Source: Planctomycetaceae bacterium
GTDB taxonomy: Bacteria > Planctomycetota > Planctomycetia > Pirellulales > UBA1268
Length of the DNA: 64,000 bases
Assembly: GCA_947481985.1 (NCBI GenBank)
Contig: CANKIK010000006.1
Span: 13,382 to 77,381, forward strand
Direction of reading: 5' to 3'
The position numbers were made by a program, and so were the translations under genes. The notes beneath the pieces were generated by a model that was not told the origin of the DNA, searched no databases, and worked only from the letters and a program-made list of their open reading frames with translations. This document shows positions 1 to 64,000 of the stretch, in pieces. Numbering within the stretch: the stretch's first letter is position 1; each line of letters opens with the position of its first letter.

Positions 1-1
1 C

Positions 2-184
2 GAGACCGCCGCCGAAATCCCCCCCTACCTGACGCTCAACCTCACCGCCAAGGGGATCGATCGCGGTCTGTGGAGAGTCCCCGACGACCTGCTCTCGCAG
101 GCCCGCTACCTGATCGATGACGCCGGCCGGCACGATGCCAAGGATGCCGTGTTGCCAGGTCCGTTCACCGAACCGCAGCCGTGA
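2..184 (+). CDS. 3' end of an unidentified CDS truncated by the window edge (last ~60 codons)
   Basis: Frame 2 is open from the window edge to TGA at 182-184, with strong G/C third-position bias (ETAAEIPPYLTLNLTAKGIDRGLWRVPDDLL...). No family recognised. It converges on the mptG-like gene and overlaps its 3' end by ~20 nt. Confidence 0.35.
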   Translation, partial: ETAAEIPPYLTLNLTAKGIDRGLWRVPDDLLSQARYLIDDAGRHDAKDAVLPGPFTEPQP

Positions 185-1250
185 ATCGGAGCCTCGCTCC
201 CCGGGACTCGAAACGGGCGATCACCAGGTCGTGGTCGCGGTCGAAGCCCTCGCTGGTGAGGCGTCCCACCAGGGTTTGCGCATCGGCGTCTGACTGACAA
301 CAGACGAGCACCGCCGGGCCCCAACTGCTCTGTGCTGCACCACGGAAACCGATCTCACCGAGCCGATCGATGAGCCGCCCGGTTGCCTCGTGGAAGGGGA
401 GCCTGCCCGACTCCGACTCAAATGGCACCCCAGCCAGCCTCCCGTAGGCATGCAGGGCCGAGGAGAATCTGGCGAAATCCCCCTCCATCGCCGCGGGGAG
501 CAATTCCAGCAACGCCAGCCGCGCCAGTTCAGCCGTCACCCCCGGGTCGACCGCGGGCAGGCGGGAGAAGGCTTCCTTCTCAGGGTTGCCGTAGAGCCCT
601 TCGGCATCCCGACGGATGACGAGCACGCCCCGCCACACCTCCGGCAGCCTCACCTGGGCGATCAGCGGCGAGACGCCGACAGCGGCCGGGCCGGCAGGCA
701 ACCATCTCCCCGCCTCGACGATCAAGCCGCCACCGCCAAACCCATAGATCCCCACGCAACTCCGCCGTCCCCGCCCCACCGTGCGCCCAAGCGCCAGAGC
801 CTCCTCCGCACAAAAGCGCCGTTCTTCCCCGATCTCGATCGGCCCGCGGGGACTGTCGGGGGGGGCATGAAGAGCGTGCAGGCCGGCTGCCACTGCCAGT
901 GCCAGTTGGGTCCCGCTCCCCAGCCCAACATGGGAGCGTGGCGCCGACAAGACCTCAATCCGGCAGGCGGCGTGGCGATCCAAGCGCATGGCGGCGGCGC
1001 ATTCGCGGGCAAACTCCACCGCACGCTCGCCGAGCGTGCCAACGCCTTGGAACTCGGTATCGCGTTCCATCCGCACTTCCACCCCGGGGCTCTCAAGCAT
1101 CACCCCGATCCCCCCAAAACCACGCATCGCTGCCTGACCGAAGGAGAACATCCCCAGGTGGACCCGGGCCGGCGTCCGCACCTCGACGGCTGCATGGCTC
1201 CGCCCGGAAGATGACAGAGCGAAGGGGGATGGGATGGGCAGTTGAGCCAT
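165..1250 (-). CDS. mptG: beta-ribofuranosylaminobenzene 5'-phosphate (beta-RFAP) synthase, GHMP-kinase fold (H4MPT biosynthesis)
   Basis: VEVRTPARVHLGMFSFG...GGIGVMLESPGVEV and PRSHVGLGSGTQLALAVAAGL resemble the archaeal MJ1427-type beta-RFAP synthase motifs (TPSRIHLG, HSGLGSGTQLSLAVG). The 529-aa ORF was trimmed to the ATG at 1250 (MAQLPIP...) because the upstream extension overlaps the DUF447 gene. Confidence 0.8.
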   Translation of the reverse strand: MAQLPIPSPFALSSSGRSHAAVEVRTPARVHLGMFSFGQAAMRGFGGIGVMLESPGVEVRMERDTEFQGVGTLGERAVEFARECAAAMRLDRHAACRIEVLSAPRSHVGLGSGTQLALAVAAGLHALHAPPDSPRGPIEIGEERRFCAEEALALGRTVGRGRRSCVGIYGFGGGGLIVEAGRWLPAGPAAVGVSPLIAQVRLPEVWRGVLVIRRDAEGLYGNPEKEAFSRLPAVDPGVTAELARLALLELLPAAMEGDFARFSSALHAYGRLAGVPFESESGRLPFHEATGRLIDRLGEIGFRGAAQSSWGPAVLVCCQSDADAQTLVGRLTSEGFDRDHDLVIARFESRGARLRFTAAVR

Positions 1251-1287
1251 GCCGACAGTAGACGGTGTCGGCCCGGGACGGGGCAAG

Positions 1288-1881
1288 TCAGCCGCGTGGG
1301 AAACCATCGGCATGCTCCGCGACCCGCGAACTGAGCAGCGCGAAGGCCTCGGCCTCCCGCTGCCCCCCTGTCTTCTCCACCAGAACAGCGAGGGCCGCGA
1401 ATTGGTCGCGGACGTCGTCGATCGGAAGAATATGGAGACGGGTGACGAGGATCGCAGCCTCGACGACCGCATGCCGGGCGCGGACAAAACCGGCCCAGGG
1501 GCGCCCCTGGTGTACACGCTCGACGCGGGCCTCGAGGCGATGGCGCTGCCCCGACCGGTCGGCGGAATCGATGCGAAACTCCCACGCCCGGCAGGCGTCG
1601 GCGAGCCTCCACCCAGTGACCGCCTCCGCAGCCAGCAACGGGGGAATCGGCGCTCCCCCAACAACCGTTCGAGCGAGGAGGAGGACGTCGTCGGAGATCT
1701 GGAAAACTCCCTCCCCCGCCACGACAAGATTCCGAGCGGTGAGGCTGGTGGCAAAGGGCTTCAACAGCAGCCTCTCGATGCACCCGGAGGCCACCGCCTC
1801 CTCATCGACCTCCGGCCCCATCGCCGCCAGATGGGGACGGCCGTCAGCATCCCGGGTGGTGATCAATCCTTCGAGAATCAT
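1288..1881 (-). CDS. DUF447-family protein (flavin-reductase-like split barrel; co-occurs with H4MPT genes)
   Basis: 197-aa ORF with an ATG start: MILEGLITTRDADGRPHLAAMG...LLLKPFATSLTARNL. N-terminal pattern is typical of DUF447. Lies directly upstream of mptG in the same orientation. Confidence 0.7.
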   Translation of the reverse strand: MILEGLITTRDADGRPHLAAMGPEVDEEAVASGCIERLLLKPFATSLTARNLVVAGEGVFQISDDVLLLARTVVGGAPIPPLLAAEAVTGWRLADACRAWEFRIDSADRSGQRHRLEARVERVHQGRPWAGFVRARHAVVEAAILVTRLHILPIDDVRDQFAALAVLVEKTGGQREAEAFALLSSRVAEHADGFPRG

Positions 1882-1947
1882 AGCGCGATTGTCCGCGGGA
1901 TTGGAGGGGCACCTTTCCGGAGCGACTGCCTGACAGGCTGCCCAGCA

Positions 1948-3201
1948 TCAGCATTCGGGATCGAGCCGTGCCCGGCCGGTGAACTCCATCCAGGCGAGGT
2001 ATCCGGCTGCCCCAAGCCACACCACGATTTGCAACACTAGCAGCGACCAGTGGCATTCAAGCAACCGCTGGGGAGCAAGCAACGACACCGCCACACCCGC
2101 AAGCACCAACCGCGCCGGGAGATCTGGCCGCCGCGCTGCCAAGACCATCAGCGCCACCAGCGTCGGGAAGAGCATGATGTTGTCGTAGAACCGATGATAG
2201 AGCAGCACCCGCATCGGTACGGCGCACACCCCCGCCAGCCCGAGAAAGCTGAAACGGTGGCTGTTGCGGTGGAGGATCACGGCCGCGGTGATCCCCCCGG
2301 CCATCAGGATCGTCATCGCCACATAGGTTCCGGCCGCGCGGGGAAGTCCCAGCGCCGCCAGACTTTGACCAAAGAGTGATGACTGGGCCCCCATTGCCGC
2401 CGGAATCCGGAACACCCAGTGCTCGAGCATCGCCCCGGCAGACACGCCAGTCCAAGCGCACGCCGCCAGACTGAGGCCCAACAGAACAGCCCCCCCCACG
2501 ACCCCTCCCTGCCACTGCCGCCGGACGCAAAACAGCGCTGCGAAGCCGAGGCTGTTTTGCGGCTTGAGCATCGAGAGGGCCCAAGCGACCCCTGCCTCTG
2601 TCGCCCGCCGCTGCTGGAGAAACATAATTTCAAGGACAACCAGTGCCGTGCAGATGATCGAGAATTGGCCCAGATTGAAGACGTTGGACGTCCCCGCCAT
2701 CGCTCCGGCGGCGAAGGCGGCGATCCAGGCCATTTCCACCCCGGCGAACCGCAGCGAACGCCAGCCGAAAACCCCAATCACCACGAGCGCCGCCAGCGAC
2801 ATCGCCTGCAGCATCGCCGTGCCCTCGATCATCCCCTCCCCCGGGAAGAAGAGCGCGAGCATCGGCATCGCGTAGGGAGGATAGACGGTGAACGGCACCC
2901 CGGGCGGAATGGGGGGGGGGATGAGGGCGGGGTTGGGATAGACGCCGCGCGCGAACCACTGGTACTCCCGGAACCGAATCCCCAGGTCCTGGGTGTGGAA
3001 GTTTACAAACCACTCCAGATGGATCCCACGGACCACCATCCACACCGAGAGGATCGTGATCCCCACCGCGATCACGCGGAGGAGCAAGGTGCGGCGCCCG
3101 CGTTCCTTTTCCGACAGCACACTCCCCGCGCCCCGACCGCTCGTCGCGGTGGCGACGTTCCTCGCGGAACTCGGAATCGGACGGGAGCAGGGGAGTGCCA
3201 T
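1948..3201 (-). CDS. polytopic integral membrane protein (possible DUF2029/GT-C-like glycosyltransferase; function uncertain)
   Basis: 417-aa ORF with an ATG start and many hydrophobic segments (LLLRVIAVGITILSVWMVV, AMSLAALVVIGVFGW, FSIICTALVVLEIMFL, and others). Same strand as the flanking genes and tightly spaced. Confidence 0.6.
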   Translation of the reverse strand: MALPCSRPIPSSARNVATATSGRGAGSVLSEKERGRRTLLLRVIAVGITILSVWMVVRGIHLEWFVNFHTQDLGIRFREYQWFARGVYPNPALIPPPIPPGVPFTVYPPYAMPMLALFFPGEGMIEGTAMLQAMSLAALVVIGVFGWRSLRFAGVEMAWIAAFAAGAMAGTSNVFNLGQFSIICTALVVLEIMFLQQRRATEAGVAWALSMLKPQNSLGFAALFCVRRQWQGGVVGGAVLLGLSLAACAWTGVSAGAMLEHWVFRIPAAMGAQSSLFGQSLAALGLPRAAGTYVAMTILMAGGITAAVILHRNSHRFSFLGLAGVCAVPMRVLLYHRFYDNIMLFPTLVALMVLAARRPDLPARLVLAGVAVSLLAPQRLLECHWSLLVLQIVVWLGAAGYLAWMEFTGRARLDPEC

Positions 3202-3212
3202 GCGCGAGAGCG

Positions 3213-3983
3213 TTATTTCCAGTTCGAGTAGTCGGTGGGCACGAGATATTCCGAGAGGACTCCGTCCTTGGCTTCGGTGAGTAGGCCACCGGCCTTCTTC
3301 TCAGACGCCTCGCGGGCGGTCACCCATTCCGGGTCTTTGCGGAACGATTCAAACGAGGCCTTCGCCGCCTCGACGCTGTCGTGGGAGAGGAGATAGATCA
3401 GTTTCCGGTCGGCGTCGGGGCTCCCCTCGACGAGGTTCCAGTAGATGAGGTTTCTCATGCCATGCCGAGTGAAAAGGGCGAGGGTGTGATCCCGAAAGCG
3501 GGCGTTGAGCCCACCGAGATTGCCGGGAGAGGAGGTATAGGTCCGCAGTTCAAAGACCCGTTTCTTGGATTCGTTCTGGATGTCGAGTGCCGGCGAGTAG
3601 TCGGTGGTCGTCATGAACGTTTCAGTTGCCTTCTCAACGAGTTTGCCATCCTTCTCGGAGGCCGAATAGGCCGCCTTCCACTCCGGATCGTTGACGAACG
3701 CCCCCCACGATGCATCCCGCGCCTGGCGGTCGGGATAGGAGAGGAAGTAGACGAGTTTCCGCTCGGGGTTGTCACCCACCGGCACAAAGTAGCCGACGTT
3801 GGTCATGCCGTGCTTGGCGAAGAGTTTCGTGGTGTGGTCGCGGAAGCGGGCATGGAGGGCGTCGAGCTTGCCGGGAGGGGCGAAATAGACGCGCATCTCG
3901 TAGAGCCGGCCATCCTCGGCCGCGCGGACAAGCGTCATCCCAAGCATGGCGATGACGAACGTGGTGAACAGAATACGGATCAT
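3213..3983 (-). CDS. secreted tandem NIPSNAP-domain protein
   Basis: Signal-like N-terminus MIRILFTTFVIAMLGMTLVRAAED, followed by two copies of the NIPSNAP pattern (YEMRVYFAPPGKLDALHARFRDHTTKLFAKHGM and FELRTYTSSPGNLGGLNARFRDHTLALFTRHGM). Only the last 256 codons of the 732-aa ORF are used; an ATG at 3983 was confirmed. Confidence 0.8.
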   Translation of the reverse strand: MIRILFTTFVIAMLGMTLVRAAEDGRLYEMRVYFAPPGKLDALHARFRDHTTKLFAKHGMTNVGYFVPVGDNPERKLVYFLSYPDRQARDASWGAFVNDPEWKAAYSASEKDGKLVEKATETFMTTTDYSPALDIQNESKKRVFELRTYTSSPGNLGGLNARFRDHTLALFTRHGMRNLIYWNLVEGSPDADRKLIYLLSHDSVEAAKASFESFRKDPEWVTAREASEKKAGGLLTEAKDGVLSEYLVPTDYSNWK

Positions 3984-4160
3984 CAGGACTGCTCCTCGGT
4001 GGTCGGAACGATTGCTGAAGGTCTTGAATCTACGTGCTACAGGCCGGAAGGGGAACGGCCCTGCCCCACCACCGACGTGGAGGATTGTCTGGGATGACTT
4101 TTTCCACGGCGAGATAGACTGCAGGAACACCCCGCTCCCTTTCCGACACTTTCTACTGCC

Positions 4161-5630
4161 GTGACCGCCTCCCGCCAGCGCATCCACTTCGTGACCGGCC
4201 GGCTCGCGGAACCATCGCTGCGGGAGGTGCTTTCGCGACTCGGTCCCACGGTCGGCTTCGAGCCGACCGTTCAGGTGATGAACATCACCGTTGCCGCCTT
4301 GATGACCACGCCGTGGATCTCCAAACGGCTCCAGGTGCCGGAGGGAACCGACCGAGTGGTCCTTCCTGGCGCCGTCAGCGGCCCGCTCGACGCGGTGCAA
4401 AAGGTGAGCGGTGCCCCTGTCGAACGGGGCCCAGAGGACCTGCGGCGGCTCGATGAATACTTCGGCCAGCAGCGGAGCGATCTTGCTGACTACGGCCCGC
4501 ACTCCATCGAGATCATCGCCGAAATCAACCATGCCCCGCGGATGACCAACGATGCGATCCTCGCCGAGGCGCGGCGAATGCGTGCCGACGGTGCCGACCG
4601 CATCGACCTCGGCTGCGATCCCGAAGGGGGCTGGAGCGGTGTGGCCGACGTCGTTCGACGCCTCGTCGACGACGGGCACTCGGTCTCCATCGACAGCTTC
4701 GATCCCCAGGAAGTGACTGCCGCCGTACAGGCCGGGGCATCGCTCGTTCTCTCGGTGAATTCCACGAACGTCGAGCGGGCGGCCGACTGGGGCTGCGAGG
4801 TGGTGGCCGTCCCCGACGTCCCGGCCACACTGGAGGGGCTCTACGAGACCGTCGAACGACTCGATCGCGCCGGCGTGAAAGCGCGCGTCGATCCCGTTCT
4901 GGAACCGATCGGATTCGGATTCGCCGCCAGTCTCGGCCGCTATCTCGACGTCCGCCGCCGGCTCCCGACCGCCGAGATGATGATGGGGATCGGCAACCTC
5001 ACCGAACTCACCGACGTCGACTCCGCCGGGGTCAACGTCCTCCTGCTGGGATTTTGCCAGGAGGTGGGGATCCGTTCGGTGCTCACCACGGAGGTGATCC
5101 ATTGGGCGAAAAGCAGCGTGAAGGAATGCGACCTCGGCCGCCGGCTCGTCCACCACGCCGTCACGAAGCGGACGCTCCCCAAGCATGTCGAGCCCCGTCT
5201 GATCACGCTCCGCTCGGGAAAGCCGCAGCAGTACAGCGACACCGCTCTCGACCGGCTCGCCGCCGCGATCCGCGATCCCAATTTCCGCATCTTTGCCGAG
5301 CGGGGTGAGATTCATCTGGTCGGCCGCGATCTCCACCTGGCCTCCGCCGACCCATTTCAACTCTTTGCGGCACTCTCGGCGGCCGGCAGGAACGACATCG
5401 ATCCCTCCCATGCCTTCTACCTCGGTTACGAGCTGTCAAAGGCGGTCACGGCCCTCACGCTCCACAAGGATTACCGCCAGGACCAGTCGCTTGAATGGGG
5501 CCACCTCACGCGCCCCGAGATTGCCCATGGTCCCTCGCGGGCGGCGGCAGGCGTGGCCGGTGCCATCGACCCGGTGGCGCCGGACGACCCGCCGCCGGGA
5601 GCCCCGGCTGCCGGGGAGGAAACACCATGA
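4161..5630 (+). CDS. dihydropteroate-synthase-like pterin-binding protein (MptH-type, H4MPT biosynthesis)
   Basis: 489-aa ORF with a GTG start. Shows a pterin-binding TIM-barrel-like core (ADRIDLGCDPEGGW...VSIDSFDPQEV...LVLSVNS...MMMGIGNLTELTDVDSAGVN). It has N- and C-terminal extensions as in the bacterial DHPS-related proteins encoded next to H4MPT genes. Divergent from the mptG operon. Confidence 0.7.
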   Translation: MTASRQRIHFVTGRLAEPSLREVLSRLGPTVGFEPTVQVMNITVAALMTTPWISKRLQVPEGTDRVVLPGAVSGPLDAVQKVSGAPVERGPEDLRRLDEYFGQQRSDLADYGPHSIEIIAEINHAPRMTNDAILAEARRMRADGADRIDLGCDPEGGWSGVADVVRRLVDDGHSVSIDSFDPQEVTAAVQAGASLVLSVNSTNVERAADWGCEVVAVPDVPATLEGLYETVERLDRAGVKARVDPVLEPIGFGFAASLGRYLDVRRRLPTAEMMMGIGNLTELTDVDSAGVNVLLLGFCQEVGIRSVLTTEVIHWAKSSVKECDLGRRLVHHAVTKRTLPKHVEPRLITLRSGKPQQYSDTALDRLAAAIRDPNFRIFAERGEIHLVGRDLHLASADPFQLFAALSAAGRNDIDPSHAFYLGYELSKAVTALTLHKDYRQDQSLEWGHLTRPEIAHGPSRAAAGVAGAIDPVAPDDPPPGAPAAGEETP

Positions 5631-7174
5631 GCCCATCGTTCCTCGCGCTGCAACTCTCCCGCTGCCGGGCGACGCCTTCGGGGGCTCTCGTCGCTGAGTT
5701 ACCGGCAGACGTGACCGCCGTCGACATCTTCAAAGCGCTCGCTCAGGCTCCCCACCGGCTGTTCCTCGACAGCGCTGTGATCGATGGGACGGCCGCCAAC
5801 GGCAGTGTCGCGGCGACTGGTTCGGCACCGCGGTTGGGCAGGTTTTCGTTCGTGGCAGCCGACCCGGTCCACTCACTCACACTCGTGGCGCCGCAGCCGT
5901 GGGGGCCCGCCGCCGCAACGGCAGTCGGCGAGGCATTCTCCAGCATCCGTACCCTGCTTGCCGACCTCGCCTGCCCGACGATCCCCGGGCTGCCCCCGTT
6001 TCAGGGAGGGATCGGAGGGCTTGTCGGTTACGAAGCAGGCTTGGCGTTGCTCGGCATTGGCCCGCCGGAAGGGACCACGTCGACGATGCCCCTTCTCTCG
6101 CTCCATCTCTATGACGTCGTCTTTGCCTTCGACCACGATCTGGGGAAGGGCTGGGTGATCTCGCAGGGAGTTCCCGCCAAGGGGCCGGTGGCTCGGGCCC
6201 GCCTGGCCGCAGCGCGGATGGATGCAATTCTCGCCCTCCTCCGCGGCCCCTGCCCGACTGCGTCCACCATCCCTGGCAGGCTTCCCGGAAGCTGCCAGCA
6301 CGCACTCTCAGGCCATCCGGGGGTGTTCTCGACGCATTCCCCTGCCGACTACTACGCCATGGTGCGAGCCGGTATCGAATTCGTCCGCAGCGGCGACATT
6401 TTCCAGGTGAACCTCGCCCAGCGCCTCGCGGTGGCTGGGGAGATCGATCCTACCCGGCTCCACCTCCGGGCCCGCGTCGTTAACCCCGCGCCGTTCGCTG
6501 CCAGCTTCGACGCCGGCACCGCCCGGATCACGAGCATGTCGCCAGAACGGCTCCTCTCGGTGTCGCGTGGCATGGCGCGGATGCACCCCATCAAGGGAAC
6601 GCGCCGCGTCCTCGCCAGCCCTGAAGCCGATCTCTTCGCCGGGGACGATCTCGGCGCCAGCGCCAAGGACAGGGCCGAGAACGTGATGATCGTTGACCTC
6701 GTGCGCAACGACCTTTCCCGCGTCTGCACGCCACACAGCGTCCGCGTGGAGGCCCTCTGCCGGCTGGAGCGGTATTCCACGGTGCAGCATCTGGTGTCCA
6801 TCGTCACCGGAAAACTCCGCCCCGGCTTGGGGCCGCTCGATGCCCTTCTCGCGGCCCTCCCCGGGGGAAGCGTGACGGGTGCTCCCAAGCACCGGGCCTG
6901 CGAAATCATTTCCAGCCTCGAGCCCTTTGCACGCGGGGCGTACTGCGGGTCGATCGGCTACCTCGGACTCGATGGCAGTGCCGACTTCAACCTCCTCATC
7001 CGCACGTTTGTGGCGGCAGACGGCGCCGTGACATTCGCGGCCGGCGGGGGGATCACGGCGGCAAGTGATCCAGGCGCCGAACATGCCGAGAGCCTGCACA
7101 AGGCGGAGGGGATGCTGCGCGTGCTCGCGTCGCTCGGCCGCGATGCAGACGTCTCCAACGGGAGCGTGCCATGA
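5627..7174 (+). CDS. pabB: aminodeoxychorismate synthase component I (chorismate-binding enzyme, PabB/TrpE family)
   Basis: Motifs SPERLL, PIKGTRRV, DRAENVMIVDLVRNDLSRVC, GGSVTGAPKHRACEII and RGAYCGSIGYLG. The ATG at 5627 overlaps the upstream TGA (ATGA). Confidence 0.8.
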   Translation: MSPSFLALQLSRCRATPSGALVAELPADVTAVDIFKALAQAPHRLFLDSAVIDGTAANGSVAATGSAPRLGRFSFVAADPVHSLTLVAPQPWGPAAATAVGEAFSSIRTLLADLACPTIPGLPPFQGGIGGLVGYEAGLALLGIGPPEGTTSTMPLLSLHLYDVVFAFDHDLGKGWVISQGVPAKGPVARARLAAARMDAILALLRGPCPTASTIPGRLPGSCQHALSGHPGVFSTHSPADYYAMVRAGIEFVRSGDIFQVNLAQRLAVAGEIDPTRLHLRARVVNPAPFAASFDAGTARITSMSPERLLSVSRGMARMHPIKGTRRVLASPEADLFAGDDLGASAKDRAENVMIVDLVRNDLSRVCTPHSVRVEALCRLERYSTVQHLVSIVTGKLRPGLGPLDALLAALPGGSVTGAPKHRACEIISSLEPFARGAYCGSIGYLGLDGSADFNLLIRTFVAADGAVTFAAGGGITAASDPGAEHAESLHKAEGMLRVLASLGRDADVSNGSVP

Positions 7175-7836
7175 TCATTCTTCTCGACAACCGCGACAGT
7201 TTTGTCTTTAACCTCGCCCGCTATTTTCATCTCCTCGGGGTGCCGGCATTCGTTCTCCCCAGCCACGAGGTATCACCAGACGACATCGAGCGGTTCGAAC
7301 CCCAGGCGATCGTGATCTCGCCTGGCCCCTGCACGCCACTCGAGGCAGGCTGCTCGATGGCGGCGGTGCGGGCGTTCCGCGGACGCGTGCCAATACTCGG
7401 CGTCTGCTTGGGGCATCAGGCGATCGCCGCGGCGCTCGGCGGGCAGATCGTGCGGGCCCGCGAGCCAGTCCATGGGCGAACAAGCCCCGTGCACCACGAC
7501 GAAGTGAACCTCTTCGCGGGGATCCCCAGCCCGATGGTGGTGGCCCGCTACCATTCGCTCGTCATCGAGCGTGAGTCTTTGCCAGAGTCACTGGCCATCA
7601 CCGCCGTCGACGACGAGGGAACGATCATGGCGGTAGAGGACCGGGCCCGGGGGCTCTACGGCGTGCAATTCCACCCCGAATCGATCCTCACCCGCCATGG
7701 TTTTTCGCTCCTGGCAAACTTCCTCGATCTCGCCGGTATCCCCCGCGAGCGCGGGCTTCCGGAATCGGAGGCAGGCGCCGAACCGGCAGACGGATCCGCC
7801 CCCCCCGATGCCGATGAGCGGATCGTGACCTTCTGA
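7171..7836 (+). CDS. pabA: glutamine amidotransferase component II (PabA/TrpG family)
   Basis: MIILLDNRDSFVFNL..., triad context GVCLGHQAI and QFHPESILT. ATGA overlap with the pabB stop. Confidence 0.85.
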   Translation: MIILLDNRDSFVFNLARYFHLLGVPAFVLPSHEVSPDDIERFEPQAIVISPGPCTPLEAGCSMAAVRAFRGRVPILGVCLGHQAIAAALGGQIVRAREPVHGRTSPVHHDEVNLFAGIPSPMVVARYHSLVIERESLPESLAITAVDDEGTIMAVEDRARGLYGVQFHPESILTRHGFSLLANFLDLAGIPRERGLPESEAGAEPADGSAPPDADERIVTF

Positions 7837-7962
7837 CAGGCCTACACGTCAAACCGCTGACTGGTGCTGTCCGACTGATCCGCAGCCGCAATCGGCGTGC
7901 CATGTCATCGGTTCCCGGCAGAGTCGGCTTCGAGCGCACGCAAGCCACGAGGCCGGGGCTCC

Positions 7963-8778
7963 TCAGGCCCGCCGAAAACCGCCGTTGACCGGCAGCACCT
8001 GCCCGGTGACGAACGCCGCATCTGATGACACGAGCCAGCGGACCGCCGCGGCAATGTCGGCAGGCTCTCCCCAGCGTCCCAGCATGCTCTCACGCACCGC
8101 CCGCTTCTGCCACACCTCGCTTGCACCCTCCCCCCACTTGGTCCTGATCCACCCCGGCGCCACGCAGTTGACCCGCACCTGGGGGCTGAGTGACCGCGCC
8201 ACACTCCGCGTGAACGCCATCACAGCCCCCTTGCTGGCCGCGAAGAGTTCGCCGGAATCCCCCTCCATGCCACTCTCGGCCTGATCCCAACCGGTGGTCA
8301 CGATATTCCCCCGCGCCATGCCTGTCGCCGCCTGCTCGTCGCTCCAACGCTGCTTCATCTGTCGGCCAAAGGCCCGCGTCAGGATCATCGTCGATGTCAC
8401 GTCGACCCGCAGCAACTCCTCGAGTTTGCGTTCAAACCCCCACGCGGCGGCGGCGCCTGTGAGCACGTCGGCTCCGGCGACGAGGACGAGCGTGTCGAGA
8501 TCGGGAAGCCCCGTTGACACATCGTCGACCAACCGCAGGAGAGCCTCGTGATCGCCGAGATCGCAGAGGAACCTTCCGGCATACCGGTCCATCTGTGTCA
8601 ATTCCGCGGCAAGGTCAGCGGCGGCGGCGGCCGAGCGGCCATGGATCGCCACCGCCGCGCCGGCTGCAGCCAATTCCAATGCCACAGCGCGGCCGATGCC
8701 ATGCGTCGCACCGGTGACCAGCACCGTCCGCCGCCCGAGGTTCATTGCGGGGGAATCTCTGGCGGTAGCCGCGGTCAT
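7963..8778 (-). CDS. short-chain dehydrogenase/reductase with Phe in place of the catalytic Tyr
   Basis: Rossmann motif VLVTGATHGIGRAVA. The expected YxxxK reads F-A-A-S-K (GELFAASKGAV; codon ttc checked in the DNA). C-terminus GQVLPVNGG. The start at 8778 gives an ATGA overlap with the upstream propeller gene; an alternative ATG lies at 8745. Confidence 0.8.
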   Translation of the reverse strand: MTAATARDSPAMNLGRRTVLVTGATHGIGRAVALELAAAGAAVAIHGRSAAAAADLAAELTQMDRYAGRFLCDLGDHEALLRLVDDVSTGLPDLDTLVLVAGADVLTGAAAAWGFERKLEELLRVDVTSTMILTRAFGRQMKQRWSDEQAATGMARGNIVTTGWDQAESGMEGDSGELFAASKGAVMAFTRSVARSLSPQVRVNCVAPGWIRTKWGEGASEVWQKRAVRESMLGRWGEPADIAAAVRWLVSSDAAFVTGQVLPVNGGFRRA

Positions 8779-10649
8779 GGCGCCGGCGTCTCCGTTACGG
8801 CGGCGGCCTCCGGTTCGGCAGCGGCCGGTTCGGCAGCGGCAGGAGCGGCAGGTTCCGCTGCGGGCAGCGTTTCGTCCCCCGGCATGGCGGTCGCCCCCTG
8901 CCGCTGGCTTCCTGCCAGCAGCGGCAACTGATAACAGACGGCTTCGACGGCGTTCCGCAGGAGAAGTTTGTCGCCGATCACTGCCGGGCTGTTCCAAGTC
9001 TGGTCGGAGAGGGCGTGGAGGCGGGCCAGTTCACGATGGGCCTTGGGAGTCGCCTCGACCAGAACCACATCGCCCGGCTCGGATTGGACGACGAGGAGAT
9101 CGTTGACGCGGAGCAGTTGCCCCTGGTCGTAGCGGCCTCCCTTCCAGGCCCGCTTTCCGTCGGCTGCCCGGACACACTCAAGAATCCCATCGGAAAGCCC
9201 GTAGAGGTGGCCGTCGTGGAAAGCGACGTTGGTGAACTTCGTCTTCAGGCTCCCCTTCGCCCGCCACGCTTCCTTGACTCCCCATGCGCCGTCGGTTGCG
9301 GCAGTATCGGCGCACGCGACATCAAACGCGGCGGCACCGATGCCATAGCCCTTGGAGATAAAGATCCGCTCCGCACCGATCACCACCGGTTGGGTGCAGG
9401 AGGCATCGGAGTTGCTGTGTCCCGACCACGGGAAACGCCACGCCTCGGCATGGTCGGCAGGATCGAAGCCGATCACCTGCGACTCAGTGACCGTGACCAG
9501 GAACGTCTTGCCACCGACGGTCAGCAGACTCGGGCTCACATAACTGATCTGGTCGTCGCCGGCCGTCCAGCGCCGCTCACCCGTGTCTCGCGCGTAGGCG
9601 ACCAGCGCCACCGGCCCATCGGCCCCAGACTTTCCCCTCCGCGGCCCCCCCCCCGGTACGACAACGATGTCGTCGAGGAGCAGCGGCGATCCGGCGCGTC
9701 CCCAGGCGACGGCAGCCTCGTGGCCGGCTGGATCGATCCCCAGATCAGCGATGACGTCCTTTTTCCAGAGCACCTCACCGGTGGCTCCGGCGATGGCATG
9801 GAGCCAGCCGGTGGCCCCGGCGGCGTAGACGACTCCGTCGCGGATCGTCGGCGTCGACCGCGGGCCAACGCCGCCGAGCACCGTCTGGTGGCGGCTGGGC
9901 ACCGTCACCTGCCAGAGTGGTTCGCCAGTGGACAGCGTCAGGCAGGTGATGATCTCGTCGTCGCCGCGTTGTTCAAGGGTCACGGCATGATCCCCCTCGG
10001 TGGCAAAGCCGCTCCAGCCGGCGCCGATCGGCCGCCGCCAGAGTTCCCGGGGAGGACGATCGGTCCAAGCCGGATCGATCGGCGCAGCGATCGCATCTGG
10101 AATCGATGCGTCTCCAGCGGGCCCGAGGAATCGCGAAAAATCCTCTGAAGAAGGCTCCCAACGCGACTTCTCCGCCGCAGGCCCGACCACCACCGGAGCC
10201 AGGAGCCTGTCACGCGACGTCTGCCAGACCCAGCGAAACTCCGGCAGCAGGTCGCCCGAGACCCGTTCGATCCGCAGTGTGGTGAGCCCCAAAGCCACCA
10301 CTCCCAGGAGGCTAAAAGCCACGGCCCACTTCAGCCGCGGCGCGTGCCCACTCTCGCGGAGAAACCAGACCACCGCCGACATCAGCGCCGAAAAGCAGAG
10401 GATCAACGTGATGATATTGCGGACGGCCCCATCGACGACGCCGCCAACGACATGCTCAAGGAGCCCGGCCCGCACCATCAGGGCCGCTGCGGCCAGCGAA
10501 CAGAGCGAGACGATCAATCGCCGTGGCGGTCGGAGGGAAGCCGCCAAGGCAGCCTCCGGAACCGAACGCCCTGCCGCCCCGCGTGGCTGGGCGGAAGTCG
10601 GTGGCTGCGGGGAGGCTTGGGGCTGGGTGTGGGGCTTGCGTCTGGACAT
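8775..10649 (-). CDS. membrane-anchored PQQ-like (BamB-type) beta-propeller repeat protein
   Basis: N-terminal hydrophobic helices (LIVSLCSLAAAALMV, IITLILCFSALMSAVVWFL, VAFSLLGVVALGL), then repeated strand patterns (VVYAAGATGWLHAIAGATGEVLWK, HLYGLSDGILECVRAADGKRAWK). Ala/Glu/Pro-rich tail. Start set at the ATG at 10649 (MSRRKPH...); the ORF extends to a TTG at 10766. Confidence 0.7.
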   Translation of the reverse strand: MSRRKPHTQPQASPQPPTSAQPRGAAGRSVPEAALAASLRPPRRLIVSLCSLAAAALMVRAGLLEHVVGGVVDGAVRNIITLILCFSALMSAVVWFLRESGHAPRLKWAVAFSLLGVVALGLTTLRIERVSGDLLPEFRWVWQTSRDRLLAPVVVGPAAEKSRWEPSSEDFSRFLGPAGDASIPDAIAAPIDPAWTDRPPRELWRRPIGAGWSGFATEGDHAVTLEQRGDDEIITCLTLSTGEPLWQVTVPSRHQTVLGGVGPRSTPTIRDGVVYAAGATGWLHAIAGATGEVLWKKDVIADLGIDPAGHEAAVAWGRAGSPLLLDDIVVVPGGGPRRGKSGADGPVALVAYARDTGERRWTAGDDQISYVSPSLLTVGGKTFLVTVTESQVIGFDPADHAEAWRFPWSGHSNSDASCTQPVVIGAERIFISKGYGIGAAAFDVACADTAATDGAWGVKEAWRAKGSLKTKFTNVAFHDGHLYGLSDGILECVRAADGKRAWKGGRYDQGQLLRVNDLLVVQSEPGDVVLVEATPKAHRELARLHALSDQTWNSPAVIGDKLLLRNAVEAVCYQLPLLAGSQRQGATAMPGDETLPAAEPAAPAAAEPAAAEPEAAAVTETPAP

Positions 10650-10764
10650 CTGTGGGCACCTGACAGGACCGGCTCGAACCAGGCCCGGGCCGTGGGACCG
10701 GGAGGGATTGGGCGAGTTTACCGCTCGTGCAGTTCCCGCGCCCATTGCGATCCGTGGCGCTCCC

Positions 10765-10790
10765 AAAGGCCTCCGCTGAGGAGGCCTTTT
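10765..10790. promoter_or_regulatory. perfect 10-bp stem hairpin followed by a T run in the divergent region upstream of the Cys/Met PLP gene
   Basis: AAAGGCCTCC-gctga-GGAGGCCTTT followed by T, read directly from the sequence. Lies about 70 nt upstream of the ATG at 10861. Confidence 0.4.
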
Positions 10791-10860
10791 CCTTGTGGCA
10801 TCACCGGGGCTGGACTAGACTCCGCCGACGGCCCCATTCCCCCACCACATTGGATTCCCC

Positions 10861-12123
10861 ATGGCCCACTCCGATCCGCACGCCTCCTCCGGCACCTCTC
10901 CTCCAGTGCCCTCCCGTGATCCAGACGCTCTTCTGTTCCGAGGAGTGGGCGTGGGCCCATCCACCGCCGCGGTCCATGCCGGTGAGGCTCGCCAGAAGCC
11001 CGGTTTCTCGATCACCGATCCCATCTTTGCATCGTCGACCTACACCTTCCCCGACACGCGGTCGATCGTCGAATTCATCGAGGAGAAGCAGTGCCGCGAA
11101 GAGTATGGGCGCTACGGTAACCCAGGCGAGCGGGTGGTTGAGGAAAAACTCGCGGCGCTCGATGGCGGCGAGATGGCGGTGCTATTCGCCACCGGCATGG
11201 CAGCCTTGGTGGGGACGCTCATGGCCCACCTCAGCGCCGGTGAGGAGGTAGTGTTCTTTGATGAGTGCTACCACCGCAGCCGCGAGTTTTGCCGCCGGCA
11301 CCTGACCCGCTTCGGGGTCGGTTTCCGCGAGGTGAAGACCGGCGACTATGCCGCCATGGAAGCGGCGATCACACCGCGAACCAAATTCCTGGTCAGCGAG
11401 TCCCCCACCAATCCCCACCTCTCGATCGTCGACTGCGCCGCCTTCGCCGACCTCGGCCGGCGGCACGGCGTGCTGACGCTTATCGATGCCACTCTCTGCA
11501 CTCCCTACAACCTCCGGCCGCTGGAGTCGGGGGTCGACTTCGTGCTCCACTCGGCGACGAAGTATCTCGGTGGCCACAATGACCTGCTCGCAGGCGCCGT
11601 GGCCGGCTCCCGCGAACGACTGGAGCCGGTGCGAAACCTCCGGGGGATCATGGGTGGGATCAATTCCCCGCATAATGCCTACCTCCTCGAGCGGGGTCTG
11701 AAGACCTTCGCCCTGCGGATGGAGCGTCACAACTCCAACGGCTTAACAGTGGCCCGTTTCCTCGAATCACACCCCCGCGTGGAACGCGTCTTCTATCCCG
11801 GACTGGAGAGCCACCCCTACCACGCCATCGCCGCCCGGACGATGTGCGGATACGGAGGCCTCGTCACCTTCCTTCTCAAGGATTCTGACTGGCAGCGGAC
11901 TGCCCGGGTCGTCGATGCCGTCCGCATCCCGCGGATCGGCCCGAGCCTCGGGGGAGTCGAGTCGCTCATCGAGCAGCCGATGGTGATGAGTTACTGGAAC
12001 TATTCCCCCGCTGAACGGCGATCGTTCGGCATTCCGGAGAACATGATCCGGCTGGCGTTGGGCATCGAGGACTCGGCCGATCTCGTGGCCGACCTCGGTC
12101 AGGCTCTCGACAGCACCGTCTGA
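10861..12123 (+). CDS. Cys/Met-metabolism PLP-dependent enzyme (cystathionine gamma-synthase/beta-lyase family)
   Basis: 420 aa. PLP-lysine context HSATKYLGGHNDLLAG, plus ESPTNPHLSIVD and GGVESLIEQP. Confidence 0.85.
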   Translation: MAHSDPHASSGTSPPVPSRDPDALLFRGVGVGPSTAAVHAGEARQKPGFSITDPIFASSTYTFPDTRSIVEFIEEKQCREEYGRYGNPGERVVEEKLAALDGGEMAVLFATGMAALVGTLMAHLSAGEEVVFFDECYHRSREFCRRHLTRFGVGFREVKTGDYAAMEAAITPRTKFLVSESPTNPHLSIVDCAAFADLGRRHGVLTLIDATLCTPYNLRPLESGVDFVLHSATKYLGGHNDLLAGAVAGSRERLEPVRNLRGIMGGINSPHNAYLLERGLKTFALRMERHNSNGLTVARFLESHPRVERVFYPGLESHPYHAIAARTMCGYGGLVTFLLKDSDWQRTARVVDAVRIPRIGPSLGGVESLIEQPMVMSYWNYSPAERRSFGIPENMIRLALGIEDSADLVADLGQALDSTV

Positions 12124-12465
12124 GAGTCGGAATGGCTGAGAGTCGGGCTGGAAAGCAGCGTTGATCCCCCAGCCCTCCCAGCCCAACGGAAGGCAGCGAT
12201 CGGCCTCGTTTGACATTTTTTATCCGACAGACCTGGGCGCGGCAGACTCCCAAGCGAGTGTGCCGTTTTGCCGCAAAGTCCCCCGCGCTCCTCCATTTAC
12301 CCCCATTGCGTCTCGGGACGGCGCAATTCGGGAGGCGTGGGGGGCTTCTACGGATCGCGGCGATTTTCACGGAAGTTCCGGTCGAAAGGATGCCGATACC
12401 GAATCCGACTACAGAAACTCTGACGTCCCCCTTTCCGTCAGGTGTTGCTCTTCGGAGAAGTGTCC

Positions 12466-14547
12466 ATGAACGTCGCGAACGGTTTCCGCCGGGTGATCAG
12501 TTTGGTACTCCTGGCCGTCAGTACGCTAGCGGCGAACGCCCAGGCGCAGTCCGGTGCTGATCGGGAGGCAGCCGATGCCGCAGCCGCTTTGCGTTGGGCG
12601 CCGCACCGAGCAGCCGCAACGGTGACGGAATCTGGCCCGACTCCCACCGCCCCGGCAACTCTCGAGCCGGTGCCGATGGAGGATCAGGAGCTGGCCGCCG
12701 ACATGGTGGAGAGCCAACAGCCCCCCCTGACGCGGGCCCCAGCGAGTTATCGCCTCCCAGGCCCCCGGACAGCCCCAGACGCCGCGGCTGGCGCTGGCAT
12801 GCCTCGTCGCAGCGTTCGCGCTGCTCCTCAACCCGGCCGTGGGGCCCCCGAGCGACCGACCGACGGATCGCGACTTCCGCCTGCGCAAAACCGCGCTCCC
12901 GGAGCGCCACGCGGCACCGCTGCGGGCGACGGCGAAACGTCGCTGTTTGCCATGAACTTCTTCCGCGTTCCTCAAGGGGACGTCGGCCGACCGATTCTCG
13001 CCCGTGAGATCGCCCCGCAGCGGGGAGCGGTTCGTCCTGCGGCCGCCAGCGGCGGAGAATCGTTCCGCCCCAGTCCGCGGCAAGTCGGGGTCAACAACCC
13101 GCGGCTCGCTATGGCACCGGAGGTTGGCTCGTCGGTGATGTCGCGTCCGCCGACGTCCTCGATGCCACGGGCGCGGGTTCCCGCCCGCCGCGTCGCCAAC
13201 CAGCCGACCCCCGCTGGCGAGCTGCCGTCCCCCACAAGCCTGCCCGCCGAATCCTCCCCACGCTCCCGTGGACCGGTGACGATGGGCACTCCTCCACCGG
13301 CGATGGAGGACATGGCTGGCGATGGCGAGCTGTCGTTCGGAGGCTCCGCGGGGGACCTCGGATTCGGCGACATGCCGATGAACATGGGTGACGGCGGAAT
13401 GTCCGACCCGACGCTTGGCGACCCGTCGTTCGGTGGCTACGAAGGTGGCTACGGCGATGGCTACGAAGGCGGCTACGAGGGTGGCTACGGCGACGATGGG
13501 ATGTATGGCGATGCCGGCAGGCAGAGGGGAATGAGGCGTGCGCCGCAAACCTGGAGCGGCGACTACCAGCTCCACATTCCGTCCTTCTTCGACGACCCCT
13601 ACGCCTGCGAGGACAACGAAGCGTGTCCTGGCTGCTCACCAATCTGGGATCAGGATGGCCGGATCTGCGCCTACATGCGGCGTTTCGGCCGGCCCTACTA
13701 CGGCTGGCGGTGGTATCGCGATTTCACTGCCAGCGCCGGCGTGACGTCGTTTCAGAACACCAGCGACCTCGGTATCCATGGCAACTTTGGCTTCAACGAG
13801 TACGCCAACTGGGCGATGCCGTTTTGGAATGCCTTCGGCGTTGGCTGGCAGATGGGCATCCGCGGAGTCCAGGCTGATTTCCAACCCACCCAGGTCCGAG
13901 CCGCCAATGGCAACACCATCTTCAACAACCAGGCTCGCAACCAAGTCTTCTTCACCACCGGATTCTTCACCCGGGCCTTCGAGGGGCGTGGAATCCAGGG
14001 AGGAGCGGTGTGGGACTACCTCCAGAACAACTGGTACGACACCTCAGACCTGAGCCAGGTGCGTGGCGAGTTGAGTTACGTCTGGGGCTACCATGAGTTC
14101 GGTGTCTGGGGCGCCTACAACACGTCGAACTCCGATGGGATTTTCGTCAACGGTTCCCGCGCCCTCACCTACCACGACACCCTCGACGTGTACACCGGCT
14201 TCTACCGGCTGCAATTCGGCGATGCCAATGAGATGAAGATCTGGGGCGGGGTGACCGGCCAAGGGGACACCATCGTTGGAACCCTCGTTCGGGCACCGAT
14301 GTCCCGCAGCTTGGCCCTTGAGGGGACGTTCACCTATCTCATCCCGCGGACGGCAAACACCGTCACGCTGCCAGCCGGCGGTTCGGTGAACTACTCCGAG
14401 CAAGCCTGGAACGTGTCGACAAACCTCGTCTGGTACCCGGCCTGTCGGGCCCGCCGCAGCCTGGCGAGCCCCTATCGTCCGCTGTTCGAAGTGGCCGACA
14501 ACGGCAGCATGATCCAGGCCATCACGGTCACCAGAACGAAGCGCTGA
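12466..14547 (+). CDS. secreted protein: Pro/Ala-rich region, Gly-Tyr-acidic repeats, and an aromatic beta-rich C-terminal domain (possible barrel)
   Basis: Signal peptide MNVANGFRRVISLVLLAVSTLAANAQAQ. GGYEGGYGDGYEGGYEGGYGDDGMYGD tract. C-terminal ~330 aa show alternating aromatic/polar patterns (NFGFNEYANWAMPFWNAFGVGWQMGIRG...). No family named. Confidence 0.6.
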   Translation: MNVANGFRRVISLVLLAVSTLAANAQAQSGADREAADAAAALRWAPHRAAATVTESGPTPTAPATLEPVPMEDQELAADMVESQQPPLTRAPASYRLPGPRTAPDAAAGAGMPRRSVRAAPQPGRGAPERPTDGSRLPPAQNRAPGAPRGTAAGDGETSLFAMNFFRVPQGDVGRPILAREIAPQRGAVRPAAASGGESFRPSPRQVGVNNPRLAMAPEVGSSVMSRPPTSSMPRARVPARRVANQPTPAGELPSPTSLPAESSPRSRGPVTMGTPPPAMEDMAGDGELSFGGSAGDLGFGDMPMNMGDGGMSDPTLGDPSFGGYEGGYGDGYEGGYEGGYGDDGMYGDAGRQRGMRRAPQTWSGDYQLHIPSFFDDPYACEDNEACPGCSPIWDQDGRICAYMRRFGRPYYGWRWYRDFTASAGVTSFQNTSDLGIHGNFGFNEYANWAMPFWNAFGVGWQMGIRGVQADFQPTQVRAANGNTIFNNQARNQVFFTTGFFTRAFEGRGIQGGAVWDYLQNNWYDTSDLSQVRGELSYVWGYHEFGVWGAYNTSNSDGIFVNGSRALTYHDTLDVYTGFYRLQFGDANEMKIWGGVTGQGDTIVGTLVRAPMSRSLALEGTFTYLIPRTANTVTLPAGGSVNYSEQAWNVSTNLVWYPACRARRSLASPYRPLFEVADNGSMIQAITVTRTKR

Positions 14548-14697
14548 CATCCCCGCCCGCGGGAGCCCCGGCCACTGGCCCGTGGGCTTTTTACGGCCAG
14601 AGGGCCCCTGCCGCAGAGGATGATGTTTCTGGTATCCTGCCTGGGTCTTGGGCTCCCACGAACCGAGCCCGCACGTCCCCAGGAAAGTCACCCCCCC

Positions 14698-16935
14698 ATG
14701 CCGGAATCAAACGATCCGTGGGCTTCGCTCGCCGACAACCTTGGCGCCGGATCGGCGCCGGAGCCGGCTCAGCCCTCCCGCCCGACCACACCGCCGCCCC
14801 GCCGGCCTGAGGCGCGGAAACCGGCCGCGGCGGCCCCGCCCCTCCCCTCTGCCGACTGGGGGGACATCGTGTCGGGACTGGGCCTGCAGCCCGATGCTCC
14901 CCCTCCACCGAGAGCCAGTTCCCCTCCCAGGCCTGCGGCGGCCGTTCCACCTGCTCCTCCGACGCAGCGCCCCGAGCAAGGTGCGGCTGATCGCGGACAA
15001 TCGGAATTCGACTTCGATTTTCGTCCCCCCGCGGAGCGATCTGGGGCTGACAGGGGGAGCGAGCGCCCCGCGGCCCGCCGTGACGACACCGTCCGCGACA
15101 CCGCGGACCGAGACAATCCCCCCCGCAGTGGCGAGGCACGGCAGGACCAGGGGCGCCGGGACGACTCCCGCGGCCGCCGCGACGGGCGGGGACGCGGTGA
15201 CAACCGCGGCGGCGGTGAAGCGCGGGTTGGCGGCGAACCGCCCCGTGATCAGCGGCGCCGCGATGATTCCGCAGGGCGATCGGAAGAGCGTCGCGTTGAT
15301 CTCGGCGACCAGCCATCCAGCGAGCGGCGGCCTTCCTCCACCGAGCGGGTTGCGTTGGAACGTGGCTCGGACGACCGCAGGCATGGGGACGACACGGCGG
15401 GCGTGGCCGCGGGCGATCGGGACGGAAGTGGACAGACTTCCGGCGTCCCCCGCGAGGGAGGTGCCGAGGAGCCCCGTCGTGGCCGTCGGCGCCGCGGCAG
15501 ACGCGGCGGGCGTGGCCGCGGGGGCCGCGAGCGTGGCCCCGAGGATGCTCGTGCTGATGGCGTCCGCCCCGAGGGCGCCCGCGGTGATGATGATCCAGTC
15601 CCGGGGCGCAGCGGTTACCTCGATTCCGGGGACGATCTTGGTCCGGAAGCTGGGGTTAGCCGGGAACACGATCGCGATCGAGAGCCATCCCGACCGGCTC
15701 GGCGTGAGCCAGCTTCCGGCCGCAGTTCTCCCCCTGAGGGGCGTGCCCGCCAGGACGAACGGAGCGACCGGGATGAACGTGGCGACCGGGAGCGCCCGCG
15801 GCGGACAGCGAGTCCGCAGACGCCGCGCCCCCCCGTTGAGAACCGGGAGGATGCTTGGGGCGGGATTGATCTTGGCCCCCCGACAACCGCTCGGGCAGTC
15901 GACGGAGGTTCCCTCGACGATGAGAGGCTGCCGCTCGGTGAAGGACGTCGTGAAGGAGATGCGGGGAGCGAGACTCTCGACGGCGACGATCTCTCTGGCC
16001 GCCGTCGGCGACGGCGTGGCCGCCGTGGTGGCCGCCGTCGCAACTCTGCCAACCGGGAACGACTCCGCGAGGAACGACTCTCGACCGAGGGGGACGGGGC
16101 GGGCGGCGCTGACGCTGGTGTGGCCGATCGTGGCGTTGAAGACCTGCACGATGACGACGGCCTGCCGACGGGCTATGGCCGACCAACCACACCGCGAGCC
16201 GATGGTTTGCGCAGTGGAGATGAAGGCGGTTCCCAGGGTGCTGCTGGCGGTTCCCAGGGTGCTGCTGGCGGTTCCCAGGGTACTGCTGGCGGTTCCCAGG
16301 GTACTGCTGGCAGAGGCGGAGAAAGACGGAGCGAAACCGGCCGTGCGGCCGAAGGAGAGGCCCGTGGCCGGCGGCGGCGGCGGGGCGGTGACCGCCGTGA
16401 CGATGCCGGCACAAGGCCGGCCCGTTCAGGAGCCAGCACAGGCCCCCGGACCGGAACGAGCACTGGAGCCCAGACTGGTACCAGTTCTGGAGGCGAGGGG
16501 TCGGAAAGCGGCGGGCGTGGGCGTTCGTCGCGGCGCCGTGGCAGCGGCAGCGGCAGCAGTAGCAGCAGCGGCAGCAGCAGCGGTGGGCGGAGTCGACGGC
16601 CTGAACCTGAACTGCGTCCCACTTCAAGCCTCTCCCGGGGCCGTCGCGATGACTTCGCTCCGGTTGCCGGAGGGTACGACGAAGACGACGAGGGGCTTGA
16701 TTTCCTCGGCATTGAGGATGCCAACCGGGATGACCAACCACGCCGTGAACAACGGCGTCAGGATGACGACGATGACGTGCTCGCCGAAAGCGGCCTCAAC
16801 ACGGTGACTGATGTCCCCAGTTGGGTCGAAGCGATCGGCATCGTGATTGCCGGCAACCTCGACGCCCGAAACCGCCCCCCGCGCAGTGACGAAAACGACC
16901 GGGGCCGTCGTGACAACAATCGCGGCGGGCGTTGA
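14698..16935 (+). CDS. ~745-aa highly charged Arg/Asp/Gly/Glu/Ser-rich low-complexity (disordered) protein with a short ordered-looking C-terminal segment
   Basis: Longest of several open frames over this stretch. Poly-Arg/Gly boxes (RRGRRRRGRRGGRGRGGRERG, GRRRRRRGRRGGRRRN), (GGSQG[AT]A)x4, a Ser/Gly run, and the C-terminal LNTVTDVPSWVEAIGIVIAGNLDAR. Start set at the ATG at 14698 (MPESNDPWASLADNLG); the ORF opens at 14620. Confidence 0.5.
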   Translation: MPESNDPWASLADNLGAGSAPEPAQPSRPTTPPPRRPEARKPAAAAPPLPSADWGDIVSGLGLQPDAPPPPRASSPPRPAAAVPPAPPTQRPEQGAADRGQSEFDFDFRPPAERSGADRGSERPAARRDDTVRDTADRDNPPRSGEARQDQGRRDDSRGRRDGRGRGDNRGGGEARVGGEPPRDQRRRDDSAGRSEERRVDLGDQPSSERRPSSTERVALERGSDDRRHGDDTAGVAAGDRDGSGQTSGVPREGGAEEPRRGRRRRGRRGGRGRGGRERGPEDARADGVRPEGARGDDDPVPGRSGYLDSGDDLGPEAGVSREHDRDREPSRPARREPASGRSSPPEGRARQDERSDRDERGDRERPRRTASPQTPRPPVENREDAWGGIDLGPPTTARAVDGGSLDDERLPLGEGRREGDAGSETLDGDDLSGRRRRRRGRRGGRRRNSANRERLREERLSTEGDGAGGADAGVADRGVEDLHDDDGLPTGYGRPTTPRADGLRSGDEGGSQGAAGGSQGAAGGSQGTAGGSQGTAGRGGERRSETGRAAEGEARGRRRRRGGDRRDDAGTRPARSGASTGPRTGTSTGAQTGTSSGGEGSESGGRGRSSRRRGSGSGSSSSSGSSSGGRSRRPEPELRPTSSLSRGRRDDFAPVAGGYDEDDEGLDFLGIEDANRDDQPRREQRRQDDDDDVLAESGLNTVTDVPSWVEAIGIVIAGNLDARNRPPRSDENDRGRRDNNRGGR
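16225..16308. repeat. 4 x 21-bp in-frame tandem repeat (ggcggttcccagggt[g/a]ctgct) encoding GGSQG(A/T)A
   Basis: Unit boundaries at 16225, 16246, 16267 and 16288 read directly. Units 1-2 differ from units 3-4 by one base. Confidence 0.9.
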
Positions 16936-16953
16936 CGGCCTGCCGTCGACGGC

Positions 16954-17697
16954 TCACTTCATCGAGATCGTCCGCGCCAGCGGCTTGAGGATCTGCTCGA
17001 CTACACAGCTGTCGACCACGTCCTGAGCAATCTGCGCCAAACGGTTGACTGCATCCACATAGGATGTCTGGGGGTCCAGGCTGCCATACTGCCGCGCCGT
17101 GACATAGACGCTCAACTGCTCCTCGGCGAAATCGCCGGTGCGAACCTGGAAGGCGTTGGTCCTCGTCTCGGTGCTGATCCGAACCTGGACGCGACAGTCT
17201 TCGTCGAGCGAAACCGTTAACGAGGGCTCGTAGTTAATCACCCGCCCTCCGGGGATCTCGGCCACCTTATCGAGTGCCAATCCCACTCCCAACGCCTCGG
17301 CAAGGAGCGCGTTGTGATTTCCCCGGTAGGCAAAGTCAAACCCGAACAGCAAGTCGAGCGCCTCGCAGTCAAGCGGGCTGATGGATAACAGCGGGGGCGC
17401 TAGGTCAAGGATCAGGCGGTGCTGGTCAAGAACGGACTCCAGCGAGGAGGGATTGACGTGGCCGGAACAGAGCCGCTTGGACTCGACGGCTGCCCAGCGA
17501 TACCTCCCCTGCTCCTTGTCCTCCTCGAGGACGAAATCCCGCTTGTCGCGGCAATAAAACTTCCGCATCGTGGGATAAGTCTTCTGGACACGCTCGAAGA
17601 AGTGGAGGATCGTGTCCCTCTGGGAAGGGAGTTCCATCTCCGTGGCCAGGTTCATGTTCACGTAAAAGTCGTCGGCCAGCGACGCGTAGGGCGTCAT
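16954..17697 (-). CDS. conserved-looking hypothetical protein (247 aa, globular composition)
   Basis: Clean ATG-to-stop ORF with non-repetitive sequence (MTPYASLADDFYVNMNLATEMELPSQRDTILHFFERVQKTYPTMRKFY...). Visibly lower G+C than its neighbours. Converges on the disordered-protein gene. Confidence 0.65.
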   Translation of the reverse strand: MTPYASLADDFYVNMNLATEMELPSQRDTILHFFERVQKTYPTMRKFYCRDKRDFVLEEDKEQGRYRWAAVESKRLCSGHVNPSSLESVLDQHRLILDLAPPLLSISPLDCEALDLLFGFDFAYRGNHNALLAEALGVGLALDKVAEIPGGRVINYEPSLTVSLDEDCRVQVRISTETRTNAFQVRTGDFAEEQLSVYVTARQYGSLDPQTSYVDAVNRLAQIAQDVVDSCVVEQILKPLARTISMK

Positions 17698-18004
17698 TCG
17701 TGTTCACTCCGAGGCGGAAAGGTCCAGAAAACGAATATACGACCGGTCCGAAGAACATGTCAAAATGGCGGGAATGAACGATGAGGGGGACTTTTCCGGC
17801 GATCTCGGGACCGTCGAGTTCCTTCGCTGGATTTCTAGTTGATGCAGGCGCATAATCCTCCCCCAGATTCGCACTTCGGCTCCGCCCCCTTGCCCTTTGA
17901 GCGTTCAAGACCGCCCGCCCGATTTGCAGGCCATTCCTCCACTGCCCGCTGGATGCCACGCTCCCCACTGACCAAGCACCCCCACCCGTTCCAGGCAGCG
18001 TTCC

Positions 18005-18211
18005 ATGGCCACGTCGATCGACTCCGCTCGCTTTCCGGAGGCTCGCGTGAGCATCGAGAGACGCAGCGACGGAGCGATCGTGGTCCGGGTGAAGTCCGAT
18101 GGCCAAGGAGAGGCGCAACTGCCAGACGCAGTATTCGCTTTCCGTTGCGGGGATCCGCAGTACGCCTACTGGCTTGAACGGCTCAACGCAGCCAGCAACA
18201 TCGGGCAATAA
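18005..18211 (+). CDS. possible small protein (68 aa)
   Basis: ATG start and TAA stop, balanced composition and G/C-biased third positions (MATSIDSARFPEARVSIERRSDGAIVVRVKSDGQGEAQLPDAVFAFRCGDPQYAYWLERL...). No family recognised. Confidence 0.4.
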   Translation: MATSIDSARFPEARVSIERRSDGAIVVRVKSDGQGEAQLPDAVFAFRCGDPQYAYWLERLNAASNIGQ

Positions 18212-18323
18212 GTCCATCCGGCAGGTGAAAAGCCCGCTGTTCCTGTCAGGAACGGATCCTTTCGAAACGGTCTCTGTGGACTCTCGTTCCCCGCGGACCG
18301 ATCCGTCCTTCTTGTGGGAATAA

Positions 18324-19775
<1,452 letters not shown>

Positions 19776-20995
19776 AGCTGCAACACACTTTTCTGAGGAA
19801 CGTTCGCATGCCCCCGCCCACGGCAGGGGATCACGCCGGCCGGCCTCAAGGCGCCGGCCCGTCATCACCAGGGATACTCGGTAATGGGGACCACTCGACA
19901 CGAAGCACGACGGTCAACTGTTCTGGCCGATCCAAAACAACACAGTCAGGGATTACCCGGATAACCGGGCTGTATGACCATCCCCAAAAAACATTTCGGG
20001 AAACATCTCGGGAACATTGTCCAGCCAGCGTTGAGCCATCCGGCGGCGGATCCGCGTGGGGTGAGAGCGCCTCAAAAAGGCAGCAAGGGTCACCCGGCGA
20101 CCAAACCGGTCTATCCGGAGGAGTCAGCGAGAGAGAGACGAAATCCAACTTTGGTGGTACCACCAGTCGACGATGAGGTCACTGGTGTGGATTAGTGATG
20201 GCGGATGTCCCGATCAAGCCACGCATGAGCACGCATGAGCACAGCAAGCCAAGCATGTGAGCACACCAAGACCTGACGCCACCCTTAAAAAGCCCCCGTG
20301 ACAGGCACTTGCCCAACAAGCCCCATGGAAATCCCCCATGGAAATCACCAGTGGGCGCCCCAAGGGAAATAGACGCGGAACAGCCCCACTGAGGGATGAA
20401 ATCCGATCGATCATCCCCCGGAACGTGTCAGCAACCAGCACTGTCAGAAAACAACACTGCAACAAACCCTGCCGCACAGGCGTTGCCCGCAACCGATCGC
20501 ACTGGCTCGCTCACAAAGAAACAAGCCGTTGATCGAAACCGGAATCGGACAGGAAAACCCTGACCGGACCGGAAGCAGGAACGGTCCGTGCAACGGACCA
20601 GTTTCCATTCAATCCAGCGGGAACACCCGGCTGGGAATATCTCTGCGGCCCAGGTTTCCTGGAATTTCCCTGGAGTCCCAGGAAACTGACCCAGCAAGCC
20701 CATGCTGCAAACGATGACAACAGTATCCGGAGCGTCGTTCGGTGTGTCAAGCCACCAGCCATATCGATCTGGGGCAATACCCGGGCACGGCGAACCAAAA
20801 GCGGCCTCATCGCGTCACCTCGCCTGTCGGCTTGAAGCCTGGTAGCCCGGGGGATTGAGGCGGGATGGAAAGAGCGGCCGGCAGAAGAACCGGAAAATCG
20901 ATGCGACTTCCCCATGCCAATCGACCGATACAGATCGGGATGACCGGCACCGCTCCCGGGACCGGCATCACCTCCCGACCGAGGCTCCTGTTGCC
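19776..20995. promoter_or_regulatory. unusually long (~1.2 kb) divergent intergenic region between rho and the Trx-like/YHS gene; A+C-rich and T-poor on the plus strand, with short tandem duplications and hairpins
   Basis: No convincing ORF. 10-bp x2 duplication at 20221-20240 (acgcatgagc). 13-bp x2 duplication at 20311-20336 (ccccatggaaatc). 14-bp perfect palindrome tggtggtaccacca at 20152-20165. Competing stems ggaccg/cggtcc/cggacc at 20566-20599. Long imperfect hairpin caggtttcctgg...ccaggaaactg at about 20651-20688. Confidence 0.5.
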
Positions 20996-22369
20996 ATGCT
21001 CACCCCCACGCACCTTCGGCTTCGACGAATCACCTCCACGATGAGCTGGGGCTGGGTGGTATTGATGGTCTTTGCGGTGCCGGGGATGGCAAGCGCCGCT
21101 GTCCCTTGGCATCCCGATCTGTCCCAGGCCAAGGCCGCTTCGCAGATCAGCAGGCGACCGGTCCTAATCCTATTCACGGCAACTTGGAGCGAGGCGAGCT
21201 CCGCCGCTGACAAATCATTTCTGGCGACAGATGAGGCAGTCGCCCTGCTCACTGCCTGCTACGAACCGGTGCGGATCGACGTCGACGCCGATCCTGAGAC
21301 CCATCGCCGCCTGGGCATCTCCCACCTGCCAAGCGTCTGCGTCGTCGATGCCGACGAACGGCTCCTCGCCCGCTTCGATTGCCCCCCCACGCCCGCGGGT
21401 TTCGTGGCCGCGGCCGGCAGGGCCGCGCAGGATGCCGCCTTTGCCGCCGCCGGGCTTGCCGCCGCCCAGTCTCCCTCCCCCGCGCTGCCGTCCCCACCGG
21501 CATCCGATCCTAGGAGCAAGCCTGACGCGGGATCGTCGACGACCACTCCTGCCGCGGCCGATTCGCCACTTCCCTCCGCCCCCACCCTCCCCACCACGCC
21601 GCCGCAGTGGGCAGCGGAGACCGTCACCACGCCAATGGGCGCAGCAGAACCAGCGTCAACCTCCGTTGCCCCACCGACCGCCATCGCAGCACCTGCCACC
21701 ACGCCACAGGCGGCACTGGAACCGGCCCCAGCGCCCGCGGCTCCTGCGGCCGGCACCGGGGGCTTGAGTGCTGCACTGCCAAATTGGCTCAACCCGCGGG
21801 TCACGCCAGCGCCCCAGGCAACCACCCCGCCCACCGATCAGGCTTCGCCCCCGGCCGCGAAGAAGCCCAATGCCTTCTGGGCGACGGTGCAAAAACCGTT
21901 CAGTGGATTGGTGCGAAAAACGGTGCCGGCCACCGTCCCCGACCCTCCCTCCCAGATGCCCTCGACCGATGCCCCGGTCCCCAATGCCGATCCGCAGGCA
22001 CCGATGCCGGTGGGACTTGAGGGCTACTGCGCGGTGACGCTCCATGAGCAGAAGCAGTGGGTCGAGGGACGGGCGAAGTGGGGCGTCCGCCATCGTGGAC
22101 GCACCTACCTGTTCGCCGGGCCTGCGGAGCAAAAGTCTTTTCTTGCCGATCCCGATCGCTATGCCCCCGGCCTGTCGGGGGACGATCCGGTGGTCGCCAT
22201 TGATGGGAGCCGCCAAGTCGCCGGTCAGCGGCAGTACGGTGTGACCTATCAAGACAAGGTCTATCTCTTCTCGTCCGCCGAATCACGATCCGCGTTTACT
22301 GCCAATCCGCAGAAATACACCACACGGGTTCAGGTCGCTGAACAGTCCGGTAGCAGCACGGTCCGCTGA
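20996..22369 (+). CDS. secreted thioredoxin-fold-like protein lacking CxxC, with a Pro/Ala/Thr-rich linker and two C-terminal YHS-like repeats
   Basis: Signal MSWGWVVLMVFAVPGMASAA. RPVLILFTATWSEASSAAD where W-C-x-x-C would be expected. C-terminal GYCAVTLHEQ...RGRTYLFAGPAEQKSFLADPDRYAP and GDDPVVAIDG...YQDKVYLFSSAESRSAFTANPQKY. ATG at 20996 (alternative at 21041). Confidence 0.65.
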   Translation: MLTPTHLRLRRITSTMSWGWVVLMVFAVPGMASAAVPWHPDLSQAKAASQISRRPVLILFTATWSEASSAADKSFLATDEAVALLTACYEPVRIDVDADPETHRRLGISHLPSVCVVDADERLLARFDCPPTPAGFVAAAGRAAQDAAFAAAGLAAAQSPSPALPSPPASDPRSKPDAGSSTTTPAAADSPLPSAPTLPTTPPQWAAETVTTPMGAAEPASTSVAPPTAIAAPATTPQAALEPAPAPAAPAAGTGGLSAALPNWLNPRVTPAPQATTPPTDQASPPAAKKPNAFWATVQKPFSGLVRKTVPATVPDPPSQMPSTDAPVPNADPQAPMPVGLEGYCAVTLHEQKQWVEGRAKWGVRHRGRTYLFAGPAEQKSFLADPDRYAPGLSGDDPVVAIDGSRQVAGQRQYGVTYQDKVYLFSSAESRSAFTANPQKYTTRVQVAEQSGSSTVR

Positions 22370-22390
22370 TAGCAACGGCGCCCATGGTCA

Positions 22391-23956
22391 TCAACCGCGG
22401 GGAACAGCCCAACGGCCCGCACGGCCCACGGCGTCATCCCAGGAAGCGGTCATCCGCCGCCGCACGGCGGCGTCGATCGTGGGTGTGAACACCCGCTCCA
22501 CCCGCCGGGCCTCCGCCACGGCTGCTGCTGACGGATAGAATCCGCTGGCCAGGCCGGCCAGCAACGCAGCCCCCAGTGCAGTGGTCTCCAGAACCACAGG
22601 GCGTTCCACAGGTCGATCGAGAACATCGGCCTGGATCTGGAGGAGGAGGTCATTGCCGCTGGCGCCGCCATCGACCCGGAGGCTCTGCAGGGGAACGCCG
22701 GCTGCCCCCTCGATCGCCCGGACCACGTCGGCCACCGACAGCGCGATCGCCTCCAGCGCCGCGCGAGCAATGTGGGCTCGGGTGGTGGCCCTGGTGAGGC
22801 CAATGATCAAACCACGGGCCGTGGGATCCCAGTGGGGAGTCCCCAGTCCAGCCAGTGCCGGTACCAACACGACGCCCCCCGTATCGGGCACACTGCGGGC
22901 CAGTGGCTCAATGTCCGCCGCCCGTTCGATGATCCCCAAGCCATCTCGCAGCCAACCAACAATGGCGCCGGCGATGAACACCGATCCTTCCAGACACCAA
23001 CTGACGCTCCCCGGGACGGCTCCACAGCCCACGGTGGCCAGGAGCCCCGGCGCCGCCAGCGGCCGCTGCGTACCGGTGGAGAAAAGCAAGAAGGCGCCGG
23101 TGCCGTAGGTGTTCTTGGCGGTGCCGGGCAGGACGCAGCCGTGCGCAAATCCAGCAGCCTGCTGGTCGCCGGCACAGCCAGCGATCCGGACCGCGGCCCC
23201 AAACACGCCGGCATCGGTGGTGCCAAAGTCACCAGACGATGGTCGCACCTCGGGGAGGATCGCCCGCGGCACATCGAACAGACGGCACAAGTCGTCGCTC
23301 CACTCCAGACGATCGATGTCGTAGAGCAACGTCCGGCTGGCGTTGGTGGGATCGGTGGCATGAACGCGTCCGCCGGTGAGCCGCCAGATGAGAAATGTGT
23401 CGACTGTGCCGAAGAGGATCCGACCAGCCTCGCAAGCCACCCGCAAGCCCGGCATGGTCTCGAGGAGGTGCATGATCTTCGTCGCGGAGAAATAGGGGTC
23501 GAGGAGCAGTCCGGTGCGCCGTCGCACCTCTTCCTCGAGGCCTGCGTTTTTCAATCGCTGGCAGATCCCCGCCGACACCCGGCTCTGCCAGACGATCGCC
23601 GGGCTCACTGGCTGGCCGCTGACTCTGTCCCAGAGGATCGTCGTCTCGCGTTGGTTGGTGATACCGATCGCGGCCAACCGTGCCGGAGCCAGTCCCGCGC
23701 GGGCCACGACGTCGCGGGCGCAGCCAAGTTGCGTCCGCCACAGGTCCTCGGGATCGTGTTCGACGACCGCCAGATCGGCCTCCGGTCCAGTCCCTCCATC
23801 CCCCGCGGCCGTGGCATTGCGGAGGTGCTGGGGAAACTCCTCCTGAGCTGTGGCCACCGGCAGTCCGCGGCGATCGAAGAGGATCGCCCTGCTGGAAGTC
23901 GTTCCCTGATCGAGTGCCAACACGCAGTCTCGATCGCTGCCTCTGTCACCGTCCAT
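22391..23956 (-). CDS. glpK: glycerol kinase (FGGY family)
   Basis: LALDQGTTSSRAILFD, GITNQRETTILWD, GCAGDQQAA, GTGAFLL and LRVDGGASGNDLLLQIQAD. Start at the ATG at 23956, overlapping the glpD stop by 11 nt. Confidence 0.9.
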   Translation of the reverse strand: MDGDRGSDRDCVLALDQGTTSSRAILFDRRGLPVATAQEEFPQHLRNATAAGDGGTGPEADLAVVEHDPEDLWRTQLGCARDVVARAGLAPARLAAIGITNQRETTILWDRVSGQPVSPAIVWQSRVSAGICQRLKNAGLEEEVRRRTGLLLDPYFSATKIMHLLETMPGLRVACEAGRILFGTVDTFLIWRLTGGRVHATDPTNASRTLLYDIDRLEWSDDLCRLFDVPRAILPEVRPSSGDFGTTDAGVFGAAVRIAGCAGDQQAAGFAHGCVLPGTAKNTYGTGAFLLFSTGTQRPLAAPGLLATVGCGAVPGSVSWCLEGSVFIAGAIVGWLRDGLGIIERAADIEPLARSVPDTGGVVLVPALAGLGTPHWDPTARGLIIGLTRATTRAHIARAALEAIALSVADVVRAIEGAAGVPLQSLRVDGGASGNDLLLQIQADVLDRPVERPVVLETTALGAALLAGLASGFYPSAAAVAEARRVERVFTPTIDAAVRRRMTASWDDAVGRAGRWAVPRG

Positions 23957-25748
23957 GCCTTGGCTCCTTTTCTGGATAGTCCGTGTCCTGCCGGGAAAGT
24001 GGATCGACGTGCCCTTCCCCTGTGTCGCCACGGAGTTGCTTCCCATACCGCTGCTTGAGCGTGGCGGTCATGGTGGCGATTTCGCCTTCTACCGCGTCGG
24101 ACTCCATGGCACCGGCGCGGACCATGGCGTCGGCCACGGCACGGAGCGTACGCGATGCGAGGTCGGGATCGAAGGCGAGCATCAACCGGCGTTCGATGAG
24201 ATCATCGAGTGTCGTGGCCCATTCACTGGCAAGGCAGTAGTGGACAGCCGCCGTCGGAAGCCAGGATCCGGCCAGCAGTCCCCCTTCCATGCCAATCAGT
24301 TCAAGCGCCGCTGTGCCCAACAGATCCACCGTCGCCCGAGCCGCTTCTTTGGCCTCGGCCGGCTCCAATCCAGCGTCCTCGAGCCAAGCAGCAACGGGCG
24401 ACTCGATGCGTTCCCTGGCCGCTGCCGAAACGGCCCCCGGCAGCGGCCGGTCCCGCGATGTGGCTGTCACGGGCATGGAGAGCGCCGTGAGGATCTCGGC
24501 TGCGGCGGACTCGGCCAGACTCCGGCAGGTGGTCAGCTTGCCCCCCACGATCGACCACAGCGGCAGCGGAGCCCCGGCACGGCGGACAATCATGTGCCGT
24601 CGCGTGATCCCGGCCGGAGCACCGTCGGTCGCCGGCAGCGGCCGCACACCGCAGTAATGCTGCACGACGTCGCTGCGTCGGGGGGCCACCGCCGGGAAGA
24701 GGACTCCCACAGCGGCCAGCAAGTAGTCGATCTCGGCGTCGTCAGCCCGCGCGGTGGCGGGATCGCCGCTGAAGGGGATGTCGGTCGTTCCCACAAGCAC
24801 CAAACGCCCGCCGAAGGGCAGGACAAACATCGGGCGCCCATCGGCAGCCTCGGCATACACGCCCCGACTCCCCAGCGCACGACGCAACTGCGAACTGTCG
24901 ATGAGCAGGTGGCTCCCCTTCGTTCCCCCGATCAGGCGGCGTTGCTCACCACCGGTTCTCTCCGGCAGGAGTTCGCCAAGCGTCCGATCAACCCATGCCC
25001 CGGTGGCATTGACGAGGCTCCGCGGCGCGAGCAGCAGCGCCGCGCCGGCATCCCCAAGGCCCATGCCACTCATGCCACTCATGACCCGGAGTCGACCATC
25101 GGCCTCCAGGCGAGCGCCGGCCCGTGTGATCACGGCGAACGGGATGCCGCGGGATGCTGCAATCCGCCGCGCATCGATCAGCAGTTCGACGGTGAACCGC
25201 TCCGGGAAGAGCATCTGAGCGTCGGTGTACAGGCAGGCTTGCGGATAGCGGGCTGCGTCCACTCCCGGCATACCGGGCAATCCGGCCCGCACCATCCGAT
25301 GCCGAGGCCATGCCGATCCCCACGACAACAGGTCGTACATCGTCAGCCCCGCCCCCACCGTCCACGCGCCGCGGCCGCGCCGACTGGCACACCGCTTGGC
25401 CATCGACTCCCACCCCAGGATCCGCGCCGCGGCTGACAGCAGTCCACCGAATCGTCCCCGGACCGGCACATAGAACCCCAGCGGCTGCACCAAGTGGGGC
25501 GCCAGCCGTACCAACCGCTCCCGCTCCAGCAGGCTTTCGCGAACCAGCGAGACCTCTCCATACTCAAGGTACCGCAGCCCGCCGTGTACCAGCCGCGATG
25601 ACCACGAGGTGGTGCCGGAAGCGATGTCTCCCGCCTCGATCACCGTCACGCTAGCGCCGTTGAGGACCAACTCGCGGGCCAAGCCCGCGCCATTGATGCC
25701 GGCCCCAAGCACCACGACATCGGGAGCGGAGTGGTGCACACTGTTCAT
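23946..25748 (-). CDS. glpD: FAD-dependent glycerol-3-phosphate dehydrogenase/oxidase
   Basis: DVVVLGAGINGAGLARELVLNG, TSWSSRLVHGGLRYLEYGE. Located upstream of glpK on the same strand. Start set at the ATG at 25748 (MNSVHHSAPD...). Confidence 0.85.
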   Translation of the reverse strand: MNSVHHSAPDVVVLGAGINGAGLARELVLNGASVTVIEAGDIASGTTSWSSRLVHGGLRYLEYGEVSLVRESLLERERLVRLAPHLVQPLGFYVPVRGRFGGLLSAAARILGWESMAKRCASRRGRGAWTVGAGLTMYDLLSWGSAWPRHRMVRAGLPGMPGVDAARYPQACLYTDAQMLFPERFTVELLIDARRIAASRGIPFAVITRAGARLEADGRLRVMSGMSGMGLGDAGAALLLAPRSLVNATGAWVDRTLGELLPERTGGEQRRLIGGTKGSHLLIDSSQLRRALGSRGVYAEAADGRPMFVLPFGGRLVLVGTTDIPFSGDPATARADDAEIDYLLAAVGVLFPAVAPRRSDVVQHYCGVRPLPATDGAPAGITRRHMIVRRAGAPLPLWSIVGGKLTTCRSLAESAAAEILTALSMPVTATSRDRPLPGAVSAAARERIESPVAAWLEDAGLEPAEAKEAARATVDLLGTAALELIGMEGGLLAGSWLPTAAVHYCLASEWATTLDDLIERRLMLAFDPDLASRTLRAVADAMVRAGAMESDAVEGEIATMTATLKQRYGKQLRGDTGEGHVDPLSRQDTDYPEKEPRHGR

Positions 25749-26021
25749 CCCTGTCCGTCCCCTTGTTCCCAGCGTCCTCCGTGAGGCACATCGGCCACTA
25801 TACTCCTCTCCGAACCAATCCCGGCCCCTGCCAGGCGACTCCCCGCCATGCACACTTCTCCCACTCTTCGCTGCCGGTGGAAAAAGTCATTCCGGACCTT
25901 TTTCCACTTAGGACACCGCCGTTTTTCTCGGGGATGGCGGACTCGTGACCGCCTCCTGGGGCGAATTCCAACAGTCTCTCCACAGCCTCTTTGCCGCCCC
26001 GCACACCCATCGGCTCGGACG

Positions 26022-27089
26022 ATGATCGCGGCGGTCTGCTGGCTCCTCGTGGTCTCCATGGCGGACGGTGTGGCCCAACCGGCGGCGAAGGCCCGCGACG
26101 GCTCGGTGAAGGTGCCGCGGCCGCCGCGGGATGCGCGGATCACGGCGACATGGACGGGCATCGAGTTGGGGGCACTGGGCGGACGACTGGGGGAAGTCTG
26201 CGGCCGGCCGGTGGTCATCGATCGCCGTATCGACCCACAGAGCCGGATCTCGCTGGTCGCCACCGAGATGGCCCCGGACGCGGTGCTGGAATCGGTCGCC
26301 CGCCAGGCTGGAGCGAGCTGCGCCATTCTCCCCGAGGTAATCCGCATCACTCCCCAGGGCACCGCTGCACGCCTGGTGGCAGCCGATGTCCGGCGACGCC
26401 GGGAAATCTCCGCATTGCCTGGGACGCTCCGCGACCTGGCGACCGCCCGGGCCCCTTGGAGCTGGCCAGCCGGAACCACTCCCCGCGACCTCCTGTCCAG
26501 ACTCGCCACTGATTCGGAGCTTGAGTTGCTCGGCTTGGAGCAGCTCCCTCACGATCATTTCCCCGCCGCCAATCTCCCCCCCCTGCCGCTGGCAGACCGC
26601 CTCGATCTGCTCTTAGCCCACTTCGACATGCGGGTGGCCTGGAAATCTGTCCGGCTCCCTCAGAATGGCCAGCCGCTGTGCCTCAACGTGGTGCCGATCG
26701 ACGGTCCAGCGGCCCAGCGGAGCGATTCTCCAGACGCCACCGAGAACGTCCACGGCGGGACAGTCGTCGTCAAAGCCCCGGGCAGCCGCCTGACTGTGCC
26801 GGCACCACAGACCGCACCGACCACTCAAGCGGCCCCTGCCGGCGACACCTTCTCGCTGACGGTGGCTGCTCCGCTGGAGCAACTGCTGATCACGGTGGCG
26901 ATGCGTCTGGGGCTCGACCTCAAACTCGACCGGGAGCAACTGCGTGCGAAGGGAATCGCAGCCGGCGAGATCGTGCGGGTCGAGATTCACGATGCGTCCC
27001 GCGACGCCCTGCTCGACGCCATCGTGGCGCCCCTGGATCTGGTGTGGGAGATCCGTGCTGGAGCGCTCGTAGTCGGGCCCCGGCCGTAA
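26022..27089 (+). CDS. secreted hypothetical protein with two STN-like (secretin/TonB short N-terminal-like) segments
   Basis: Signal MIAAVCWLLVVSMADGVAQP. Repeated pattern LGALGGRLGEVCGRPVVIDRRIDP...APDAVLESVARQAG and LEQLLITVAMRLGLDLKLD...SRDALLDAIVAPLDLVWEI. Family assignment is by eye only. Confidence 0.55.
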   Translation: MIAAVCWLLVVSMADGVAQPAAKARDGSVKVPRPPRDARITATWTGIELGALGGRLGEVCGRPVVIDRRIDPQSRISLVATEMAPDAVLESVARQAGASCAILPEVIRITPQGTAARLVAADVRRRREISALPGTLRDLATARAPWSWPAGTTPRDLLSRLATDSELELLGLEQLPHDHFPAANLPPLPLADRLDLLLAHFDMRVAWKSVRLPQNGQPLCLNVVPIDGPAAQRSDSPDATENVHGGTVVVKAPGSRLTVPAPQTAPTTQAAPAGDTFSLTVAAPLEQLLITVAMRLGLDLKLDREQLRAKGIAAGEIVRVEIHDASRDALLDAIVAPLDLVWEIRAGALVVGPRP

Positions 27090-27111
27090 CCAGGCTGCCG
27101 AGGCGATGGGC

Positions 27112-28452
27112 TCAATTGCCGCTGGCGGAGGAACGGCCTCCCGCAGGCCTCCCCAGCACCCGGCCGGCGGGAACCAGTTCCGCGGCGGGTTGTTTGTGCA
27201 GCACCGATCCCGATCGCCCCGTGCGGGCACGGAGCGCGTCAAGATTCTTTCGCGCCCCCGGATGCTTGGGATCGATCCGCAGCACTTCGGAATAGGAGTC
27301 GCCGGCATGGGCGTATTCCGCCTGCCGTGCCTGCGCCACGCCGCGGTTGAACCATGCCTGGGCGTTGCGGGAATCGTGCCGGATTGCCTGATCGAAGTCA
27401 GACTCGGCCTTGGCTGGTTCGTCGGTGGCGAGGTATGCCAAGCCGCGGTTGAGGTAGGCCAAATCATAGGTGCGGTCGCGGCGGATCGCCGAGGAATACG
27501 CACTGATCGCCTCGAGTGGTCGACCGATTTCTATCAGCGTCAGACCGCGCCACAACTCCGGCCGCGGATCGTCGTAGCCGATGCCGGCCGCGTCCTCGAA
27601 ATCTTCAAGGGCGATACCGTGACGCCCGATGTGGAACCAAGCGATCCCCCGCCGCAGATAGAGTTCCGGATCGGTCGGGTCGATCCGCAGCCCCGTCGAA
27701 CAAGCATCCACAGAACCCTCGAAATCCCCCATGTGCCGAGCGACGACTCCCAGAGCAAGCCACGCCAGGGGCATCTTCGGCGACAACTTGATCGCTTCCT
27801 GGATCGTGTCCTTGGCCTCTTGGTACTTCCCGGCGCGGTCCAGTTTTTCCGCTTTCACAAGCAGTTGGCCGGCCGGTGATTCATCGACCTCCTCCTCTTC
27901 GTCGTCGTCGAGGACGTCCGGAAACGGCAGCAGGTCATCCATGCCGCGGCCGAGCGGCCTGACCCCCGGACGGGTCCGGGGGGCTGCCGCCTTGTCCAAG
28001 TCGTCGGCTGCGTCCTCTGCTGCTGCTCCCTTGTCCTTCAATCCCGGGACAACGGCCGGAGCCCCGGGCACGGTCTTCTCTGGGAATGGCAGAGGCAACT
28101 TCGCTCTCCCCTCGGCACCCGGCCGATTCGGAACCGGCTTCCTGCCTTCGGCTTTGCCGAACGGGTTGAGTTCGTCGGCGAAGGGATCATCGACGACGTT
28201 CTCCTTTAACGTCTGGGCCTGAGCAAGTTGGTTGGGCGCCGCAATCGCCCCCGCCGGGCCGGCCAGCACCAGTTCTGCCTCGGCGACGGAAGCGGAGGGG
28301 GCTTCGGGCAACGGCCCGCTGCCTCTGGCCTCAATGGCCGCAAGCATCGCCAGTATGCAACCACCCGCACGGAGCACTCCCAAGGCGCTCCCGCTCGGTC
28401 GCGGCCCTGCAGTCAAGCGGTGGAGGGGGGGAAGGGTCATCGTGATCGTCAT
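27112..28452 (-). CDS. secreted tetratricopeptide-repeat protein
   Basis: Signal-like N-terminus, acidic linker (DDEEEEVDE), then several TPR units (AGKYQEAKDTIQEAIKLSPKMPLAWLALGVV..., LAYLNRGLAYLATDEPAKAESDFDQAIRHDSRNAQAWFNRGVA...). Confidence 0.8.
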   Translation of the reverse strand: MTITMTLPPLHRLTAGPRPSGSALGVLRAGGCILAMLAAIEARGSGPLPEAPSASVAEAELVLAGPAGAIAAPNQLAQAQTLKENVVDDPFADELNPFGKAEGRKPVPNRPGAEGRAKLPLPFPEKTVPGAPAVVPGLKDKGAAAEDAADDLDKAAAPRTRPGVRPLGRGMDDLLPFPDVLDDDEEEEVDESPAGQLLVKAEKLDRAGKYQEAKDTIQEAIKLSPKMPLAWLALGVVARHMGDFEGSVDACSTGLRIDPTDPELYLRRGIAWFHIGRHGIALEDFEDAAGIGYDDPRPELWRGLTLIEIGRPLEAISAYSSAIRRDRTYDLAYLNRGLAYLATDEPAKAESDFDQAIRHDSRNAQAWFNRGVAQARQAEYAHAGDSYSEVLRIDPKHPGARKNLDALRARTGRSGSVLHKQPAAELVPAGRVLGRPAGGRSSASGN

Positions 28453-28574
28453 CCGTCAAAGAGGGGAGCACCTTTCTTCAGCCATCGGCAAACCTCACGC
28501 GGGTTCCCCCGCTTCCACGCCCCTGCCCGACGCGGATGACACAATCGTTGCCATCGGTCACCGCAAGGTCGGTA

Positions 28575-28928
28575 TCACCCGACAAGCCCACCGAGGCGTT
28601 CTTGAATCCCCTCGCGGATCCTTCCCTTGAACAGCGCAGCAGCGACGGGCAGCTGCAGTTCCACAAGCAACTCCTCGAGGAGGATCTCCAGCGATCCGTC
28701 GAACTTCATCCCCGCCACGGCGAGGTTGAACCGCATTTTGTCGTCCCCCTCCCACTGGGCGGTGATCTCGCCGACCGACTGGGCATACTCCGACTGAGCC
28801 TTCACGAGCGCTTCGTCGAGCCGCCGCCTGACCTCTTCGGGCTCCAAGCCGTGGGGCACCCTGACTTCGAGATTCTTCACGACTGGTCCATCTCCGTGGG
28901 AGGAATGGGGGAGAAACGTGGGAGTCAT
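28575..28928 (-). CDS. small PHA_gran_rgn-like protein (putative polyhydroxyalkanoic-acid-system protein family)
   Basis: LEVRVPHGLEPEEVRRRLDEALVKAQSEYAQSVGEITAQWEGDDKMRFNLAVAGMKFDGSLEI...LFKGRIREGIQERLGGL fits the family pattern as remembered. The start overlaps the mfnB stop by 1 nt (TGATG). Exact start uncertain. Confidence 0.55.
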   Translation of the reverse strand: MTPTFLPHSSHGDGPVVKNLEVRVPHGLEPEEVRRRLDEALVKAQSEYAQSVGEITAQWEGDDKMRFNLAVAGMKFDGSLEILLEELLVELQLPVAAALFKGRIREGIQERLGGLVG

Positions 28929-29716
28929 CAAACCGGTGCGGGCGGCGGGGGAATGACAACGGCCGCAGCGGCCTCCCGCACCAACCGCCGATCAACCTTT
29001 CCCAGTCGGTCGCCCGCTGTCTCACCATTGAAACATACGGCGGAGCGGAGTGCGACTACATCAGCGCCGGTCGCGGCCGCGAGGCCTGCCTCCTGGAGGG
29101 ACAACTTCCCCGCCACCGCCACCGGCAGCCCCGCTCCATGGGCCAAGGCCACCCACCGCCGCACTTCCTCCTGCCTGGCGTGGCCAAAGAGCCCGGGCCC
29201 AGACTTCCCAAAAGTGTCGATGAGCACGCCAGTGCAGCCAACCCTCAAGCCCGCAGCGATCACCTGCTCAGGGGGAGGCGCGCCCACCGGGCCCCAGTCG
29301 GCGTAGGCGACCGCCACCAGACCCGTTCCGGCGGGCAGGCCGCCGGCAATCGTTCTCAGGGCGGCCTCCCAACCACGGCCAGCGGTCGCGGAGAGCCCAG
29401 CCTTCACGGCCGCTGGCTGCCGGGCACCTGGCGGAAGTTGCGCACAGACCGCCGCGACATAGTCGAGAATCCCACGTGTGCAAAGCGCCAAGGAAACCCC
29501 TTCCAAGGGGCTGGCGTCGGCCAGTTCGCCGCAGGCGTGCGTCCAGGGGACGGTGCCTCCGACCGCGGCGGCGATGGTGGCGATGGTGGCAGGCGCGGCA
29601 GCCCCGAGTGGCCCGGCGAGCGGTTCCTTGACATCAATGATCGACGCCCCGCCTGCCAGCGCCTCCGCCACCTCGGCCGCATCGCGCACGCTGACCAACA
29701 ACCCCTTCCACTTCAC
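28928..29716 (-). CDS. mfnB: (5-formylfuran-3-yl)methyl phosphate synthase (MfnB/DUF556, methanofuran-type cofactor biosynthesis)
   Basis: LLVSVRDAAEVAEALAGGASIIDVKEPLAGPLGAA (Schiff-base Lys context IDVKxP), AVKAGL, VLIDTFGKSG, VAGKLSL, VALRSAVC. A GTG start at 29716 gives a GTGA overlap with the upstream gene's stop. Confidence 0.75.
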   Translation of the reverse strand: MKWKGLLVSVRDAAEVAEALAGGASIIDVKEPLAGPLGAAAPATIATIAAAVGGTVPWTHACGELADASPLEGVSLALCTRGILDYVAAVCAQLPPGARQPAAVKAGLSATAGRGWEAALRTIAGGLPAGTGLVAVAYADWGPVGAPPPEQVIAAGLRVGCTGVLIDTFGKSGPGLFGHARQEEVRRWVALAHGAGLPVAVAGKLSLQEAGLAAATGADVVALRSAVCFNGETAGDRLGKVDRRLVREAAAAVVIPPPPAPV

Positions 29717-30342
29717 CGGACCGCCTCCGCTGGACCCCGCAGAGTCGTTCTCTCGATGGGCACCGCCGCCCGCTTCGCCGCGGTCAGATCGCGATTGAGC
29801 CGTCGTACCAGATCGACCGACAGCGGCTCGCACCACCGGCCTTCGAAGACCACTGATCCGTCCTTCCATGTGCCCCATGCAGGTAAGGTGGGGCGCGCGT
29901 GAAAGTCGGTGGACCGCTCGGCAATTCGCATGACAAGCGTCCGCACTCGGTTGCCGCCGGTCGAATCGTCACCCGGTGCTGGAGGCTCAAGCCGACTCCC
30001 GAGGAAAAAACACTCTACCGCTTCCAGCGGGACGACCTCCATCCGCAGCGGGGCCAGTCGGACCAGGATCCGACGACAACCGCTCGCCACCCGGGGCCGC
30101 ATGGCGACCATCAGCCAGCCTCCACCGAGCAAGAAGAGCAGGGTCGCCAGTCCTCCCACCATCAAGCGAGATGCCCCACCGAGCGGCCAGAGGATGGCCA
30201 CGCTCACCAGCAAAGCCCCCGTCAGTCCGAACGCAGCCGCCACCAGGCGCCCCGGCAGCGGGTTGCCGCGCAGCCACACCCGTTCCTCGGCATGCACTGG
30301 GAGCGATAGAACGGCGGGATCGTGATCGCAACAGACAGTCAT
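29713..30342 (-). CDS. hypothetical membrane protein (two predicted TM helices)
   Basis: LVAAAFGLTGALLVSVAILWPLGG and LMVGGLATLLFLLGGGWLMVAM. Translationally coupled to mfnB. ATG at 30342 (alternative GTG at 30387). Confidence 0.5.
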   Translation of the reverse strand: MTVCCDHDPAVLSLPVHAEERVWLRGNPLPGRLVAAAFGLTGALLVSVAILWPLGGASRLMVGGLATLLFLLGGGWLMVAMRPRVASGCRRILVRLAPLRMEVVPLEAVECFFLGSRLEPPAPGDDSTGGNRVRTLVMRIAERSTDFHARPTLPAWGTWKDGSVVFEGRWCEPLSVDLVRRLNRDLTAAKRAAVPIERTTLRGPAEAVR

Positions 30343-30672
30343 GGCTGCATTGGCGGAGACGGTACCGAGCTTCGGCTTCCAGGGCACAGTGCGCTTTCCT
30401 CCTGCGCCGGTCTATTTTACCATCACCGCCGCAGCACTGGTGGGCATCACTGTGGGCGGCTCAATCGCTGAACAAGAACGACCAGTAGGCTTTCGAATCG
30501 ATGGCCTCAAGCGGCCGCACGAGACGATTGCGACTGTGGACCACTGAACAAAACGGAGGTTTTTTCAGTGGTGTTCCGGGTGGTGTTCCCAGTGAAATAA
30601 CGTCAGGGATGACTTTTTTCTCGCTGCTTTGAGCCCGGATTCCCGAAACCCTCCGCCTCCAGAAGGCCAGCC

Positions 30673-32271
30673 ATGCACGACCTACCCTCCGTAGCCGCCC
30701 CCCCTCCGCCGGGCTCCGGAAGGTCCGGATGGCGAGCCGAGAGCCTCCTCGTGGCGATCCTAGCGGGCTACATCCTCGCCTGCCTCGCCGGCTGGCCGCA
30801 GGCAGGACGTGATCGGTTGGTGGCCCATCAGCACGCCGCCGCTTTGCACTCAGGCGGCCGAGCCCCTCTGGATCAGGGTGAGCCCGAACCCCATCAAGAT
30901 ACCGTTGCTGCGCCCCCACCGCTGACGACGCTCCCCTTTGTGCTCCTGCTCGCGGCGATCGCAGTCTTCCCGCTCGCCCCCCGTATCACCCACTGGTGGG
31001 AGCACAACTCGAGCAAACTCCTCGTGGCCGGGCTGCTGGCAGCGCTGACCCTCTCCTACTACGCCTTTCTGCATCCCGACGCTGTCGATCTCCACTTCCC
31101 GGCGCACGCCGTCGTGCCGCCGTCGGCCGGGGGACCATCGTGGGCCACAGCGGGCGCCGTGCTCGCCAACGCTCTGCTTGCCGAATACGTGCCATTCATC
31201 ACCCTCCTCTTCGCACTCTACTGCGTCACCGGCGGCGTGCGAATCGAGGGGGATCTGATCGCGTCACCGCGGACAAACACCTCGTTCCTGGCAATCGGTG
31301 CGTTGTTGGCAAGTTTCATCGGCACCACCGGCGCAGCGATGCTCCTGGTGCGACCGCTGCTCGAGACCAACAAGGAGCGGAAGCACGTTGCCCACACGCT
31401 GGTGTTTTTCATCTTTATCGTCTGCAACTGTGGTGGCTGCCTGCTGCCGATCGGTGATCCACCGCTCTTCCTGGGGTATCTGGAGGGGGTCGATTTTCTC
31501 TGGACGCTCTCGCTGTGGAAGCCCTGGCTGCTCACCAACGGGCTGTTGCTAGCGATCTACTTTCTCTGGGACACCTGCTTCGCCCATCCCCGCGAGACAG
31601 CCCGCGACATCGCCCGCGACGAGCGTCAGTCGACGCCGCTTTCGATCCGCGGCCTGTGGCCCAATCTCCCCCTGATGGCGGCGGTGATCGCCGCGGTCGC
31701 CCTCCTCGATCCCGCCAAGCCTTTCCCTGGGACAGCCTGGCATCCGTGGGTATTCCTCCGCGAGGCGCTGCTGGTGGGGATCGTCCTGGTGTCGCTCCTC
31801 CGGGGTGACAAGCGGATCCGCGCCGACAACGGCTTCACCTACGGCGCGATCCTCGAGGTAGCAGCACTTTTCCTGGGGATCTTTATCTGCATGCAGCCGG
31901 CTCTGGCCATCCTCCACGAGCGGGGAGCGACGCTTGGACTATCGAGCCCCCGGTCGTTCTTCTGGGCCACCGGAGCCCTGTCCAGCGTCCTCGACAACGC
32001 CCCGACCTACCTCGTGTTCTTCAAGGCGGCCCAGGCATTACCCTCGCCAGGGCCCACGATGGCCGGGGTGGAAGTGGGCCGTCTGGCTGCGGTGAGCCTC
32101 GGGTCGGTATTCTTGGGGGCCATGACCTACATCGGCAACGGCCCGAACTTCATGGTCAAGGCGATCGCCGAACAAGCGGGAGTGAGGATGCCGAGTTTCT
32201 TCGGCTACCTGCTCTACAGTTTTGGCGTCCTCCTGCCGGTGTTCGTGTTCGTATCGCTCTTCCTTCTTTAG
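30673..32271 (+). CDS. polytopic ion transporter (sodium:proton antiporter / ArsB-NhaD-type permease superfamily)
   Basis: 532 aa with more than 10 hydrophobic segments (LPFVLLLAAIAVFPL, YVPFITLLFALYCVTGG, LVFFIFIVCNCGGCLLPIGDPP, LDNAPTYLVFF, GNGPNFMVK). Family assigned by pattern only. Confidence 0.65.
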   Translation: MHDLPSVAAPPPPGSGRSGWRAESLLVAILAGYILACLAGWPQAGRDRLVAHQHAAALHSGGRAPLDQGEPEPHQDTVAAPPPLTTLPFVLLLAAIAVFPLAPRITHWWEHNSSKLLVAGLLAALTLSYYAFLHPDAVDLHFPAHAVVPPSAGGPSWATAGAVLANALLAEYVPFITLLFALYCVTGGVRIEGDLIASPRTNTSFLAIGALLASFIGTTGAAMLLVRPLLETNKERKHVAHTLVFFIFIVCNCGGCLLPIGDPPLFLGYLEGVDFLWTLSLWKPWLLTNGLLLAIYFLWDTCFAHPRETARDIARDERQSTPLSIRGLWPNLPLMAAVIAAVALLDPAKPFPGTAWHPWVFLREALLVGIVLVSLLRGDKRIRADNGFTYGAILEVAALFLGIFICMQPALAILHERGATLGLSSPRSFFWATGALSSVLDNAPTYLVFFKAAQALPSPGPTMAGVEVGRLAAVSLGSVFLGAMTYIGNGPNFMVKAIAEQAGVRMPSFFGYLLYSFGVLLPVFVFVSLFLL

Positions 32272-32285
32272 GGTCCCCCATCCGC

Positions 32286-33536
32286 GTGCCCCACACCAGA
32301 CCATCCGACAGCTTTGACCACGTCACCACCGACTCCCAACTGGCAGACTTAGTGGATCGGCTGGCCCAGCACTCGTTTGTCGCTTTCGACACCGAGTTTG
32401 TCTCCGAACACACCTACCGCAGCCAGTTGTGCCTCATGCAGGTGGCGGCTCCGGGCATCCTGGCGGTCATCGACACGCTCAAGGTGCCGGAATTGAAACC
32501 GTTCTGGAACCTGCTCACGGAGCCAAACCGGACCACCGTGGTGCATGCGGGGCGCGAGGAGATGGGCTTCATTCTCCACGCGATTTCTGCGCGGCCCTCC
32601 AAACTGTTCGATGTCCAGCTCGCCGCGGGTCTGGTCGACCACGACTACCCGGCGGGCTACGCCTCGATCGTCCGCCGATTCTTAAATCTCCCCACCAACA
32701 AAGGCGAGACGCGGACCGACTGGCGGCAGCGTCCCCTCTCCCAAGCCCAACTCGACTACGCACTCGACGACGTCCGGCACCTGGAGAAGATCTGGCGGAA
32801 GATCGAGGGAAAGCTCGATGCGCTCGGCCGCACCGCCTGGATGGAGGAGGAGATGGCCAGTTGGCAGGCCGAGGTCGAGGAGTCGTTTATCCGCAAACGC
32901 TGGCGCCGTGTCTCGGGGCTCTCGGGGCTGTCGCGGCGTGAATTGGCCGTGGCCCGCGAACTGTGGCACTGGCGTGATGCAGTCGCCGAATCGCGCGACA
33001 TGCCCCCCAAGCGCGTCCTCCGCGACGATCTGCTGGTGGAACTGTGCAAGCGGAAGAGCCCCGACCCCAATCAGATCTCAGCTATCCGTGGCATGCAGCG
33101 GTCCGATCTGCGGCACATCCTCGGCGGCCTCTCGGAGGCCATCGAACGGGGGCTGGCCCTGCCGGAAGACGAATGCCCCGGAGGGGAGAAGTTCAGTGCT
33201 CCACCGCCGCAATTGGCAGTCCTCGGCCAATTCATGGCCACGGCCCTCGCCGGCGTCTGCCGGCAGATGCAACTCGCTCCGGCGCTGGTGGGCACAGCGT
33301 CAGACATGCGCGATCTGCTGGCGCACAAGCTCGGCTACCACGCCGGCGATCGCGATCCGCTGCTGGCCTCCGGCTGGCGGGCGGAAGTCGTCGGTCCACT
33401 CGTCGACGATCTCCTCAGCGGACGGGCCGCGCTCCGCATCGGCGACCTCCGTTCACACGATCCCCTCGTCATTGAACGTTTCGAATCTGGCAGCGGGACA
33501 TCTCCTCTGCCCCCCACGCCCCCCACGCCCCTCTAG
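32286..33536 (+). CDS. rnd: ribonuclease D (DEDD 3'-5' exonuclease plus HRDC)
   Basis: FVAFDTEFVSEHTYRSQLCLMQVA, VVHAGREEM, TDWRQRPLSQAQLDYALDDVRHL. HRDC-like region LAVARELWHWRDAVAESRDMPPKRVLRDDLLVELC. GTG start at 32286. Confidence 0.85.
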   Translation: MPHTRPSDSFDHVTTDSQLADLVDRLAQHSFVAFDTEFVSEHTYRSQLCLMQVAAPGILAVIDTLKVPELKPFWNLLTEPNRTTVVHAGREEMGFILHAISARPSKLFDVQLAAGLVDHDYPAGYASIVRRFLNLPTNKGETRTDWRQRPLSQAQLDYALDDVRHLEKIWRKIEGKLDALGRTAWMEEEMASWQAEVEESFIRKRWRRVSGLSGLSRRELAVARELWHWRDAVAESRDMPPKRVLRDDLLVELCKRKSPDPNQISAIRGMQRSDLRHILGGLSEAIERGLALPEDECPGGEKFSAPPPQLAVLGQFMATALAGVCRQMQLAPALVGTASDMRDLLAHKLGYHAGDRDPLLASGWRAEVVGPLVDDLLSGRAALRIGDLRSHDPLVIERFESGSGTSPLPPTPPTPL

Positions 33537-33560
33537 CCTCTCTGGGAGTTCCAACGAACC

Positions 33561-34289
33561 ATGAATCTCCTCCGCTGCTCAAGTGCCCTCCGGGGCTTGG
33601 TTGCGCTCCTCGTGCTCATGGTATTGAGCATCAGCGCCGGGTTCGGCATCGTCACCCCGGTACTCGGTGACGAACCGGCCTGGCAAGAGTGGTTTGAGGA
33701 TGGATCGCTCGAGCGATTCCGGATCGTCAGCGGCACCGCCACCTATACGGTAATCGACGGCGTCCTTGTCGGCACCACGGCCGAAGGGAGCCCAAACACG
33801 TTCCTCGCCACCAAGGCACCGCTGCAGGATTTCGAACTGGAGTTCGAGGTCAAGGTCGATAACGAACTCAACTCCGGGGTTCAGGTCCGCAGCCATCTCG
33901 CCAAAGAGGGGGAGAAGCCAGAGGGTGCCGGAGGCCCGCTGCCGGCCGACCGGCTTTACGGTCCGCAGTGCGAGATCTCGATCGACGGCCACGCCGGCAA
34001 CTTCTACGACGAGGCCCGCCGCGGGGTCTGGTGGAGCGGCCTGACCGGCACCGATTCGATCCGCACCGACGCTGCCAAGGCTGCCTTCAAAAAGGGGGAA
34101 TGGAACGCCTACCGGATCGTGGTCGTGGGGGATCACTTTCAAAGTTGGATCAACGGTGTCCCCACTGCCGATTTCCGCCAAGCGAATGACCCGGAAGGGC
34201 ACATTGGGTTTCAGGTGCATGGCATCGGCAAGGGCACTGGTCCCTACTCGGTCCGCTGGCGGAAAGTTCGCGTCAAGGCACTGAACTGA
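33561..34289 (+). CDS. secreted DUF1080 (3-keto-disaccharide hydrolase-like, concanavalin fold) protein
   Basis: Signal peptide, then DFELEFEVKVDNELNSGVQVRS, GPQCEISIDGHAGNFYDE, WNAYRIVVVGDHFQSWINGV, GHIGFQVHG...VRWRKVRVKAL. Confidence 0.8.
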   Translation: MNLLRCSSALRGLVALLVLMVLSISAGFGIVTPVLGDEPAWQEWFEDGSLERFRIVSGTATYTVIDGVLVGTTAEGSPNTFLATKAPLQDFELEFEVKVDNELNSGVQVRSHLAKEGEKPEGAGGPLPADRLYGPQCEISIDGHAGNFYDEARRGVWWSGLTGTDSIRTDAAKAAFKKGEWNAYRIVVVGDHFQSWINGVPTADFRQANDPEGHIGFQVHGIGKGTGPYSVRWRKVRVKALN

Positions 34290-34340
34290 TCCATCGCCAT
34301 CGGGGCCACCGGACGGCCCTGTTCAACGGCAAGGGAAGCC

Positions 34341-35111
34341 ATGGCCAGCCAAAACCGATCATCCTCACCGCAGCGAGTTTCCACTTCGCATTTGGCCGGC
34401 GTGCAGACCTCCGCGCCCGGCGCTAGCCAGAAGCCCAGCGGAAAAGTTGTCGCCCCCGGGCCGTCCCACCGCACCGCGCGGGAAGCCTCCGGGAAGGTGA
34501 TCACAGCGCCTGACGATTGGGTGCTCCTCGAGCCCGGCGACGCCGCACTGACGCGCCGCGTGAAGGCGGCGGGCGACCACTGGGTGGTGGAGGAGAAGCA
34601 CGGCAGGCGGAACTTCTCCCGCGGGGTGTGGGCTCCAGAGGCAACGGTGGAGCGCATCCGGCAGGCACTGATCGCGGAACGATCAACCGATGCCTGGGCG
34701 AAAAAGCAGGCCGCGGCGGCACGGCGACGCGAGTCGGAGCAGACGGAGTATGTCGGCGACTTCCAGACGGCGGTGCTCGCCTTCCTGTCCTTCAACGACA
34801 GGTATGCCGACCGGGCCCTGCGGCTGGCGCGCGTGGTCACCGCGCATGCCACGCCCGTGGGAAGTGGCACCGTGGCCCGCACGGAGCGAATTCCGATCGA
34901 ACGCCGCGCGGAGGCAGCGGTGATCGCCTGGCTGCGGCACCAGACGACCGCCTACGATCAGATGAAGATTCCGCGGGTCAAGGGGAAGCGGCGCGAGGTG
35001 CGGCGGATGCTTGCCGACCGTTCGCGCAGCCTCCTTGCCCGCTACCGCGACGGTGCTCCACTTCAGCCCGGCTGCCCGCTTGCCACAGCGATCGACGCCC
35101 TCTCTGGATGA
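34341..35111 (+). CDS. DUF2293-like protein
   Basis: C-terminal block GTVARTERIPIERRAEAAVIAWLRHQTTAYDQMKIPRVKGKRREVRRMLADRS matches the DUF2293 pattern as remembered. The opposite-strand ORF (34244-34882) looks spurious. Confidence 0.65.
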   Translation: MASQNRSSSPQRVSTSHLAGVQTSAPGASQKPSGKVVAPGPSHRTAREASGKVITAPDDWVLLEPGDAALTRRVKAAGDHWVVEEKHGRRNFSRGVWAPEATVERIRQALIAERSTDAWAKKQAAAARRRESEQTEYVGDFQTAVLAFLSFNDRYADRALRLARVVTAHATPVGSGTVARTERIPIERRAEAAVIAWLRHQTTAYDQMKIPRVKGKRREVRRMLADRSRSLLARYRDGAPLQPGCPLATAIDALSG

Positions 35112-35121
35112 CGATGCCCTT

Positions 35122-35616
35122 ATGCATCCAGCCGCCATCGCTGCCGACGACCTCCTCCAAGCCTGCACGGAGACACGCACGAAGCGGAGCGGCCCCGGCG
35201 GCCAGCATCGCAACAAGGTGGAAACGGCAGTCATCCTTCATCACGATCAGACCGGCGTGTCGGCGGAGGCATCGGAGCGGCGGAGCCAGGCCGCCAACCG
35301 TCGCGTGGCCCTCTTCCGGCTGCGTCTCAGACTGGCGCTGGAGCATCGTCAGGCCCCGGAGCCCGAGCCATCGTGGCTGTGGCAATCGCGTGTGCGTGAT
35401 GGCAGGCTGGCCATCGCCATCGACCACGATGACTATCCCGCGCTCGTCGCCGAGGCCCTCGACCGGCTCGTGGCCGTGAATCTCGACATGCCCACGGCGG
35501 CCGCCGCGTTTGCCATCACACCCACCCAACTCGGCCGGCTGTTCGAAAAAGCACCGGCTGCCTGGCAGAAGCTCAACCAACTCCGCTCGACTGCAGGGAT
35601 GAAGCCTCTGCGCTGA
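35122..35616 (+). CDS. peptide-chain-release-factor-like GGQ-domain protein (class I RF domain only) with an unrelated C-terminal extension
   Basis: RTKRSGPGGQHRNKVETAVILHHDQTGV...SERRSQAANRRVALFRLR, then ~80 aa (DHDDYPALVAEALDRLVAVNLDMPTAAAAFAITPTQLGRLFEKAP...). ATG at 35122. Confidence 0.75.
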   Translation: MHPAAIAADDLLQACTETRTKRSGPGGQHRNKVETAVILHHDQTGVSAEASERRSQAANRRVALFRLRLRLALEHRQAPEPEPSWLWQSRVRDGRLAIAIDHDDYPALVAEALDRLVAVNLDMPTAAAAFAITPTQLGRLFEKAPAAWQKLNQLRSTAGMKPLR

Positions 35617-35723
35617 TCTCGGCTCCTCAAACGTGTGCGCCCGCCACAGGGGGGAGGAACGCTCCAGTGCCCCGGGCCCCTGGACGGCCGAGAGGGCCGA
35701 TCCCGCCGCTCACGAGCCGTCCG

Positions 35724-36338
35724 TCAGGGTCTGCCGCGAGGCGGACGGAATGTCCTCCTGCTGCTTGCAGCCCTGCTTCGTACGACACACCCCTCTGCAT
35801 GGTCGTTGACGAGCCCCATGGCCTGCATGAAGGCATAGACGGTCGTCGGGCCGACAAACTTCCATCCCTGTTTCTTCAATGCCTTGGAGAGTGCGATCGA
35901 TTCGACCGCTGTCGAGGCCGTGTGTGGGTGGGCAGCCCTCGGCTTCGGTTCGAACCGCCAAACGTAGGCCGCGAACGACCCTTCCCTCTCGATGAGTTCG
36001 CCGACACGGTTGGCGTTGTTGACGACCGCCTCAATCTTGCCCCGGTGCCGCACGATCCCTTCGTCCTGCAGCAACCGGCCGATGTCTCTCTCCGTGAATC
36101 GTGCCACCCTGGTGTAGTCGAAGCCCTCGAATGCTCTGCGGAAGTTCTCCCGTTTGGCAAGGATCGTGCGCCAACTCAAGCCCGATTGAAATCCCTCGAG
36201 AGAGAGCTTCTCGAAGAGCCGGACGTCATCATCGACGGGGAATCCCCACTCGGTGTCGTGATAGCGCAGGTATTCGGCTGTTGCGGCGCACCAGTGGCAA
36301 CGGGTCTTTCCGTCGGCGCCAACGATGATGGCAGTCAT
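35724..36338 (-). CDS. tag: DNA-3-methyladenine glycosylase I
   Basis: RCHWCAATAEYLRYHDTEWGFPV, FEKLSLEGFQSGLSWRTILAKRENFRRAF, GIVRHRGKIEAVVNNA, VGPTTVYAFMQAMGLVNDH. ATG at 36338 (the ORF opens at 36356). Confidence 0.85.
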   Translation of the reverse strand: MTAIIVGADGKTRCHWCAATAEYLRYHDTEWGFPVDDDVRLFEKLSLEGFQSGLSWRTILAKRENFRRAFEGFDYTRVARFTERDIGRLLQDEGIVRHRGKIEAVVNNANRVGELIEREGSFAAYVWRFEPKPRAAHPHTASTAVESIALSKALKKQGWKFVGPTTVYAFMQAMGLVNDHAEGCVVRSRAASSRRTFRPPRGRP

Positions 36339-36483
36339 GAGAGTGGACCGGTCCAACGCGTCGGCGAGGATGAATCCCAGGGCTTGTTCACCGCGGCCCG
36401 GCGGCAGGTGGGAGAAACGAAACGTCCGGTGGACATGCTTTCGGCGTCACATGCAGTCTGGCGGAGCGCGATACCAGTCCGGC

Positions 36484-36777
36484 CTAGTCGATCGCCTCGA
36501 TGATCCGGATGTCCCGATCGACGGCGTCGCCCAAGGCGCGAAGCGCTTCCTGGTAGGCGGGGCTGTCGTGGGCGGCGACCGCCTTGGCGACGCTGTCGAA
36601 TTCCATGAGCACGGTGCGTTCCCGGAGCCCCGCTTCATAGACCTGGGCCGGGTTCCCCCGGGCGAGCGTCCTCGCGCCGGCTGCCTGGAGCGCGGGAACG
36701 GCGATCGCTGCATAGGCAGCGAGCGCTTCAGGGTCGCGAATCGAGCGGTAGGTGGTGATCCAATAGGCTTTGGGCAT
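36484..36777 (-). CDS. DUF1330-family protein
   Basis: 97 aa: MPKAYWITTYRSIRDPEALAAYAAIAVPALQAAGARTLARG...VLMEFDSVAKAVAAHDSPAYQEALRAL. ATG at 36777 confirmed. Confidence 0.75.
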   Translation of the reverse strand: MPKAYWITTYRSIRDPEALAAYAAIAVPALQAAGARTLARGNPAQVYEAGLRERTVLMEFDSVAKAVAAHDSPAYQEALRALGDAVDRDIRIIEAID

Positions 36778-37060
36778 GGAGCGATGACCATCGAGACGGG
36801 AAAGTGGGCACAGAGGGGCGCGAACGATCCCCATATTCGCAAAAGAATACCAAGATCCTCGCAACGGGCGGCGCACAATCCGGCGCCCTTCCCGACGATC
36901 TGTCACCGCCTGCCCGATGCCGTCCGGGCTGGGATCGTGGCCACCGGTAGGCCCGAAGGCTTCCAAACTCGGTCCCACTCAGCCCCTTCTGGCCAGGCAA
37001 GAGGATGGCGGTGGTGGACGCAGACTCTCAAACCCGCTGCTCCAGTCCATCCACTGCCTG

Positions 37061-39388
37061 TTATGGGGCCGGCAGCAGTTCGCCGAAAATTCCGTATGGC
37101 GGATCGGAGGCTTCGGCTCCACGCTCCCGACTGGTGAAGAAGTTAAAGAGATAGACACCCTTTGCCCCCCGCTTGAGAAGCCGCGACGCTGCGGCCCGGT
37201 AGTCCTCGGCAGTCAGGTTTGCCGCACCGCCCCCCTTGGTGCATTCGATGCCGAAGGCGAGCGACACCTCCCCGAGTGCTTGGCACCATTCCTCCACAGG
37301 CAGATCGCCCCGTTCGAGGAGAAACTCCGAGACCGTGACATGGTCGACAAGCCCGCAGGCCACCCATGCCAGCACGTCGCACCCGGCCGCCCGGGCCGTC
37401 GCCAGCGTCGGCGGAGTCCGGCCATAGTTTGACGGCACGCGGATGGCGAGCACGACCCGCCGACCACGCTCCCTCCCCACGCCATCGAGCACTCCGCGCA
37501 CGCGCCACAGGAGCCGATTCACGATCGCCACCCGCTCCTCCACAGGGCAGCCTGCCTTGAAGAATTTTGGAAAGCGGTTGAAGTCGAGTTCCACGCCATC
37601 GCAGTCGTAGCGCGCCGCAGCCTCGCTGATCAGCGCCACAACATGATCGCAGACTTCTGGCCGCGCGAAATCGAGGGCATCGCGGCCGGCGTAGCGGTCG
37701 CCGCCGATCAGCCACTCGGGATGGTCCCGGCGGAAAGCCGTCCGGAGGAAATCGTCGCCGTGATCGTCGTTGATCCGAAACGAGATCCAAGCCTCGCGTC
37801 CCCGGGCCCGGGTCTCTTTGAGCATCACCGCATACGGATCGACTCCCGCCGCAAACAGCGCCGACAGGTTTTGGAATCGCTGTTTCTCGGAGGCCGGCCA
37901 CGCCTCCCGCTCTTCGGCCGCCGAGAGCGTGCCGCGCATCGTGCCGACTGCGGTCGGGTAATAGAGCACCTGCGCGTTGATGCAGACAGCCACGGTGTCG
38001 ACTTGGCTGCCGTCAAAGGCCACTTCGTCGATCAGCCGTGTGACGTCTGACTCGGACACGTTCGCCGGCCCCTTCACGCCTCCCTTCGTCGAGAGGCAGG
38101 AATCGCCGTCGAAGTTGTAGATCAGGCGCCGTCGACGTGGGAGCGACAGGAGAGCCGGCCCCGCGGCCACCTCCACCGGCTGCCAGTGGCCGTGCATCGC
38201 CGCCATTCCAGAAGGGAGATGCGTGAGCTGCACCTCGACTCCTGCAGCGAGGCGCCTGGCGAAGAGGTTCCGGGAGGATCCCCCCGTTGCCACCGCGCGC
38301 TGCGAGCCGAAGAGCAGCCAATCGCCATCCGGAGAAGGGCGTGGATGGTAGTGGAGCGTCCCTGGCTGCGACGCCGTGAGTCGGACTGGCACCGCCCCTT
38401 GCTCGAGCGACACCTCAAAGAGCTCCACGGCGTCGGCAGCGCCGTCTGCTCCGGCGACTCGGGCCGTGAAAAACACCGAGCGACCATCGTGCGACCAGAC
38501 CGGCAGGTCACTCGATCCGCCGTGGAAGTCGGGAACATCGAGGAACTCCATCACCCCGCGGTAGCGATTGCGATCTCCGATCTTCCGCAATCCGGTGCCA
38601 TCGGCGCGCACCACATGCGGGTGGCAGTCGTAGTGCTCGCCCGAGACGAAGAGCAGCCATTGGCCGTCAGGAGACCACGACGGCGCAAACACGAATGGGT
38701 CAGCGGTGTCGATCTTCCGTCGGTTGCTGCCGTCGGCGTCAGCGAGCCACAGTTGATAGTTCTCGTGGTAGGCGATCCGCTTCCCGTCGGGCGAACCGGA
38801 GAAGCCGTAGGCAAAGCCGGTAGAGTCGCGGGCGAGATTGGTCTTGTTGGTGCCGTCGCGGTTCATCGCAAACGGCTTTGAGATGCCATTCACAAGCGCC
38901 GTGAACCCCAGCCGCTCCGCATCGCCGGGCCAGGGAAAGAGACCTGTGTTGTAGAAACTCACCCGCTCCACGGCAGTGACGTTGGCGGTCTGGCCGCTGG
39001 CGAGATCGACCAGATGCGTGTCATAGAGCCAATCCCCGGCGCGGAAGCGGAAGAGTTTGTGCTCCTCTTCAAAGATTGCATTGGCCTCGCTTTCCCAGGC
39101 ACGCCCGATGATCGCCGTCTTCCCATCGGGGAACCAGCCGACAAACTGGGTCGAGGAATTGGGCTCGTCGGCCAGATCGGCGGCCAGCGGAATCGGACGC
39201 TTTCCCGGAGTGAGAAGCATCGCCCGGCCCGTGGCAACGTTTGCCAAGCGCCCTCCCGGCAACGCCGTGGCGTGCTCGGTGTATCCGATCGTCGGCGGTG
39301 CGCCATCCGCCGCACAGGCTGGCAGGGCTCGCGAAAAAAGAAGCGCCAACACCCACGCCGCGTAGAGAACATTGCCCGCTCGCTGCAT
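37061..39388 (-). CDS. secreted fusion protein: TolB/PD40-type beta-propeller N-terminal half plus glycoside-hydrolase-like TIM-barrel C-terminal half
   Basis: Signal MQRAGNVLYAAWVLALLFSRALPACAA. PD40-like repeats (SGSPDGKRIAY, PSWSPDGQWLLFVS, WSHDGRSVFF, PSPDGDWLLFGS). The C-terminal part (LIYNFDGDS...REAWISFRINDDHGDD...DCDGVELDFNRFP...) resembles GH-like barrels. ATG at 39388 confirmed. Confidence 0.65.
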   Translation of the reverse strand: MQRAGNVLYAAWVLALLFSRALPACAADGAPPTIGYTEHATALPGGRLANVATGRAMLLTPGKRPIPLAADLADEPNSSTQFVGWFPDGKTAIIGRAWESEANAIFEEEHKLFRFRAGDWLYDTHLVDLASGQTANVTAVERVSFYNTGLFPWPGDAERLGFTALVNGISKPFAMNRDGTNKTNLARDSTGFAYGFSGSPDGKRIAYHENYQLWLADADGSNRRKIDTADPFVFAPSWSPDGQWLLFVSGEHYDCHPHVVRADGTGLRKIGDRNRYRGVMEFLDVPDFHGGSSDLPVWSHDGRSVFFTARVAGADGAADAVELFEVSLEQGAVPVRLTASQPGTLHYHPRPSPDGDWLLFGSQRAVATGGSSRNLFARRLAAGVEVQLTHLPSGMAAMHGHWQPVEVAAGPALLSLPRRRRLIYNFDGDSCLSTKGGVKGPANVSESDVTRLIDEVAFDGSQVDTVAVCINAQVLYYPTAVGTMRGTLSAAEEREAWPASEKQRFQNLSALFAAGVDPYAVMLKETRARGREAWISFRINDDHGDDFLRTAFRRDHPEWLIGGDRYAGRDALDFARPEVCDHVVALISEAAARYDCDGVELDFNRFPKFFKAGCPVEERVAIVNRLLWRVRGVLDGVGRERGRRVVLAIRVPSNYGRTPPTLATARAAGCDVLAWVACGLVDHVTVSEFLLERGDLPVEEWCQALGEVSLAFGIECTKGGGAANLTAEDYRAAASRLLKRGAKGVYLFNFFTSRERGAEASDPPYGIFGELLPAP

Positions 39389-39636
39389 CGGTCCGCCCTC
39401 AAAAGTGATTCCGGCCTCGATTCTCAGCCCCCAACCAATTTCCCTGTCCCAGATACCATGCCCACCGGCAGCCGCTCGAGCAATCACTGACCACAGGTTG
39501 CCGGGAGTTGCTAAACTTTTTTCCCCCGCCCGATTACCCGCCAGGATGGCACACCAGGATGGCGCACATGGCCCGAGGGAACATCGATCGAGGCCGGAAA
39601 TCGCCGTCACCATCCGCTCCAGGGCTGCCAGACGTG

Positions 39637-42600
39637 ATGCCAGCCTCCCCCGCCGCGGCGGGCGCCGCTGAGGGCACCGCAGTCTGCCGGATCCACTGGA
39701 TCGACTCCCAACAAGGGATTCTCCCCTCTGCCGCTGCGTGGCTCCTCGGCGAGATTCCACCCGGTCCGACCGCCGATCTGTCAGGGTTTACCGTGGTCGT
39801 TCCCGGCCGCGCCGCCGGCCATCGCCTCCTTGAGCTCCTCATCGACAAGGCCGCCTCGGACGGCAGGCGGATCGTTCCTCCCACCACTGTGACGCTCGGC
39901 ACGCTCCCCGAAGAACTCTACGAACCGGCCCGTCCGCTTGCCGACACCACCACCGAAACTCTCTGCTGGATGGCGGCGATCGATTCCGCGGCACCGCGTG
40001 ACCGGCGGCTGATTGCGCCGGGAGTCGCCGGCGCTCGCTTGGGCGCGGATGACGACGGCATGCTGACTGACGAGGAAACCGTTTCTGGGGAGGGGCCACC
40101 CTCCGGTGGTTCTCAGTCGGCGGGACGGATGTTCGACGCCGCGCGGATGCTTGTCGGCATGCACCGGGAGTTGGCCGCCAACACCCTCTCTTTCAAGGAT
40201 GTGACCAGCGCCGCCGACGACGCTCTTCCCGGATTCGGCGACCACGCCCGCTGGGAGGCACTCTCCCGGCTCGAGGAGGCATATCTGCGGAACGTCGATG
40301 GTGTCGGCTGCTGGGACCGGCAGACGGCCCGGAGGGTGGCGGTTGAGCAGCGGGAGGTCGACTTCGATGGTCGGATCGTTCTCTTGGCCACGGTCGACGT
40401 CGATCCGCTGCAGCGAAAAATGCTCTCCCAGGTGAACGGCCAGATCGATGCCTTGGTGGCACTGCCAGCCGGCATCGGGCCCGATCCGGAAGCCTGCTTT
40501 GACGATTTTGGATGTATCGTGCCCGACGCTTGGCGGGAGCGGCCGCTTCCGGTGCCACTGGAGCGGGTGGTGGTGGTCGACGACACCGATGCCCAGGCAG
40601 CTGCGGTGGTCGATTGGATTGGCAGCATGGCCGCTAGGCGGGCGGCCGACGAGATCACGGTCGCCGCCCCCGACGACTCAACTGTGCCGAGCCTGGAGCA
40701 GCGTTTGGCGACTGCCGGGTTGGTGGGCCGGTACGCGGCCGGTCGCACCATGCAGCGTTCCAGTCCCTGGCAACTTGTCCATGCGATTTTCGCTTGGCTC
40801 GATCGACGCGAGTTCGCCACGCTCGCCGATCTGCTCCGTTGTCCCGATTGCATCAGGCTGCTCTCCCGGCGGACCGGACAGGCAATGCCAGCAGCGGTCG
40901 CCGATCGGGTCGCCACCCGGCACCTCCCGCAGGCGATCGACCGCGATCATCTGGCGGCGGCGGCCGAGCGGCCTGACGATCGCCTTGAGAATTCCCTCTT
41001 CATCGAGATCCTCGACGCAGTCGATGCCTGGCTCGCGCCTCTTCAGGCCGCAGGAGCCGCCATCGATCGCGCTGTGAGCGTCTCTTCCGCCGATCGGCTG
41101 ACGGCGACTGCTCGCAAAAAGCGGACCCGGACTGGCGCACGGGCCACTCCGGCAGCTCTCCCCGGCCACCCCACGCTCGCACCAGCGTGGGTGGCGGGCT
41201 TGCGGGCAGTCTGCAGCGCGGCGCTGGAAGGGGTGGAGATCGACCGTGACGCCGAAGGGAGCCGCGTCTTCGCCAGGGCGCTCGGTGCCCTGGGCGAACA
41301 ACTCGCCGACATGGAAACCATTCCCGATCGGCTCGCCGCCGCAGCCGGCTCCGGCGGACTGGTGCGGCTGCTGGTCTCCACATGGGGGCGATCGGGGATC
41401 CCTCCGGCCCAGGAGTCGGAGGCGATCGACATCGTCGGCTGGCTGGAGGTGGCGCTCGATGACGCTCCGGCGCTGGCAATCACCAGTTGCATCGAGGGCT
41501 GTCTCCCCGGCAATGCCGGCCGCGACCCACTCCTTCCCGAGCCGCTCAGGCAAGCCCTGGGACTCGACAACGCCGCCCGGACAGCGGCCCGCGACGCCTG
41601 GATGCTGGCTGTCGCAGCCGTCCGGGAAGACTTGCTGGTGGTCGTGCCGCGGTGCCGTTCCGACGGCTCCCCGGCGATCCCCAGCCGACTCCTCTTCCGC
41701 CGCGATCCCGACGGGGTTGTCGCTGCCGCAAAGCGGCTCTTCGCCACACCGCACTCCCCTTCCTCTGCCGGGCCGCCGCCGGTGGTCGCGTCGCGATTGC
41801 TTGTGCCGGCGCCGACGGTGCTCGGCCCGGCATCGGGCGACCTATTCCCGGCGATGCGAGTCACCGAATTCCGCGACTATCTCACCTGCCCCTACCGCTA
41901 CTGGCTCAAGCAGCGCCTCCGCCTCACGTCGGCCCACGACGACAGCTTAGAACTGGGCCCCGGCGATTTCGGGACCTTGATCCACGACTGCCTCGACATT
42001 TTCGCCAAGGATCGCTCCATCGCCACCAGCGACGACGGCGATGCGATCGCCGATTGGCTTTCGGCTGCGCTCGATCGCATCGTCCACCATCGCTACGGAT
42101 CAGCCGCGGCCCCTGCCGTTGCAGTGCAGGCAGAACTGGCCCGGCGTCGGCTCCGGGAGTTTGCCCGCGTGCAGGCGAATCGAACCAGCGAGGGTTGGAC
42201 GATCCACTCCACCGAGAAGGTGGTGCGTTCGCAGGCGTTTGTGGTCGATGGCATCCCAGTGGAACTCTCCGGACGCATCGACCGCATCGACCGCCATGAG
42301 GCCCACGACCAGTGGGAGGTGCTCGACTACAAGACATCGGCCAAAGGGAAAACACCAGAGAAAACCCACCGCACCGCCCGCGGTTGGATCGATCTCCAAC
42401 TCCCGCTCTACCGCCATCTGCTCACCGAGGTCGAGGGGATGCCGGTGGTCGATCTGGCCGATTCCTCGATGGTCCGGGTGGGCTACTTCAACGTGCCGGC
42501 CAAAGTCGAGGAGATCCGCATCGTGACGGCAGACTGGAGCGATTCGGACTATGCCGATGCCGACGAGGCGGCCCGGCAGGTCGTCCGCAACGTCCGCCAG

Positions 42601-42714
42601 GGACTTTTCTGGCCACCAAATCCTGCTGCTGCCGGATCATTCCCCGAGTTCGACGGCATCTGCCAAACGCACGCCATCCGCGATGATGACGATGCCGAAG
42701 GGGAGGCTCTATGA
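39637..42714 (+). CDS. addB: AddB-like subunit of an AddAB-type helicase-nuclease (C-terminal PD-(D/E)XK nuclease)
   Basis: C-terminal MRVTEFRDYLTCPYRYWL, GTLIHDCLD, GRIDRIDRHEAHDQWEVLDYKTS, QLPLY. The stop overlaps the addA start (ATGA). Start uncertain (ATG at 39637; the ORF opens at 39508). Confidence 0.7.
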   Translation: MPASPAAAGAAEGTAVCRIHWIDSQQGILPSAAAWLLGEIPPGPTADLSGFTVVVPGRAAGHRLLELLIDKAASDGRRIVPPTTVTLGTLPEELYEPARPLADTTTETLCWMAAIDSAAPRDRRLIAPGVAGARLGADDDGMLTDEETVSGEGPPSGGSQSAGRMFDAARMLVGMHRELAANTLSFKDVTSAADDALPGFGDHARWEALSRLEEAYLRNVDGVGCWDRQTARRVAVEQREVDFDGRIVLLATVDVDPLQRKMLSQVNGQIDALVALPAGIGPDPEACFDDFGCIVPDAWRERPLPVPLERVVVVDDTDAQAAAVVDWIGSMAARRAADEITVAAPDDSTVPSLEQRLATAGLVGRYAAGRTMQRSSPWQLVHAIFAWLDRREFATLADLLRCPDCIRLLSRRTGQAMPAAVADRVATRHLPQAIDRDHLAAAAERPDDRLENSLFIEILDAVDAWLAPLQAAGAAIDRAVSVSSADRLTATARKKRTRTGARATPAALPGHPTLAPAWVAGLRAVCSAALEGVEIDRDAEGSRVFARALGALGEQLADMETIPDRLAAAAGSGGLVRLLVSTWGRSGIPPAQESEAIDIVGWLEVALDDAPALAITSCIEGCLPGNAGRDPLLPEPLRQALGLDNAARTAARDAWMLAVAAVREDLLVVVPRCRSDGSPAIPSRLLFRRDPDGVVAAAKRLFATPHSPSSAGPPPVVASRLLVPAPTVLGPASGDLFPAMRVTEFRDYLTCPYRYWLKQRLRLTSAHDDSLELGPGDFGTLIHDCLDIFAKDRSIATSDDGDAIADWLSAALDRIVHHRYGSAAAPAVAVQAELARRRLREFARVQANRTSEGWTIHSTEKVVRSQAFVVDGIPVELSGRIDRIDRHEAHDQWEVLDYKTSAKGKTPEKTHRTARGWIDLQLPLYRHLLTEVEGMPVVDLADSSMVRVGYFNVPAKVEEIRIVTADWSDSDYADADEAARQVVRNVRQGLFWPPNPAAAGSFPEFDGICQTHAIRDDDDAEGEAL

Positions 42715-45700
42715 ACGATTCTCGCCGCACAGCCGCTGGTTCGGGGAAGAAGAGCAAGGACCAGGCACCGTCATCACCGACCGTGTCCGGCGTGCCACCG
42801 GCCAGCCGGCCGCTCGAACCGTTCGTCCTCGTGCGGGCCAGCGCCGGCACCGGCAAGACCCACGCCCTCTCCACGCGGATGATCCGGATCCTCGCCGACG
42901 GCGCAGAGGTCGACGACATCTTCGCCGCCACGTTTGCCCGCAAGGCCGCCGGCGAGATCCTCACTCGTGTCCTCGACCGGTTGGCGGCAGCGGCCGATTC
43001 AGAAGGCCACGAGACCCAGGCTCTGGCCACGGCGATCGACCGCCCGGCCGCCAAGGCGGCATTTTTCCGTGATCTGCTGGTGCGGGTCACCGGTCAACTC
43101 GACAGGCTCTCCGTCGGCACGCTCGACAGTTTCTTCGTCACCTGCGCTGATGCTGCGCGCTTCGAATTAGGATTACCGCCGGGGTGGTCGATCGGCAGCC
43201 AGGCTGACCTCACCGTGCAACGACGGCGGGCGATCCACCGCACGATTGCCGATGCGATCGCTGACGGTGGGCCGTCGGCCCGGGCCGGCAACAGCACAGA
43301 CTCACCGGCCCTGATCCTCGCCAACTTGATGGTGCAACTTTCCGGCGGCACGACCACGACGGGGCTGGAGGAGGCGATCGAGGGGATCGTCGCCGATCTG
43401 GCTGAAATCCACCGCGACACCGAAGCAGAGGCGTGGGACTGGCTCACGGTGCCCCGGCCGCCGTCGGACGACGCGATCACGGCGGCGAGGCAGACGCTTG
43501 CCCTGCACGAATACAGCGACAAGCGTTTCAAAAGCGCCAGCGACACGACACTTGAGGCCCTGGCAAGTTGTGATTTTCAGACGCTGCTCTCTAAGGGAAT
43601 GATTCCCAAACTGCTTGCCGGCGAGACCCGCTACTACAACAAGCCAATCGACCCGGAGGTGGAAGCGGCCCTGCGAACGATTATCGACTTGGCCAAGACG
43701 ATGATCCTCCACCGCGCCAAAGCGCAGACCAGGGCGATCCGCGATCTGCTCGATCACTATGGAGCCACCTCCGACCGCCTGCTCTCTAGCGACGGCATGG
43801 TGTCGTTCAACGACGTCACGCGTCTGGTGGCCACCGCTGCTGGCGACGGCACCCTCGACTCGGCCCGATGGCGCGGCATCCGCTTCGCGAAGCATCTCCT
43901 TCTCGACGAATTCCAAGACACCGCTCCCACACAGTGGCGGGTGCTTGAGCGACTCGCAGAGCATGCGATCACGGCGTCGGGGTCGTTCTTCGCGGTCGGT
44001 GATCGGAAGCAGGCGATCTACGGCTGGCGCGGGGGTGAGGCCGATCTGATTGATGCCCTGCCTGGATTCTTCGCCGCCGGACCGCGGCCGCTGAAGTCAC
44101 AGGTTTTGTCAGCCAGTTACCGCTCCAGCCCTGCGGTGCTGGAGGGGGTCAACCGGGTGTTTGAGCGGATCTCAACCGCTGAGCCACTCGCCGATTTCGG
44201 GAGCGTGGCTGCCGATTGGAGCCGTCACTTTCCCCGGCACGAGGCCGCAGCGGCGCGGCAGGATCTTCCGGGTTGGGTGCGGCTTCGCACCTGCCGAGCC
44301 GCGGAGGAGGGGGAAAAGGCTGCCGATGTGTTGCTGGCAGCGGTGGCGCTGCGCGCAGCGGCGCTCTCCCGGGCCAATCCGGGCAGCACGGTGGGCGTCC
44401 TCGTGCGGACCAACAAAGCGGCCGAACGGGTGATCGCCAAACTTAAGGCCGACGGTGTCATCGCCAGCGCCGAGGGGGGCCAACCACTCGCCGATTCGCC
44501 GGCAGTTGAGTTGCTCCTTTCGGTGCTTCATCTGGTCGATCATCCCTCCGATTCCATTGCTCGCTTCCACGTTGGCACTTCCCCGCTGGCGGGGGCGCTC
44601 GGGCTGTCAGCCACCAGTTCGGTGGAAAAAGATCCGCCCCCGGAATTCGTGACGGTGCTCGATTCTCTTCGCCGCGAATTGATCGATAGCGGCTATGGTC
44701 CTGTCCTGGCGCGCCTCACCGAGACGCTCGCGGCCTGCGGCTCGCAGCGTGACCGGCGACGGCTGGAGCAGTTCATCGCTGCGGCGCGGGAATGGGACAT
44801 GCAGGGGGGAGGATCGCGCGAGGGCCTGTCGCGCACCGAGCCGTTTGTCATCCATTGCCGAACGGTGAACGTTGCCGATCCGGTGCTCTCGCCGATCCGG
44901 GTGATGACGATCCATAAGGCGAAGGGCTTGGAGTTTGATCTCGTCGTCCTCACCGATCTCGATCGCAAGCTCGTTCCCCGCCCGCCACGGGTGGTGGTCG
45001 ACCGCAGCCGGCCGGGATCGCCCGCTCCTCTGGGCAGTCCGCTCGATCCGATCCGTCGCGTGCTCGTGCATGTCACCAAGGACTGCTGGCCGTTGCTCCC
45101 GGACGACTGGCGGGAATTGTGCGAGGCGGCGAGCCATCCGGTGATCCGCGAAGCGATCGCCACGCTCTATGTAGGGCTCACGCGTGCAGCGCAGGGCCTG
45201 GAGATCCTCATCCAGCCGGCGAGCACCAAGGAACGAAACATCCCTCGGACGCTCGCCGGCGTGATCCGTGCCACACTTCCCGAAACCCCCGACGCGCCGG
45301 CCGACAGCATGCTTCACGCTGTTGGCCATCGCGCCGACCCGGCTCTCGACTCCCTTCCGAATGCACGCTCAACCACGGCCACCACAGCGGCAGCGCCTCC
45401 AGTCTCCGACGAGACGTCACCCGACAGACTCCCCAGGGCTTCCGGCGGCATCGTCCTCAAGTCGCTGCCGGGGGGGCGGCGGCGGCGGGCTCGTCCCTTG
45501 CGAACACCGTCATCGACGGAGGGGAGCCGAACCGTGACCGCATCTTCCTTGCTCACCCCGGGAACGCGGGCGGCCCGGAGCGTCGGCACGCTGCTCCATG
45601 CCTGGATCGAGCAGTGGGGTTGGCCGGCAACGGCGCCGGAAGACGCTGTGCTGCGCCGCTTGGCATCCAGAGAGCCACTGCTGGCAAGCCAGGTCGACAG

Positions 45701-46169
45701 CCTTCTTGCCGATTTCCGGCGGATGTGTGGGGAACGGCGTGTGGCAGCCCTGCTTGCCGAACCGCCGCAGGAATTGCCCGCCCGATTCGTCTCTCCAAAT
45801 CACCCAGTCCTTCACCCAGCCAATCTCCCCGCTGGTCCCGCGGTGCCCCAACTGCAACGTGAGTGCGCTTTCGCTCTCGATGACGGGCAGGGGACGCTTT
45901 TGGGGGTCATGGACAGGCTCGTGGTCTGGACGCGGGATGGCAAAGCGGTGGCGGCGGAGGTGATCGATTTTAAATTTGACGGCATGGGAACGGCGGAGGG
46001 GGCCGACGAGCAGAGAAAAATCCTCGCTGCAAAGACGGCGTTCTACACACCGCAACTCCAGGCCTACCGCACCGCAGTGGCCACCCTCCATGATCTGCCC
46101 CTCGCACGAGTCTCGTGCGAATTGGTGTTCATGCGTTCCGGCGACGTGGTGCCGGTGGGGGAAAAATAG
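42711..46169 (+). CDS. addA: AddA-like UvrD/Rep-family helicase with a C-terminal RecB-type nuclease
   Basis: Walker A ASAGTGKTHALSTRMI, LLLDEFQDT, FAVGDRKQAIYGWRGG, LSASYRS, VMTIHKAKGLEFD, YVGLTRA. Nuclease motifs GTLLHAWIE, MDRLVVW...AEVIDFKFD, QLQAY. Confidence 0.85.
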   Translation: MNDSRRTAAGSGKKSKDQAPSSPTVSGVPPASRPLEPFVLVRASAGTGKTHALSTRMIRILADGAEVDDIFAATFARKAAGEILTRVLDRLAAAADSEGHETQALATAIDRPAAKAAFFRDLLVRVTGQLDRLSVGTLDSFFVTCADAARFELGLPPGWSIGSQADLTVQRRRAIHRTIADAIADGGPSARAGNSTDSPALILANLMVQLSGGTTTTGLEEAIEGIVADLAEIHRDTEAEAWDWLTVPRPPSDDAITAARQTLALHEYSDKRFKSASDTTLEALASCDFQTLLSKGMIPKLLAGETRYYNKPIDPEVEAALRTIIDLAKTMILHRAKAQTRAIRDLLDHYGATSDRLLSSDGMVSFNDVTRLVATAAGDGTLDSARWRGIRFAKHLLLDEFQDTAPTQWRVLERLAEHAITASGSFFAVGDRKQAIYGWRGGEADLIDALPGFFAAGPRPLKSQVLSASYRSSPAVLEGVNRVFERISTAEPLADFGSVAADWSRHFPRHEAAAARQDLPGWVRLRTCRAAEEGEKAADVLLAAVALRAAALSRANPGSTVGVLVRTNKAAERVIAKLKADGVIASAEGGQPLADSPAVELLLSVLHLVDHPSDSIARFHVGTSPLAGALGLSATSSVEKDPPPEFVTVLDSLRRELIDSGYGPVLARLTETLAACGSQRDRRRLEQFIAAAREWDMQGGGSREGLSRTEPFVIHCRTVNVADPVLSPIRVMTIHKAKGLEFDLVVLTDLDRKLVPRPPRVVVDRSRPGSPAPLGSPLDPIRRVLVHVTKDCWPLLPDDWRELCEAASHPVIREAIATLYVGLTRAAQGLEILIQPASTKERNIPRTLAGVIRATLPETPDAPADSMLHAVGHRADPALDSLPNARSTTATTAAAPPVSDETSPDRLPRASGGIVLKSLPGGRRRRARPLRTPSSTEGSRTVTASSLLTPGTRAARSVGTLLHAWIEQWGWPATAPEDAVLRRLASREPLLASQVDSLLADFRRMCGERRVAALLAEPPQELPARFVSPNHPVLHPANLPAGPAVPQLQRECAFALDDGQGTLLGVMDRLVVWTRDGKAVAAEVIDFKFDGMGTAEGADEQRKILAAKTAFYTPQLQAYRTAVATLHDLPLARVSCELVFMRSGDVVPVGEK

Positions 46170-46285
46170 CCGCGGGCTGTCCAAGCCGTGGCAAACAGCC
46201 CTGAGCGCACGGGTCAAGCGCGGGCCAGAGTCAGCCCGGCAGCAATCGACCGCAGAAAACCCGCGGCGGACGCACAAAAACAAAG

Positions 46286-46368
46286 CGGAGGGCATGGGAT
46301 TCGAACCCACAATCCATCTCTGGACATCTGATTTCGAGTCAGACCGCTGGCCAATTCGCTTACCCTCC
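46286..46368 (-). tRNA. tRNA-Ser (anticodon CGA), class II with a long variable arm; CCA not encoded
   Basis: Minus-strand read GGAGGGT...TCTGA-CTCGAAA-TCAGA...TCCA-GAGA-TGGA...GTGGG-TTCGAAT-CCCAT-GCCCTCC-G. Has a 7-bp acceptor stem, a canonical anticodon loop and a canonical T-loop. The D-stem pairing is weak by eye. Confidence 0.8.
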
Positions 46369-46464
46369 GAACAAGCCTCCTCCAATGTAGAACAACTTCG
46401 GCAAACGCTCAAGTTCGCCCGCACAACCGGCACCGGTCAATCGATGGCGACCCCCGAGGCCTTG

Positions 46465-48021
46465 TCAGGGGGCCCCCATGCCAGCAGCGACGTGAACTGA
46501 TTCTACCCCACCTCTCGAGACCACGCCCGAGGGCCAAGCCGGCAGACGATCGAGGACGGAGATCGCGTCGGCACGATCGGCCGCCGCATCGGCCTCGACG
46601 ACCAACGCCCCGCGGTCGGCGAGGGCCGCCGACGTTTCGATCCCGTCGAGAATCCGCTGGAGATTCTCCGCAGACACGACGACCACCGGCTCCGACAACG
46701 ACGGCAGCCCGACGTGCAGCGACACTGCCCTCCCCGTCTCCACGCCAAGCGTCCACTGCCCTCCGCCACCACCACTGGCGGAAAGCCCGATCACTCGACC
46801 TGCCGCAGCCGTCCAGGCGGCCTCACCAAGACGCTCAAAAAGCCTCTCGCGGGCCGATGTCGTCCGCATCATCCGCTCGGGCTGTGGCCAACGGAAGCGA
46901 TTGTCGATCGCAAACCGGCACAGCCGGCGGATGGTTTCATCGTCGAGTTCCGGCGCGGGGAGGTCGGGAACGGCGGCGGTCGTCTGCGCGCTATCAAACC
47001 GGGGGTCATCGCTCCAATAGGCCCGGTAGACATGCATCTGATCTTCAAAGAGCCGCGCCAGCACCATGGGATCGAAATGAGCGGCGGCCTTCCCCGGGCC
47101 GGCGGCGGCCCGCTCGGCAGCCAGTTCCTTGGCCATCTCCACCACCAGCGTCTCGAAAACGCGGCACAGCGTTGCCACCGAGGTCGGGCGGGTGGAGGTG
47201 ATGTGGTAGGTGCGGCCGTGGAGCGACTTATCACCGATGATCCGGGCCATCACCGCCGACACCCAGTCGACAGGCACGAGATTCTTGACTTCCGCGCCGC
47301 TCATGCCGAGGACCTCGAGCAGCGACCCCGATTCCAGCGACGCCTCCATGAACGCCTCCACAAACGGCTGCACAATCCGCAGCGGTTTGTAGAAGCCGTG
47401 AAAGGTGTTGGTGAACCCTGTCACCAAATCGCCAACGATGATACTCGGCCGGTGAACCGTGCAGACATCGAGGAACGGAGCGGAGACCGCTGCCTTCTCT
47501 GAGGCGATCTTGCTCCGCTCGTAGTCATTGCCAGGCGTCTGGCCAACGTCGAGCTCGCCCTCGAGAATCCGCCCGCGGCGCGTTCCGCAGACATACGCGC
47601 TCGACACGTGATGGAAGCGTCGGATTCCATGATTGCGGCACAGTTCGAGGACATGCGCCGTTCCGTTGACGTTGCTGTTCCAGGGTTCGCCGTCGCTCTC
47701 CCGCATCTGGAAGGAGAGGCTGGCTGCAGAATGCACGACCTCCGTGACGTGGCGCCCCACCCAGGCGGCGGCCGCCGCAGACAATCCCAGACCGGGGAGA
47801 GTGATATCCCCTTCCAGGACCACCGGGCAGGAAACGGTGACGCCGGCGACACCCCGCCAGTCGTCAAGAATCTCGTCGACACGCCTGGCCGCTCCGGCTG
47901 TCTTTGAACCACGCACAAGCACCGCGATGCGGCGGCCCGTCGCGGCCAAGTCGCGGAGGAGTGACCGGCCAAGCAACCCGGTCGCACCGGTGAGCAGGAG
48001 GTAGGAGTCCTCGACGGTCAT
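46465..48021 (-). CDS. stand-alone thioester/fatty-acyl reductase (NAD_binding_4 / TR-type extended SDR) fused to a C-terminal SCP2-like lipid-binding domain
   Basis: LLLTGATGLLGRSLLRDL, VVHSAASLSF, HHVSSAYVCG, NDYERSKIASE, HRPSIIVGD. The C-terminal ~130 aa (GQWTLGVETGRAVSLHVGL...VVVSAENLQRILDGIETSAALADRGALVVE) fit an SCP2-like pattern. Paralogous to 62605-63780. Confidence 0.8.
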   Translation of the reverse strand: MTVEDSYLLLTGATGLLGRSLLRDLAATGRRIAVLVRGSKTAGAARRVDEILDDWRGVAGVTVSCPVVLEGDITLPGLGLSAAAAAWVGRHVTEVVHSAASLSFQMRESDGEPWNSNVNGTAHVLELCRNHGIRRFHHVSSAYVCGTRRGRILEGELDVGQTPGNDYERSKIASEKAAVSAPFLDVCTVHRPSIIVGDLVTGFTNTFHGFYKPLRIVQPFVEAFMEASLESGSLLEVLGMSGAEVKNLVPVDWVSAVMARIIGDKSLHGRTYHITSTRPTSVATLCRVFETLVVEMAKELAAERAAAGPGKAAAHFDPMVLARLFEDQMHVYRAYWSDDPRFDSAQTTAAVPDLPAPELDDETIRRLCRFAIDNRFRWPQPERMMRTTSARERLFERLGEAAWTAAAGRVIGLSASGGGGGQWTLGVETGRAVSLHVGLPSLSEPVVVVSAENLQRILDGIETSAALADRGALVVEADAAADRADAISVLDRLPAWPSGVVSRGGVESVHVAAGMGAP

Positions 48022-48072
48022 GGGCAGCGATCCTGATCGGTAAAAGGGAGAAAGGGAAGCGAGATATCAATC

Positions 48073-48837
48073 TCAGATATGGATCGCGGCGCCGCCATCG
48101 ACGACGAGGGTCTGACCTTGGACGAGGTCGGAGAGCGCACTCGAAAGAAAGAGCACGGCGTCGGCGACATCGCTGGCCTCGAGTTGCCGCTGGCCGACCA
48201 TCGTCTTGCTCGTACGACCGGCGAACATCATGTCGGCACCGGGGAGACGGCGGGTGGAGTCGGTATCGACAAGCCCAGCCTCGACGACGTTGACGTTGAC
48301 GCCGCGATCGCCGAGTTCAAGGGCCCAATGCCGCGCAAGCGCCGTCAGTGCCGCCTTCGATCCCCCGATCAGTCCATACATCGGCAGGGCCATGTGCGTG
48401 CCATGACTGGAGAGGACCACCACCTTGCCGCGGTCGCTTCCCGATTCCAGCAGCGGCGCCGCCGCCTTGAGAAGGTGCACGAGCGACAGGACGTTGGTGT
48501 GCATGGCGGCGTCGAAGTGCCGCTGCGACGTGGCGGAGAGTGGCCGGAAGCCGCCGGTGGCGGCATTGTGAACGAGAATATCGAGCTGTCCAAACTGCTC
48601 CCGAACAAAACTGATCATGTCCTCCACATCTTCTTCCTCGCCGACGTCCGCCCGTACGCAGGCCACGCGCCGTCCCATGGCGGCGATCTCGGCTGCCACT
48701 CCATCGGCCTCGCGGCCGCTGGTCACGTAGTTGATCACGATATCGGCCCCGGCCTGGGCCATCCGCAGCGCGCAGGCTCGACCGATTCCCCGGCTGCTGC
48801 CGGTGATCAAGGCCACTTTTCCACTCAGATCGATCAT
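48073..48837 (-). CDS. FabL-like NAD(P)H-dependent enoyl-ACP reductase (SDR)
   Basis: GKVALITGSSRGIGRACALRMAQAGADIVINY, DILVHNAATG, YGLIGGSKAALTALARHWALEL, VNVVEAGLVDTD, GQTLVVDGG. Collinear by eye with Bacillus FabL rather than FabG. Confidence 0.75.
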   Translation of the reverse strand: MIDLSGKVALITGSSRGIGRACALRMAQAGADIVINYVTSGREADGVAAEIAAMGRRVACVRADVGEEEDVEDMISFVREQFGQLDILVHNAATGGFRPLSATSQRHFDAAMHTNVLSLVHLLKAAAPLLESGSDRGKVVVLSSHGTHMALPMYGLIGGSKAALTALARHWALELGDRGVNVNVVEAGLVDTDSTRRLPGADMMFAGRTSKTMVGQRQLEASDVADAVLFLSSALSDLVQGQTLVVDGGAAIHI

Positions 48838-48868
48838 CGCACGCTACTCCGGGGTTGATGCAGTGGTT

Positions 48869-49741
48869 TCAAACGCGGGTGGCCGCCGGTCGGCGGCCGT
48901 AGATCAGCCAGTGTCTGGCGAAAACTTCGGGGGCCTGCTGGTAGCGGTGGGTGGCAAAACCCCGTTCCACAAGCAATTGCTCCATCCGTTGGCACGATTC
49001 GACGCCATCGTGCACCTCCACGATCGCCTGGCGGATCAGCGGCCAGTGAACGTCGTCGATGCCCGCCAAGGCATCGAACTCCGCTCCTTCGACATCGAGT
49101 TTGAGTAGATCGATCTGCTCGACTCCCGCGGCGCGGATGCTGTCGGAGAGTCGCACCAACCGGCAAGCCACTCGCTTCGACCGCTGGAACCAGCGTCTGA
49201 TCACCTCAGCGCAGCCGAGCGACACCCAACGGGGGAAGAGATCGACCGCCGGTCCTAGCCGGCGCTTGATTTCGCCGAGGATAAAACGGTTGGATTCCTC
49301 GTGGGCCACGGGACTGTCATCGGGATACATCGACGAACTGGTGCTCGTCAGCGGATAAAAGGTGAACTCCGCCGTCCCCTCGCGGTTGGAGGCTCCGGCG
49401 TGATGGAGGCGGACATCGAGGCGCGAGTGGCGGGCAACGTTTGCCCGCAGCGCCGCGAACGTGGCAGGAATCGGCTCGAATGCGTGGACAGTTCCCTGAG
49501 AGATGCGATCGCCGACCCACAGCACTGCCAGGCCGACGTTCGCCCCCACATCGAACACCGTCGCTCCCTCGGGGAGATCGACGCCGAACATTGCGTAGAT
49601 CTGTTCGACGAAGATCTCATCGTAAGCAATGCGGGTGTTGTCACCACACAGGGTCAGCACCTGTCGGCCGTCAGGCAAGGTCATCGTTCGCAGCCCGCCG
49701 GTCAGCGCGGGCTGGGGAAGTCGTTCGCTGTGGCGGATCAT
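48869..49741 (-). CDS. FkbM-family SAM-dependent methyltransferase
   Basis: GATVFDVGANVGLAVLWVG, VHAFEPIPATFAALRANV, GASNREGTAEFTFY, IDLLKLDVEGAEFDAL. The ATG at 49741 overlaps the Rieske gene stop (ATGA). Confidence 0.8.
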   Translation of the reverse strand: MIRHSERLPQPALTGGLRTMTLPDGRQVLTLCGDNTRIAYDEIFVEQIYAMFGVDLPEGATVFDVGANVGLAVLWVGDRISQGTVHAFEPIPATFAALRANVARHSRLDVRLHHAGASNREGTAEFTFYPLTSTSSSMYPDDSPVAHEESNRFILGEIKRRLGPAVDLFPRWVSLGCAEVIRRWFQRSKRVACRLVRLSDSIRAAGVEQIDLLKLDVEGAEFDALAGIDDVHWPLIRQAIVEVHDGVESCQRMEQLLVERGFATHRYQQAPEVFARHWLIYGRRPAATRV

Positions 49742-50889
49742 GCCGCGCCCTCCGTCGGTCGGCACACCGGCACGGCTGCGGCTGATTGGCTGGCGTTCAT
49801 CTGCGCCAGGAGCCACTTCTGAAAGTGGGTGATCCGCTCCTCGCGACGGGAGATCAACCCCGGGCCGGGGTGCACCGGAGACTCAAGCCCCTGCTGCACC
49901 TGCGGCAAGAGCGCCATATCCTCCGACACAATCTTTTTCCAGGTCGGCAACTCCGACACGGCCAGACGGCGGGCAATGAGGTCTGGGAGCGTGCGCGTGC
50001 CCGACTGACCAACGACACTGCGGTAGGAGATGCGGCACGAACGCGGGCCGGTGGGGGTCACCGACTGGAAGCCACCGCCGAAGTCGATCGACATCCGCAG
50101 CAGTCCAGGGTGGATGTGGCTGTGGCAGTAATCGGCTGAGACATCCTTCCCCATGCCTCTCCCGACACGCTGCTTAAGACGGGTCCAGGCGGAATCGGGG
50201 CTGCGAACAGTGAACCGCGATCCCCCCTCCCACAGTTCGTGGCGGCAATCGCTCTCGGTGGGTGATGCACCGATCGTAGCGGCATGGATGGTGCCGACGT
50301 GATAACTCTCCAAACTGTTTTCAACGACCGCCTTCCAGTTCACCGGCAGATCAACATCCTCGCGCCAGATCGGCCGGGAGATGCAGTCGATACTCGCCTC
50401 CAGACGGCCGTGCTCCTCCTCGCCGAGCCATTCGCGTACGGGGGGCGCTGCGTTGTCAAACGTGATAAAGAGCACTGCACCGGCTTGGTCGAGGCGAAGT
50501 TGGTCGAGGCCTAGTTTCCCCTTTTCAAGCGGGCGGAAACTGGGAGCATCGGGGATCCGTCGGGTCATCCCGCTGTCGTCGAATTCCCAACCGTGGTACT
50601 CACAGCGGAGCTGCGGACAAATGCCGCAGGCACGCTGCGTGAGTTTCGCCATCCGGTGGGGACAGACATTCCGGTAGGCGTGGAAACCATCCCCTCCACG
50701 CCGCACCATCACCGGGCCGCCAACATGATCGAAGGTGATAAAGTGCCCCTCGCGAGGCATCTCCTGGACCAAGGCCACCGCCCACCAGGCGGGGTGAAAA
50801 ACCAACTTTCGTTCCCGCTGGTACCAGTCGTCGTCGTGGTAGGCACTTGCGGGAAGCAATTGCGGCAGATGGGTGTCGCTTACGAACAT
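49738..50889 (-). CDS. Rieske [2Fe-2S] non-heme-iron oxygenase, alpha-subunit type
   Basis: Rieske ligands CPHRMAKL...CEYHGWEF. C-terminal catalytic-domain-like region with NSLESYHVGTIH. ATG at 50889, 6 nt after the PPTase stop. Confidence 0.85.
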   Translation of the reverse strand: MFVSDTHLPQLLPASAYHDDDWYQRERKLVFHPAWWAVALVQEMPREGHFITFDHVGGPVMVRRGGDGFHAYRNVCPHRMAKLTQRACGICPQLRCEYHGWEFDDSGMTRRIPDAPSFRPLEKGKLGLDQLRLDQAGAVLFITFDNAAPPVREWLGEEEHGRLEASIDCISRPIWREDVDLPVNWKAVVENSLESYHVGTIHAATIGASPTESDCRHELWEGGSRFTVRSPDSAWTRLKQRVGRGMGKDVSADYCHSHIHPGLLRMSIDFGGGFQSVTPTGPRSCRISYRSVVGQSGTRTLPDLIARRLAVSELPTWKKIVSEDMALLPQVQQGLESPVHPGPGLISRREERITHFQKWLLAQMNASQSAAAVPVCRPTEGAA

Positions 50890-51539
50890 CGCGTTCGCTC
50901 CTCTCCGCTGCCACTGGCGACTGCTGCCTGCCGAGGGTGCTCGGCGCAGGCAATGGCTACCAGGTACCGGCCGACGTTGAAAAACCGTCCGCTCCCGTGT
51001 GCGGTGCACCACTCATCGCGGAGCGTCCACTCGAAACTATCGGACGAGCCAGTCCGCACCGACACGGCAAGCGGCCGGAAGGTGGTGTCGATCCCGGCAG
51101 CCTTGTAGGCCGACTCCTTAGCCGACCACACCAAGGGACGCGCGGCATCGGTGGCATTGGCGGCCCCGCAATCGTCTGAGAGCCAGTGATCGAGTCCCGG
51201 ACCGGCGACGGCGGGATCAACGATATCGATCCCCACGTTGCCCTGCGAACAGACGGCCGCACCAACCATCCCCCGTTCGTGTGCCAGCGACACCGACACC
51301 TCAAGCAAGCCGGCATCGCCCATCGCCACCGGTCGGCCCGAAGGGAGCAGGGACGCGATCCGCACTCCGTGCCGCGGCAGGCCGGCATGGGCCGCGACCA
51401 CCGCTTCACCGAGCCGACGGGCAGCCGCCGACAGCGATTCCCCCGGTGCCGGGACAGAAAACGCGGCGTCGATGCGCCAGTCGCCGATCACCAATCCCCG
51501 TTCGACGTGACCGTTGCCGGGATGGATGACTGCGATCAT
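50880..51539 (-). CDS. 4'-phosphopantetheinyl transferase
   Basis: SLAHERGMVGAAV, GIDIVD and WSAKESAYKA motifs. The ATG at 51539 overlaps the PKS stop (ATGA). Confidence 0.85.
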   Translation of the reverse strand: MIAVIHPGNGHVERGLVIGDWRIDAAFSVPAPGESLSAAARRLGEAVVAAHAGLPRHGVRIASLLPSGRPVAMGDAGLLEVSVSLAHERGMVGAAVCSQGNVGIDIVDPAVAGPGLDHWLSDDCGAANATDAARPLVWSAKESAYKAAGIDTTFRPLAVSVRTGSSDSFEWTLRDEWCTAHGSGRFFNVGRYLVAIACAEHPRQAAVASGSGEERTRCS

Positions 51540-54500
51540 AAGGGGCGGCTCCGCTCCGACGGCATAACCGCCAAATGGAGACCGTCGAGGGCGACGAGTG
51601 CCCTTCCGTCGGCACCGTAGATGACGAAGTCATAAACCGATTCCCGATCGTCCTGGGAACGGAACACCATCTGCACGGTGCATTTTTCCCCGGCTGCCGC
51701 CTGGGCGACAAACCGCAACCGCTCAAACCGCAGCGGAACCTCAACGCGTTTGCCGCAGAGAATGTATGAGTAGACAGCACATCCCACGATCGCCCCGTCG
51801 AGCAGCGCCGCGGGAACCGTCCACCCGGCGGCGCCGCGGGGCTGGGCCACAGCCGCCATCTCGGGAGCCACCAGCCGCCCCCAGCCACCGCGGCGGTCGA
51901 GAAACAGCCCGGTGAGCGTGCGGAAGGCCGGACCGTGCCACATCGGGCCATCGTCCCGGTAGATCATCGGGTTGAATGGAAAGAGCATGTCGTCCAGTGG
52001 AGTGGTGATCGGCTCCGCAGGACCGCGGGACACCCTGCCTGAGAAGTGCACCCGCTCGCCATCAGCGTCGCGATGGCCGCTGCGCACCGCCGACCAGCCC
52101 TGTGCGCTCACTGCGGCTCCCGGATCGGTCGCCACTCCGGTTACCTCAACCCGCATCTCACGGGACTGATCCGTGGGGAAAACCACCGGGCGTTCGACGA
52201 CGAACTCCCTCATCTCCTCCACCCGGTCACAGGCACCGGAGGCGATCGCCGCCTGGGCGAGCATCTCAGCACCCATCACCGCCGGCAGCAGAGGATGGCC
52301 ATTTTGCCGATGTTCCCGGAGGAAAACGTCCAGCAGCGGATCGAGAGACATCGTCACGTTGGTCGAGTTCTCTGCGCGTGCGACCGTGCCGACGAGGCTG
52401 CCGCGATTCCCCTGTGGCCAACCTGCTGCAGGAATCGCCGACCCCGCCGAGAAAACCGGTGCGGATACGGCGTCGAGGACAAACACCGGTTCGGTGACGA
52501 GCACCTCGGCATCGGGCAGGCCGGCCTCGATCTCGGCGAGGAACCGCGCCACTCCCTCTGAGAGCGGCATGAATTTCATGCCAAACTGTTCGAGCACGAA
52601 GCGGCTCTCGGGCCGACTGGCCATTCCCACTTCGTCCCAGGCATGCCAGTGGAATACCGTCGCCCGCACCCCTGGCCGATCCTGGCGGAGGCGGCCGACG
52701 ATCTTGGCGAGCATGTCGTTTGCCAAGGAATAATCTGCCTGTCCCATCCCACCGAGCCTGCCACTGGTCGATCCGAAGGCCACCACACTCTCCAGGGCCA
52801 CCGCGTCAACGGTCGCCAGCAGATGTTCCAGACCGATGCACTTCGGCCCCAGCGTGGCCTCGAGTCCGTCGAGCGTCTTCTTCTCGAACCGACAGGCTGC
52901 TTCGTAGCCCGCTCCATGGACGATCCCGCGGATCGGCCCGATCTCCCGCGCCAGTCGCTCCACCAGCGTCCGCACAGCGGTGCCGTCGGCCAGGTCGCAA
53001 GCCTCGTAGCGGGCGTTGACCCCGGCGGCCCGAAATTTCTCCAGCCCGCTGGCGATCTCGATCGATTTCTCGACATCCCGCCAGGCACGGCGCGGGTCCC
53101 CGCCTGCGGCCTTGGCGTCGAGCATGATCTTCCCCTTCAGATTCCGCAGTCCGGCCTCGTCGAGTGTCAGCCAGGTGGCGTCCACAGACTGAGGACGTGT
53201 GGAGCCGACAAGCACCAGCGACAGACCATGGCGGCGTCCCAGTTCACGGGCACACGCCGCAGTCACGCCACGGGCACCTCCAGTGACCAGCCAGACACTT
53301 CCCCGCGCCAGTCCGGCCAGAGGCCTTTGGGAGAGCGGGCCGCCGAGCGTGGCGACCACCGTCTGTCGAACGCCGTTCACCCACCCCACTTCCACCGGCC
53401 CCCCGCGACTGGCGATTTCATCGAGTGTCCGCCGGGCCACGTCGGCGGCTAAGGCGGAAGGGGGAAAGTCGACGACGCGCACCTGGACGAGCGGGTATTC
53501 ACGAGCAAGGTTCTTGAACAAGCCACTGAAGGCCCCTCCGGTAACACATCCGATGTGACCGCCGAGCCCAAAGTCTCCCCCCAACGCAGTCACGGCGGTG
53601 AGTGTCGCCCGCTGACTGTCGCCCGCCCGGGTGCGGCAGGCGAGCCACCGCTGACAGGCGAAGTAGCCGGCGACGAGTGTCCGAGAGCGACTCTCGACCC
53701 AGGTCCGTGCCGGATGCCACGGCGTCGCGATCACCACGTGCAGGACAGGCCCCTGGGCCTCGGCGGCATCGACGGCCGACACCGCTTCGGCCTGCGACCC
53801 GCACCGGGCGACAATCGCCTGGGCACCGCGGGCACGCAGCGCCGCCGCGAGGTCCACCGCGAGATCAGCGGAGGTGTTCGTGGCGGCGATGATCAGCACT
53901 CGCTCTCCCTTAAGATCACGATCGAGCACTGCCGATCCGAGGGACTGAAGTCCCAAGCCGTAGCGCCCCGTGACACCGTTCACTTCCTGGGGAGCGGCAG
54001 GCGCCGTCTGCCGCCGCGGGACATCTGCCCACAGGCAAGTGGCGGAGTCGAGCGTCGCTGCTGACAGCCACGGGCCACGCGGACCGCCGGCGAAGGCCTG
54101 CCGGCCGGCGACTGTGCTCCCGCAGACCATCCACGTGGCGGTTGCCGAGAGTCCATCACGCACCCCCACTCCCGCCACAGGATCGAGCAGGCGTCCAAGC
54201 GCCACCCCACCTGCCCCATCGCCCGCCACGCGGAGCAGCGCCGTGAGCGGAGCGAGTTGGTGTGCACAAAGCCCCACAGATTTGACCCGTCCGTCGCCGC
54301 CAATCTCCTGGAGGTTGCCCTGGCGGGTGTCGGCAATGAAGAGCCTGCCGGCAAGGGGAGCTACCCCAGCCAAAACAGTCGCGGCGTCCGCGACAGAACT
54401 GCAGTTAAGCGCCATCTCGACGGCACTTGTCAGAGGAAATCCTGAAGTCATCGACTGGCAGGCGGCGATCACCACCAGGCCAGCGTCATTCCAGCCGGCC

Positions 54501-57500
54501 AGGCCACCCGGGAGTCCTTTGACACCCACAAGCGTCATCCGCCGGCCGCTTGATTCAATTTCCTGACAGGACGGATCGGCGTGGCGACCGAAACCGAGGG
54601 CCAGCCCGAGGACACTGCCGGCATCCATCGACACGGCACTGTCAAATCCACCCAGAGCAGCGGCAGGATCCGCGAGCCCGGCAGCAAGCACTGCTCGATC
54701 AACCCGGGCCCCCTCGGCAACTCCCGACAGATATTTTTCCACCACATCAGGGAGACCGCTCCAAGGCGTCGCGCTGTGGCGCTCGGCCGCAGAGGCGACC
54801 ATTTCACGGGCCCAGAGTCGAATGGCTGTGGCATGCCGGGCACCGTCGGCACGGCCGCGTTCGAAGTCGGCGCTTCCTACGGACGGCGGCAGGTCACCAA
54901 CGCTCGTTCGACCGACCCCGTTCCCCGGGGCAAGGACGCCAGCACTTCCGCCACCGATCCGCGGCAGCATGTAGTCGCGGAGATGGCGGAGGGTGCGGAA
55001 GTCATCGAGCGACAGTTGTGAGTCGGCGGAGAGGCCATATTTCTGACCGATCTCCCCAAACAACTGCGCCTTGCGGATGCTGTCGATGCCCAAATCGCCT
55101 TCCAGATCCGCATCGAGTTCCACGATCTCCCGGGGATACCCCGTCTGATCGACGACAAACTCGACCAAGAACGTCTCCAATTCACCGCTGACGTCGGCGA
55201 CCGTCTCGAGTGCTGCAGCAACCGCTGGGGCAAAACGGGCAGCACCGTTGGTGGAGGCAGCCGAGACCGGAGCCTGAGTCGCCAGACTCTTGGAGGCATT
55301 CGGGGCCGCAGCACTTCCGCCACCGATCCGCGGCAGCATGTAGTCGCGGAGATGGCGGAGGGTGCGGAAGTCATCGAGCGATAGTTGCGAGTCGGCAGAG
55401 AGGCCATATTTCTGACCGATCTCCCCAAACAACTGCGCCTTGCGGATGCTGTCGATCCCCAAATCGCCTTCCAGATCCGCATCGAGTTCCACGATCTCCC
55501 GGGGATACCCCGTCTGATCGACGACAAACTCGACCAGAAACGTCTCCAGTTCACCGCTGACGTCGGCTGCCAAAGTCTCCACGGCGGAGGCTTGGTCAGT
55601 CAGGAGTGACTCAACGACCGCGCTGCTATGGCGATTGGAGCTGTGACCGTTGGAGCTATAGCCGTTGGAGCTATAGCCGTTGGAACTGTGGCCGTTGGAG
55701 CTATAGCCATTGGAACTATGGCCGTTGGAACTATGGCCGTTGGAAACCAAGACAAGCGACGGCGTCCGGAGCCCCGGCTGCCGACCGCCACCGATCCGCG
55801 GCAGCATGTAGTCGCGAAGATGGCGGAGGGTGCGGAAGTCATCGAGCGACAGTTGTGAGTCGGCGGAGAGGCCATATTTCTGGCCGATCTCCCCAAACAA
55901 CTGCGCCTTGCGGATGCTGTCGATCCCCAAATCGCCTTCCAAATCCGCATCGAGTTCCACGATCTCCCGCGGATACCCCGTCTGATCGACGACGAACTCG
56001 ACCAGACAGTTTTCCAAGTCCGTGGCCACCACCGCAGAGTTTGTCGCTGTCTGTGCGCTCGGCAGGGCCACAGCCGGCCTGCGGTCGAGCCACCGCGCCT
56101 TGCCCCCGCTCGCGGCGAGGATCTCACAGACCTCGTCGATCGTGGCCGCGGTGCCGAGGGCCGTCAGATCGGCGTGGCCACATTCGAAGAGTTGCCCAGC
56201 GGCGTCGAGAAACGCATGGCCCTTGTCCGCCGAGGAGTGCAGAGGGATCGTGACCCCATAATCACCGAGCAAACCGGCGACGACATCCTCGAGGTATCCC
56301 TGCAACTGTCGCGGCGGCAAGGCCTGGGCTGACCGCATCACCGCCGGCACGGCGGCCAAGCGATGAACGGCACCGGCGTGGGGACGGGCACCGTGTGTGA
56401 CCACTGGCTGAGCGGAAGCAAGAGGAGCCCTCGGCGGAGGGGCGGCAGCAGCCGTATGAACTGGAGCGTTCCCGGCACGGTTTCGAGCGCGGCGACGGGC
56501 GGTGGCGTCAAACGACCACATCGCTCCCGACGGCACTCCGCCAAGGCCCTCTCCCGAACTCAGAAGCAGACGCTTCGGCTCGATACCCGGAGCCTGCGGT
56601 GCCGAAGCCAGGCTTCGCAACGCACCGGCAGACTGCAACTGCTCCCGCACTTTCTCCAGGTGTCCGACTGCGTTCCGGCCGCGCTGATCGAAGGAGATAA
56701 AGGTCGCTCCTTCGCGTCCCTCGAGGATCCTCCTGGTCAAGCCAGTCAGCACTCCCGACGGCCCCACTTCGACAAACGTCCGCACGCCTGATTCCCACAA
56801 CCGTTCCACCACGTCCACCCAACGAACAGTCTGCGTCATCTGCCGGATGAGACTCTCGCGTACATCGTCGGCAGAGAGCATCGGCGCAGCGGTGCTGCTG
56901 CTGTACACAGTTTTCCGCGGCGCCACGATCGGCAGTCCTCGGATCGTCTCGGCGAGACGGTCGGCGGCTGCCGCCAGCAACGGCGTGTGGAACGGGCTGG
57001 GAACTGCCAGCCGCTTCGAACGCACCCGTCGCCCCTCAAGGACCACCTCCACGGCATCAACCACCCTGGCGTGACCGCCGATCACCGACTGCTCCGGGGC
57101 ATTCTCGGCACAGAGCCACACCTGCCCGGCAAACGGCTCGATACAATGCTCGACTTCCTGGCGATCGGCGATCACTGACAGCATGGCCCCCTGCTTCGGC
57201 CCCAGTTGTTCGACAGCTGCGGCCCGGGCTTTGGTGGCGAGCGCTCCTTCTTCGAATGTCCACGCGCCGGCGGCGACCAGTGAGGGAAATTCCCCGAAAC
57301 TGTGGCTGGCGATCACATCCGGCGCGAAGCCCATCCCTTCGAGCACCCGCCAGGCGAGGAGGTCGCCAAGGTACATGCCCCACTGCGTGTCCCAGACTGC
57401 CGTTCCGAGTCGATTGCCCGGCTGCCAAGCGATTTCGGCGAGCGTCTGCCAACCCCCGGAGCGGGCGGCTGCATCGAGCCCTTGGGCGCACTGCCCCACC

Positions 57501-60472
57501 AAGGATGCATCGGCCACCAGGCTGCGGAACATATCGGTGTACTGGGACCCCTGCCCCGGAAAGAGCGCCGCGACGAGCCCTCGGGAAGCTCCGCCGAAAG
57601 GATTCGCTGCCGGGAGTTCCAAGGCCGCGGGCGTGGCCGACGCGCTCCCCACAGGCTGCCACAGCGGCAGAGGCCGGCCGTTGTCCATCACCAGGTGGCC
57701 CACCAGCGTGTCGTTGACACTCGTCACGCTGCCGGCCCGATAGCCGTTCTCATCGAAGGCCGCGACGGCGAGCGGTGCCGCTGCCGCCGCCGGGACACCG
57801 GCTTGCTGCGTCCGCACCGCCACCGTCCCGGGCATCACACCGCTGTCGAGAACCCGCGTGAGTTTGACAACCGCGGCTGCCCCAGCCGCAGCACCGAGGT
57901 GGCCGACAACTCCTTCGATCGCTCCCGCCACCGGAGTCCCACCATACTCGGCGGCGATGGCCGCTAACTCCGCTTGATTTCCCTCGAGCGTGCCGCAGCC
58001 GCAGACTTCGACAGCCCCAACGGCACAAGCCGAGATCCCCGACTGGAGCCGTGCCTCGTGGACCACCCGAGAGGCCACGGTGGCGATCGATTCGCCCGAG
58101 CCCACCGCAACGCCGCGAATCACGCCATGAATCCTCTGCCCCGCAGCCCGGGCATCGGAGAGTCGCTTGAGCACCATCACCACGGCACCCTCTCCGGGCA
58201 CGCGACCGGCGCTGGCACGGTCGAACGGCGAACTCGTCCCGTCGGCAATCGAGCCCTCGAGAGAGAAGCCCTCAAAGGCCATCAGGTCGAGGTAGCGTTG
58301 GCCGGCAGCACACAGCACCGTATCGCAATCCCCCTGGCGGAGCAGGTCCGCGGCGGCGGAGATCGCTGAGAGACCGGAACAATCGCCGGCATCGAGTGCC
58401 AGGGCGCCTCCCATCAGATCGAACGATTTCGTCAACCGGCTGGCGAGCGTCGAACTGGTGAAGCTCCCCGTCTCGTCGACGAGGGCCGGCATCCGCTCGA
58501 GGAGTTTCTTTCCGTACGCCTCCACGATGCGCTCGATATCCCCCGCAGCGACACCCCGTCGGCCGAGCGCTGTCCGCAGGTGACCGGACGTCTCAGGCAG
58601 CCGCAAGCCCATCTGCAGATCATTGGAAAACTCTCCGCCGAACATCGTTCCGACAACGACTCCAGTGCGGATCCGGTCAAGTGCTGCCACACCGCCAACC
58701 TCAGCAATCGCTGCATCGGCAGCCTCAAGCAGCATGAACTGGAGTGGATTAGCAGCGGCGATCTGCTTGGGGGGAACTTTGTGACGCCGCCAATCGTAGG
58801 CAAAGCCGCGAACGAAACCGCCGACACCTGCCACCGTGTGCCAGGTGCGCGGCCCGGAGGGATCGAGGGCCCGGGAAAGATCCCAGCGATCGGCTGGCAC
58901 CGCAGCCACCACCGATTCTCCACGCTCGAGCAGTTCCAGGAACGCATTCGTCGACAGGGCCCCGGGCATCACGCTGCCAATGCCGACGATGGCAATCGCT
59001 CTGTTGTCGGCATCATCTACAGCCCTGGCAGCCTGGGGTGCCACGGGCACGGAGGGGGCCAGGGGCGCCGCCGGCAGATGCTCTGAGAGGGCGAGGTGGA
59101 CGTTGAGGCCGCCGATTCCGAAGGCATTCACGGCCGCCCGGCGGGCCTCGCCATCGGCGCGCTTGGGCCAGGAGAGCGCTGTCTGGGGAACCGAGAACGG
59201 CCCCCTTTCCCAATCGAAATCCTCGTTGAATTCAGTGGCCGTTGTCCCCGGTGGAATGAGGCCGTGTTCCATGGCCAACACCACCTTCACGAGACTCGCC
59301 ATGCCGGCAGTTTCGAGGGTGTGACCGATGTTGGCCTTCACACTGCCGATGGGGATTTTCTTCCCGGCCGGTAGATTGGCAGCCATCAGCGCCGACAAGG
59401 CGCCAAGTTCCGTAGCGTCGCCGACCTGCGTGCTGGTGGCGTGGGCCTCGATGTAATCGAGACGGGCGATCTCCCGCTTGTCGGGATAGGCGCGTTCCAC
59501 GGCCAATGTCTGTCCCTCCTGACGGGGCGCCCAGAGGCTCTTCCCCTTGCCGTCGCTGGCCACTCCGATACCGCGGATCACGGCACGGATCCGATCGCCG
59601 TCGGCGATCGCGCGGGAGAGCGTCTTGATGACCAGCGCCACATAGCCCTCGGCGGTCACCAGACCATCGGCCCCGCGGCCGAACGGACACGATCCGCGGT
59701 TGCTCACCGATTGGGCGGCCGAGAAGAGAACCAGGCTATCCGACTTGCAGTACGAGGCACCGCCGACGATCGCTTGGTCAATACCGTCCTGCTGGAGGGC
59801 ACGGGCGGCGATGGCCATCGCCTGCAGCGACGACGCACAGGCGGCATCGACGACAAGGTAAGGACCGTTAAGCCGCAGCGCCTCGCGAACGATCTTGGCG
59901 GCCCCGAGCGCCCCCAGATCGAGCTTCTCTCCCGGTTTTCTCCCCGGGTGCCGGTGGCGGACGGCTGCTGTTACCTCATCGGCCACCACCGAGGCCTCGG
60001 CGCCGAGGAGTTGCCGTGCCACATCAACGTCGCACAGGAGCGAAGCGCTGCCGTCGATGCCGGTGGAGTAGACGTAGTCGCCAATCCGGGTGCTGCCGCC
60101 GGTGTGCCCCACGTAGACTCCCGTGCGGCGGCCGGAGGGCATCGCGAAAGGATCGAGGCCGGCGTCGCTGCAGGCCAGTGAAGCCACTTCCAGAAAGAGA
60201 TGATGCGCCACGTCATAGCGCTGGATCATGTCGGGCGTGATCGGGCAGACCGCCGGATCAGCTGGTCGTTCACTCACCAAGGCGCCGAGGTCTGAGTAAC
60301 TCTTGCCGACCTTCCCCTTCTCGGGGTCAAAATACAGCCCACGCGGCAATCGGGACTCGGGCAATCGGCCCCAGGCAGTGCGGCCATGCACGACCAAATC
60401 CCAGAAGGCCTCAAGGCCATCCGCCCCAGGCAGCCTGCAAGCCATCCCCACTATCGCCAATGAATCGTGCAA
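51536..60472 (-). CDS. 2978-aa iterative type I polyketide / secondary-lipid synthase: KS, degenerate KS (CLF-like), AT, ACP x3, unknown ~290-aa insert, KR, PS-type DH; no TE, ER or FabA-type DH
   Basis: Domain motifs are listed in the sub-features below. The ORF opens with TTG at 60472 (TTG-CAC-GAT-TCA = M/L-H-D-S), only 5 codons before the KS IVGMACRLPG box. The next in-frame Met would truncate the KS. Confidence 0.95.
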   Translation of the reverse strand: MHDSLAIVGMACRLPGADGLEAFWDLVVHGRTAWGRLPESRLPRGLYFDPEKGKVGKSYSDLGALVSERPADPAVCPITPDMIQRYDVAHHLFLEVASLACSDAGLDPFAMPSGRRTGVYVGHTGGSTRIGDYVYSTGIDGSASLLCDVDVARQLLGAEASVVADEVTAAVRHRHPGRKPGEKLDLGALGAAKIVREALRLNGPYLVVDAACASSLQAMAIAARALQQDGIDQAIVGGASYCKSDSLVLFSAAQSVSNRGSCPFGRGADGLVTAEGYVALVIKTLSRAIADGDRIRAVIRGIGVASDGKGKSLWAPRQEGQTLAVERAYPDKREIARLDYIEAHATSTQVGDATELGALSALMAANLPAGKKIPIGSVKANIGHTLETAGMASLVKVVLAMEHGLIPPGTTATEFNEDFDWERGPFSVPQTALSWPKRADGEARRAAVNAFGIGGLNVHLALSEHLPAAPLAPSVPVAPQAARAVDDADNRAIAIVGIGSVMPGALSTNAFLELLERGESVVAAVPADRWDLSRALDPSGPRTWHTVAGVGGFVRGFAYDWRRHKVPPKQIAAANPLQFMLLEAADAAIAEVGGVAALDRIRTGVVVGTMFGGEFSNDLQMGLRLPETSGHLRTALGRRGVAAGDIERIVEAYGKKLLERMPALVDETGSFTSSTLASRLTKSFDLMGGALALDAGDCSGLSAISAAADLLRQGDCDTVLCAAGQRYLDLMAFEGFSLEGSIADGTSSPFDRASAGRVPGEGAVVMVLKRLSDARAAGQRIHGVIRGVAVGSGESIATVASRVVHEARLQSGISACAVGAVEVCGCGTLEGNQAELAAIAAEYGGTPVAGAIEGVVGHLGAAAGAAAVVKLTRVLDSGVMPGTVAVRTQQAGVPAAAAAPLAVAAFDENGYRAGSVTSVNDTLVGHLVMDNGRPLPLWQPVGSASATPAALELPAANPFGGASRGLVAALFPGQGSQYTDMFRSLVADASLVGQCAQGLDAAARSGGWQTLAEIAWQPGNRLGTAVWDTQWGMYLGDLLAWRVLEGMGFAPDVIASHSFGEFPSLVAAGAWTFEEGALATKARAAAVEQLGPKQGAMLSVIADRQEVEHCIEPFAGQVWLCAENAPEQSVIGGHARVVDAVEVVLEGRRVRSKRLAVPSPFHTPLLAAAADRLAETIRGLPIVAPRKTVYSSSTAAPMLSADDVRESLIRQMTQTVRWVDVVERLWESGVRTFVEVGPSGVLTGLTRRILEGREGATFISFDQRGRNAVGHLEKVREQLQSAGALRSLASAPQAPGIEPKRLLLSSGEGLGGVPSGAMWSFDATARRRARNRAGNAPVHTAAAAPPPRAPLASAQPVVTHGARPHAGAVHRLAAVPAVMRSAQALPPRQLQGYLEDVVAGLLGDYGVTIPLHSSADKGHAFLDAAGQLFECGHADLTALGTAATIDEVCEILAASGGKARWLDRRPAVALPSAQTATNSAVVATDLENCLVEFVVDQTGYPREIVELDADLEGDLGIDSIRKAQLFGEIGQKYGLSADSQLSLDDFRTLRHLRDYMLPRIGGGRQPGLRTPSLVLVSNGHSSNGHSSNGYSSNGHSSNGYSSNGYSSNGHSSNRHSSAVVESLLTDQASAVETLAADVSGELETFLVEFVVDQTGYPREIVELDADLEGDLGIDSIRKAQLFGEIGQKYGLSADSQLSLDDFRTLRHLRDYMLPRIGGGSAAAPNASKSLATQAPVSAASTNGAARFAPAVAAALETVADVSGELETFLVEFVVDQTGYPREIVELDADLEGDLGIDSIRKAQLFGEIGQKYGLSADSQLSLDDFRTLRHLRDYMLPRIGGGSAGVLAPGNGVGRTSVGDLPPSVGSADFERGRADGARHATAIRLWAREMVASAAERHSATPWSGLPDVVEKYLSGVAEGARVDRAVLAAGLADPAAALGGFDSAVSMDAGSVLGLALGFGRHADPSCQEIESSGRRMTLVGVKGLPGGLAGWNDAGLVVIAACQSMTSGFPLTSAVEMALNCSSVADAATVLAGVAPLAGRLFIADTRQGNLQEIGGDGRVKSVGLCAHQLAPLTALLRVAGDGAGGVALGRLLDPVAGVGVRDGLSATATWMVCGSTVAGRQAFAGGPRGPWLSAATLDSATCLWADVPRRQTAPAAPQEVNGVTGRYGLGLQSLGSAVLDRDLKGERVLIIAATNTSADLAVDLAAALRARGAQAIVARCGSQAEAVSAVDAAEAQGPVLHVVIATPWHPARTWVESRSRTLVAGYFACQRWLACRTRAGDSQRATLTAVTALGGDFGLGGHIGCVTGGAFSGLFKNLAREYPLVQVRVVDFPPSALAADVARRTLDEIASRGGPVEVGWVNGVRQTVVATLGGPLSQRPLAGLARGSVWLVTGGARGVTAACARELGRRHGLSLVLVGSTRPQSVDATWLTLDEAGLRNLKGKIMLDAKAAGGDPRRAWRDVEKSIEIASGLEKFRAAGVNARYEACDLADGTAVRTLVERLAREIGPIRGIVHGAGYEAACRFEKKTLDGLEATLGPKCIGLEHLLATVDAVALESVVAFGSTSGRLGGMGQADYSLANDMLAKIVGRLRQDRPGVRATVFHWHAWDEVGMASRPESRFVLEQFGMKFMPLSEGVARFLAEIEAGLPDAEVLVTEPVFVLDAVSAPVFSAGSAIPAAGWPQGNRGSLVGTVARAENSTNVTMSLDPLLDVFLREHRQNGHPLLPAVMGAEMLAQAAIASGACDRVEEMREFVVERPVVFPTDQSREMRVEVTGVATDPGAAVSAQGWSAVRSGHRDADGERVHFSGRVSRGPAEPITTPLDDMLFPFNPMIYRDDGPMWHGPAFRTLTGLFLDRRGGWGRLVAPEMAAVAQPRGAAGWTVPAALLDGAIVGCAVYSYILCGKRVEVPLRFERLRFVAQAAAGEKCTVQMVFRSQDDRESVYDFVIYGADGRALVALDGLHLAVMPSERSRPL
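51548..52375 (-). other. PKS domain: polyketide-synthase-type double-hotdog dehydratase
   Basis: HxxxGxxxxP present as HRQNGHPLLP (His2721), followed by AVMGAEMLAQAA. Second-half LLDGAIVGCAVY (Asp2892). Confidence 0.8.
52598..53920 (-). other. PKS domain: ketoreductase (structural pseudo-Rossmann subdomain plus catalytic subdomain)
   Basis: RVLIIAATNTSADLA...VLHVVIAT (structural half); VWLVTGGARGVTAACARELG; GIVHGAG; FGSTSGRLGGMGQADYSLAN (Tyr2581). Confidence 0.85.
54023..54880 (-). other. PKS insert of unknown function between ACP3 and KR (aa ~1865-2150); tentatively C45/Ntn-hydrolase (acyl-CoA:6-APA acyltransferase)-like
   Basis: ADFERGRADGARHATAIRLW at the start, LAGWNDAGLVVIAA, and GFPLTSAVEMALNCSSVADAATVLAGVAPLAGRLFIADTRQGN resemble C45-family blocks as remembered. 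No Gly-Cys self-cleavage site was identified. Assignment by eye only. Confidence 0.35.
54944..56020 (-). repeat. three tandem ACP domains encoded by near-identical DNA (copies at about 55784-56005, 55313-55567 and 54944-55198)
   Basis: Each copy encodes LVEFVVDQTGYPREIVELDADLEGDLGIDSIRKAQLFGEIGQKYGLSADSQLSLDDFRTLRHLRDYMLPRIGGG (phosphopantetheine Ser at aa 1519, 1675, 1798). ACP2 and ACP3 are identical at the protein level over 85 aa, with a 369-nt period and a few synonymous differences. Confidence 0.9.
55622..55744 (-). repeat. ~8 x 15-bp in-frame tandem repeat encoding an (S-S-N-G-H/Y)n linker between ACP1 and ACP2
   Basis: Plus strand gccgttggagctata / gccgttggaactgtg / gccattggaactatg and similar units. 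Protein: SNGHSSNGHSSNGYSSNGHSSNGYSSNGYSSNGHSSNRHSS (aa 1577-1617). Confidence 0.9.
56693..57580 (-). other. PKS domain: acyltransferase (malonyl-type by eye)
   Basis: FPGQGSQY. Nucleophile elbow reads ASHSFGEF (SHSxG instead of GHSxG). VPSPFHTPLL (xAFH-like). Confidence 0.85.
57818..59005 (-). other. PKS domain: second KS-like domain with a degenerate active site (chain-length-factor-like)
   Basis: IAIVGIGSVMPGA. DAGDCSGL aligns to DAACASSL, placing Asp at the nucleophile position with Cys shifted by one. VEVCGCGTLEGNQAE replaces the EAHGTGT box (His to Cys). The second His is retained in VVGHLGAAAGA. Confidence 0.7.
59084..60466 (-). other. PKS domain: ketosynthase (KS1), catalytically complete
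   Basis: IVGMACRLPG; active-site Cys in VVDAACASSL (aa 212); EAHATSTQVGDATE (His344); NIGHTLETAG (His384); FGIGGLNVH. Confidence 0.9.
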
Positions 60473-61034
60473 AGCTCAGTCCTCGTCCTGGAGTGGAGCG
60501 CCATCAAGGCCGGGAATACCGTGGTGTGCGGTGTTCCCGCCTCTGGCGGTTGAAGCGGATGAACAGGTCAGAAGGGTGTTGATCGGGAATCCGTACGCGA
60601 AGCGAGATTGTCGAAGGCCAAAACAACCCGTCCGTGGGATCAACACAATGCCCAGCCCCCTCTGATGGGGCCCCGAGGCACTGCTCCGCATGCGAAGGAT
60701 CGGGCCCTGGGGGGCCCGGAAACCTCCCCGCGGAAGCGCATCCGTTCACCGTCTCATTCATCCCGCCGTGGACCTCTGGCAGCCACCCAAACCGCATCGC
60801 GCGGGGCGGAGTGTGCGTGGTATGCCGAATCCAGGACGGGGCAAGTCAGTATGGACAGGGGGTTTAGACTGTCAAGAAATGGCCTCAATCGGCAGTTGAA
60901 CCGCCTTCGGAGAGCCTCGCGAGACATCCTGGCGGCGGTGCCACCGGCCGCTGCGTATACTCCCTCCGCCCCCGCTTATTAGACGGGTGCCGACCCTTCG
61001 CCATTGGTTTCAGGCGTTGCCTCCCCCGCTCCCT
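60473..61034. promoter_or_regulatory. divergent intergenic control region between the PKS operon (minus) and the condensation-enzyme/TR operon (plus)
   Basis: 562 bp with no convincing ORF between two divergent biosynthetic operons. It contains a TATACT hexamer at about 60955 and a GGGCCC...GGGCCC palindromic element at about 60700-60718. No promoter could be defined rigorously. Confidence 0.4.
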
Positions 61035-62459
61035 ATGACCGCCGATCGACCGCTGACCCCTTTCGAGCAGTTGTTACTGCGGGACCAGCGCCCGGGGTAT
61101 CCGATCTGTTTTTTCCTCCACTGCGATCTGGAGGGCAACCTTGACGGAGAGCGTCTGAGGACTGCCCTGCAGACGGCCTGCCTCCGCCACCCCCTCACCC
61201 AAAGCAGGGTGCGCGGCTCTTGGTGGCGGCCCCGCTGGATGCCGGGGAGATGGATGCCGGAACTGGTCGTTGCTCCCCTGGGAACTCACCTTCCCAGCCA
61301 TGGCGGCCCGGGGGATCCATGGCGGCCGATCGATGTCCAGCTTGGCAGCGGCCTGCGGATGGTGGCCTGCGAGCGTTTTCCCGGTGTCTGGCGGGTGGTG
61401 CTCCAAGTTCACCACGCGGTCTGCGACGGACTCTCAGGCATGGAACTCTTCGGCGACGTCTGGTCGCACTACCACGGCAACCCTCCCGCCGCCTTCCGTC
61501 AGCCGACCCGCCGGCTGGCAGCCCCCTCAGCTCCGGCTCCTGCAGCGTCCCCCCAGCCCCCCTCCACTGACCTCGTCCGCGAGACCAGGAAGTTCGCTGG
61601 CTTTATTCCCACTCCACTGGCCAGAGGACCGGTGCGGGCTGTCGCAGAACCAGCCTGTCCTGGCATCGATGCGCCCTATCTCACCTTCCGTTTCAGCCGC
61701 GAGGAAACCCGACTGCTGTGGACCCATGCGGCCGCGGCAGGCGTGGCTGTCAACGACATCCTCGTGGCGGCGATGATGCGCACCTGCCTGGCTTGGAATG
61801 CGGCAGCGGGACACCCAGCCAGTGGAGTCCGAATCACGATGCCGGTGAGCCTCAAGGCAGCCGGTGCCCGCGGACCGGTCTGCAACGACATGTCGTATGC
61901 CTTCCTCGACCGCTCCGCCGCCGACTGCGCCCGCCCGTCAGAGCTGATTCACTCTCTCGCGGCCGCCAGCCACTGGATCCAGGAGCATCGCGCCACCGAA
62001 GCCCTCCTCGACACACTGGCCGTGCTGGATCGCTATCCTCCGCTGATCTGGTTGATCACCCGCTTGCCTGTCTGCCTATCGACAGCAGTGGTCAGCAACA
62101 TCGGCAATTTCGGCACGCGGATGAAAGCGTCTGTCCCACACGACGGCGCCTGCGGACTCCCCGGAGGATTGCGGATCACGGCAGCAGGCGGCGTTCCGCC
62201 GCTCCGTCCAGGGACCAGACTCGCAGTCGGACTGGCCACCTATGACAGCCAGTTGCAGCTGTCGCTGCTGTGCGATCGGAGATCGCTCGGCGATGCAGCG
62301 CAGTCGCTCTTGGCGGAGATGATCCGACCGAGCGTCTTCGGCTGCGCCGCGGCGCTCTCACATTGGGGAGGGGCCGACGCCCCGGCTGGCGAGCCCCGGC
62401 CGCCCGAACCATCGCGGGATAACCGGGGGCCATTGCCCACGGTGCGGGGGCGAATCTAG
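61035..62459 (+). CDS. free-standing condensation-domain acyltransferase (HHxxxDG; PapA5 / wax-ester-synthase-like logic)
   Basis: VLQVHHAVCDGLSGMELFGDVW. About 475 aa and no carrier or adenylation domain. ATG at 61035 (the ORF opens with GTG at 60987). Confidence 0.75.
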   Translation: MTADRPLTPFEQLLLRDQRPGYPICFFLHCDLEGNLDGERLRTALQTACLRHPLTQSRVRGSWWRPRWMPGRWMPELVVAPLGTHLPSHGGPGDPWRPIDVQLGSGLRMVACERFPGVWRVVLQVHHAVCDGLSGMELFGDVWSHYHGNPPAAFRQPTRRLAAPSAPAPAASPQPPSTDLVRETRKFAGFIPTPLARGPVRAVAEPACPGIDAPYLTFRFSREETRLLWTHAAAAGVAVNDILVAAMMRTCLAWNAAAGHPASGVRITMPVSLKAAGARGPVCNDMSYAFLDRSAADCARPSELIHSLAAASHWIQEHRATEALLDTLAVLDRYPPLIWLITRLPVCLSTAVVSNIGNFGTRMKASVPHDGACGLPGGLRITAAGGVPPLRPGTRLAVGLATYDSQLQLSLLCDRRSLGDAAQSLLAEMIRPSVFGCAAALSHWGGADAPAGEPRPPEPSRDNRGPLPTVRGRI

Positions 62460-62604
62460 ATTCTTTTCTTCCAAACGTCTCCACAATGTCACTTGGATCG
62501 CGTGTCTGGGTATTGTCGCGGCTGCGGCGAGATCCGCTTCGCATCCTGAATGATGCCGATTGGCTGATTGTTGCAGTGCACCCTCTTTGCTGGACGACAT
62601 CGCC

Positions 62605-63780
62605 ATGATCGAAATCCCATCGGCAGACCGCCGCCATCTCCTCATCACCGGAGCCACCGGACTGCTGGGGTCCTATCTCGTCAGGGACCTGCTCCTCGAT
62701 GGCCAGCCAGTGGCGCTGGTGGTCCGCGGATCCCGCCGCGAGTCACCGGCCCAACGGGTCGATGCCCAGCTCATCCACTGGGAGAACGAACTCGGCAAAC
62801 GGCTCCCGAGACCGCGTGTGTTTGACGGCGACATGACCCGTCCCTTGTGCGGGCTGGGCGCTGACGACCTGTCCTGGATCGGCGAACACTGCTGCTCTGT
62901 CCTCCACAACGCGGCCAGTTTGAACTTCCGCGGCGCCGACCGTGCCGCCGAGCCCTGGCTGTCGAATGTCAGCGGTGTTCGCAACGTCCTCGATCTCGTC
63001 CAAGCCACCGACATCGAACACTTCCACCATGTCTCCACCGCCTACGTCTGCGGGCTGCGATCGGGCCGGATCGCCGAGAATGACCTCGAATGCGGCCAGA
63101 AGTACGGCAACGACTACGAGCGGAGCAAGGTCGAGGCGGAGCAACTTGTCCGCGCAGCATCGGGCCCCCGAACAGTCACCGTCTACAGGCCGTCGATCAT
63201 CGTTGGCGATTCCCACTCTGGATACACCTCCACCTATCACGGGCTGTTCGCCGCCCTCCGTCTCGGCCACACCCTTCTCACCCGGGTGGCGATCGGATCG
63301 ACCAGTGGCCCAGCCCTGCTCGGCCTGCTGGGGATCGACCTGACGGCGTGCAAGAATTTCGTCCCGGTTGACTGGGTCTCGGCGGTCATCGCGCATGCCG
63401 TCCAGACCCCATCCGCCCGTGGCCAGACGCTGCACCTGACCCATCCTGAGCCGCTGTCGATGGCGACCTTGGGAGCACTGATCCAAGAGGCGGTGGAGCG
63501 ATTCTCGCAAGCGGCGGCGGCGGATGACCCCGATCTGTGCGACGAACAGTGGTTTGCCGAGAACCTCCGCACGCAGTTGGACGTGTACCGCACCTACTTC
63601 CGCAACGACCCGTTCTTTGATCGCTCAAACCTCGAGGCGGTGGCGGGCCACATTCCCTGTCCCGTCCTCGACCATCCCACGCTCCTTCGCATGGCCCGTT
63701 TCGCCATCGAACAGGATTTCGGCCGCCTCGCCAAACCATCCACCCTGGCCGCCAAAACGATGTCGGTGCAAGTCTCTTAG
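62605..63780 (+). CDS. second stand-alone thioester/fatty-acyl reductase (TR-type extended SDR), paralog of 46465-48021
   Basis: LLITGATGLLGSYLVRDL, VLHNAASLNF, HHVSTAYVCGLRSGRIAENDLECGQKYGNDYERSKVEAE, YRPSIIVGD. Lacks the SCP2-like tail. Confidence 0.8.
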   Translation: MIEIPSADRRHLLITGATGLLGSYLVRDLLLDGQPVALVVRGSRRESPAQRVDAQLIHWENELGKRLPRPRVFDGDMTRPLCGLGADDLSWIGEHCCSVLHNAASLNFRGADRAAEPWLSNVSGVRNVLDLVQATDIEHFHHVSTAYVCGLRSGRIAENDLECGQKYGNDYERSKVEAEQLVRAASGPRTVTVYRPSIIVGDSHSGYTSTYHGLFAALRLGHTLLTRVAIGSTSGPALLGLLGIDLTACKNFVPVDWVSAVIAHAVQTPSARGQTLHLTHPEPLSMATLGALIQEAVERFSQAAAADDPDLCDEQWFAENLRTQLDVYRTYFRNDPFFDRSNLEAVAGHIPCPVLDHPTLLRMARFAIEQDFGRLAKPSTLAAKTMSVQVS

Positions 63781-64000
63781 TTGCCCGCTCCCCTTGGGGA
63801 GAACCGTGTCCGCTTGCCGGCTGTTCCGTGGTCCGACTGCGACGCTTCTGCCGGTCGTAGGAGCCGTTCCTGGAACGCGACGGATGACGGCGGCGACTGC
63901 CGTTGATGGCCGGTCTGGATCGAGGCCACTGCCGATGTCGATGGAAGGCACGACGGCAATCCGTCTCCCGCCCCGCGCGGGTGGGACGGAAAGCTGGCGC

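What the first reader, a model, noticed from the sequence alone, without database searches (positions are those of the whole stretch)
46286..63780. Orphan secondary-lipid PKS cluster with reductive and condensation off-loading, starting directly after tRNA-Ser
Seen in the sequence:
- Six co-directional, tightly packed genes lie on the minus strand: TR-SCP2, FabL-like ER, FkbM MT, Rieske oxygenase, PPTase and the 2978-aa PKS.
- ATGA start/stop overlaps join PKS to PPTase and Rieske to MT. The PPTase-Rieske gap is 6 nt.
- A divergent plus-strand pair encodes an HHxxxDG condensation enzyme and a second TR.
- No thioesterase, PfaD-type ER or FabA-type DH was seen.

Inference:
- The PKS acts as an iterative long-chain acyl synthase, with enoyl reduction supplied in trans.
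- The chain is released reductively to an aldehyde or alcohol.
- It is tailored by hydroxylation and O-methylation.
- It is then esterified by the C-domain enzyme.

This logic combines elements of heterocyst-glycolipid synthesis (PKS plus TR) and mycobacterial PDIM synthesis (PapA5 ester formation). The exact gene set is not one I recognise as characterised. The product is unknown, and the cluster may extend beyond 64000.
Basis: partly seen in the sequence, partly recalled or inferred. Interest (0 to 1): 0.85.

Follow-up and report, generated by a model that had tools for sequence, protein, structure and literature searches.

The report
Conserved planctomycete lipid-making PKS gene cluster
This is a real, tightly packed gene cluster, inherited vertically in freshwater Pirellulales-type planctomycetes, that most likely builds a long fatty chain on a giant synthase, releases it by reduction and links it as an ester; its product is unknown and no studied system has the same parts.

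Summary
PPTase and Rieske genes overlap by 10 nt rather than being 6 nt apart. The SCP2 tail of TR1 is detectable only through its homologues.

The cluster is a co-inherited unit. In metagenome loci anchored on the small SDR gene alone, 39 of 39 had the PKS upstream and 49 of 49 had TR1 downstream. The divergent C-like gene was present wherever that side was visible.

- **Core:** C-like acyltransferase | PKS - (PPTase) - FabL-type enoyl reductase - TR1.
- **Accessory:** Rieske plus FkbM methyltransferase occurs in 6 of 39 loci. TR2 occurs in the window and one relative.
- **Boundaries:** the cluster ends at TR2. It is not a tRNA-linked island, since GC content is uniform and the neighbourhood is syntenic.

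New details are a KS-KS0-AT-ACP3-Ntn-KR-DH architecture. The embedded domain has an isopenicillin-N-acyltransferase-like Ntn-hydrolase fold, and the window copy lacks the nucleophile Cys.

I found no characterised equivalent. Closest analogues are PfaA, heterocyst-glycolipid, Mas/PapA5 and zeamine systems.

Verdict: new variant of a known kind, moderate interest.

The parts
46285..46368 (-). tRNA-Ser(CGA). It is a conserved neighbour of the cluster and a boundary marker, not a functional part.
   Evidence: ARAGORN and Rfam RF00005. The same tRNA lies near the cluster in 9 of 15 related loci, at varying positions.
46465..48021 (-). TR1: stand-alone thioester or fatty-acyl reductase (NAD_binding_4, GxxGxxG, YxxxK) with a C-terminal SCP2-like lipid-binding extension of about 130 aa.
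   Evidence: Pfam PF07993 E 5e-38. PDB relatives are a PKS TR (8v1x, E 8e-16) and MxaA (E 3e-12). The tail hits SCP2_2, Alkyl_sulf_C or SCP2 in homologues. TR1 is downstream of the SDR in 49 of 49 loci.
48073..48837 (-). FabL-like SDR, the candidate trans-acting enoyl-ACP reductase of the PKS.
   Evidence: The top NCBIfam hit is NF005975 (FabL) at 252 bits, below the 328 cut-off. The Yx6K motif YGLIGGSK is present. It is 82-93% identical across loci and always follows the PKS. JGI names its orthologues enoyl-ACP reductase III.
48869..49741 (-). FkbM-family methyltransferase (accessory tailoring).
   Evidence: TIGR01444 E 4e-30 and PF05050. It shares an ATGA overlap with the Rieske stop. It is present in only 6 of 39 loci.
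49738..50889 (-). Rieske non-haem-iron oxygenase alpha subunit (accessory tailoring).
   Evidence: PF00355 and PF00848. The CxH...CxxH and H-x4-H motifs are read in the sequence. It lies in line in 20 of 39 loci.
50880..51539 (-). Sfp-type phosphopantetheinyl transferase, translationally coupled to the PKS.
   Evidence: The PF01648 hit is weak (23 bits against a cut-off of 25). The WSAKESAYK motif is present. Homologues hit ACPS. It shares an ATGA overlap with the PKS stop.
51536..60472 (-). Iterative PfaA-like type I PKS/FAS of 2978 aa: KS - KS0 - AT - ACP x3 - Ntn-fold domain - KR - PS-DH.
   Evidence: Pfam. TIGR02813 PfaA scores 731 bits, below the 1010 cut-off. About 92 homologue clusters share the architecture, and those with a source name are called Planctomycetota.
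59063..60463 (-). KS1 (residues 4-470), with a canonical Cys-His-His triad.
   Evidence: The triad is conserved in 91-92 of 92 homologues.
57818..59005 (-). KS2 (residues about 490-885). It is KS0-like: Cys and the second His are kept, and the first His is replaced (Cys in the window).
   Evidence: Pfam E 8e-38. Cys is present in 92 of 92 and the second His in 91 of 92. The first His position is A, S, T, C or I, or gapped, in all 92.
56720..57574 (-). Acyltransferase domain (residues 967-1251), FabD-like.
   Evidence: PF00698 and TIGR00128 FabD E 7e-49. Active-site motif SHSFGE. Use of malonyl extender units is inferred from the FabD likeness.
54940..56035 (-). Three tandem ACPs (DLGIDS at residues 1514, 1670 and 1793).
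   Evidence: PF00550 in three stretches. Three 259-nt DNA repeats are 89-100% identical. ACP number is 1-3 across homologues.
55625..55744 (-). 15-bp tandem repeat, 8 copies, encoding the SNG(H/Y)S linker between ACP1 and ACP2.
   Evidence: TRF. PKS length varies from 2964 to 2978 aa on near-identical contigs. Whether this repeat causes the variation was not checked. The repeat is specific to this lineage.
53948..54865 (-). Embedded Ntn-hydrolase-fold domain (residues 1870-2175), like isopenicillin-N acyltransferase. The predicted nucleophile position is Phe1943 in the window.
   Evidence: AlphaFold model pLDDT 87.9. Foldseek top hits are IAT 2x1c (E 2e-7), NAAA and acid ceramidase. The Pfam PF03417 hit is weak. 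The position is Cys in 31 of 91 homologues, Phe in 29 and Leu in 15.
52523..53890 (-). KR with its structural subdomain (residues about 2195-2650).
   Evidence: PF08659 E 2e-26. The TGGARGV and YSLAN motifs are read.
51548..52375 (-). PKS-type dehydratase (residues about 2700-2975).
   Evidence: PF21089 and PF14765. HxxxGxxxxP motif = HRQNGHPLLP.
60473..61034 (.). 562-bp divergent intergenic region between the PKS and the C-like gene, the presumed promoter region.
   Evidence: One sigma-70-like consensus match lies at 60875-60848 on the minus strand. The count for the region is not above chance.
61035..62459 (+). Stand-alone condensation-superfamily (PapA5-like) acyltransferase with motif HHAVCDG.
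   Evidence: The profile against PDB gives NRPS C/E domains at E 4e-24, 8s6l at 7e-15, PapA5 1q9j at 4e-8 and WS/DGAT at 1e-7. Model pLDDT 89 has a C-domain fold. H127, D131 and G132 are invariant. The gene is divergent from the PKS in all relatives where that side is visible.
62605..63780 (+). TR2: a second thioester-reductase-family protein without the SCP2-like tail (accessory).
   Evidence: PF07993 E 2e-43. It is 40% identical to TR1. An orthologue occurs only in L014, and it is absent from L023, L030 and L040-L043.

Best explanation
This is a dedicated, vertically inherited secondary-lipid operon of uncultured freshwater planctomycetes that resemble Pirellulales.

**Proposed mechanism**
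1. The Sfp-type PPTase activates three tandem ACPs of an iterative PfaA-like type I synthase (KS-KS0-AT-ACP3-Ntn-KR-DH).
2. KS1 and the FabD-like AT extend the chain with malonyl units.
3. The cis KR and DH, plus the FabL-type SDR acting in trans as enoyl reductase, reduce each unit. The result is a long, largely saturated ACP-bound acyl chain.
4. KS2 keeps its Cys but lacks the decarboxylation His. It probably holds or gates the chain rather than elongating it.
5. Two off-loading enzymes are always encoded with the synthase.
   - TR1 reduces the thioester to an aldehyde or alcohol. Its SCP2-like tail binds the lipid.
   - The PapA5-like C-superfamily enzyme transfers an ACP-bound acyl chain to a hydroxyl (or amine) acceptor. 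The acceptor is most simply the alcohol made by TR1, which would give a wax-ester-type neutral lipid.
6. In the window's lineage a Rieske oxygenase and an FkbM methyltransferase add an optional hydroxyl or methoxy decoration. TR2 is an extra reductase.

**Shown:** gene content, motifs, folds and linkage.
**Inferred:** every chemical step and the product.
For: **Gene set and coupling**
-.

**Linkage**
- Anchoring on the SDR alone in metagenomes, 39 of 39 loci have the PKS upstream and 49 of 49 have TR1 downstream.
- The C-like gene is divergent from the PKS in L014, L017, L023, L030 and L040-L043. It is partly visible in L069, L071, L098 and L105.
- The related Bythopirellula goksoeyrii cluster keeps TR, PKS, PPTase, SDR and the C-like gene.

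**Enzyme assignments**
- ER: Yx6K signature (PMC9260719). FabL is the top NCBIfam hit. The SDR still flanks distant PKS relatives.
- TR: the closest solved relatives are PKS and MxaA reductases.
- SCP2-like tail.
- C-like: invariant catalytic motif, profile and fold.
- Active-site motifs of KS1, AT, ACP, KR and DH are intact.

**Vertical inheritance**
- GC content is uniform. The neighbours are syntenic.

**Precedents**
- PapA5 transesterifies PKS-bound acyl chains onto alkanols (PMC5064953).
- Zeamine uses a stand-alone TR and a stand-alone C enzyme with a PUFA-like synthase (PMC5811116).
Against: - No product, expression or biochemical data exist.
- All curated equivalog cut-offs are missed: PfaA 731 of 1010, FabL 252 of 328, TR 111-120 of 213, WS/DGAT 46 of 310. 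The assignments are family-level only.
- The acceptor of the C-like enzyme is unknown. Its closest solved stand-alone fold match (8s6l, AzeD) is described as a dehydratase.
- The SDR is far more conserved than its neighbours. This could mean an additional housekeeping role.
- The role of the Ntn-fold domain is unknown.
- No Rieske reductase or ferredoxin partner lies in the cluster.
- The tailoring genes are missing from most relatives.
Confidence: 0.5

Rival explanations
1. The synthase makes very-long-chain (omega-1)-hydroxy or polyol chains, like heterocyst-glycolipid aglycones and the C26-C35 (omega-1)-hydroxy and dihydroxy fatty acids of cultured planctomycetes. The C-like enzyme attaches them to a bound envelope acceptor rather than forming a free wax ester. 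The Rieske oxygenase supplies the second hydroxyl.
For: - Such lipids are reported in Pirellulales and Gemmatales isolates (PMC6995999 Table 1; PMC3327967 Table 2). In the strains studied in PMC3327967 they occur only residually bound.
- I found no biosynthetic genes assigned to them.
- The PKS, PPTase, SDR and TR gene set resembles the hgl island (own knowledge).
- The core is vertically inherited and clade-wide, as expected for an envelope lipid.
Against: - No lipid data exist for the window's uncultured lineage.
- I could not test whether the core's presence tracks these lipids across cultured species.
- The reported lipids are acids, whereas TR1 predicts alcohols or aldehydes.
Confidence: 0.2
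2. The C-like enzyme forms an amide, giving an N-acyl amino acid or amine lipid, and TR1 serves a separate aldehyde or alcohol branch. The Ntn-fold domain, which resembles acyl-amide-handling enzymes, takes part in acyl-N chemistry.
For: - The strongest profile matches are NRPS C/E domains, ahead of PapA5 and WS/DGAT.
- The Ntn-fold domain resembles IAT, NAAA and acid ceramidase, all of which act on acyl-amide or acyl-transfer substrates.
- Zmn19 forms an amide in a PUFA-like system (PMC5811116).
Against: - The cluster has no adenylation domain, aminotransferase or amino-acid-supplying gene.
- The window's Ntn-fold domain lacks the nucleophile Cys.
- C-domain similarity is generic at 12-19% identity.
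Confidence: 0.15
3. The cluster is a variant PUFA or olefin (Pfa-type) synthase. It would make polyunsaturated chains for membranes or the C31:9 hydrocarbon.
For: - PfaA is the best NCBIfam model for the PKS.
- The tandem ACPs resemble those of PUFA synthases.
- Planctomycetes make C31:9.
Against: - No PfaB, PfaC (FabA-type DH), PfaD or Ole genes lie in the cluster or in any related locus.
- The score is below the PfaA cut-off.
- An SDR-type ER, a TR and a C-like gene are invariably linked instead.
Confidence: 0.04
4. The SDR is the cell's housekeeping FabL enoyl-ACP reductase and merely sits next to the PKS. The PKS itself would work without an ER and make an unsaturated or polyene chain.
For: - The SDR is 82-93% identical across loci where the PKS is only 45-65% identical. 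Such constraint is typical of essential genes.
Against: - Linkage to the PKS is 39 of 39 when anchored on the SDR.
- Linkage persists next to PKS relatives of only 30-40% identity, including one locus labelled Deltaproteobacteria.
- The SDR lies inside the operon, between the PKS and TR1.
Confidence: 0.08

Closest known systems
PfaA subunit of bacterial PUFA synthases (TIGR02813)
   Same: - KS, AT, tandem near-identical ACPs, then KR and a PKS-type DH at the C-terminus.
- An Sfp-type PPTase is encoded alongside.
- It is the best-scoring NCBIfam model (731 bits).
   Different: - The score is below the curated cut-off of 1010.
- There is an extra KS0 domain after KS1 and an Ntn-fold domain between the ACPs and KR.
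- There are no PfaB, PfaC or PfaD partners.
- The ER is a FabL-type SDR.
- Off-loading genes (TR, C-like) are always attached.
Heterocyst glycolipid (hgl) island of Nostocales: HglE-type PKS, HglB/HetM (ACP-TR), HetN (SDR), HetI (PPTase). Recalled from my own knowledge, not tested here.
   Same: - A PfaA-like iterative PKS combined with a reductase of the NAD_binding_4 family, an SDR and a PPTase.
- Long-chain alcohol products.
   Different: - No glycosyltransferase and no HglC, HglD, HglF or HglG equivalents were seen.
- A C-superfamily acyltransferase is present instead.
- The TR is stand-alone and carries an SCP2-like tail.
Mycobacterial Mas / PapA5 (PDIM) off-loading
   Same: - An iterative type I synthase whose ACP-bound acyl chain is transferred to an alcohol by a stand-alone HHxxxDG enzyme (PMC5064953).
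- The C-like family profile hits PapA5 1q9j at E 4e-8, and the fold matches.
- The Bythopirellula relative also carries FAAL-like and MMPL genes.
   Different: - Identity is only about 16%, and PF16911 scores below its cut-off.
- The window has no FadD or MmpL genes.
- The AT is FabD-like, not that of a methyl-branching synthase.
- The alcohol acceptor would be made by the cluster's own TR.
Zeamine pathway (Zmn10-13 PUFA-like synthase, Zmn14 TR, Zmn19 stand-alone C)
   Same: - A secondary-lipid synthase with a stand-alone thioester reductase and a stand-alone condensation enzyme (PMC5811116).
   Different: - There are no aminotransferase or NRPS-PKS partners.
- Zmn19 makes an amide with a peptide-polyketide donor.
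- The synthase here is a single polypeptide.
Acyl-CoA:isopenicillin N acyltransferase (IAT, PDB 2x1c) and lipid amidases NAAA and acid ceramidase
   Same: - The embedded PKS domain has the same Ntn-hydrolase fold with a helical pro-region (Foldseek E 2e-7, probability 1.0, TM 0.52).
- One third of homologues have Gly-Gly-Cys at the predicted cleavage and nucleophile site.
   Different: - The domain is embedded inside a 2978-aa synthase.
- Identity is 14%.
- The window copy has Phe at the nucleophile position.
- No sequence-level PDB or Pfam match reaches significance.
Uncharacterised cluster of Bythopirellula goksoeyrii Pr1d (CP042913, about 2.87-2.91 Mb; L039)
   Same: - It encodes TR (with the C-terminal tail), PKS, PPTase, a FabL-like SDR (60% identical) and a C-like enzyme (27% identical).
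- It is the only cultured relative found.
   Different: - The PKS is 3731 aa and 44% identical.
- The gene order differs (the TR is upstream).
- Extra genes are present: FAAL, MMPL, MBL, a luciferase/MT fusion and two unknown genes.
- It has no Rieske or FkbM gene.

Membership tests
PUFA synthase (Pfa) | A PfaA-type subunit reaching the curated TIGR02813 score | tested here: not met
   731 bits against a cut-off of 1010.
PUFA synthase (Pfa) | Tandem ACP domains | tested here: met
   Three ACPs. Their DNA repeats are 89-100% identical.
PUFA synthase (Pfa) | PfaC with FabA-type DH domains, PfaB AT and PfaD FMN-type ER in the cluster | tested here: not met
   None occurs in 46.3-63.8 kb, in the 10 kb beyond the window, or in the related loci.
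Heterocyst-glycolipid synthase cluster | A glycosyltransferase (HglT-type) and HglC/D/F/G partners next to the PKS and TR | tested here: not met
   No GT or extra KS/AT genes were found in the cluster or its flanks. A GT87-family ORF at 1948-3201 lies 43 kb away.
PapA5 / polyketide-associated acyltransferases | HHxxxDG catalytic motif | tested here: met
   HHAVCDG. H127, D131 and G132 are invariant in 33 homologues.
PapA5 / polyketide-associated acyltransferases | Pfam PapA_C (PF16911) or NCBIfam PapA5 model at the curated cut-off | tested here: not met
   PF16911 scores 19 bits against 30. NF006787 scores 24 bits against 396. Some homologues do carry PF16911 or PF00668.
PapA5 / polyketide-associated acyltransferases | Two-lobed condensation-domain fold | tested here: met
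   Model pLDDT 89. Foldseek hits are 8s6l (E 2e-19), NRPS C domains and 1q9j (E 3e-14).
PapA5 / polyketide-associated acyltransferases | Transfers a PKS-bound acyl chain to an alcohol | not testable with these tools
   This needs an enzyme assay.
WS/DGAT wax-ester synthases | TIGR02946 or PF03007 at the curated cut-off | tested here: not met
   TIGR02946 scores 45.9 bits against 310. PF03007 scores 18 bits against 23.6. The profile is closer to C domains than to WSD structures.
FabL enoyl-ACP reductase | SDR with the Ser...Tyr-x6-Lys signature and no internal Met | tested here: met
   LSSHG...YGLIGGSK. The signature is as described in PMC9260719.
FabL enoyl-ACP reductase | NF005975 equivalog cut-off | tested here: not met
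   252.5 bits against 328. It is still the best model by 73 bits.
Thioester reductase (TR) domain family | NAD_binding_4 domain with the GxxGxxG and YxxxK motifs | tested here: met
   PF07993 scores 131 and 149 bits against a cut-off of 20. Motifs TGATGLLG and YERSK occur in both TR1 and TR2.
Thioester reductase (TR) domain family | TIGR01746 curated cut-off | tested here: not met
   111 and 120 bits against 213.
SCP2 sterol/lipid carrier domain (TR1 tail) | A Pfam SCP2-clan match | tested here: inconclusive
   The window copy has no hit. Four of 8 homologous tails hit SCP2_2 (best E 7e-5), 3 hit Alkyl_sulf_C and 1 hits SCP2. The profile's PDB hit to an alkylsulfatase C-terminal domain has E 0.44.
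Ntn-hydrolase / peptidase C45 (IAT) family | Ntn alpha-beta-beta-alpha fold | tested here: met
   Foldseek against 2x1c gives E 2e-7, probability 1.0 and TM 0.52.
Ntn-hydrolase / peptidase C45 (IAT) family | N-terminal nucleophile (Cys) exposed by self-cleavage | tested here: not met
   The window has Phe1943 at the predicted position. Cys occurs in 31 of 91 homologues. The position was inferred from the start of the first beta strand, not from a residue-level structural alignment.
Ntn-hydrolase / peptidase C45 (IAT) family | Pfam PF03417 at the curated cut-off | tested here: not met
   14 bits against 23.2.
tRNA-linked genomic island | Atypical composition, mobility genes, and absence from the syntenic site in relatives | tested here: not met
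   GC is 0.64-0.67, as in the rest of the window. No integrase is present. The same neighbours (HIT, PTR2, RNase D, CitMHS, AddA) flank the cluster in relatives.

The most novel reading that the evidence does not exclude
The conserved core (PKS, FabL-type ER, TR with SCP2-like tail, C-like enzyme) is the so far unassigned synthase of the planctomycetal very-long-chain (omega-1)-hydroxy and dihydroxy lipids, or of a related heterocyst-glycolipid-like polyol. In addition, the embedded IAT-like Ntn-fold domain is a new kind of PKS domain. It has a Gly-Gly-Cys site in one third of homologues and may self-cleave the synthase or off-load the chain through a Cys thioester.
Probability: 0.15. Interest if true: 0.8.

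Novelty: new variant of a known kind. Interest (0 to 1): 0.6.

Why it matters
- **Distribution.** The core is present in every related locus examined, and in the window's closer relatives it sits in the same chromosomal neighbourhood. Its product is therefore probably a standing component of the cell (envelope or storage lipid) rather than a sporadic antibiotic.
- **Open question.** Planctomycetes have chemotaxonomic lipids for which I found no biosynthetic genes assigned. This cluster gives a concrete candidate. It can be tested genetically in a cultured relative, Bythopirellula goksoeyrii.
- **Enzymology.** It combines parts I did not find described together:
  - a PfaA-like synthase with a KS0 domain and an embedded Ntn-hydrolase-fold domain;
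  - a FabL-type SDR as the trans enoyl reductase, in place of PfaD;
  - a thioester reductase fused to an SCP2-like lipid-binding tail.
- **Engineering.** If the product is a PKS-derived alcohol or ester, the system would be a compact five-gene route to tailored long-chain oleochemicals.

Tried and rejected
- **tRNA-linked island:** rejected. GC content is uniform, the neighbours are syntenic, and the same tRNA-Ser accompanies the cluster at different positions.
- **Extension beyond 64000:** rejected. The next genes are a 106-aa ORF, a HIT protein, a 1394-aa protein with no Pfam domain, and further on a PTR2-type MFS transporter. They are the same in relatives that lack TR2.
- **'C' gene as a WS/DGAT wax synthase:** considered because TIGR02946 gave E 4e-12. 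The family profile and fold lie closer to C domains and PapA5.
- **KS2 as a chain-length factor:** rejected. The active-site Cys is invariant, and only the first His is lost.
- **Sequence searches of the Ntn-fold domain:** a PDB profile search found nothing significant. The fold came only from the structure prediction.
- **TR1 tail profile against PDB:** only a weak hit, E 0.44.
- **Rfam on 44-64 kb:** only the tRNA.
- **Promoter and terminator scan:** not above chance.
- **Shulse & Allen secondary-lipid types:** no equivalent. Planctomycete types I and J differ.
- **Literature searches for a characterised equivalent:** none found.
- **Homologue search with the Bythopirellula PKS:** timed out. 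The replacement search with its SDR named no cultured genus other than Bythopirellula, so the link to lipid phenotypes could not be tested.
- **Azotobacter ArsA/ArsD type I FAS:** recalled as a possible analogue. No sequence was available to compare, and no type III PKS lies nearby.

Full report
**1. What is there**

On the minus strand, in transcription order:
- PKS, 51536-60472, 2978 aa, TTG start.
- PPTase, 50880-51539.
- Rieske oxygenase, 49738-50889.
- FkbM methyltransferase, 48869-49741.
- SDR, 48073-48837.
- TR1, 46465-48021.
- tRNA-Ser(CGA), 46285-46368.

The junctions are tight: a 4-nt ATGA overlap, a 10-nt overlap, a 4-nt ATGA overlap, then gaps of 31 and 51 nt. The ATG at 50889 follows a GGAGAGGAG site. 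Homologues align from residue 1 with the same 10-nt overlap.

Across a 562-bp divergent spacer lie an HHxxxDG protein (61035-62459) and TR2 (62605-63780). Both starts agree with the genes called on identical metagenome contigs.

**2. The synthase**

Pfam and NCBIfam give KS, a second KS, AT, three ACPs, KR and a PKS-type DH. PfaA is the best model, but it scores below its cut-off (731 of 1010 bits).

- KS1 has Cys-His-His in all 92 close homologues.
- KS2 keeps the Cys (92 of 92) and the second His (91 of 92). The first His is always replaced. This is the pattern of a non-elongating KS0, not of a chain-length factor.
- The three ACPs are 259-nt DNA repeats that are 89-100% identical. Homologues carry one to three ACPs.
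- A 15-bp repeat in eight copies (55625-55744) encodes an SNG(H/Y)S linker. PKS length varies from 2964 to 2978 aa among near-identical contigs.
- Residues 1870-2175, between the ACPs and KR, had only a weak PF03417 hit.
  - A model built from 14 homologues (pLDDT 87.9) matches isopenicillin-N acyltransferase (2x1c, E 2e-7), then NAAA and acid ceramidase. This is an Ntn-hydrolase fold.
  - The first residue of the first beta strand follows a conserved 'ALGG' motif. It is Cys in 31 of 91 homologues, Phe in 29 (including the window, F1943) and Leu in 15.
  - A profile of the domain finds only 34 representatives among 1.84 billion proteins. It appears to be specific to this lineage.

**3. The partners**

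- *SDR.* FabL is its best NCBIfam model. It has the FabL signature Ser...Tyr-x6-Lys (PMC9260719). JGI names its orthologues enoyl-ACP reductase III.
- *TR1 and TR2.* Both are NAD_binding_4 proteins with GxxGxxG and YxxxK motifs. TR1's nearest solved relatives are a PKS TR and MxaA.
- *TR1 tail.* The extra 130 residues give no Pfam hit in the window copy. They hit SCP2_2, Alkyl_sulf_C or SCP2 in homologues.
- *HHxxxDG protein.* It belongs to a narrow clade of 96 clusters, mostly unnamed or annotated 'hypothetical'.
  - A profile of the clade matches NRPS C/E domains (E 4e-24), 8s6l (7e-15), PapA5 1q9j (4e-8) and WS/DGAT structures (1e-7).
  - The model (pLDDT 89) has the condensation fold.
  - The second His and the Asp-Gly of the motif are invariant.

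**4. Is it a unit?**

Loci came from three sources: GTDB genomes anchored on the PKS C-terminus, exact-protein look-ups of PKS homologues, and metagenomes anchored only on the SDR. All were compared by tblastn.

- With the SDR as anchor (at least 80% identity), 39 of 39 loci with enough upstream DNA had the PKS.
- With the same anchor, 49 of 49 loci with enough downstream DNA had TR1.
- The C-like gene lies divergent from the PKS wherever that side is visible.

Between the PKS and the SDR the content varies:

| Genes between PKS and SDR | Loci (of 39) |
|---|---|
| PPTase only | 19 |
| PPTase + Rieske | 11 |
| PPTase + Rieske + MT (the window's form) | 6 |
| Rieske only | 3 |

TR2 has an orthologue only in L014. 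A second, divergent Rieske gene follows TR1 in 14 of 32 loci but is absent from the window.

Distant PKS relatives (30-40% identity) keep the SDR next to the PKS. One of these loci is labelled Deltaproteobacteria.

The cultured Bythopirellula goksoeyrii has a related cluster. It encodes TR, a 3731-aa PKS, PPTase, SDR and a C-like enzyme, plus FAAL, MMPL and other genes.

**5. Context**

- GC content is uniform across the window.
- Beyond 64000 lie a 106-aa ORF, a HIT protein, a 1394-aa protein and, further on, a PTR2-type MFS transporter.
- The same genes flank the C-like gene in relatives that lack TR2.
- On the other side, relatives have either tRNA-Ser and AddA, as in the window, or RNase D and CitMHS. 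In the window these last two lie at 30673-33536.
- tRNA-Ser(CGA) accompanies the cluster at different positions.

The cluster is therefore chromosomal and vertically inherited. It is not an island, and it ends at TR2. The rest of the window is housekeeping.

Record titles place the relatives in Planctomycetota, labelled Pirellulales or 'Planctomycetaceae'. Several sample names point to lakes (Mendota, Baikal).

**6. Mechanism**

The most economical reading has four steps:
1. An iterative synthase extends the chain, with malonyl units as the inferred extender, and a dedicated FabL-type trans-ER helps build a long reduced chain on tandem ACPs.
2. TR1 releases the chain reductively.
3. The PapA5-like enzyme transfers an ACP-bound chain to a hydroxyl acceptor, plausibly the TR1 product.
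4. Rieske and FkbM decorate the product in some lineages.

Precedents exist for each off-loading step:
- PapA5 esterifies Mas-bound chains onto alkanols (PMC5064953).
- Zmn14 (TR) and Zmn19 (stand-alone C) serve a PUFA-like synthase in the zeamine pathway (PMC5811116).

Nothing about the product is demonstrated. Rivals that remain open are an amide product, an envelope-bound hydroxy lipid, and a dual housekeeping role for the SDR.

**7. Novelty**

I found no characterised system with this gene set or this synthase architecture. The sources checked were Shulse & Allen's secondary-lipid types, planctomycete genome-mining papers, a 2026 survey of PUFA-like hybrid clusters and targeted searches. 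Absence from the held library is not proof.

The logic is known (PUFA-like synthase, TR, C-type off-loading). The combination and two of the domains (KS0 and the Ntn fold) are new variants.

One lead is worth following. Cultured Pirellulales and Gemmatales contain C26-C35 (omega-1)-hydroxy and dihydroxy fatty acids. I found no biosynthetic genes assigned to them in the papers searched, and this core is a candidate.

Noticed in passing
window 55625-55744 (PKS linker between ACP1 and ACP2): A 15-bp tandem repeat in 8 copies encodes SNG(H/Y)S pentapeptides. The PKS is 2964, 2969, 2973 or 2978 aa on otherwise near-identical metagenome contigs, which may reflect repeat-number variation. The repeat is absent from the four more distant homologues checked.
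   Followed up: partly
window 53948-54865 (PKS residues 1870-2175): An Ntn-hydrolase-fold (IAT-like) domain is embedded in the PKS. The predicted nucleophile position is Cys in 31 of 91 homologues and Phe, Leu or Trp in most of the rest (Phe in the window). The domain profile finds only 34 representatives among 1.84 billion proteins.
   Followed up: yes
window 57818-59005 (PKS residues about 490-885): The second KS domain keeps its Cys and second His in all homologues but never has the first His. This is KS0-like rather than a chain-length factor.
   Followed up: yes
window 48073-48837 and loci L007-L117: The FabL-like SDR is 82-93% identical across loci whose PKS is only 45-65% identical and whose TR1 is 55-79% identical. 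This is unusually strong constraint for a cluster-specific enzyme.
   Followed up: partly
L007, L009-L011, L014, L016, L022, L042, L044, L045 and others, just after TR1: A second, divergently oriented Rieske oxygenase (about 31% identical to the in-line one) follows TR1 in 14 of 32 related loci. It is missing from the window, where the tRNA follows TR1 directly.
   Followed up: partly
L001-L006 11419-12124 (just beyond window position 64000); L040-L043: A roughly 106-aa ORF and a HIT-family gene overlap each other and run co-directionally downstream of the C-like gene in all close relatives. TR2 is inserted between them and the C-like gene in the window and, by position, probably in L014. Whether the pair belongs functionally to the cluster is unknown.
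   Followed up: no
L040, L043, L064, L065, L069, L070: In the variants with a Rieske gene directly after the PKS, the PPTase gene is absent. The synthase there must be activated by a PPTase encoded elsewhere.
   Followed up: no
L009, L011-L013, L018, L030 (record titles): Several ENA MAG records that carry this planctomycete-type locus are titled 'Candidatus Kuenenia stuttgartiensis' or 'Chitinophaga sp.'. These are probably automatic taxonomic mislabels.
   Followed up: no
L039 (Bythopirellula goksoeyrii CP042913, about 2.87-2.91 Mb): The cultured relative's cluster adds an MMPL transporter, an AMP-binding (FAAL-like) enzyme, an MBL-fold protein, a luciferase/methyltransferase fusion, an FAD oxidoreductase, an enoyl-CoA hydratase and two proteins of 540-560 aa with no Pfam domain. 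The FAAL-like and MMPL genes recall mycobacterial lipid loci.
   Followed up: partly
window 39508-46169 (+): An AddB/AddA-like helicase-nuclease pair (PD-(D/E)XK; UvrD helicase plus PD-(D/E)XK) lies immediately beyond the tRNA. AddA is also a neighbour of the cluster in several relatives.
   Followed up: partly
window 1-38000: The rest of the window is housekeeping:
- TrpE/TrpG-like anthranilate synthase (5495-7836)
- Cys/Met PLP enzyme (10861-12123)
- DUF6666 protein (12442-14547)
- Rho (18324-19901)
- FGGY kinase and FAD glycerol-3-phosphate-type oxidoreductase (22391-25853)
- TPR protein (27112-28452)
- 4-HFC-P synthase-like (28928-29878)
- CitMHS_2 transporter and RNase D (30673-33536)
- 3-keto-disaccharide hydrolase (33561-34289)
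- DUF2293 protein (34341-35111)
- A GT87-family ORF (1948-3201)
   Followed up: partly

What the first reader, a model, noticed from the sequence alone, without database searches (positions are those of the whole stretch)
54023..54880. Unexplained ~290-aa domain inserted between the ACP array and the KR, possibly Ntn/C45 acyltransferase-like
Residues ~1865-2150 are not accounted for by any standard PKS domain; the KR structural subdomain starts only at about aa 2185. Three blocks resemble the C45 family (isopenicillin-N acyltransferase-like Ntn hydrolases) as I remember it:
- FERGRADGARHATAI
- GWNDAGLVVIAA
- GFPLTSAVEMALNCSSVADAATVL...FIADTRQGN

An acyl-transfer or hydrolase fold positioned right after the carrier proteins could act as an in-cis release or editing domain, standing in for the missing TE. 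If it self-cleaves like true Ntn enzymes, it would split the megasynthase into two chains. I could not find the Gly-Cys nucleophile site, so it may be a non-cleaving or degenerate version.
Basis: inference. Interest (0 to 1): 0.65.

Follow-up and report, generated by a model that had tools for sequence, protein, structure and literature searches.

The report
Nucleophile-less C45 hydrolase domain inside PKS
A giant lipid-type polyketide synthase of an uncultured planctomycete carries, between its carrier domains and its ketoreductase, a real but diverged copy of the self-cleaving penicillin-acyltransferase (peptidase C45, Ntn-hydrolase) fold. In this copy phenylalanine replaces the catalytic cysteine, so it most likely neither cuts the enzyme nor releases the product.

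Summary

The Ntn/C45 idea is also right for the fold:
- An AlphaFold2 model (pLDDT 84) hits isopenicillin-N acyltransferase first (E 2.6e-7). Acid ceramidase, NAAA and proteasome beta subunits follow.
- A profile of the insert aligns with a stand-alone planctomycete C45 protein (hhalign 89%).
- A same-architecture PKS from a sister family has a Pfam-significant C45 domain at the same position, with an intact Gly-Cys site.

The would-be self-cleavage site here is Gly1942|Phe1943, so the nucleophile is lost. All 16 near-identical proteins checked carry Phe.

Across 79 distinct homologues this position is Cys 32, Leu 23, Phe 14, other 5 (5 are gapped there). It covaries with the Asp of an FGR[HN]AD motif.

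The domain stays under purifying selection (dN/dS about 0.2) even where both Cys and Asp are gone. It is therefore most likely a retained non-catalytic scaffold or binding module.

"Stands in for the missing TE" is not supported. Every cluster variant encodes a thioester reductase, and most loci reaching upstream also encode a condensation-like enzyme.

The parts
51536..60472 (-). Iterative PUFA-synthase-like type I PKS, 2978 aa: KS, CLF-like KS, AT, 3 ACPs, X, psiKR, KR, DH
   Evidence: ORF, translation, Pfam domains.
54023..54880 (-). X domain, aa 1865-2150: diverged C45/IAT-like Ntn-hydrolase fold
   Evidence: AF2 model pLDDT 84, pTM 0.79. Foldseek top hits 2x1c/2x1d/2x1e at E 2.6e-7, then other Ntn folds. 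Pfam PF03417 scores 14 bits here, and reaches E 1.6e-4 at best in 6 of 17 homologues. hhalign to a stand-alone C45 protein gives 89%.
54647..54880 (-). Helical N-terminal part of X, aa 1865-1942. It corresponds to the alpha chain or pro-segment of IAT and includes the FERGxxxGxxHAxAI motif.
   Evidence: DSSP helices at model residues 9-80. Aligns with 'GTPYEMGREHG' of P0058 and 'GTPFEIGYEHG' of IAT.
54644..54649 (-). Would-be autoproteolytic site Gly1942|Phe1943 (codons GGA TTT). Phe occupies the nucleophile position.
   Evidence: Sequence. The column aligns with GG-C of P0054 and AG-C of P0058. It is the first residue of the first beta strand. Column counts are C 32, L 23, F 14, S 2, W 2, I 1. 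All 16 near-identical proteins checked have F.
54038..54646 (-). Beta-sandwich core of X, aa 1943-2145. It corresponds to the IAT beta chain.
   Evidence: Strand and helix pattern. Foldseek matches to Ntn folds.
54575..54592 (-). FGRHAD motif, aa 1961-1966: Arg1963 and Asp1966
   Evidence: Same pattern as 'FGRNMD' (Arg18, Asp21) of choloylglycine hydrolase 2BJF. Arg is invariant. Asp covaries with the nucleophile Cys.
54476..54496 (-). GWNDAGL motif, aa 1993-1999. Asn1995 is invariant in the family.
   Evidence: This is the region of the Pfam PF03417 hit. It aligns with 'GMNSCGV' of P0054 and 'GLNSAGL' of P0058. Conservation.
53963..54022 (-). Flexible linker between X and psiKR, aa about 2151-2170
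   Evidence: pLDDT 31-45 at model residues 290-306.
52553..53962 (-). Standard ketoreductase: structural subdomain (aa about 2171-2390) plus catalytic subdomain (aa about 2391-2640)
   Evidence: Pfam KR at 2393-2614. Foldseek to modular PKS KRs at E 1e-21 to 1e-23, TM 0.7-0.77 normalised to the target.
54947..55180 (-). Third ACP, immediately upstream of X
   Evidence: Pfam PP-binding with 3 stretches. LGIDSIRKAQ at aa 1794.
46465..48021 (-). Stand-alone thioester-reductase-like protein (NAD_binding_4, 518 aa), the likely release enzyme
   Evidence: Pfam. Found downstream in Cys-, Leu- and Phe-type clusters wherever the contig reaches that far, at 66-83% identity.
60987..62459 (+). Divergently transcribed 490-aa protein, weakly condensation/PapA5/WS-DGAT-like
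   Evidence: Sub-threshold Pfam hits here. The G057 homologue scores 31.5 bits against Condensation, cut-off 30.6. Found upstream in most loci that extend there.

Best explanation
The 290-aa insert is a diverged, nucleophile-less descendant of a peptidase-C45 (isopenicillin-N acyltransferase-like) Ntn-hydrolase domain.

An ancestor of the Pirellulales PUFA-like megasynthases acquired this domain between the ACP array and the KR.

The domain keeps the family's layout:
- a helical pro-segment-like N-terminal part
- a Gly-Gly turn
- the alpha-beta-beta-alpha core

At the position that must be an N-terminal Cys after self-cleavage, this protein has Phe1943. Shown: the residue at that column is Phe. 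Inferred: the chain is therefore not cut at Gly1942|Phe1943, no acyl-enzyme can form, and the domain is a pseudoenzyme.

The domain is retained under purifying selection, much like the non-catalytic psiKR subdomain. Inferred: it is a structural or binding module tethered by a flexible linker. It may organise or dimerise the ACP-to-KR-DH region, or hold the acyl or phosphopantetheine arm.

Inferred: product release is carried out by the neighbouring thioester reductase and the condensation-like enzyme, not by X.
For: Fold:
- The AF2 model has pLDDT 84 and pTM 0.79.
- The Foldseek top 7 hits are IAT 2x1c/2x1d/2x1e (E 2.6e-7 to 3.6e-6, prob 1.0). Acid ceramidase, NAAA, CV2077, proteasome beta, HslV and PurO follow.

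Sequence links:
- PF03417 is the only Pfam family hit by the window's X region. It is hit by 6 of 17 homologues, best E 1.6e-4.
- The A1 profile aligns with the stand-alone C45 protein P0054 (hhalign 89%, E 2.4e-6). P0054 scores 59 bits on PF03417 and matches 2x1c at E 8e-20.
- P0058, a PKS with the same architecture in a sister family, has PF03417 above the cut-off (35.8 bits) at the same position, with an AG-C site.

Nucleophile:
- Phe1943 aligns with those Cys residues and starts strand 1.
- Phe is present in all 16 near-identical proteins checked.
- The column reads C 32, L 23, F 14, S 2, W 2, I 1. It covaries with Asp1966: C goes with D/E, L with A.
- On a tree built from the KR-DH region the states are clustered. 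One F/L clade is nested inside the Cys clade.

Selection:
- X has dN/dS 0.15-0.24 in the Leu/Ala clade and 0.24-0.46 in the Cys clade. For comparison, psiKR is 0.13-0.40 and KR 0.07-0.22.
- X is the least conserved domain, at 34-49% identity against 66-87% for KS, AT and KR.

Separate domain:
- A disordered linker separates X from the KR, and the three-domain model has pTM of only 0.60.

Release enzymes:
- A thioester reductase and a condensation-like gene are conserved regardless of the nucleophile state.
Against: - Arg1963, Asp1966 and Asn1995 are still present in this protein, and the domain is under purifying selection. Some ligand-binding or non-canonical activity is therefore not excluded.
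- Foldseek TM-scores are modest (0.35-0.39) with high global RMSD.
- The window's own Pfam score (14 bits) is below the cut-off of 23.2.
- hhalign to P0058's domain gives only 24% probability (E 8e-4).
- No model coordinates were available, so the active-site geometry was not inspected.
- A structural role is inferred from what is absent and was not shown directly. The model gave no confident X-KR interface.
Confidence: 0.75

Rival explanations
1. X is still an enzyme that uses a relocated or non-canonical nucleophile instead of an N-terminal Cys. A candidate is Cys1969 in 'DPSC', which appears only in the clade that lost Cys1943. X would hydrolyse or transfer ACP-bound acyl chains without self-cleavage.
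For: - Arg1963, Asp1966 and Asn1995 are retained here.
- Cys at aa 1969 occurs in 23 sequences, all lacking the canonical Cys.
- Purifying selection on X is as strong in nucleophile-less clades as in Cys clades.
Against: - The Cys1969 pattern is explained by a single clade, so it is phylogenetically confounded.
- Most of that clade has also lost Asp1966 (L goes with A).
- No Ntn enzyme is known to work from an internal nucleophile without cleavage (established knowledge of the family).
- The geometry could not be checked.
Confidence: 0.08
2. One reading: X is the in-cis release or editing catalyst replacing a missing thioesterase, and it may split the synthase by self-cleavage.
For: - The fold is that of IAT, which takes acyl groups from a phosphopantetheine thioester (acyl-CoA) onto its Cys.
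- The position directly after the ACPs is suggestive.
- Cys-bearing homologues exist.
Against: - This protein has Phe at the nucleophile position.
- Thioester reductase and condensation-like release candidates accompany the PKS in Cys-, Leu- and Phe-type clusters alike.
- The Cys clade shows no extra constraint.
Confidence: 0.05
3. X is not a distinct homologous domain. It would be a long linker, an extension of the KR structural subdomain, or a degenerate second acyltransferase.
For: - The region is the least conserved part of the protein.
- phmmer gave weak secondary matches of X residues 165-204 to the AT region (domain E 0.002 to about 10).
Against: - The model is a confident globular fold.
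- The KR di-domain is complete without X.
- None of the listed Foldseek hits for the X model is an AT or KR.
- The AT-like matches are not significant.
Confidence: 0.03

Closest known systems
Acyl-CoA:isopenicillin N acyltransferase (IAT/PenDE, Penicillium chrysogenum; MEROPS C45; Pfam PF03417; PDB 2X1C precursor, 2X1D/2X1E mature)
   Same: - Best structural match.
- Same order of elements: N-terminal helical segment with a [FY]E.G...HG-type motif, a Gly before the nucleophile position, the beta-sandwich core, and a G.N..G motif.
- IAT's acyl donor is a phosphopantetheine thioester, like an acyl-ACP.
   Different: - IAT is a stand-alone 357-aa protein that cleaves itself at Gly102|Cys103 and uses Cys103 as its nucleophile.
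- X is fused inside a 2978-aa synthase and has Phe at that position.
- X is shorter. It lacks a beta hairpin and a C-terminal helical segment seen in P0058.
- X scores below the Pfam cut-off.
Choloylglycine (bile salt) hydrolase and penicillin V acylase (MEROPS C59; PDB 2BJF)
   Same: The 'FGR[HN]AD' motif of X matches 'FGRNMD' (Arg18, Asp21) that follows Cys2 in 2BJF. Both belong to the Ntn clan and both act on acyl amides.
   Different: - None of the listed Foldseek hits for the X model is a C59 structure.
- C59 enzymes have no long helical pro-segment.
- X has no Cys.
In-line C45 domains of other Pirellulales megasynthases (for example P0058 from genome G057, locus L061 3946-12231)
   Same: - Same KS, CLF, AT, ACP, X, KR, DH architecture.
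- Same gene partners: SDR, thioester reductase and a condensation-like protein.
- About 40 of 301 genomes in the order carry such a domain inside an ORF of 900-3956 aa.
   Different: - P0058, L063, L064, L065 and L066 keep a canonical AGC/GGC site, an 'ANED' motif and 'G.NS.G'. P0058 passes the Pfam cut-off.
- The window's family is more eroded, and this copy has no nucleophile.
- None of these domains is described in the papers I could search.
psiKR, the non-catalytic structural subdomain of PKS ketoreductases
   Same: A former enzyme fold kept inside a megasynthase for a structural role, with similar dN/dS and similar sequence conservation.
   Different: The fold is unrelated (Rossmann versus Ntn). 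psiKR packs against its catalytic partner, whereas X is joined by a flexible linker and has no predicted fixed partner.

Membership tests
Peptidase C45 / IAT-like Ntn hydrolases (PF03417) | Ntn-hydrolase alpha-beta-beta-alpha fold | tested here: met
   The AF2 model (pLDDT 84) matches IAT, acid ceramidase, NAAA, CV2077, proteasome beta, HslV and PurO. TM is only 0.35-0.39.
Peptidase C45 / IAT-like Ntn hydrolases (PF03417) | Score above the Pfam gathering threshold (23.2 bits) | tested here: not met
   The window scores 13.9-14.3 bits, E 0.03-0.04. The best A1 homologue reaches E 1.6e-4. The positional homologue P0058 scores 35.8 bits.
Peptidase C45 / IAT-like Ntn hydrolases (PF03417) | Cys nucleophile preceded by Gly, the autoproteolytic site that becomes the new N-terminus | tested here: not met
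   The site reads Gly1942-Phe1943, codon TTT. It aligns with GG-C and AG-C of C45 proteins.
Peptidase C45 / IAT-like Ntn hydrolases (PF03417) | Supporting active-site residues: the Asp after strand 2 and the Asn of the G.N..G motif | tested here: inconclusive
   Arg1963, Asp1966 and Asn1995 are present by motif alignment. MAFFT and hhalign disagree by one residue on the Asp register. No coordinates were available to check.
Peptidase C45 / IAT-like Ntn hydrolases (PF03417) | Self-cleavage into alpha and beta chains, and acyl-transfer or amidase activity | not testable with these tools
   This needs protein expression with intact-mass analysis and activity assays. Absence is predicted because the nucleophile is missing.
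PKS ketoreductase structural subdomain (the 'extended KR docking subdomain' alternative) | The region forms part of the KR di-domain fold | tested here: not met
   The KR di-domain starts at about aa 2171, after a disordered linker. It matches solved KRs over about 490 columns without X.
Pfa-type (PUFA-synthase-like) iterative type I PKS | KS, CLF pair, AT, tandem ACPs and KR plus PS-DH on large polypeptides, with a PPTase in the cluster | tested here: met
   Pfam domains. PPTase, SDR and TR neighbours. The single-chain KS-CLF-AT-ACP3-X-KR-DH order is not the canonical PfaA or PfaC split.

The most novel reading that the evidence does not exclude
In-line C45 domains are an undescribed kind of megasynthase module.

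In the Cys-bearing relatives (32 of 79 distinct sequences, and canonical copies such as P0058) the synthase would mature by Ntn-type autoproteolysis at Gly|Cys. This would give two chains, KS-CLF-AT-ACPn-alpha and beta-KR-DH, held together by the C45 alpha/beta interface. The exposed Cys would take the finished acyl chain from the ACP phosphopantetheine arm, as IAT does from acyl-CoA, for transfer or release.

The window's Phe1943 version would then be a lineage that reverted to a single chain. It would keep the domain only as the glue or as an acyl-binding groove that hands the chain to the reductase.
Probability: 0.2. Interest if true: 0.8.

Novelty: new variant of a known kind. Interest (0 to 1): 0.5.

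Why it matters
I found no paper describing a built-in Ntn-hydrolase (C45) domain among the standard PKS or FAS domains. Yet it is common in Pirellulales lipid-type megasynthases.

The family offers a natural series of variants: Cys/Asp-intact, Cys-only-lost (this window), and Cys-and-Asp-lost. This makes two questions directly testable:
- Do some megasynthases mature by self-cleavage?
- What does a pseudo-Ntn domain do in an assembly line?

This particular copy is the inactive kind, so its own biochemical interest is moderate. Its value is as the negative member of that series, and as annotation for roughly 290 residues that the Pfam search on this protein left unassigned.

Tried and rejected
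- Direct sequence searches of X against PDB chains, with both the single sequence and the A1 profile, gave only chance hits.
- phmmer of X against 1.84 billion representatives found 16 proteins. The longer ones sit in large multidomain proteins or fragments like this PKS, and the weakest few were not examined. No stand-alone relative emerged.
- A profile search over 5.8 billion proteins, limited to query-like lengths, found only fragments of the same PKS family; three of the four also carry an ACP domain.
- The search for related loci failed with the 17-sequence alignment and with the single protein. It worked with a 6-sequence alignment.
- Weak AT-like matches of X residues 165-204 were considered as a sign of a degenerate second AT. 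I rejected this because they are not significant and no AT structure appears among the listed Foldseek hits.
- In G302 the match to X is divided between two adjacent ORFs near the nucleophile. This looked like a natural gene split mimicking autoproteolysis. It is a frameshift inside a GC-rich run, with no new start codon, in a 4-contig assembly of about 70% completeness. It is probably a sequencing error or a pseudogene, so I did not use it.
- The first dN/dS script gave impossible values because of an ORF-picking bug. It was redone with tblastn-anchored codons.
- Members of the window's 90% cluster are more than 99% identical, too close for dN/dS.
- Literature searches for an Ntn or C45 domain in PKS or PUFA synthases found nothing relevant. 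Shulse and Allen 2011 list planctomycete Pfa-like types without this domain.

Full report
**The gene and the observation**

The finding lies in one long minus-strand ORF, window 51536..60472, encoding 2978 aa. Pfam places these domains:
- KS at 4-467
- a second KS-like region
- AT at 970-1251
- three PP-binding domains
- KR at 2393-2614
- a PS-DH at 2702-2974

Nothing is assigned between the last ACP, which ends near aa 1842, and the KR.

**Is the region a domain?**

The segment aa 1860-2170 is conserved at 35-48% identity in 37 full-length megasynthases with the same Pfam architecture.

I aligned 17 of these segments (A1) and folded the window's copy with that alignment. The model is confident (mean pLDDT 84, pTM 0.79). 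It has about 75 helical residues followed by a strand-rich core.

A larger model of aa 1864-2655 shows three parts:
- X ends near aa 2150.
- A stretch of about 17 residues is disordered.
- From about aa 2171 the chain forms a complete two-subdomain PKS ketoreductase. Foldseek matches about 490 columns, with TM 0.7-0.77 normalised to solved KRs.

X is therefore an extra, separately folded domain. It is not a linker or a KR extension. The three-domain pTM of only 0.60 means no fixed X-KR packing is predicted.

**What fold is it?**

Foldseek of the X model against the PDB returns:
- First, seven chains of isopenicillin-N acyltransferase: 2x1c precursor, 2x1d and 2x1e mature (E 2.6e-7 to 3.6e-6, probability 1.0).
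- Next, uncleaved acid ceramidase, the NAAA precursor and CV2077.
- Then dozens of proteasome beta subunits, HslV and PurO.

The top-ranked hits are Ntn hydrolases throughout; only a few low-probability rows further down the 50 listed are of other or unassigned folds. TM-scores are modest (0.35-0.39), which is a caveat.

Sequence evidence agrees:
- PF03417 (AAT, peptidase C45) is the only Pfam family that the window's X region touches (14 bits, below the 23.2 cut-off).
- PF03417 is hit by 6 of 17 homologous segments, best E 1.6e-4.
- The A1 profile found a 358-aa stand-alone protein (P0054) in a genome of the same order. P0054 scores 59 bits on PF03417 and matches 2x1c at E 8e-20. hhalign of A1 against it gives 89% probability, E 2.4e-6.
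- A PF03417 scan of related genomes found an above-threshold hit inside a 2761-aa ORF (P0058, genome G057). P0058 has the same KS-CLF-AT-ACP-X-KR-DH architecture. Its partner genes are the same: SDR, thioester reductase and a condensation-like protein. Its X domain scores 35.8 bits on PF03417.

P0058's domain aligns collinearly with A1 (E 8e-4, probability only 24%). The shared elements are the N-terminal 'GTPYEMGREHG' / 'SADFERGRADG' motif, the nucleophile turn, and 'GLNSAGL' / 'GWNDAGL'.

**The missing Gly-Cys**

In every alignment the nucleophile Cys of C45 proteins falls on A1 column 84, which is aa 1943. The C45 sites are GG-C in P0054 and AG-C in P0058; the mature-IAT chain printed reads DG-C at its own site. 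This column is the first residue of the first beta strand, and it follows the invariant Gly1941 and the nearly invariant Gly1942.

The window has Phe there. The codon is TTT, one base away from TGT. All 16 near-identical proteins checked, 14 of them members of the same 90% cluster from other assemblies, also read GGFD. It is therefore not an assembly error.

Among 79 distinct homologous domains the column reads Cys 32, Leu 23, Phe 14, Ser 2, Trp 2 and Ile 1, and 5 sequences are gapped there.

About twenty residues downstream lies 'FGR[HN]AD'. This is the same pattern as 'FGRNMD' (Arg18, Asp21) that follows Cys2 in choloylglycine hydrolase 2BJF. In this motif:
- The Arg is invariant.
- The Asp covaries with the nucleophile. 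Cys goes with Asp or Glu in 28 of 32 sequences, and Leu with Ala in 19 of 23.
- The window is an intermediate state: Phe1943 together with Arg1963, Asp1966 and Asn1995.
- MAFFT and hhalign place the canonical Asp one residue away from Asp1966. Without coordinates this register stays unsettled.

**Evolution**

A tree of the flanking psiKR-KR-DH region, rooted on P0058, shows:
- The nucleophile states are strongly clustered: 8 changes against about 31 expected from shuffles.
- There is a large Cys clade with a nested Phe/Leu clade, which is a clear loss.
- The window is sister to a Leu/Ala clade.
- The outgroup branch is long, so the root is uncertain.

Conservation and selection:
- X is the least conserved domain, at 34-49% identity. 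KS, AT and KR are at 66-87%, and psiKR at 44-56%.
- X is nevertheless under purifying selection. dN/dS is 0.15-0.24 in the Leu/Ala clade, 0.24-0.46 in the Cys clade and 0.28-0.35 in a Phe/Ser clade.
- These values are comparable to psiKR (0.13-0.40) and above KR (0.07-0.22).
- What is selected therefore does not depend on the nucleophile.

**Distribution**

The contigs that carry the domain come from Planctomycetota MAGs, mostly Pirellulales from freshwater. 25 of 61 related genomes have the A1-type domain.

Using P0058's domain as the query, about 40 of 301 genomes of the order show it inside ORFs of 900-3956 aa, across many families. Some of these copies have canonical Cys sites (L063-L066). 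Others are degenerate: L067/L069 have Ser, and L068 has no Cys.

Stand-alone relatives are too distant for phmmer.

**Function**

Ntn hydrolases need a Cys, Ser or Thr side chain both to cut the precursor and to catalyse the reaction. This is established knowledge of the family. With Phe1943, this protein should stay a single chain and should form no acyl-enzyme.

The 'missing TE' premise is also weak:
- A thioester-reductase-like gene (66-83% identical across clusters) lies downstream of the PKS in every cluster type whose contig reaches that far.
- A highly conserved SDR (82-93% identical across the A1-type clusters, 63% in G057) is present in all of them.
- A condensation/PapA5/WS-DGAT-like gene lies upstream in most loci that extend there.
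- These genes accompany Cys-, Leu- and Phe-type clusters alike.

My best explanation (confidence about 0.75) is a retained pseudo-Ntn domain with a scaffolding or binding role. Release would fall to the reductase or the condensation-like enzyme.

Rival explanations:
- A relocated nucleophile, such as Cys1969, which appears only in the clade lacking Cys1943. This is not excluded, but it is confounded by phylogeny (about 0.08).
This applies at most to Cys-bearing relatives (about 0.05 for this protein).
- A linker, KR extension or degenerate AT. The models contradict this (about 0.03).

**Comparison and novelty**

The closest known family is IAT/PenDE (C45). The fold and motif order are shared. 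The Pfam threshold and the defining Gly-Cys nucleophile are not met. X therefore works like, at most, a dead C45 domain, and I do not file it as a functional member of the family.

I found no paper describing a C45 or Ntn domain inside a PKS or PUFA synthase. Shulse and Allen 2011 list planctomycete Pfa-like types without it.

Earlier AI notes of this scan report the same kind of domain in other planctomycete genomes. They agree with my reading, but they are not independent evidence.

I rate the finding as a new variant of a known kind, with moderate interest for this inactive copy. The family as a whole, and especially the Cys-bearing members that may self-cleave, is more interesting.

Noticed in passing
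window 54566-54568 (aa 1969, Cys in 'DPSC'): A Cys three residues after Asp1966 occurs in 23 homologues, all of which lack the canonical nucleophile Cys. Conversely, Cys-type domains have Cys at aa 1960 ('VCFGR') where this clade has Gly. This may be only a clade signature.
   Followed up: partly
window 60987-62459 (+): A divergently transcribed 490-aa protein has only sub-threshold Pfam hits (PapA_C, WS_DGAT_cat, Condensation). Its homologue in G057 reaches the Condensation cut-off (31.5 bits). A homologue lies next to the PKS in most loci that extend upstream, so it is a likely acyl-transfer or release partner.
   Followed up: partly
window 48073-48837 (-): The FabG/FabI-like SDR is the most conserved gene among the A1-type clusters, at 82-93% protein identity across loci whose PKS domains are 50-87% identical. 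The copy in the outgroup G057 is 63% identical.
   Followed up: no
window 48869-51012 (-): The Rieske oxygenase and FkbM methyltransferase pair is optional. It is present in some related clusters and absent or relocated in others, independent of the state of the X nucleophile.
   Followed up: partly
window about 55622-55744 (-), aa about 1576-1616: The ACP1-ACP2 linker is a run of SSNG[H/Y] pentapeptide repeats. The ACP2-ACP3 linker is Ala/Pro/Ser-rich. The three ACP cores are nearly identical.
   Followed up: no
L071 (G302:C1:5228900-5230300): In one related genome the in-line C45 domain is divided between two adjacent ORFs by a frameshift in a GC-rich run, right at the nucleophile region. 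There is no new start codon. It is probably an assembly error or a pseudogene rather than a natural two-gene split.
   Followed up: yes
L013, L015, L017, L018, L021, L036 and others; L022, L040: Several MAG contigs carrying this cluster are titled 'Candidatus Kuenenia stuttgartiensis' or 'Chitinophaga/Chitinophagaceae'. In the tree they group with Pirellulales sequences, so the record labels look unreliable.
   Followed up: no
G000:C66:3117-3470 and G000:C40:20766-21101 (own genome, outside the window): The same genome has two further PF03417-like matches. One lies in a 1027-aa open frame (37.9 bits) and one in a 438-aa open frame (22 bits). C45-type proteins therefore also occur outside the PKS in this organism.
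   Followed up: no
L068 (G176) and L069 (G233): Larger relatives (3581 and 3956 aa) have two KR-type regions and up to five ACPs, and their X domains are degenerate (no Cys, or Ser). Pfam does not detect X in them.
   Followed up: partly
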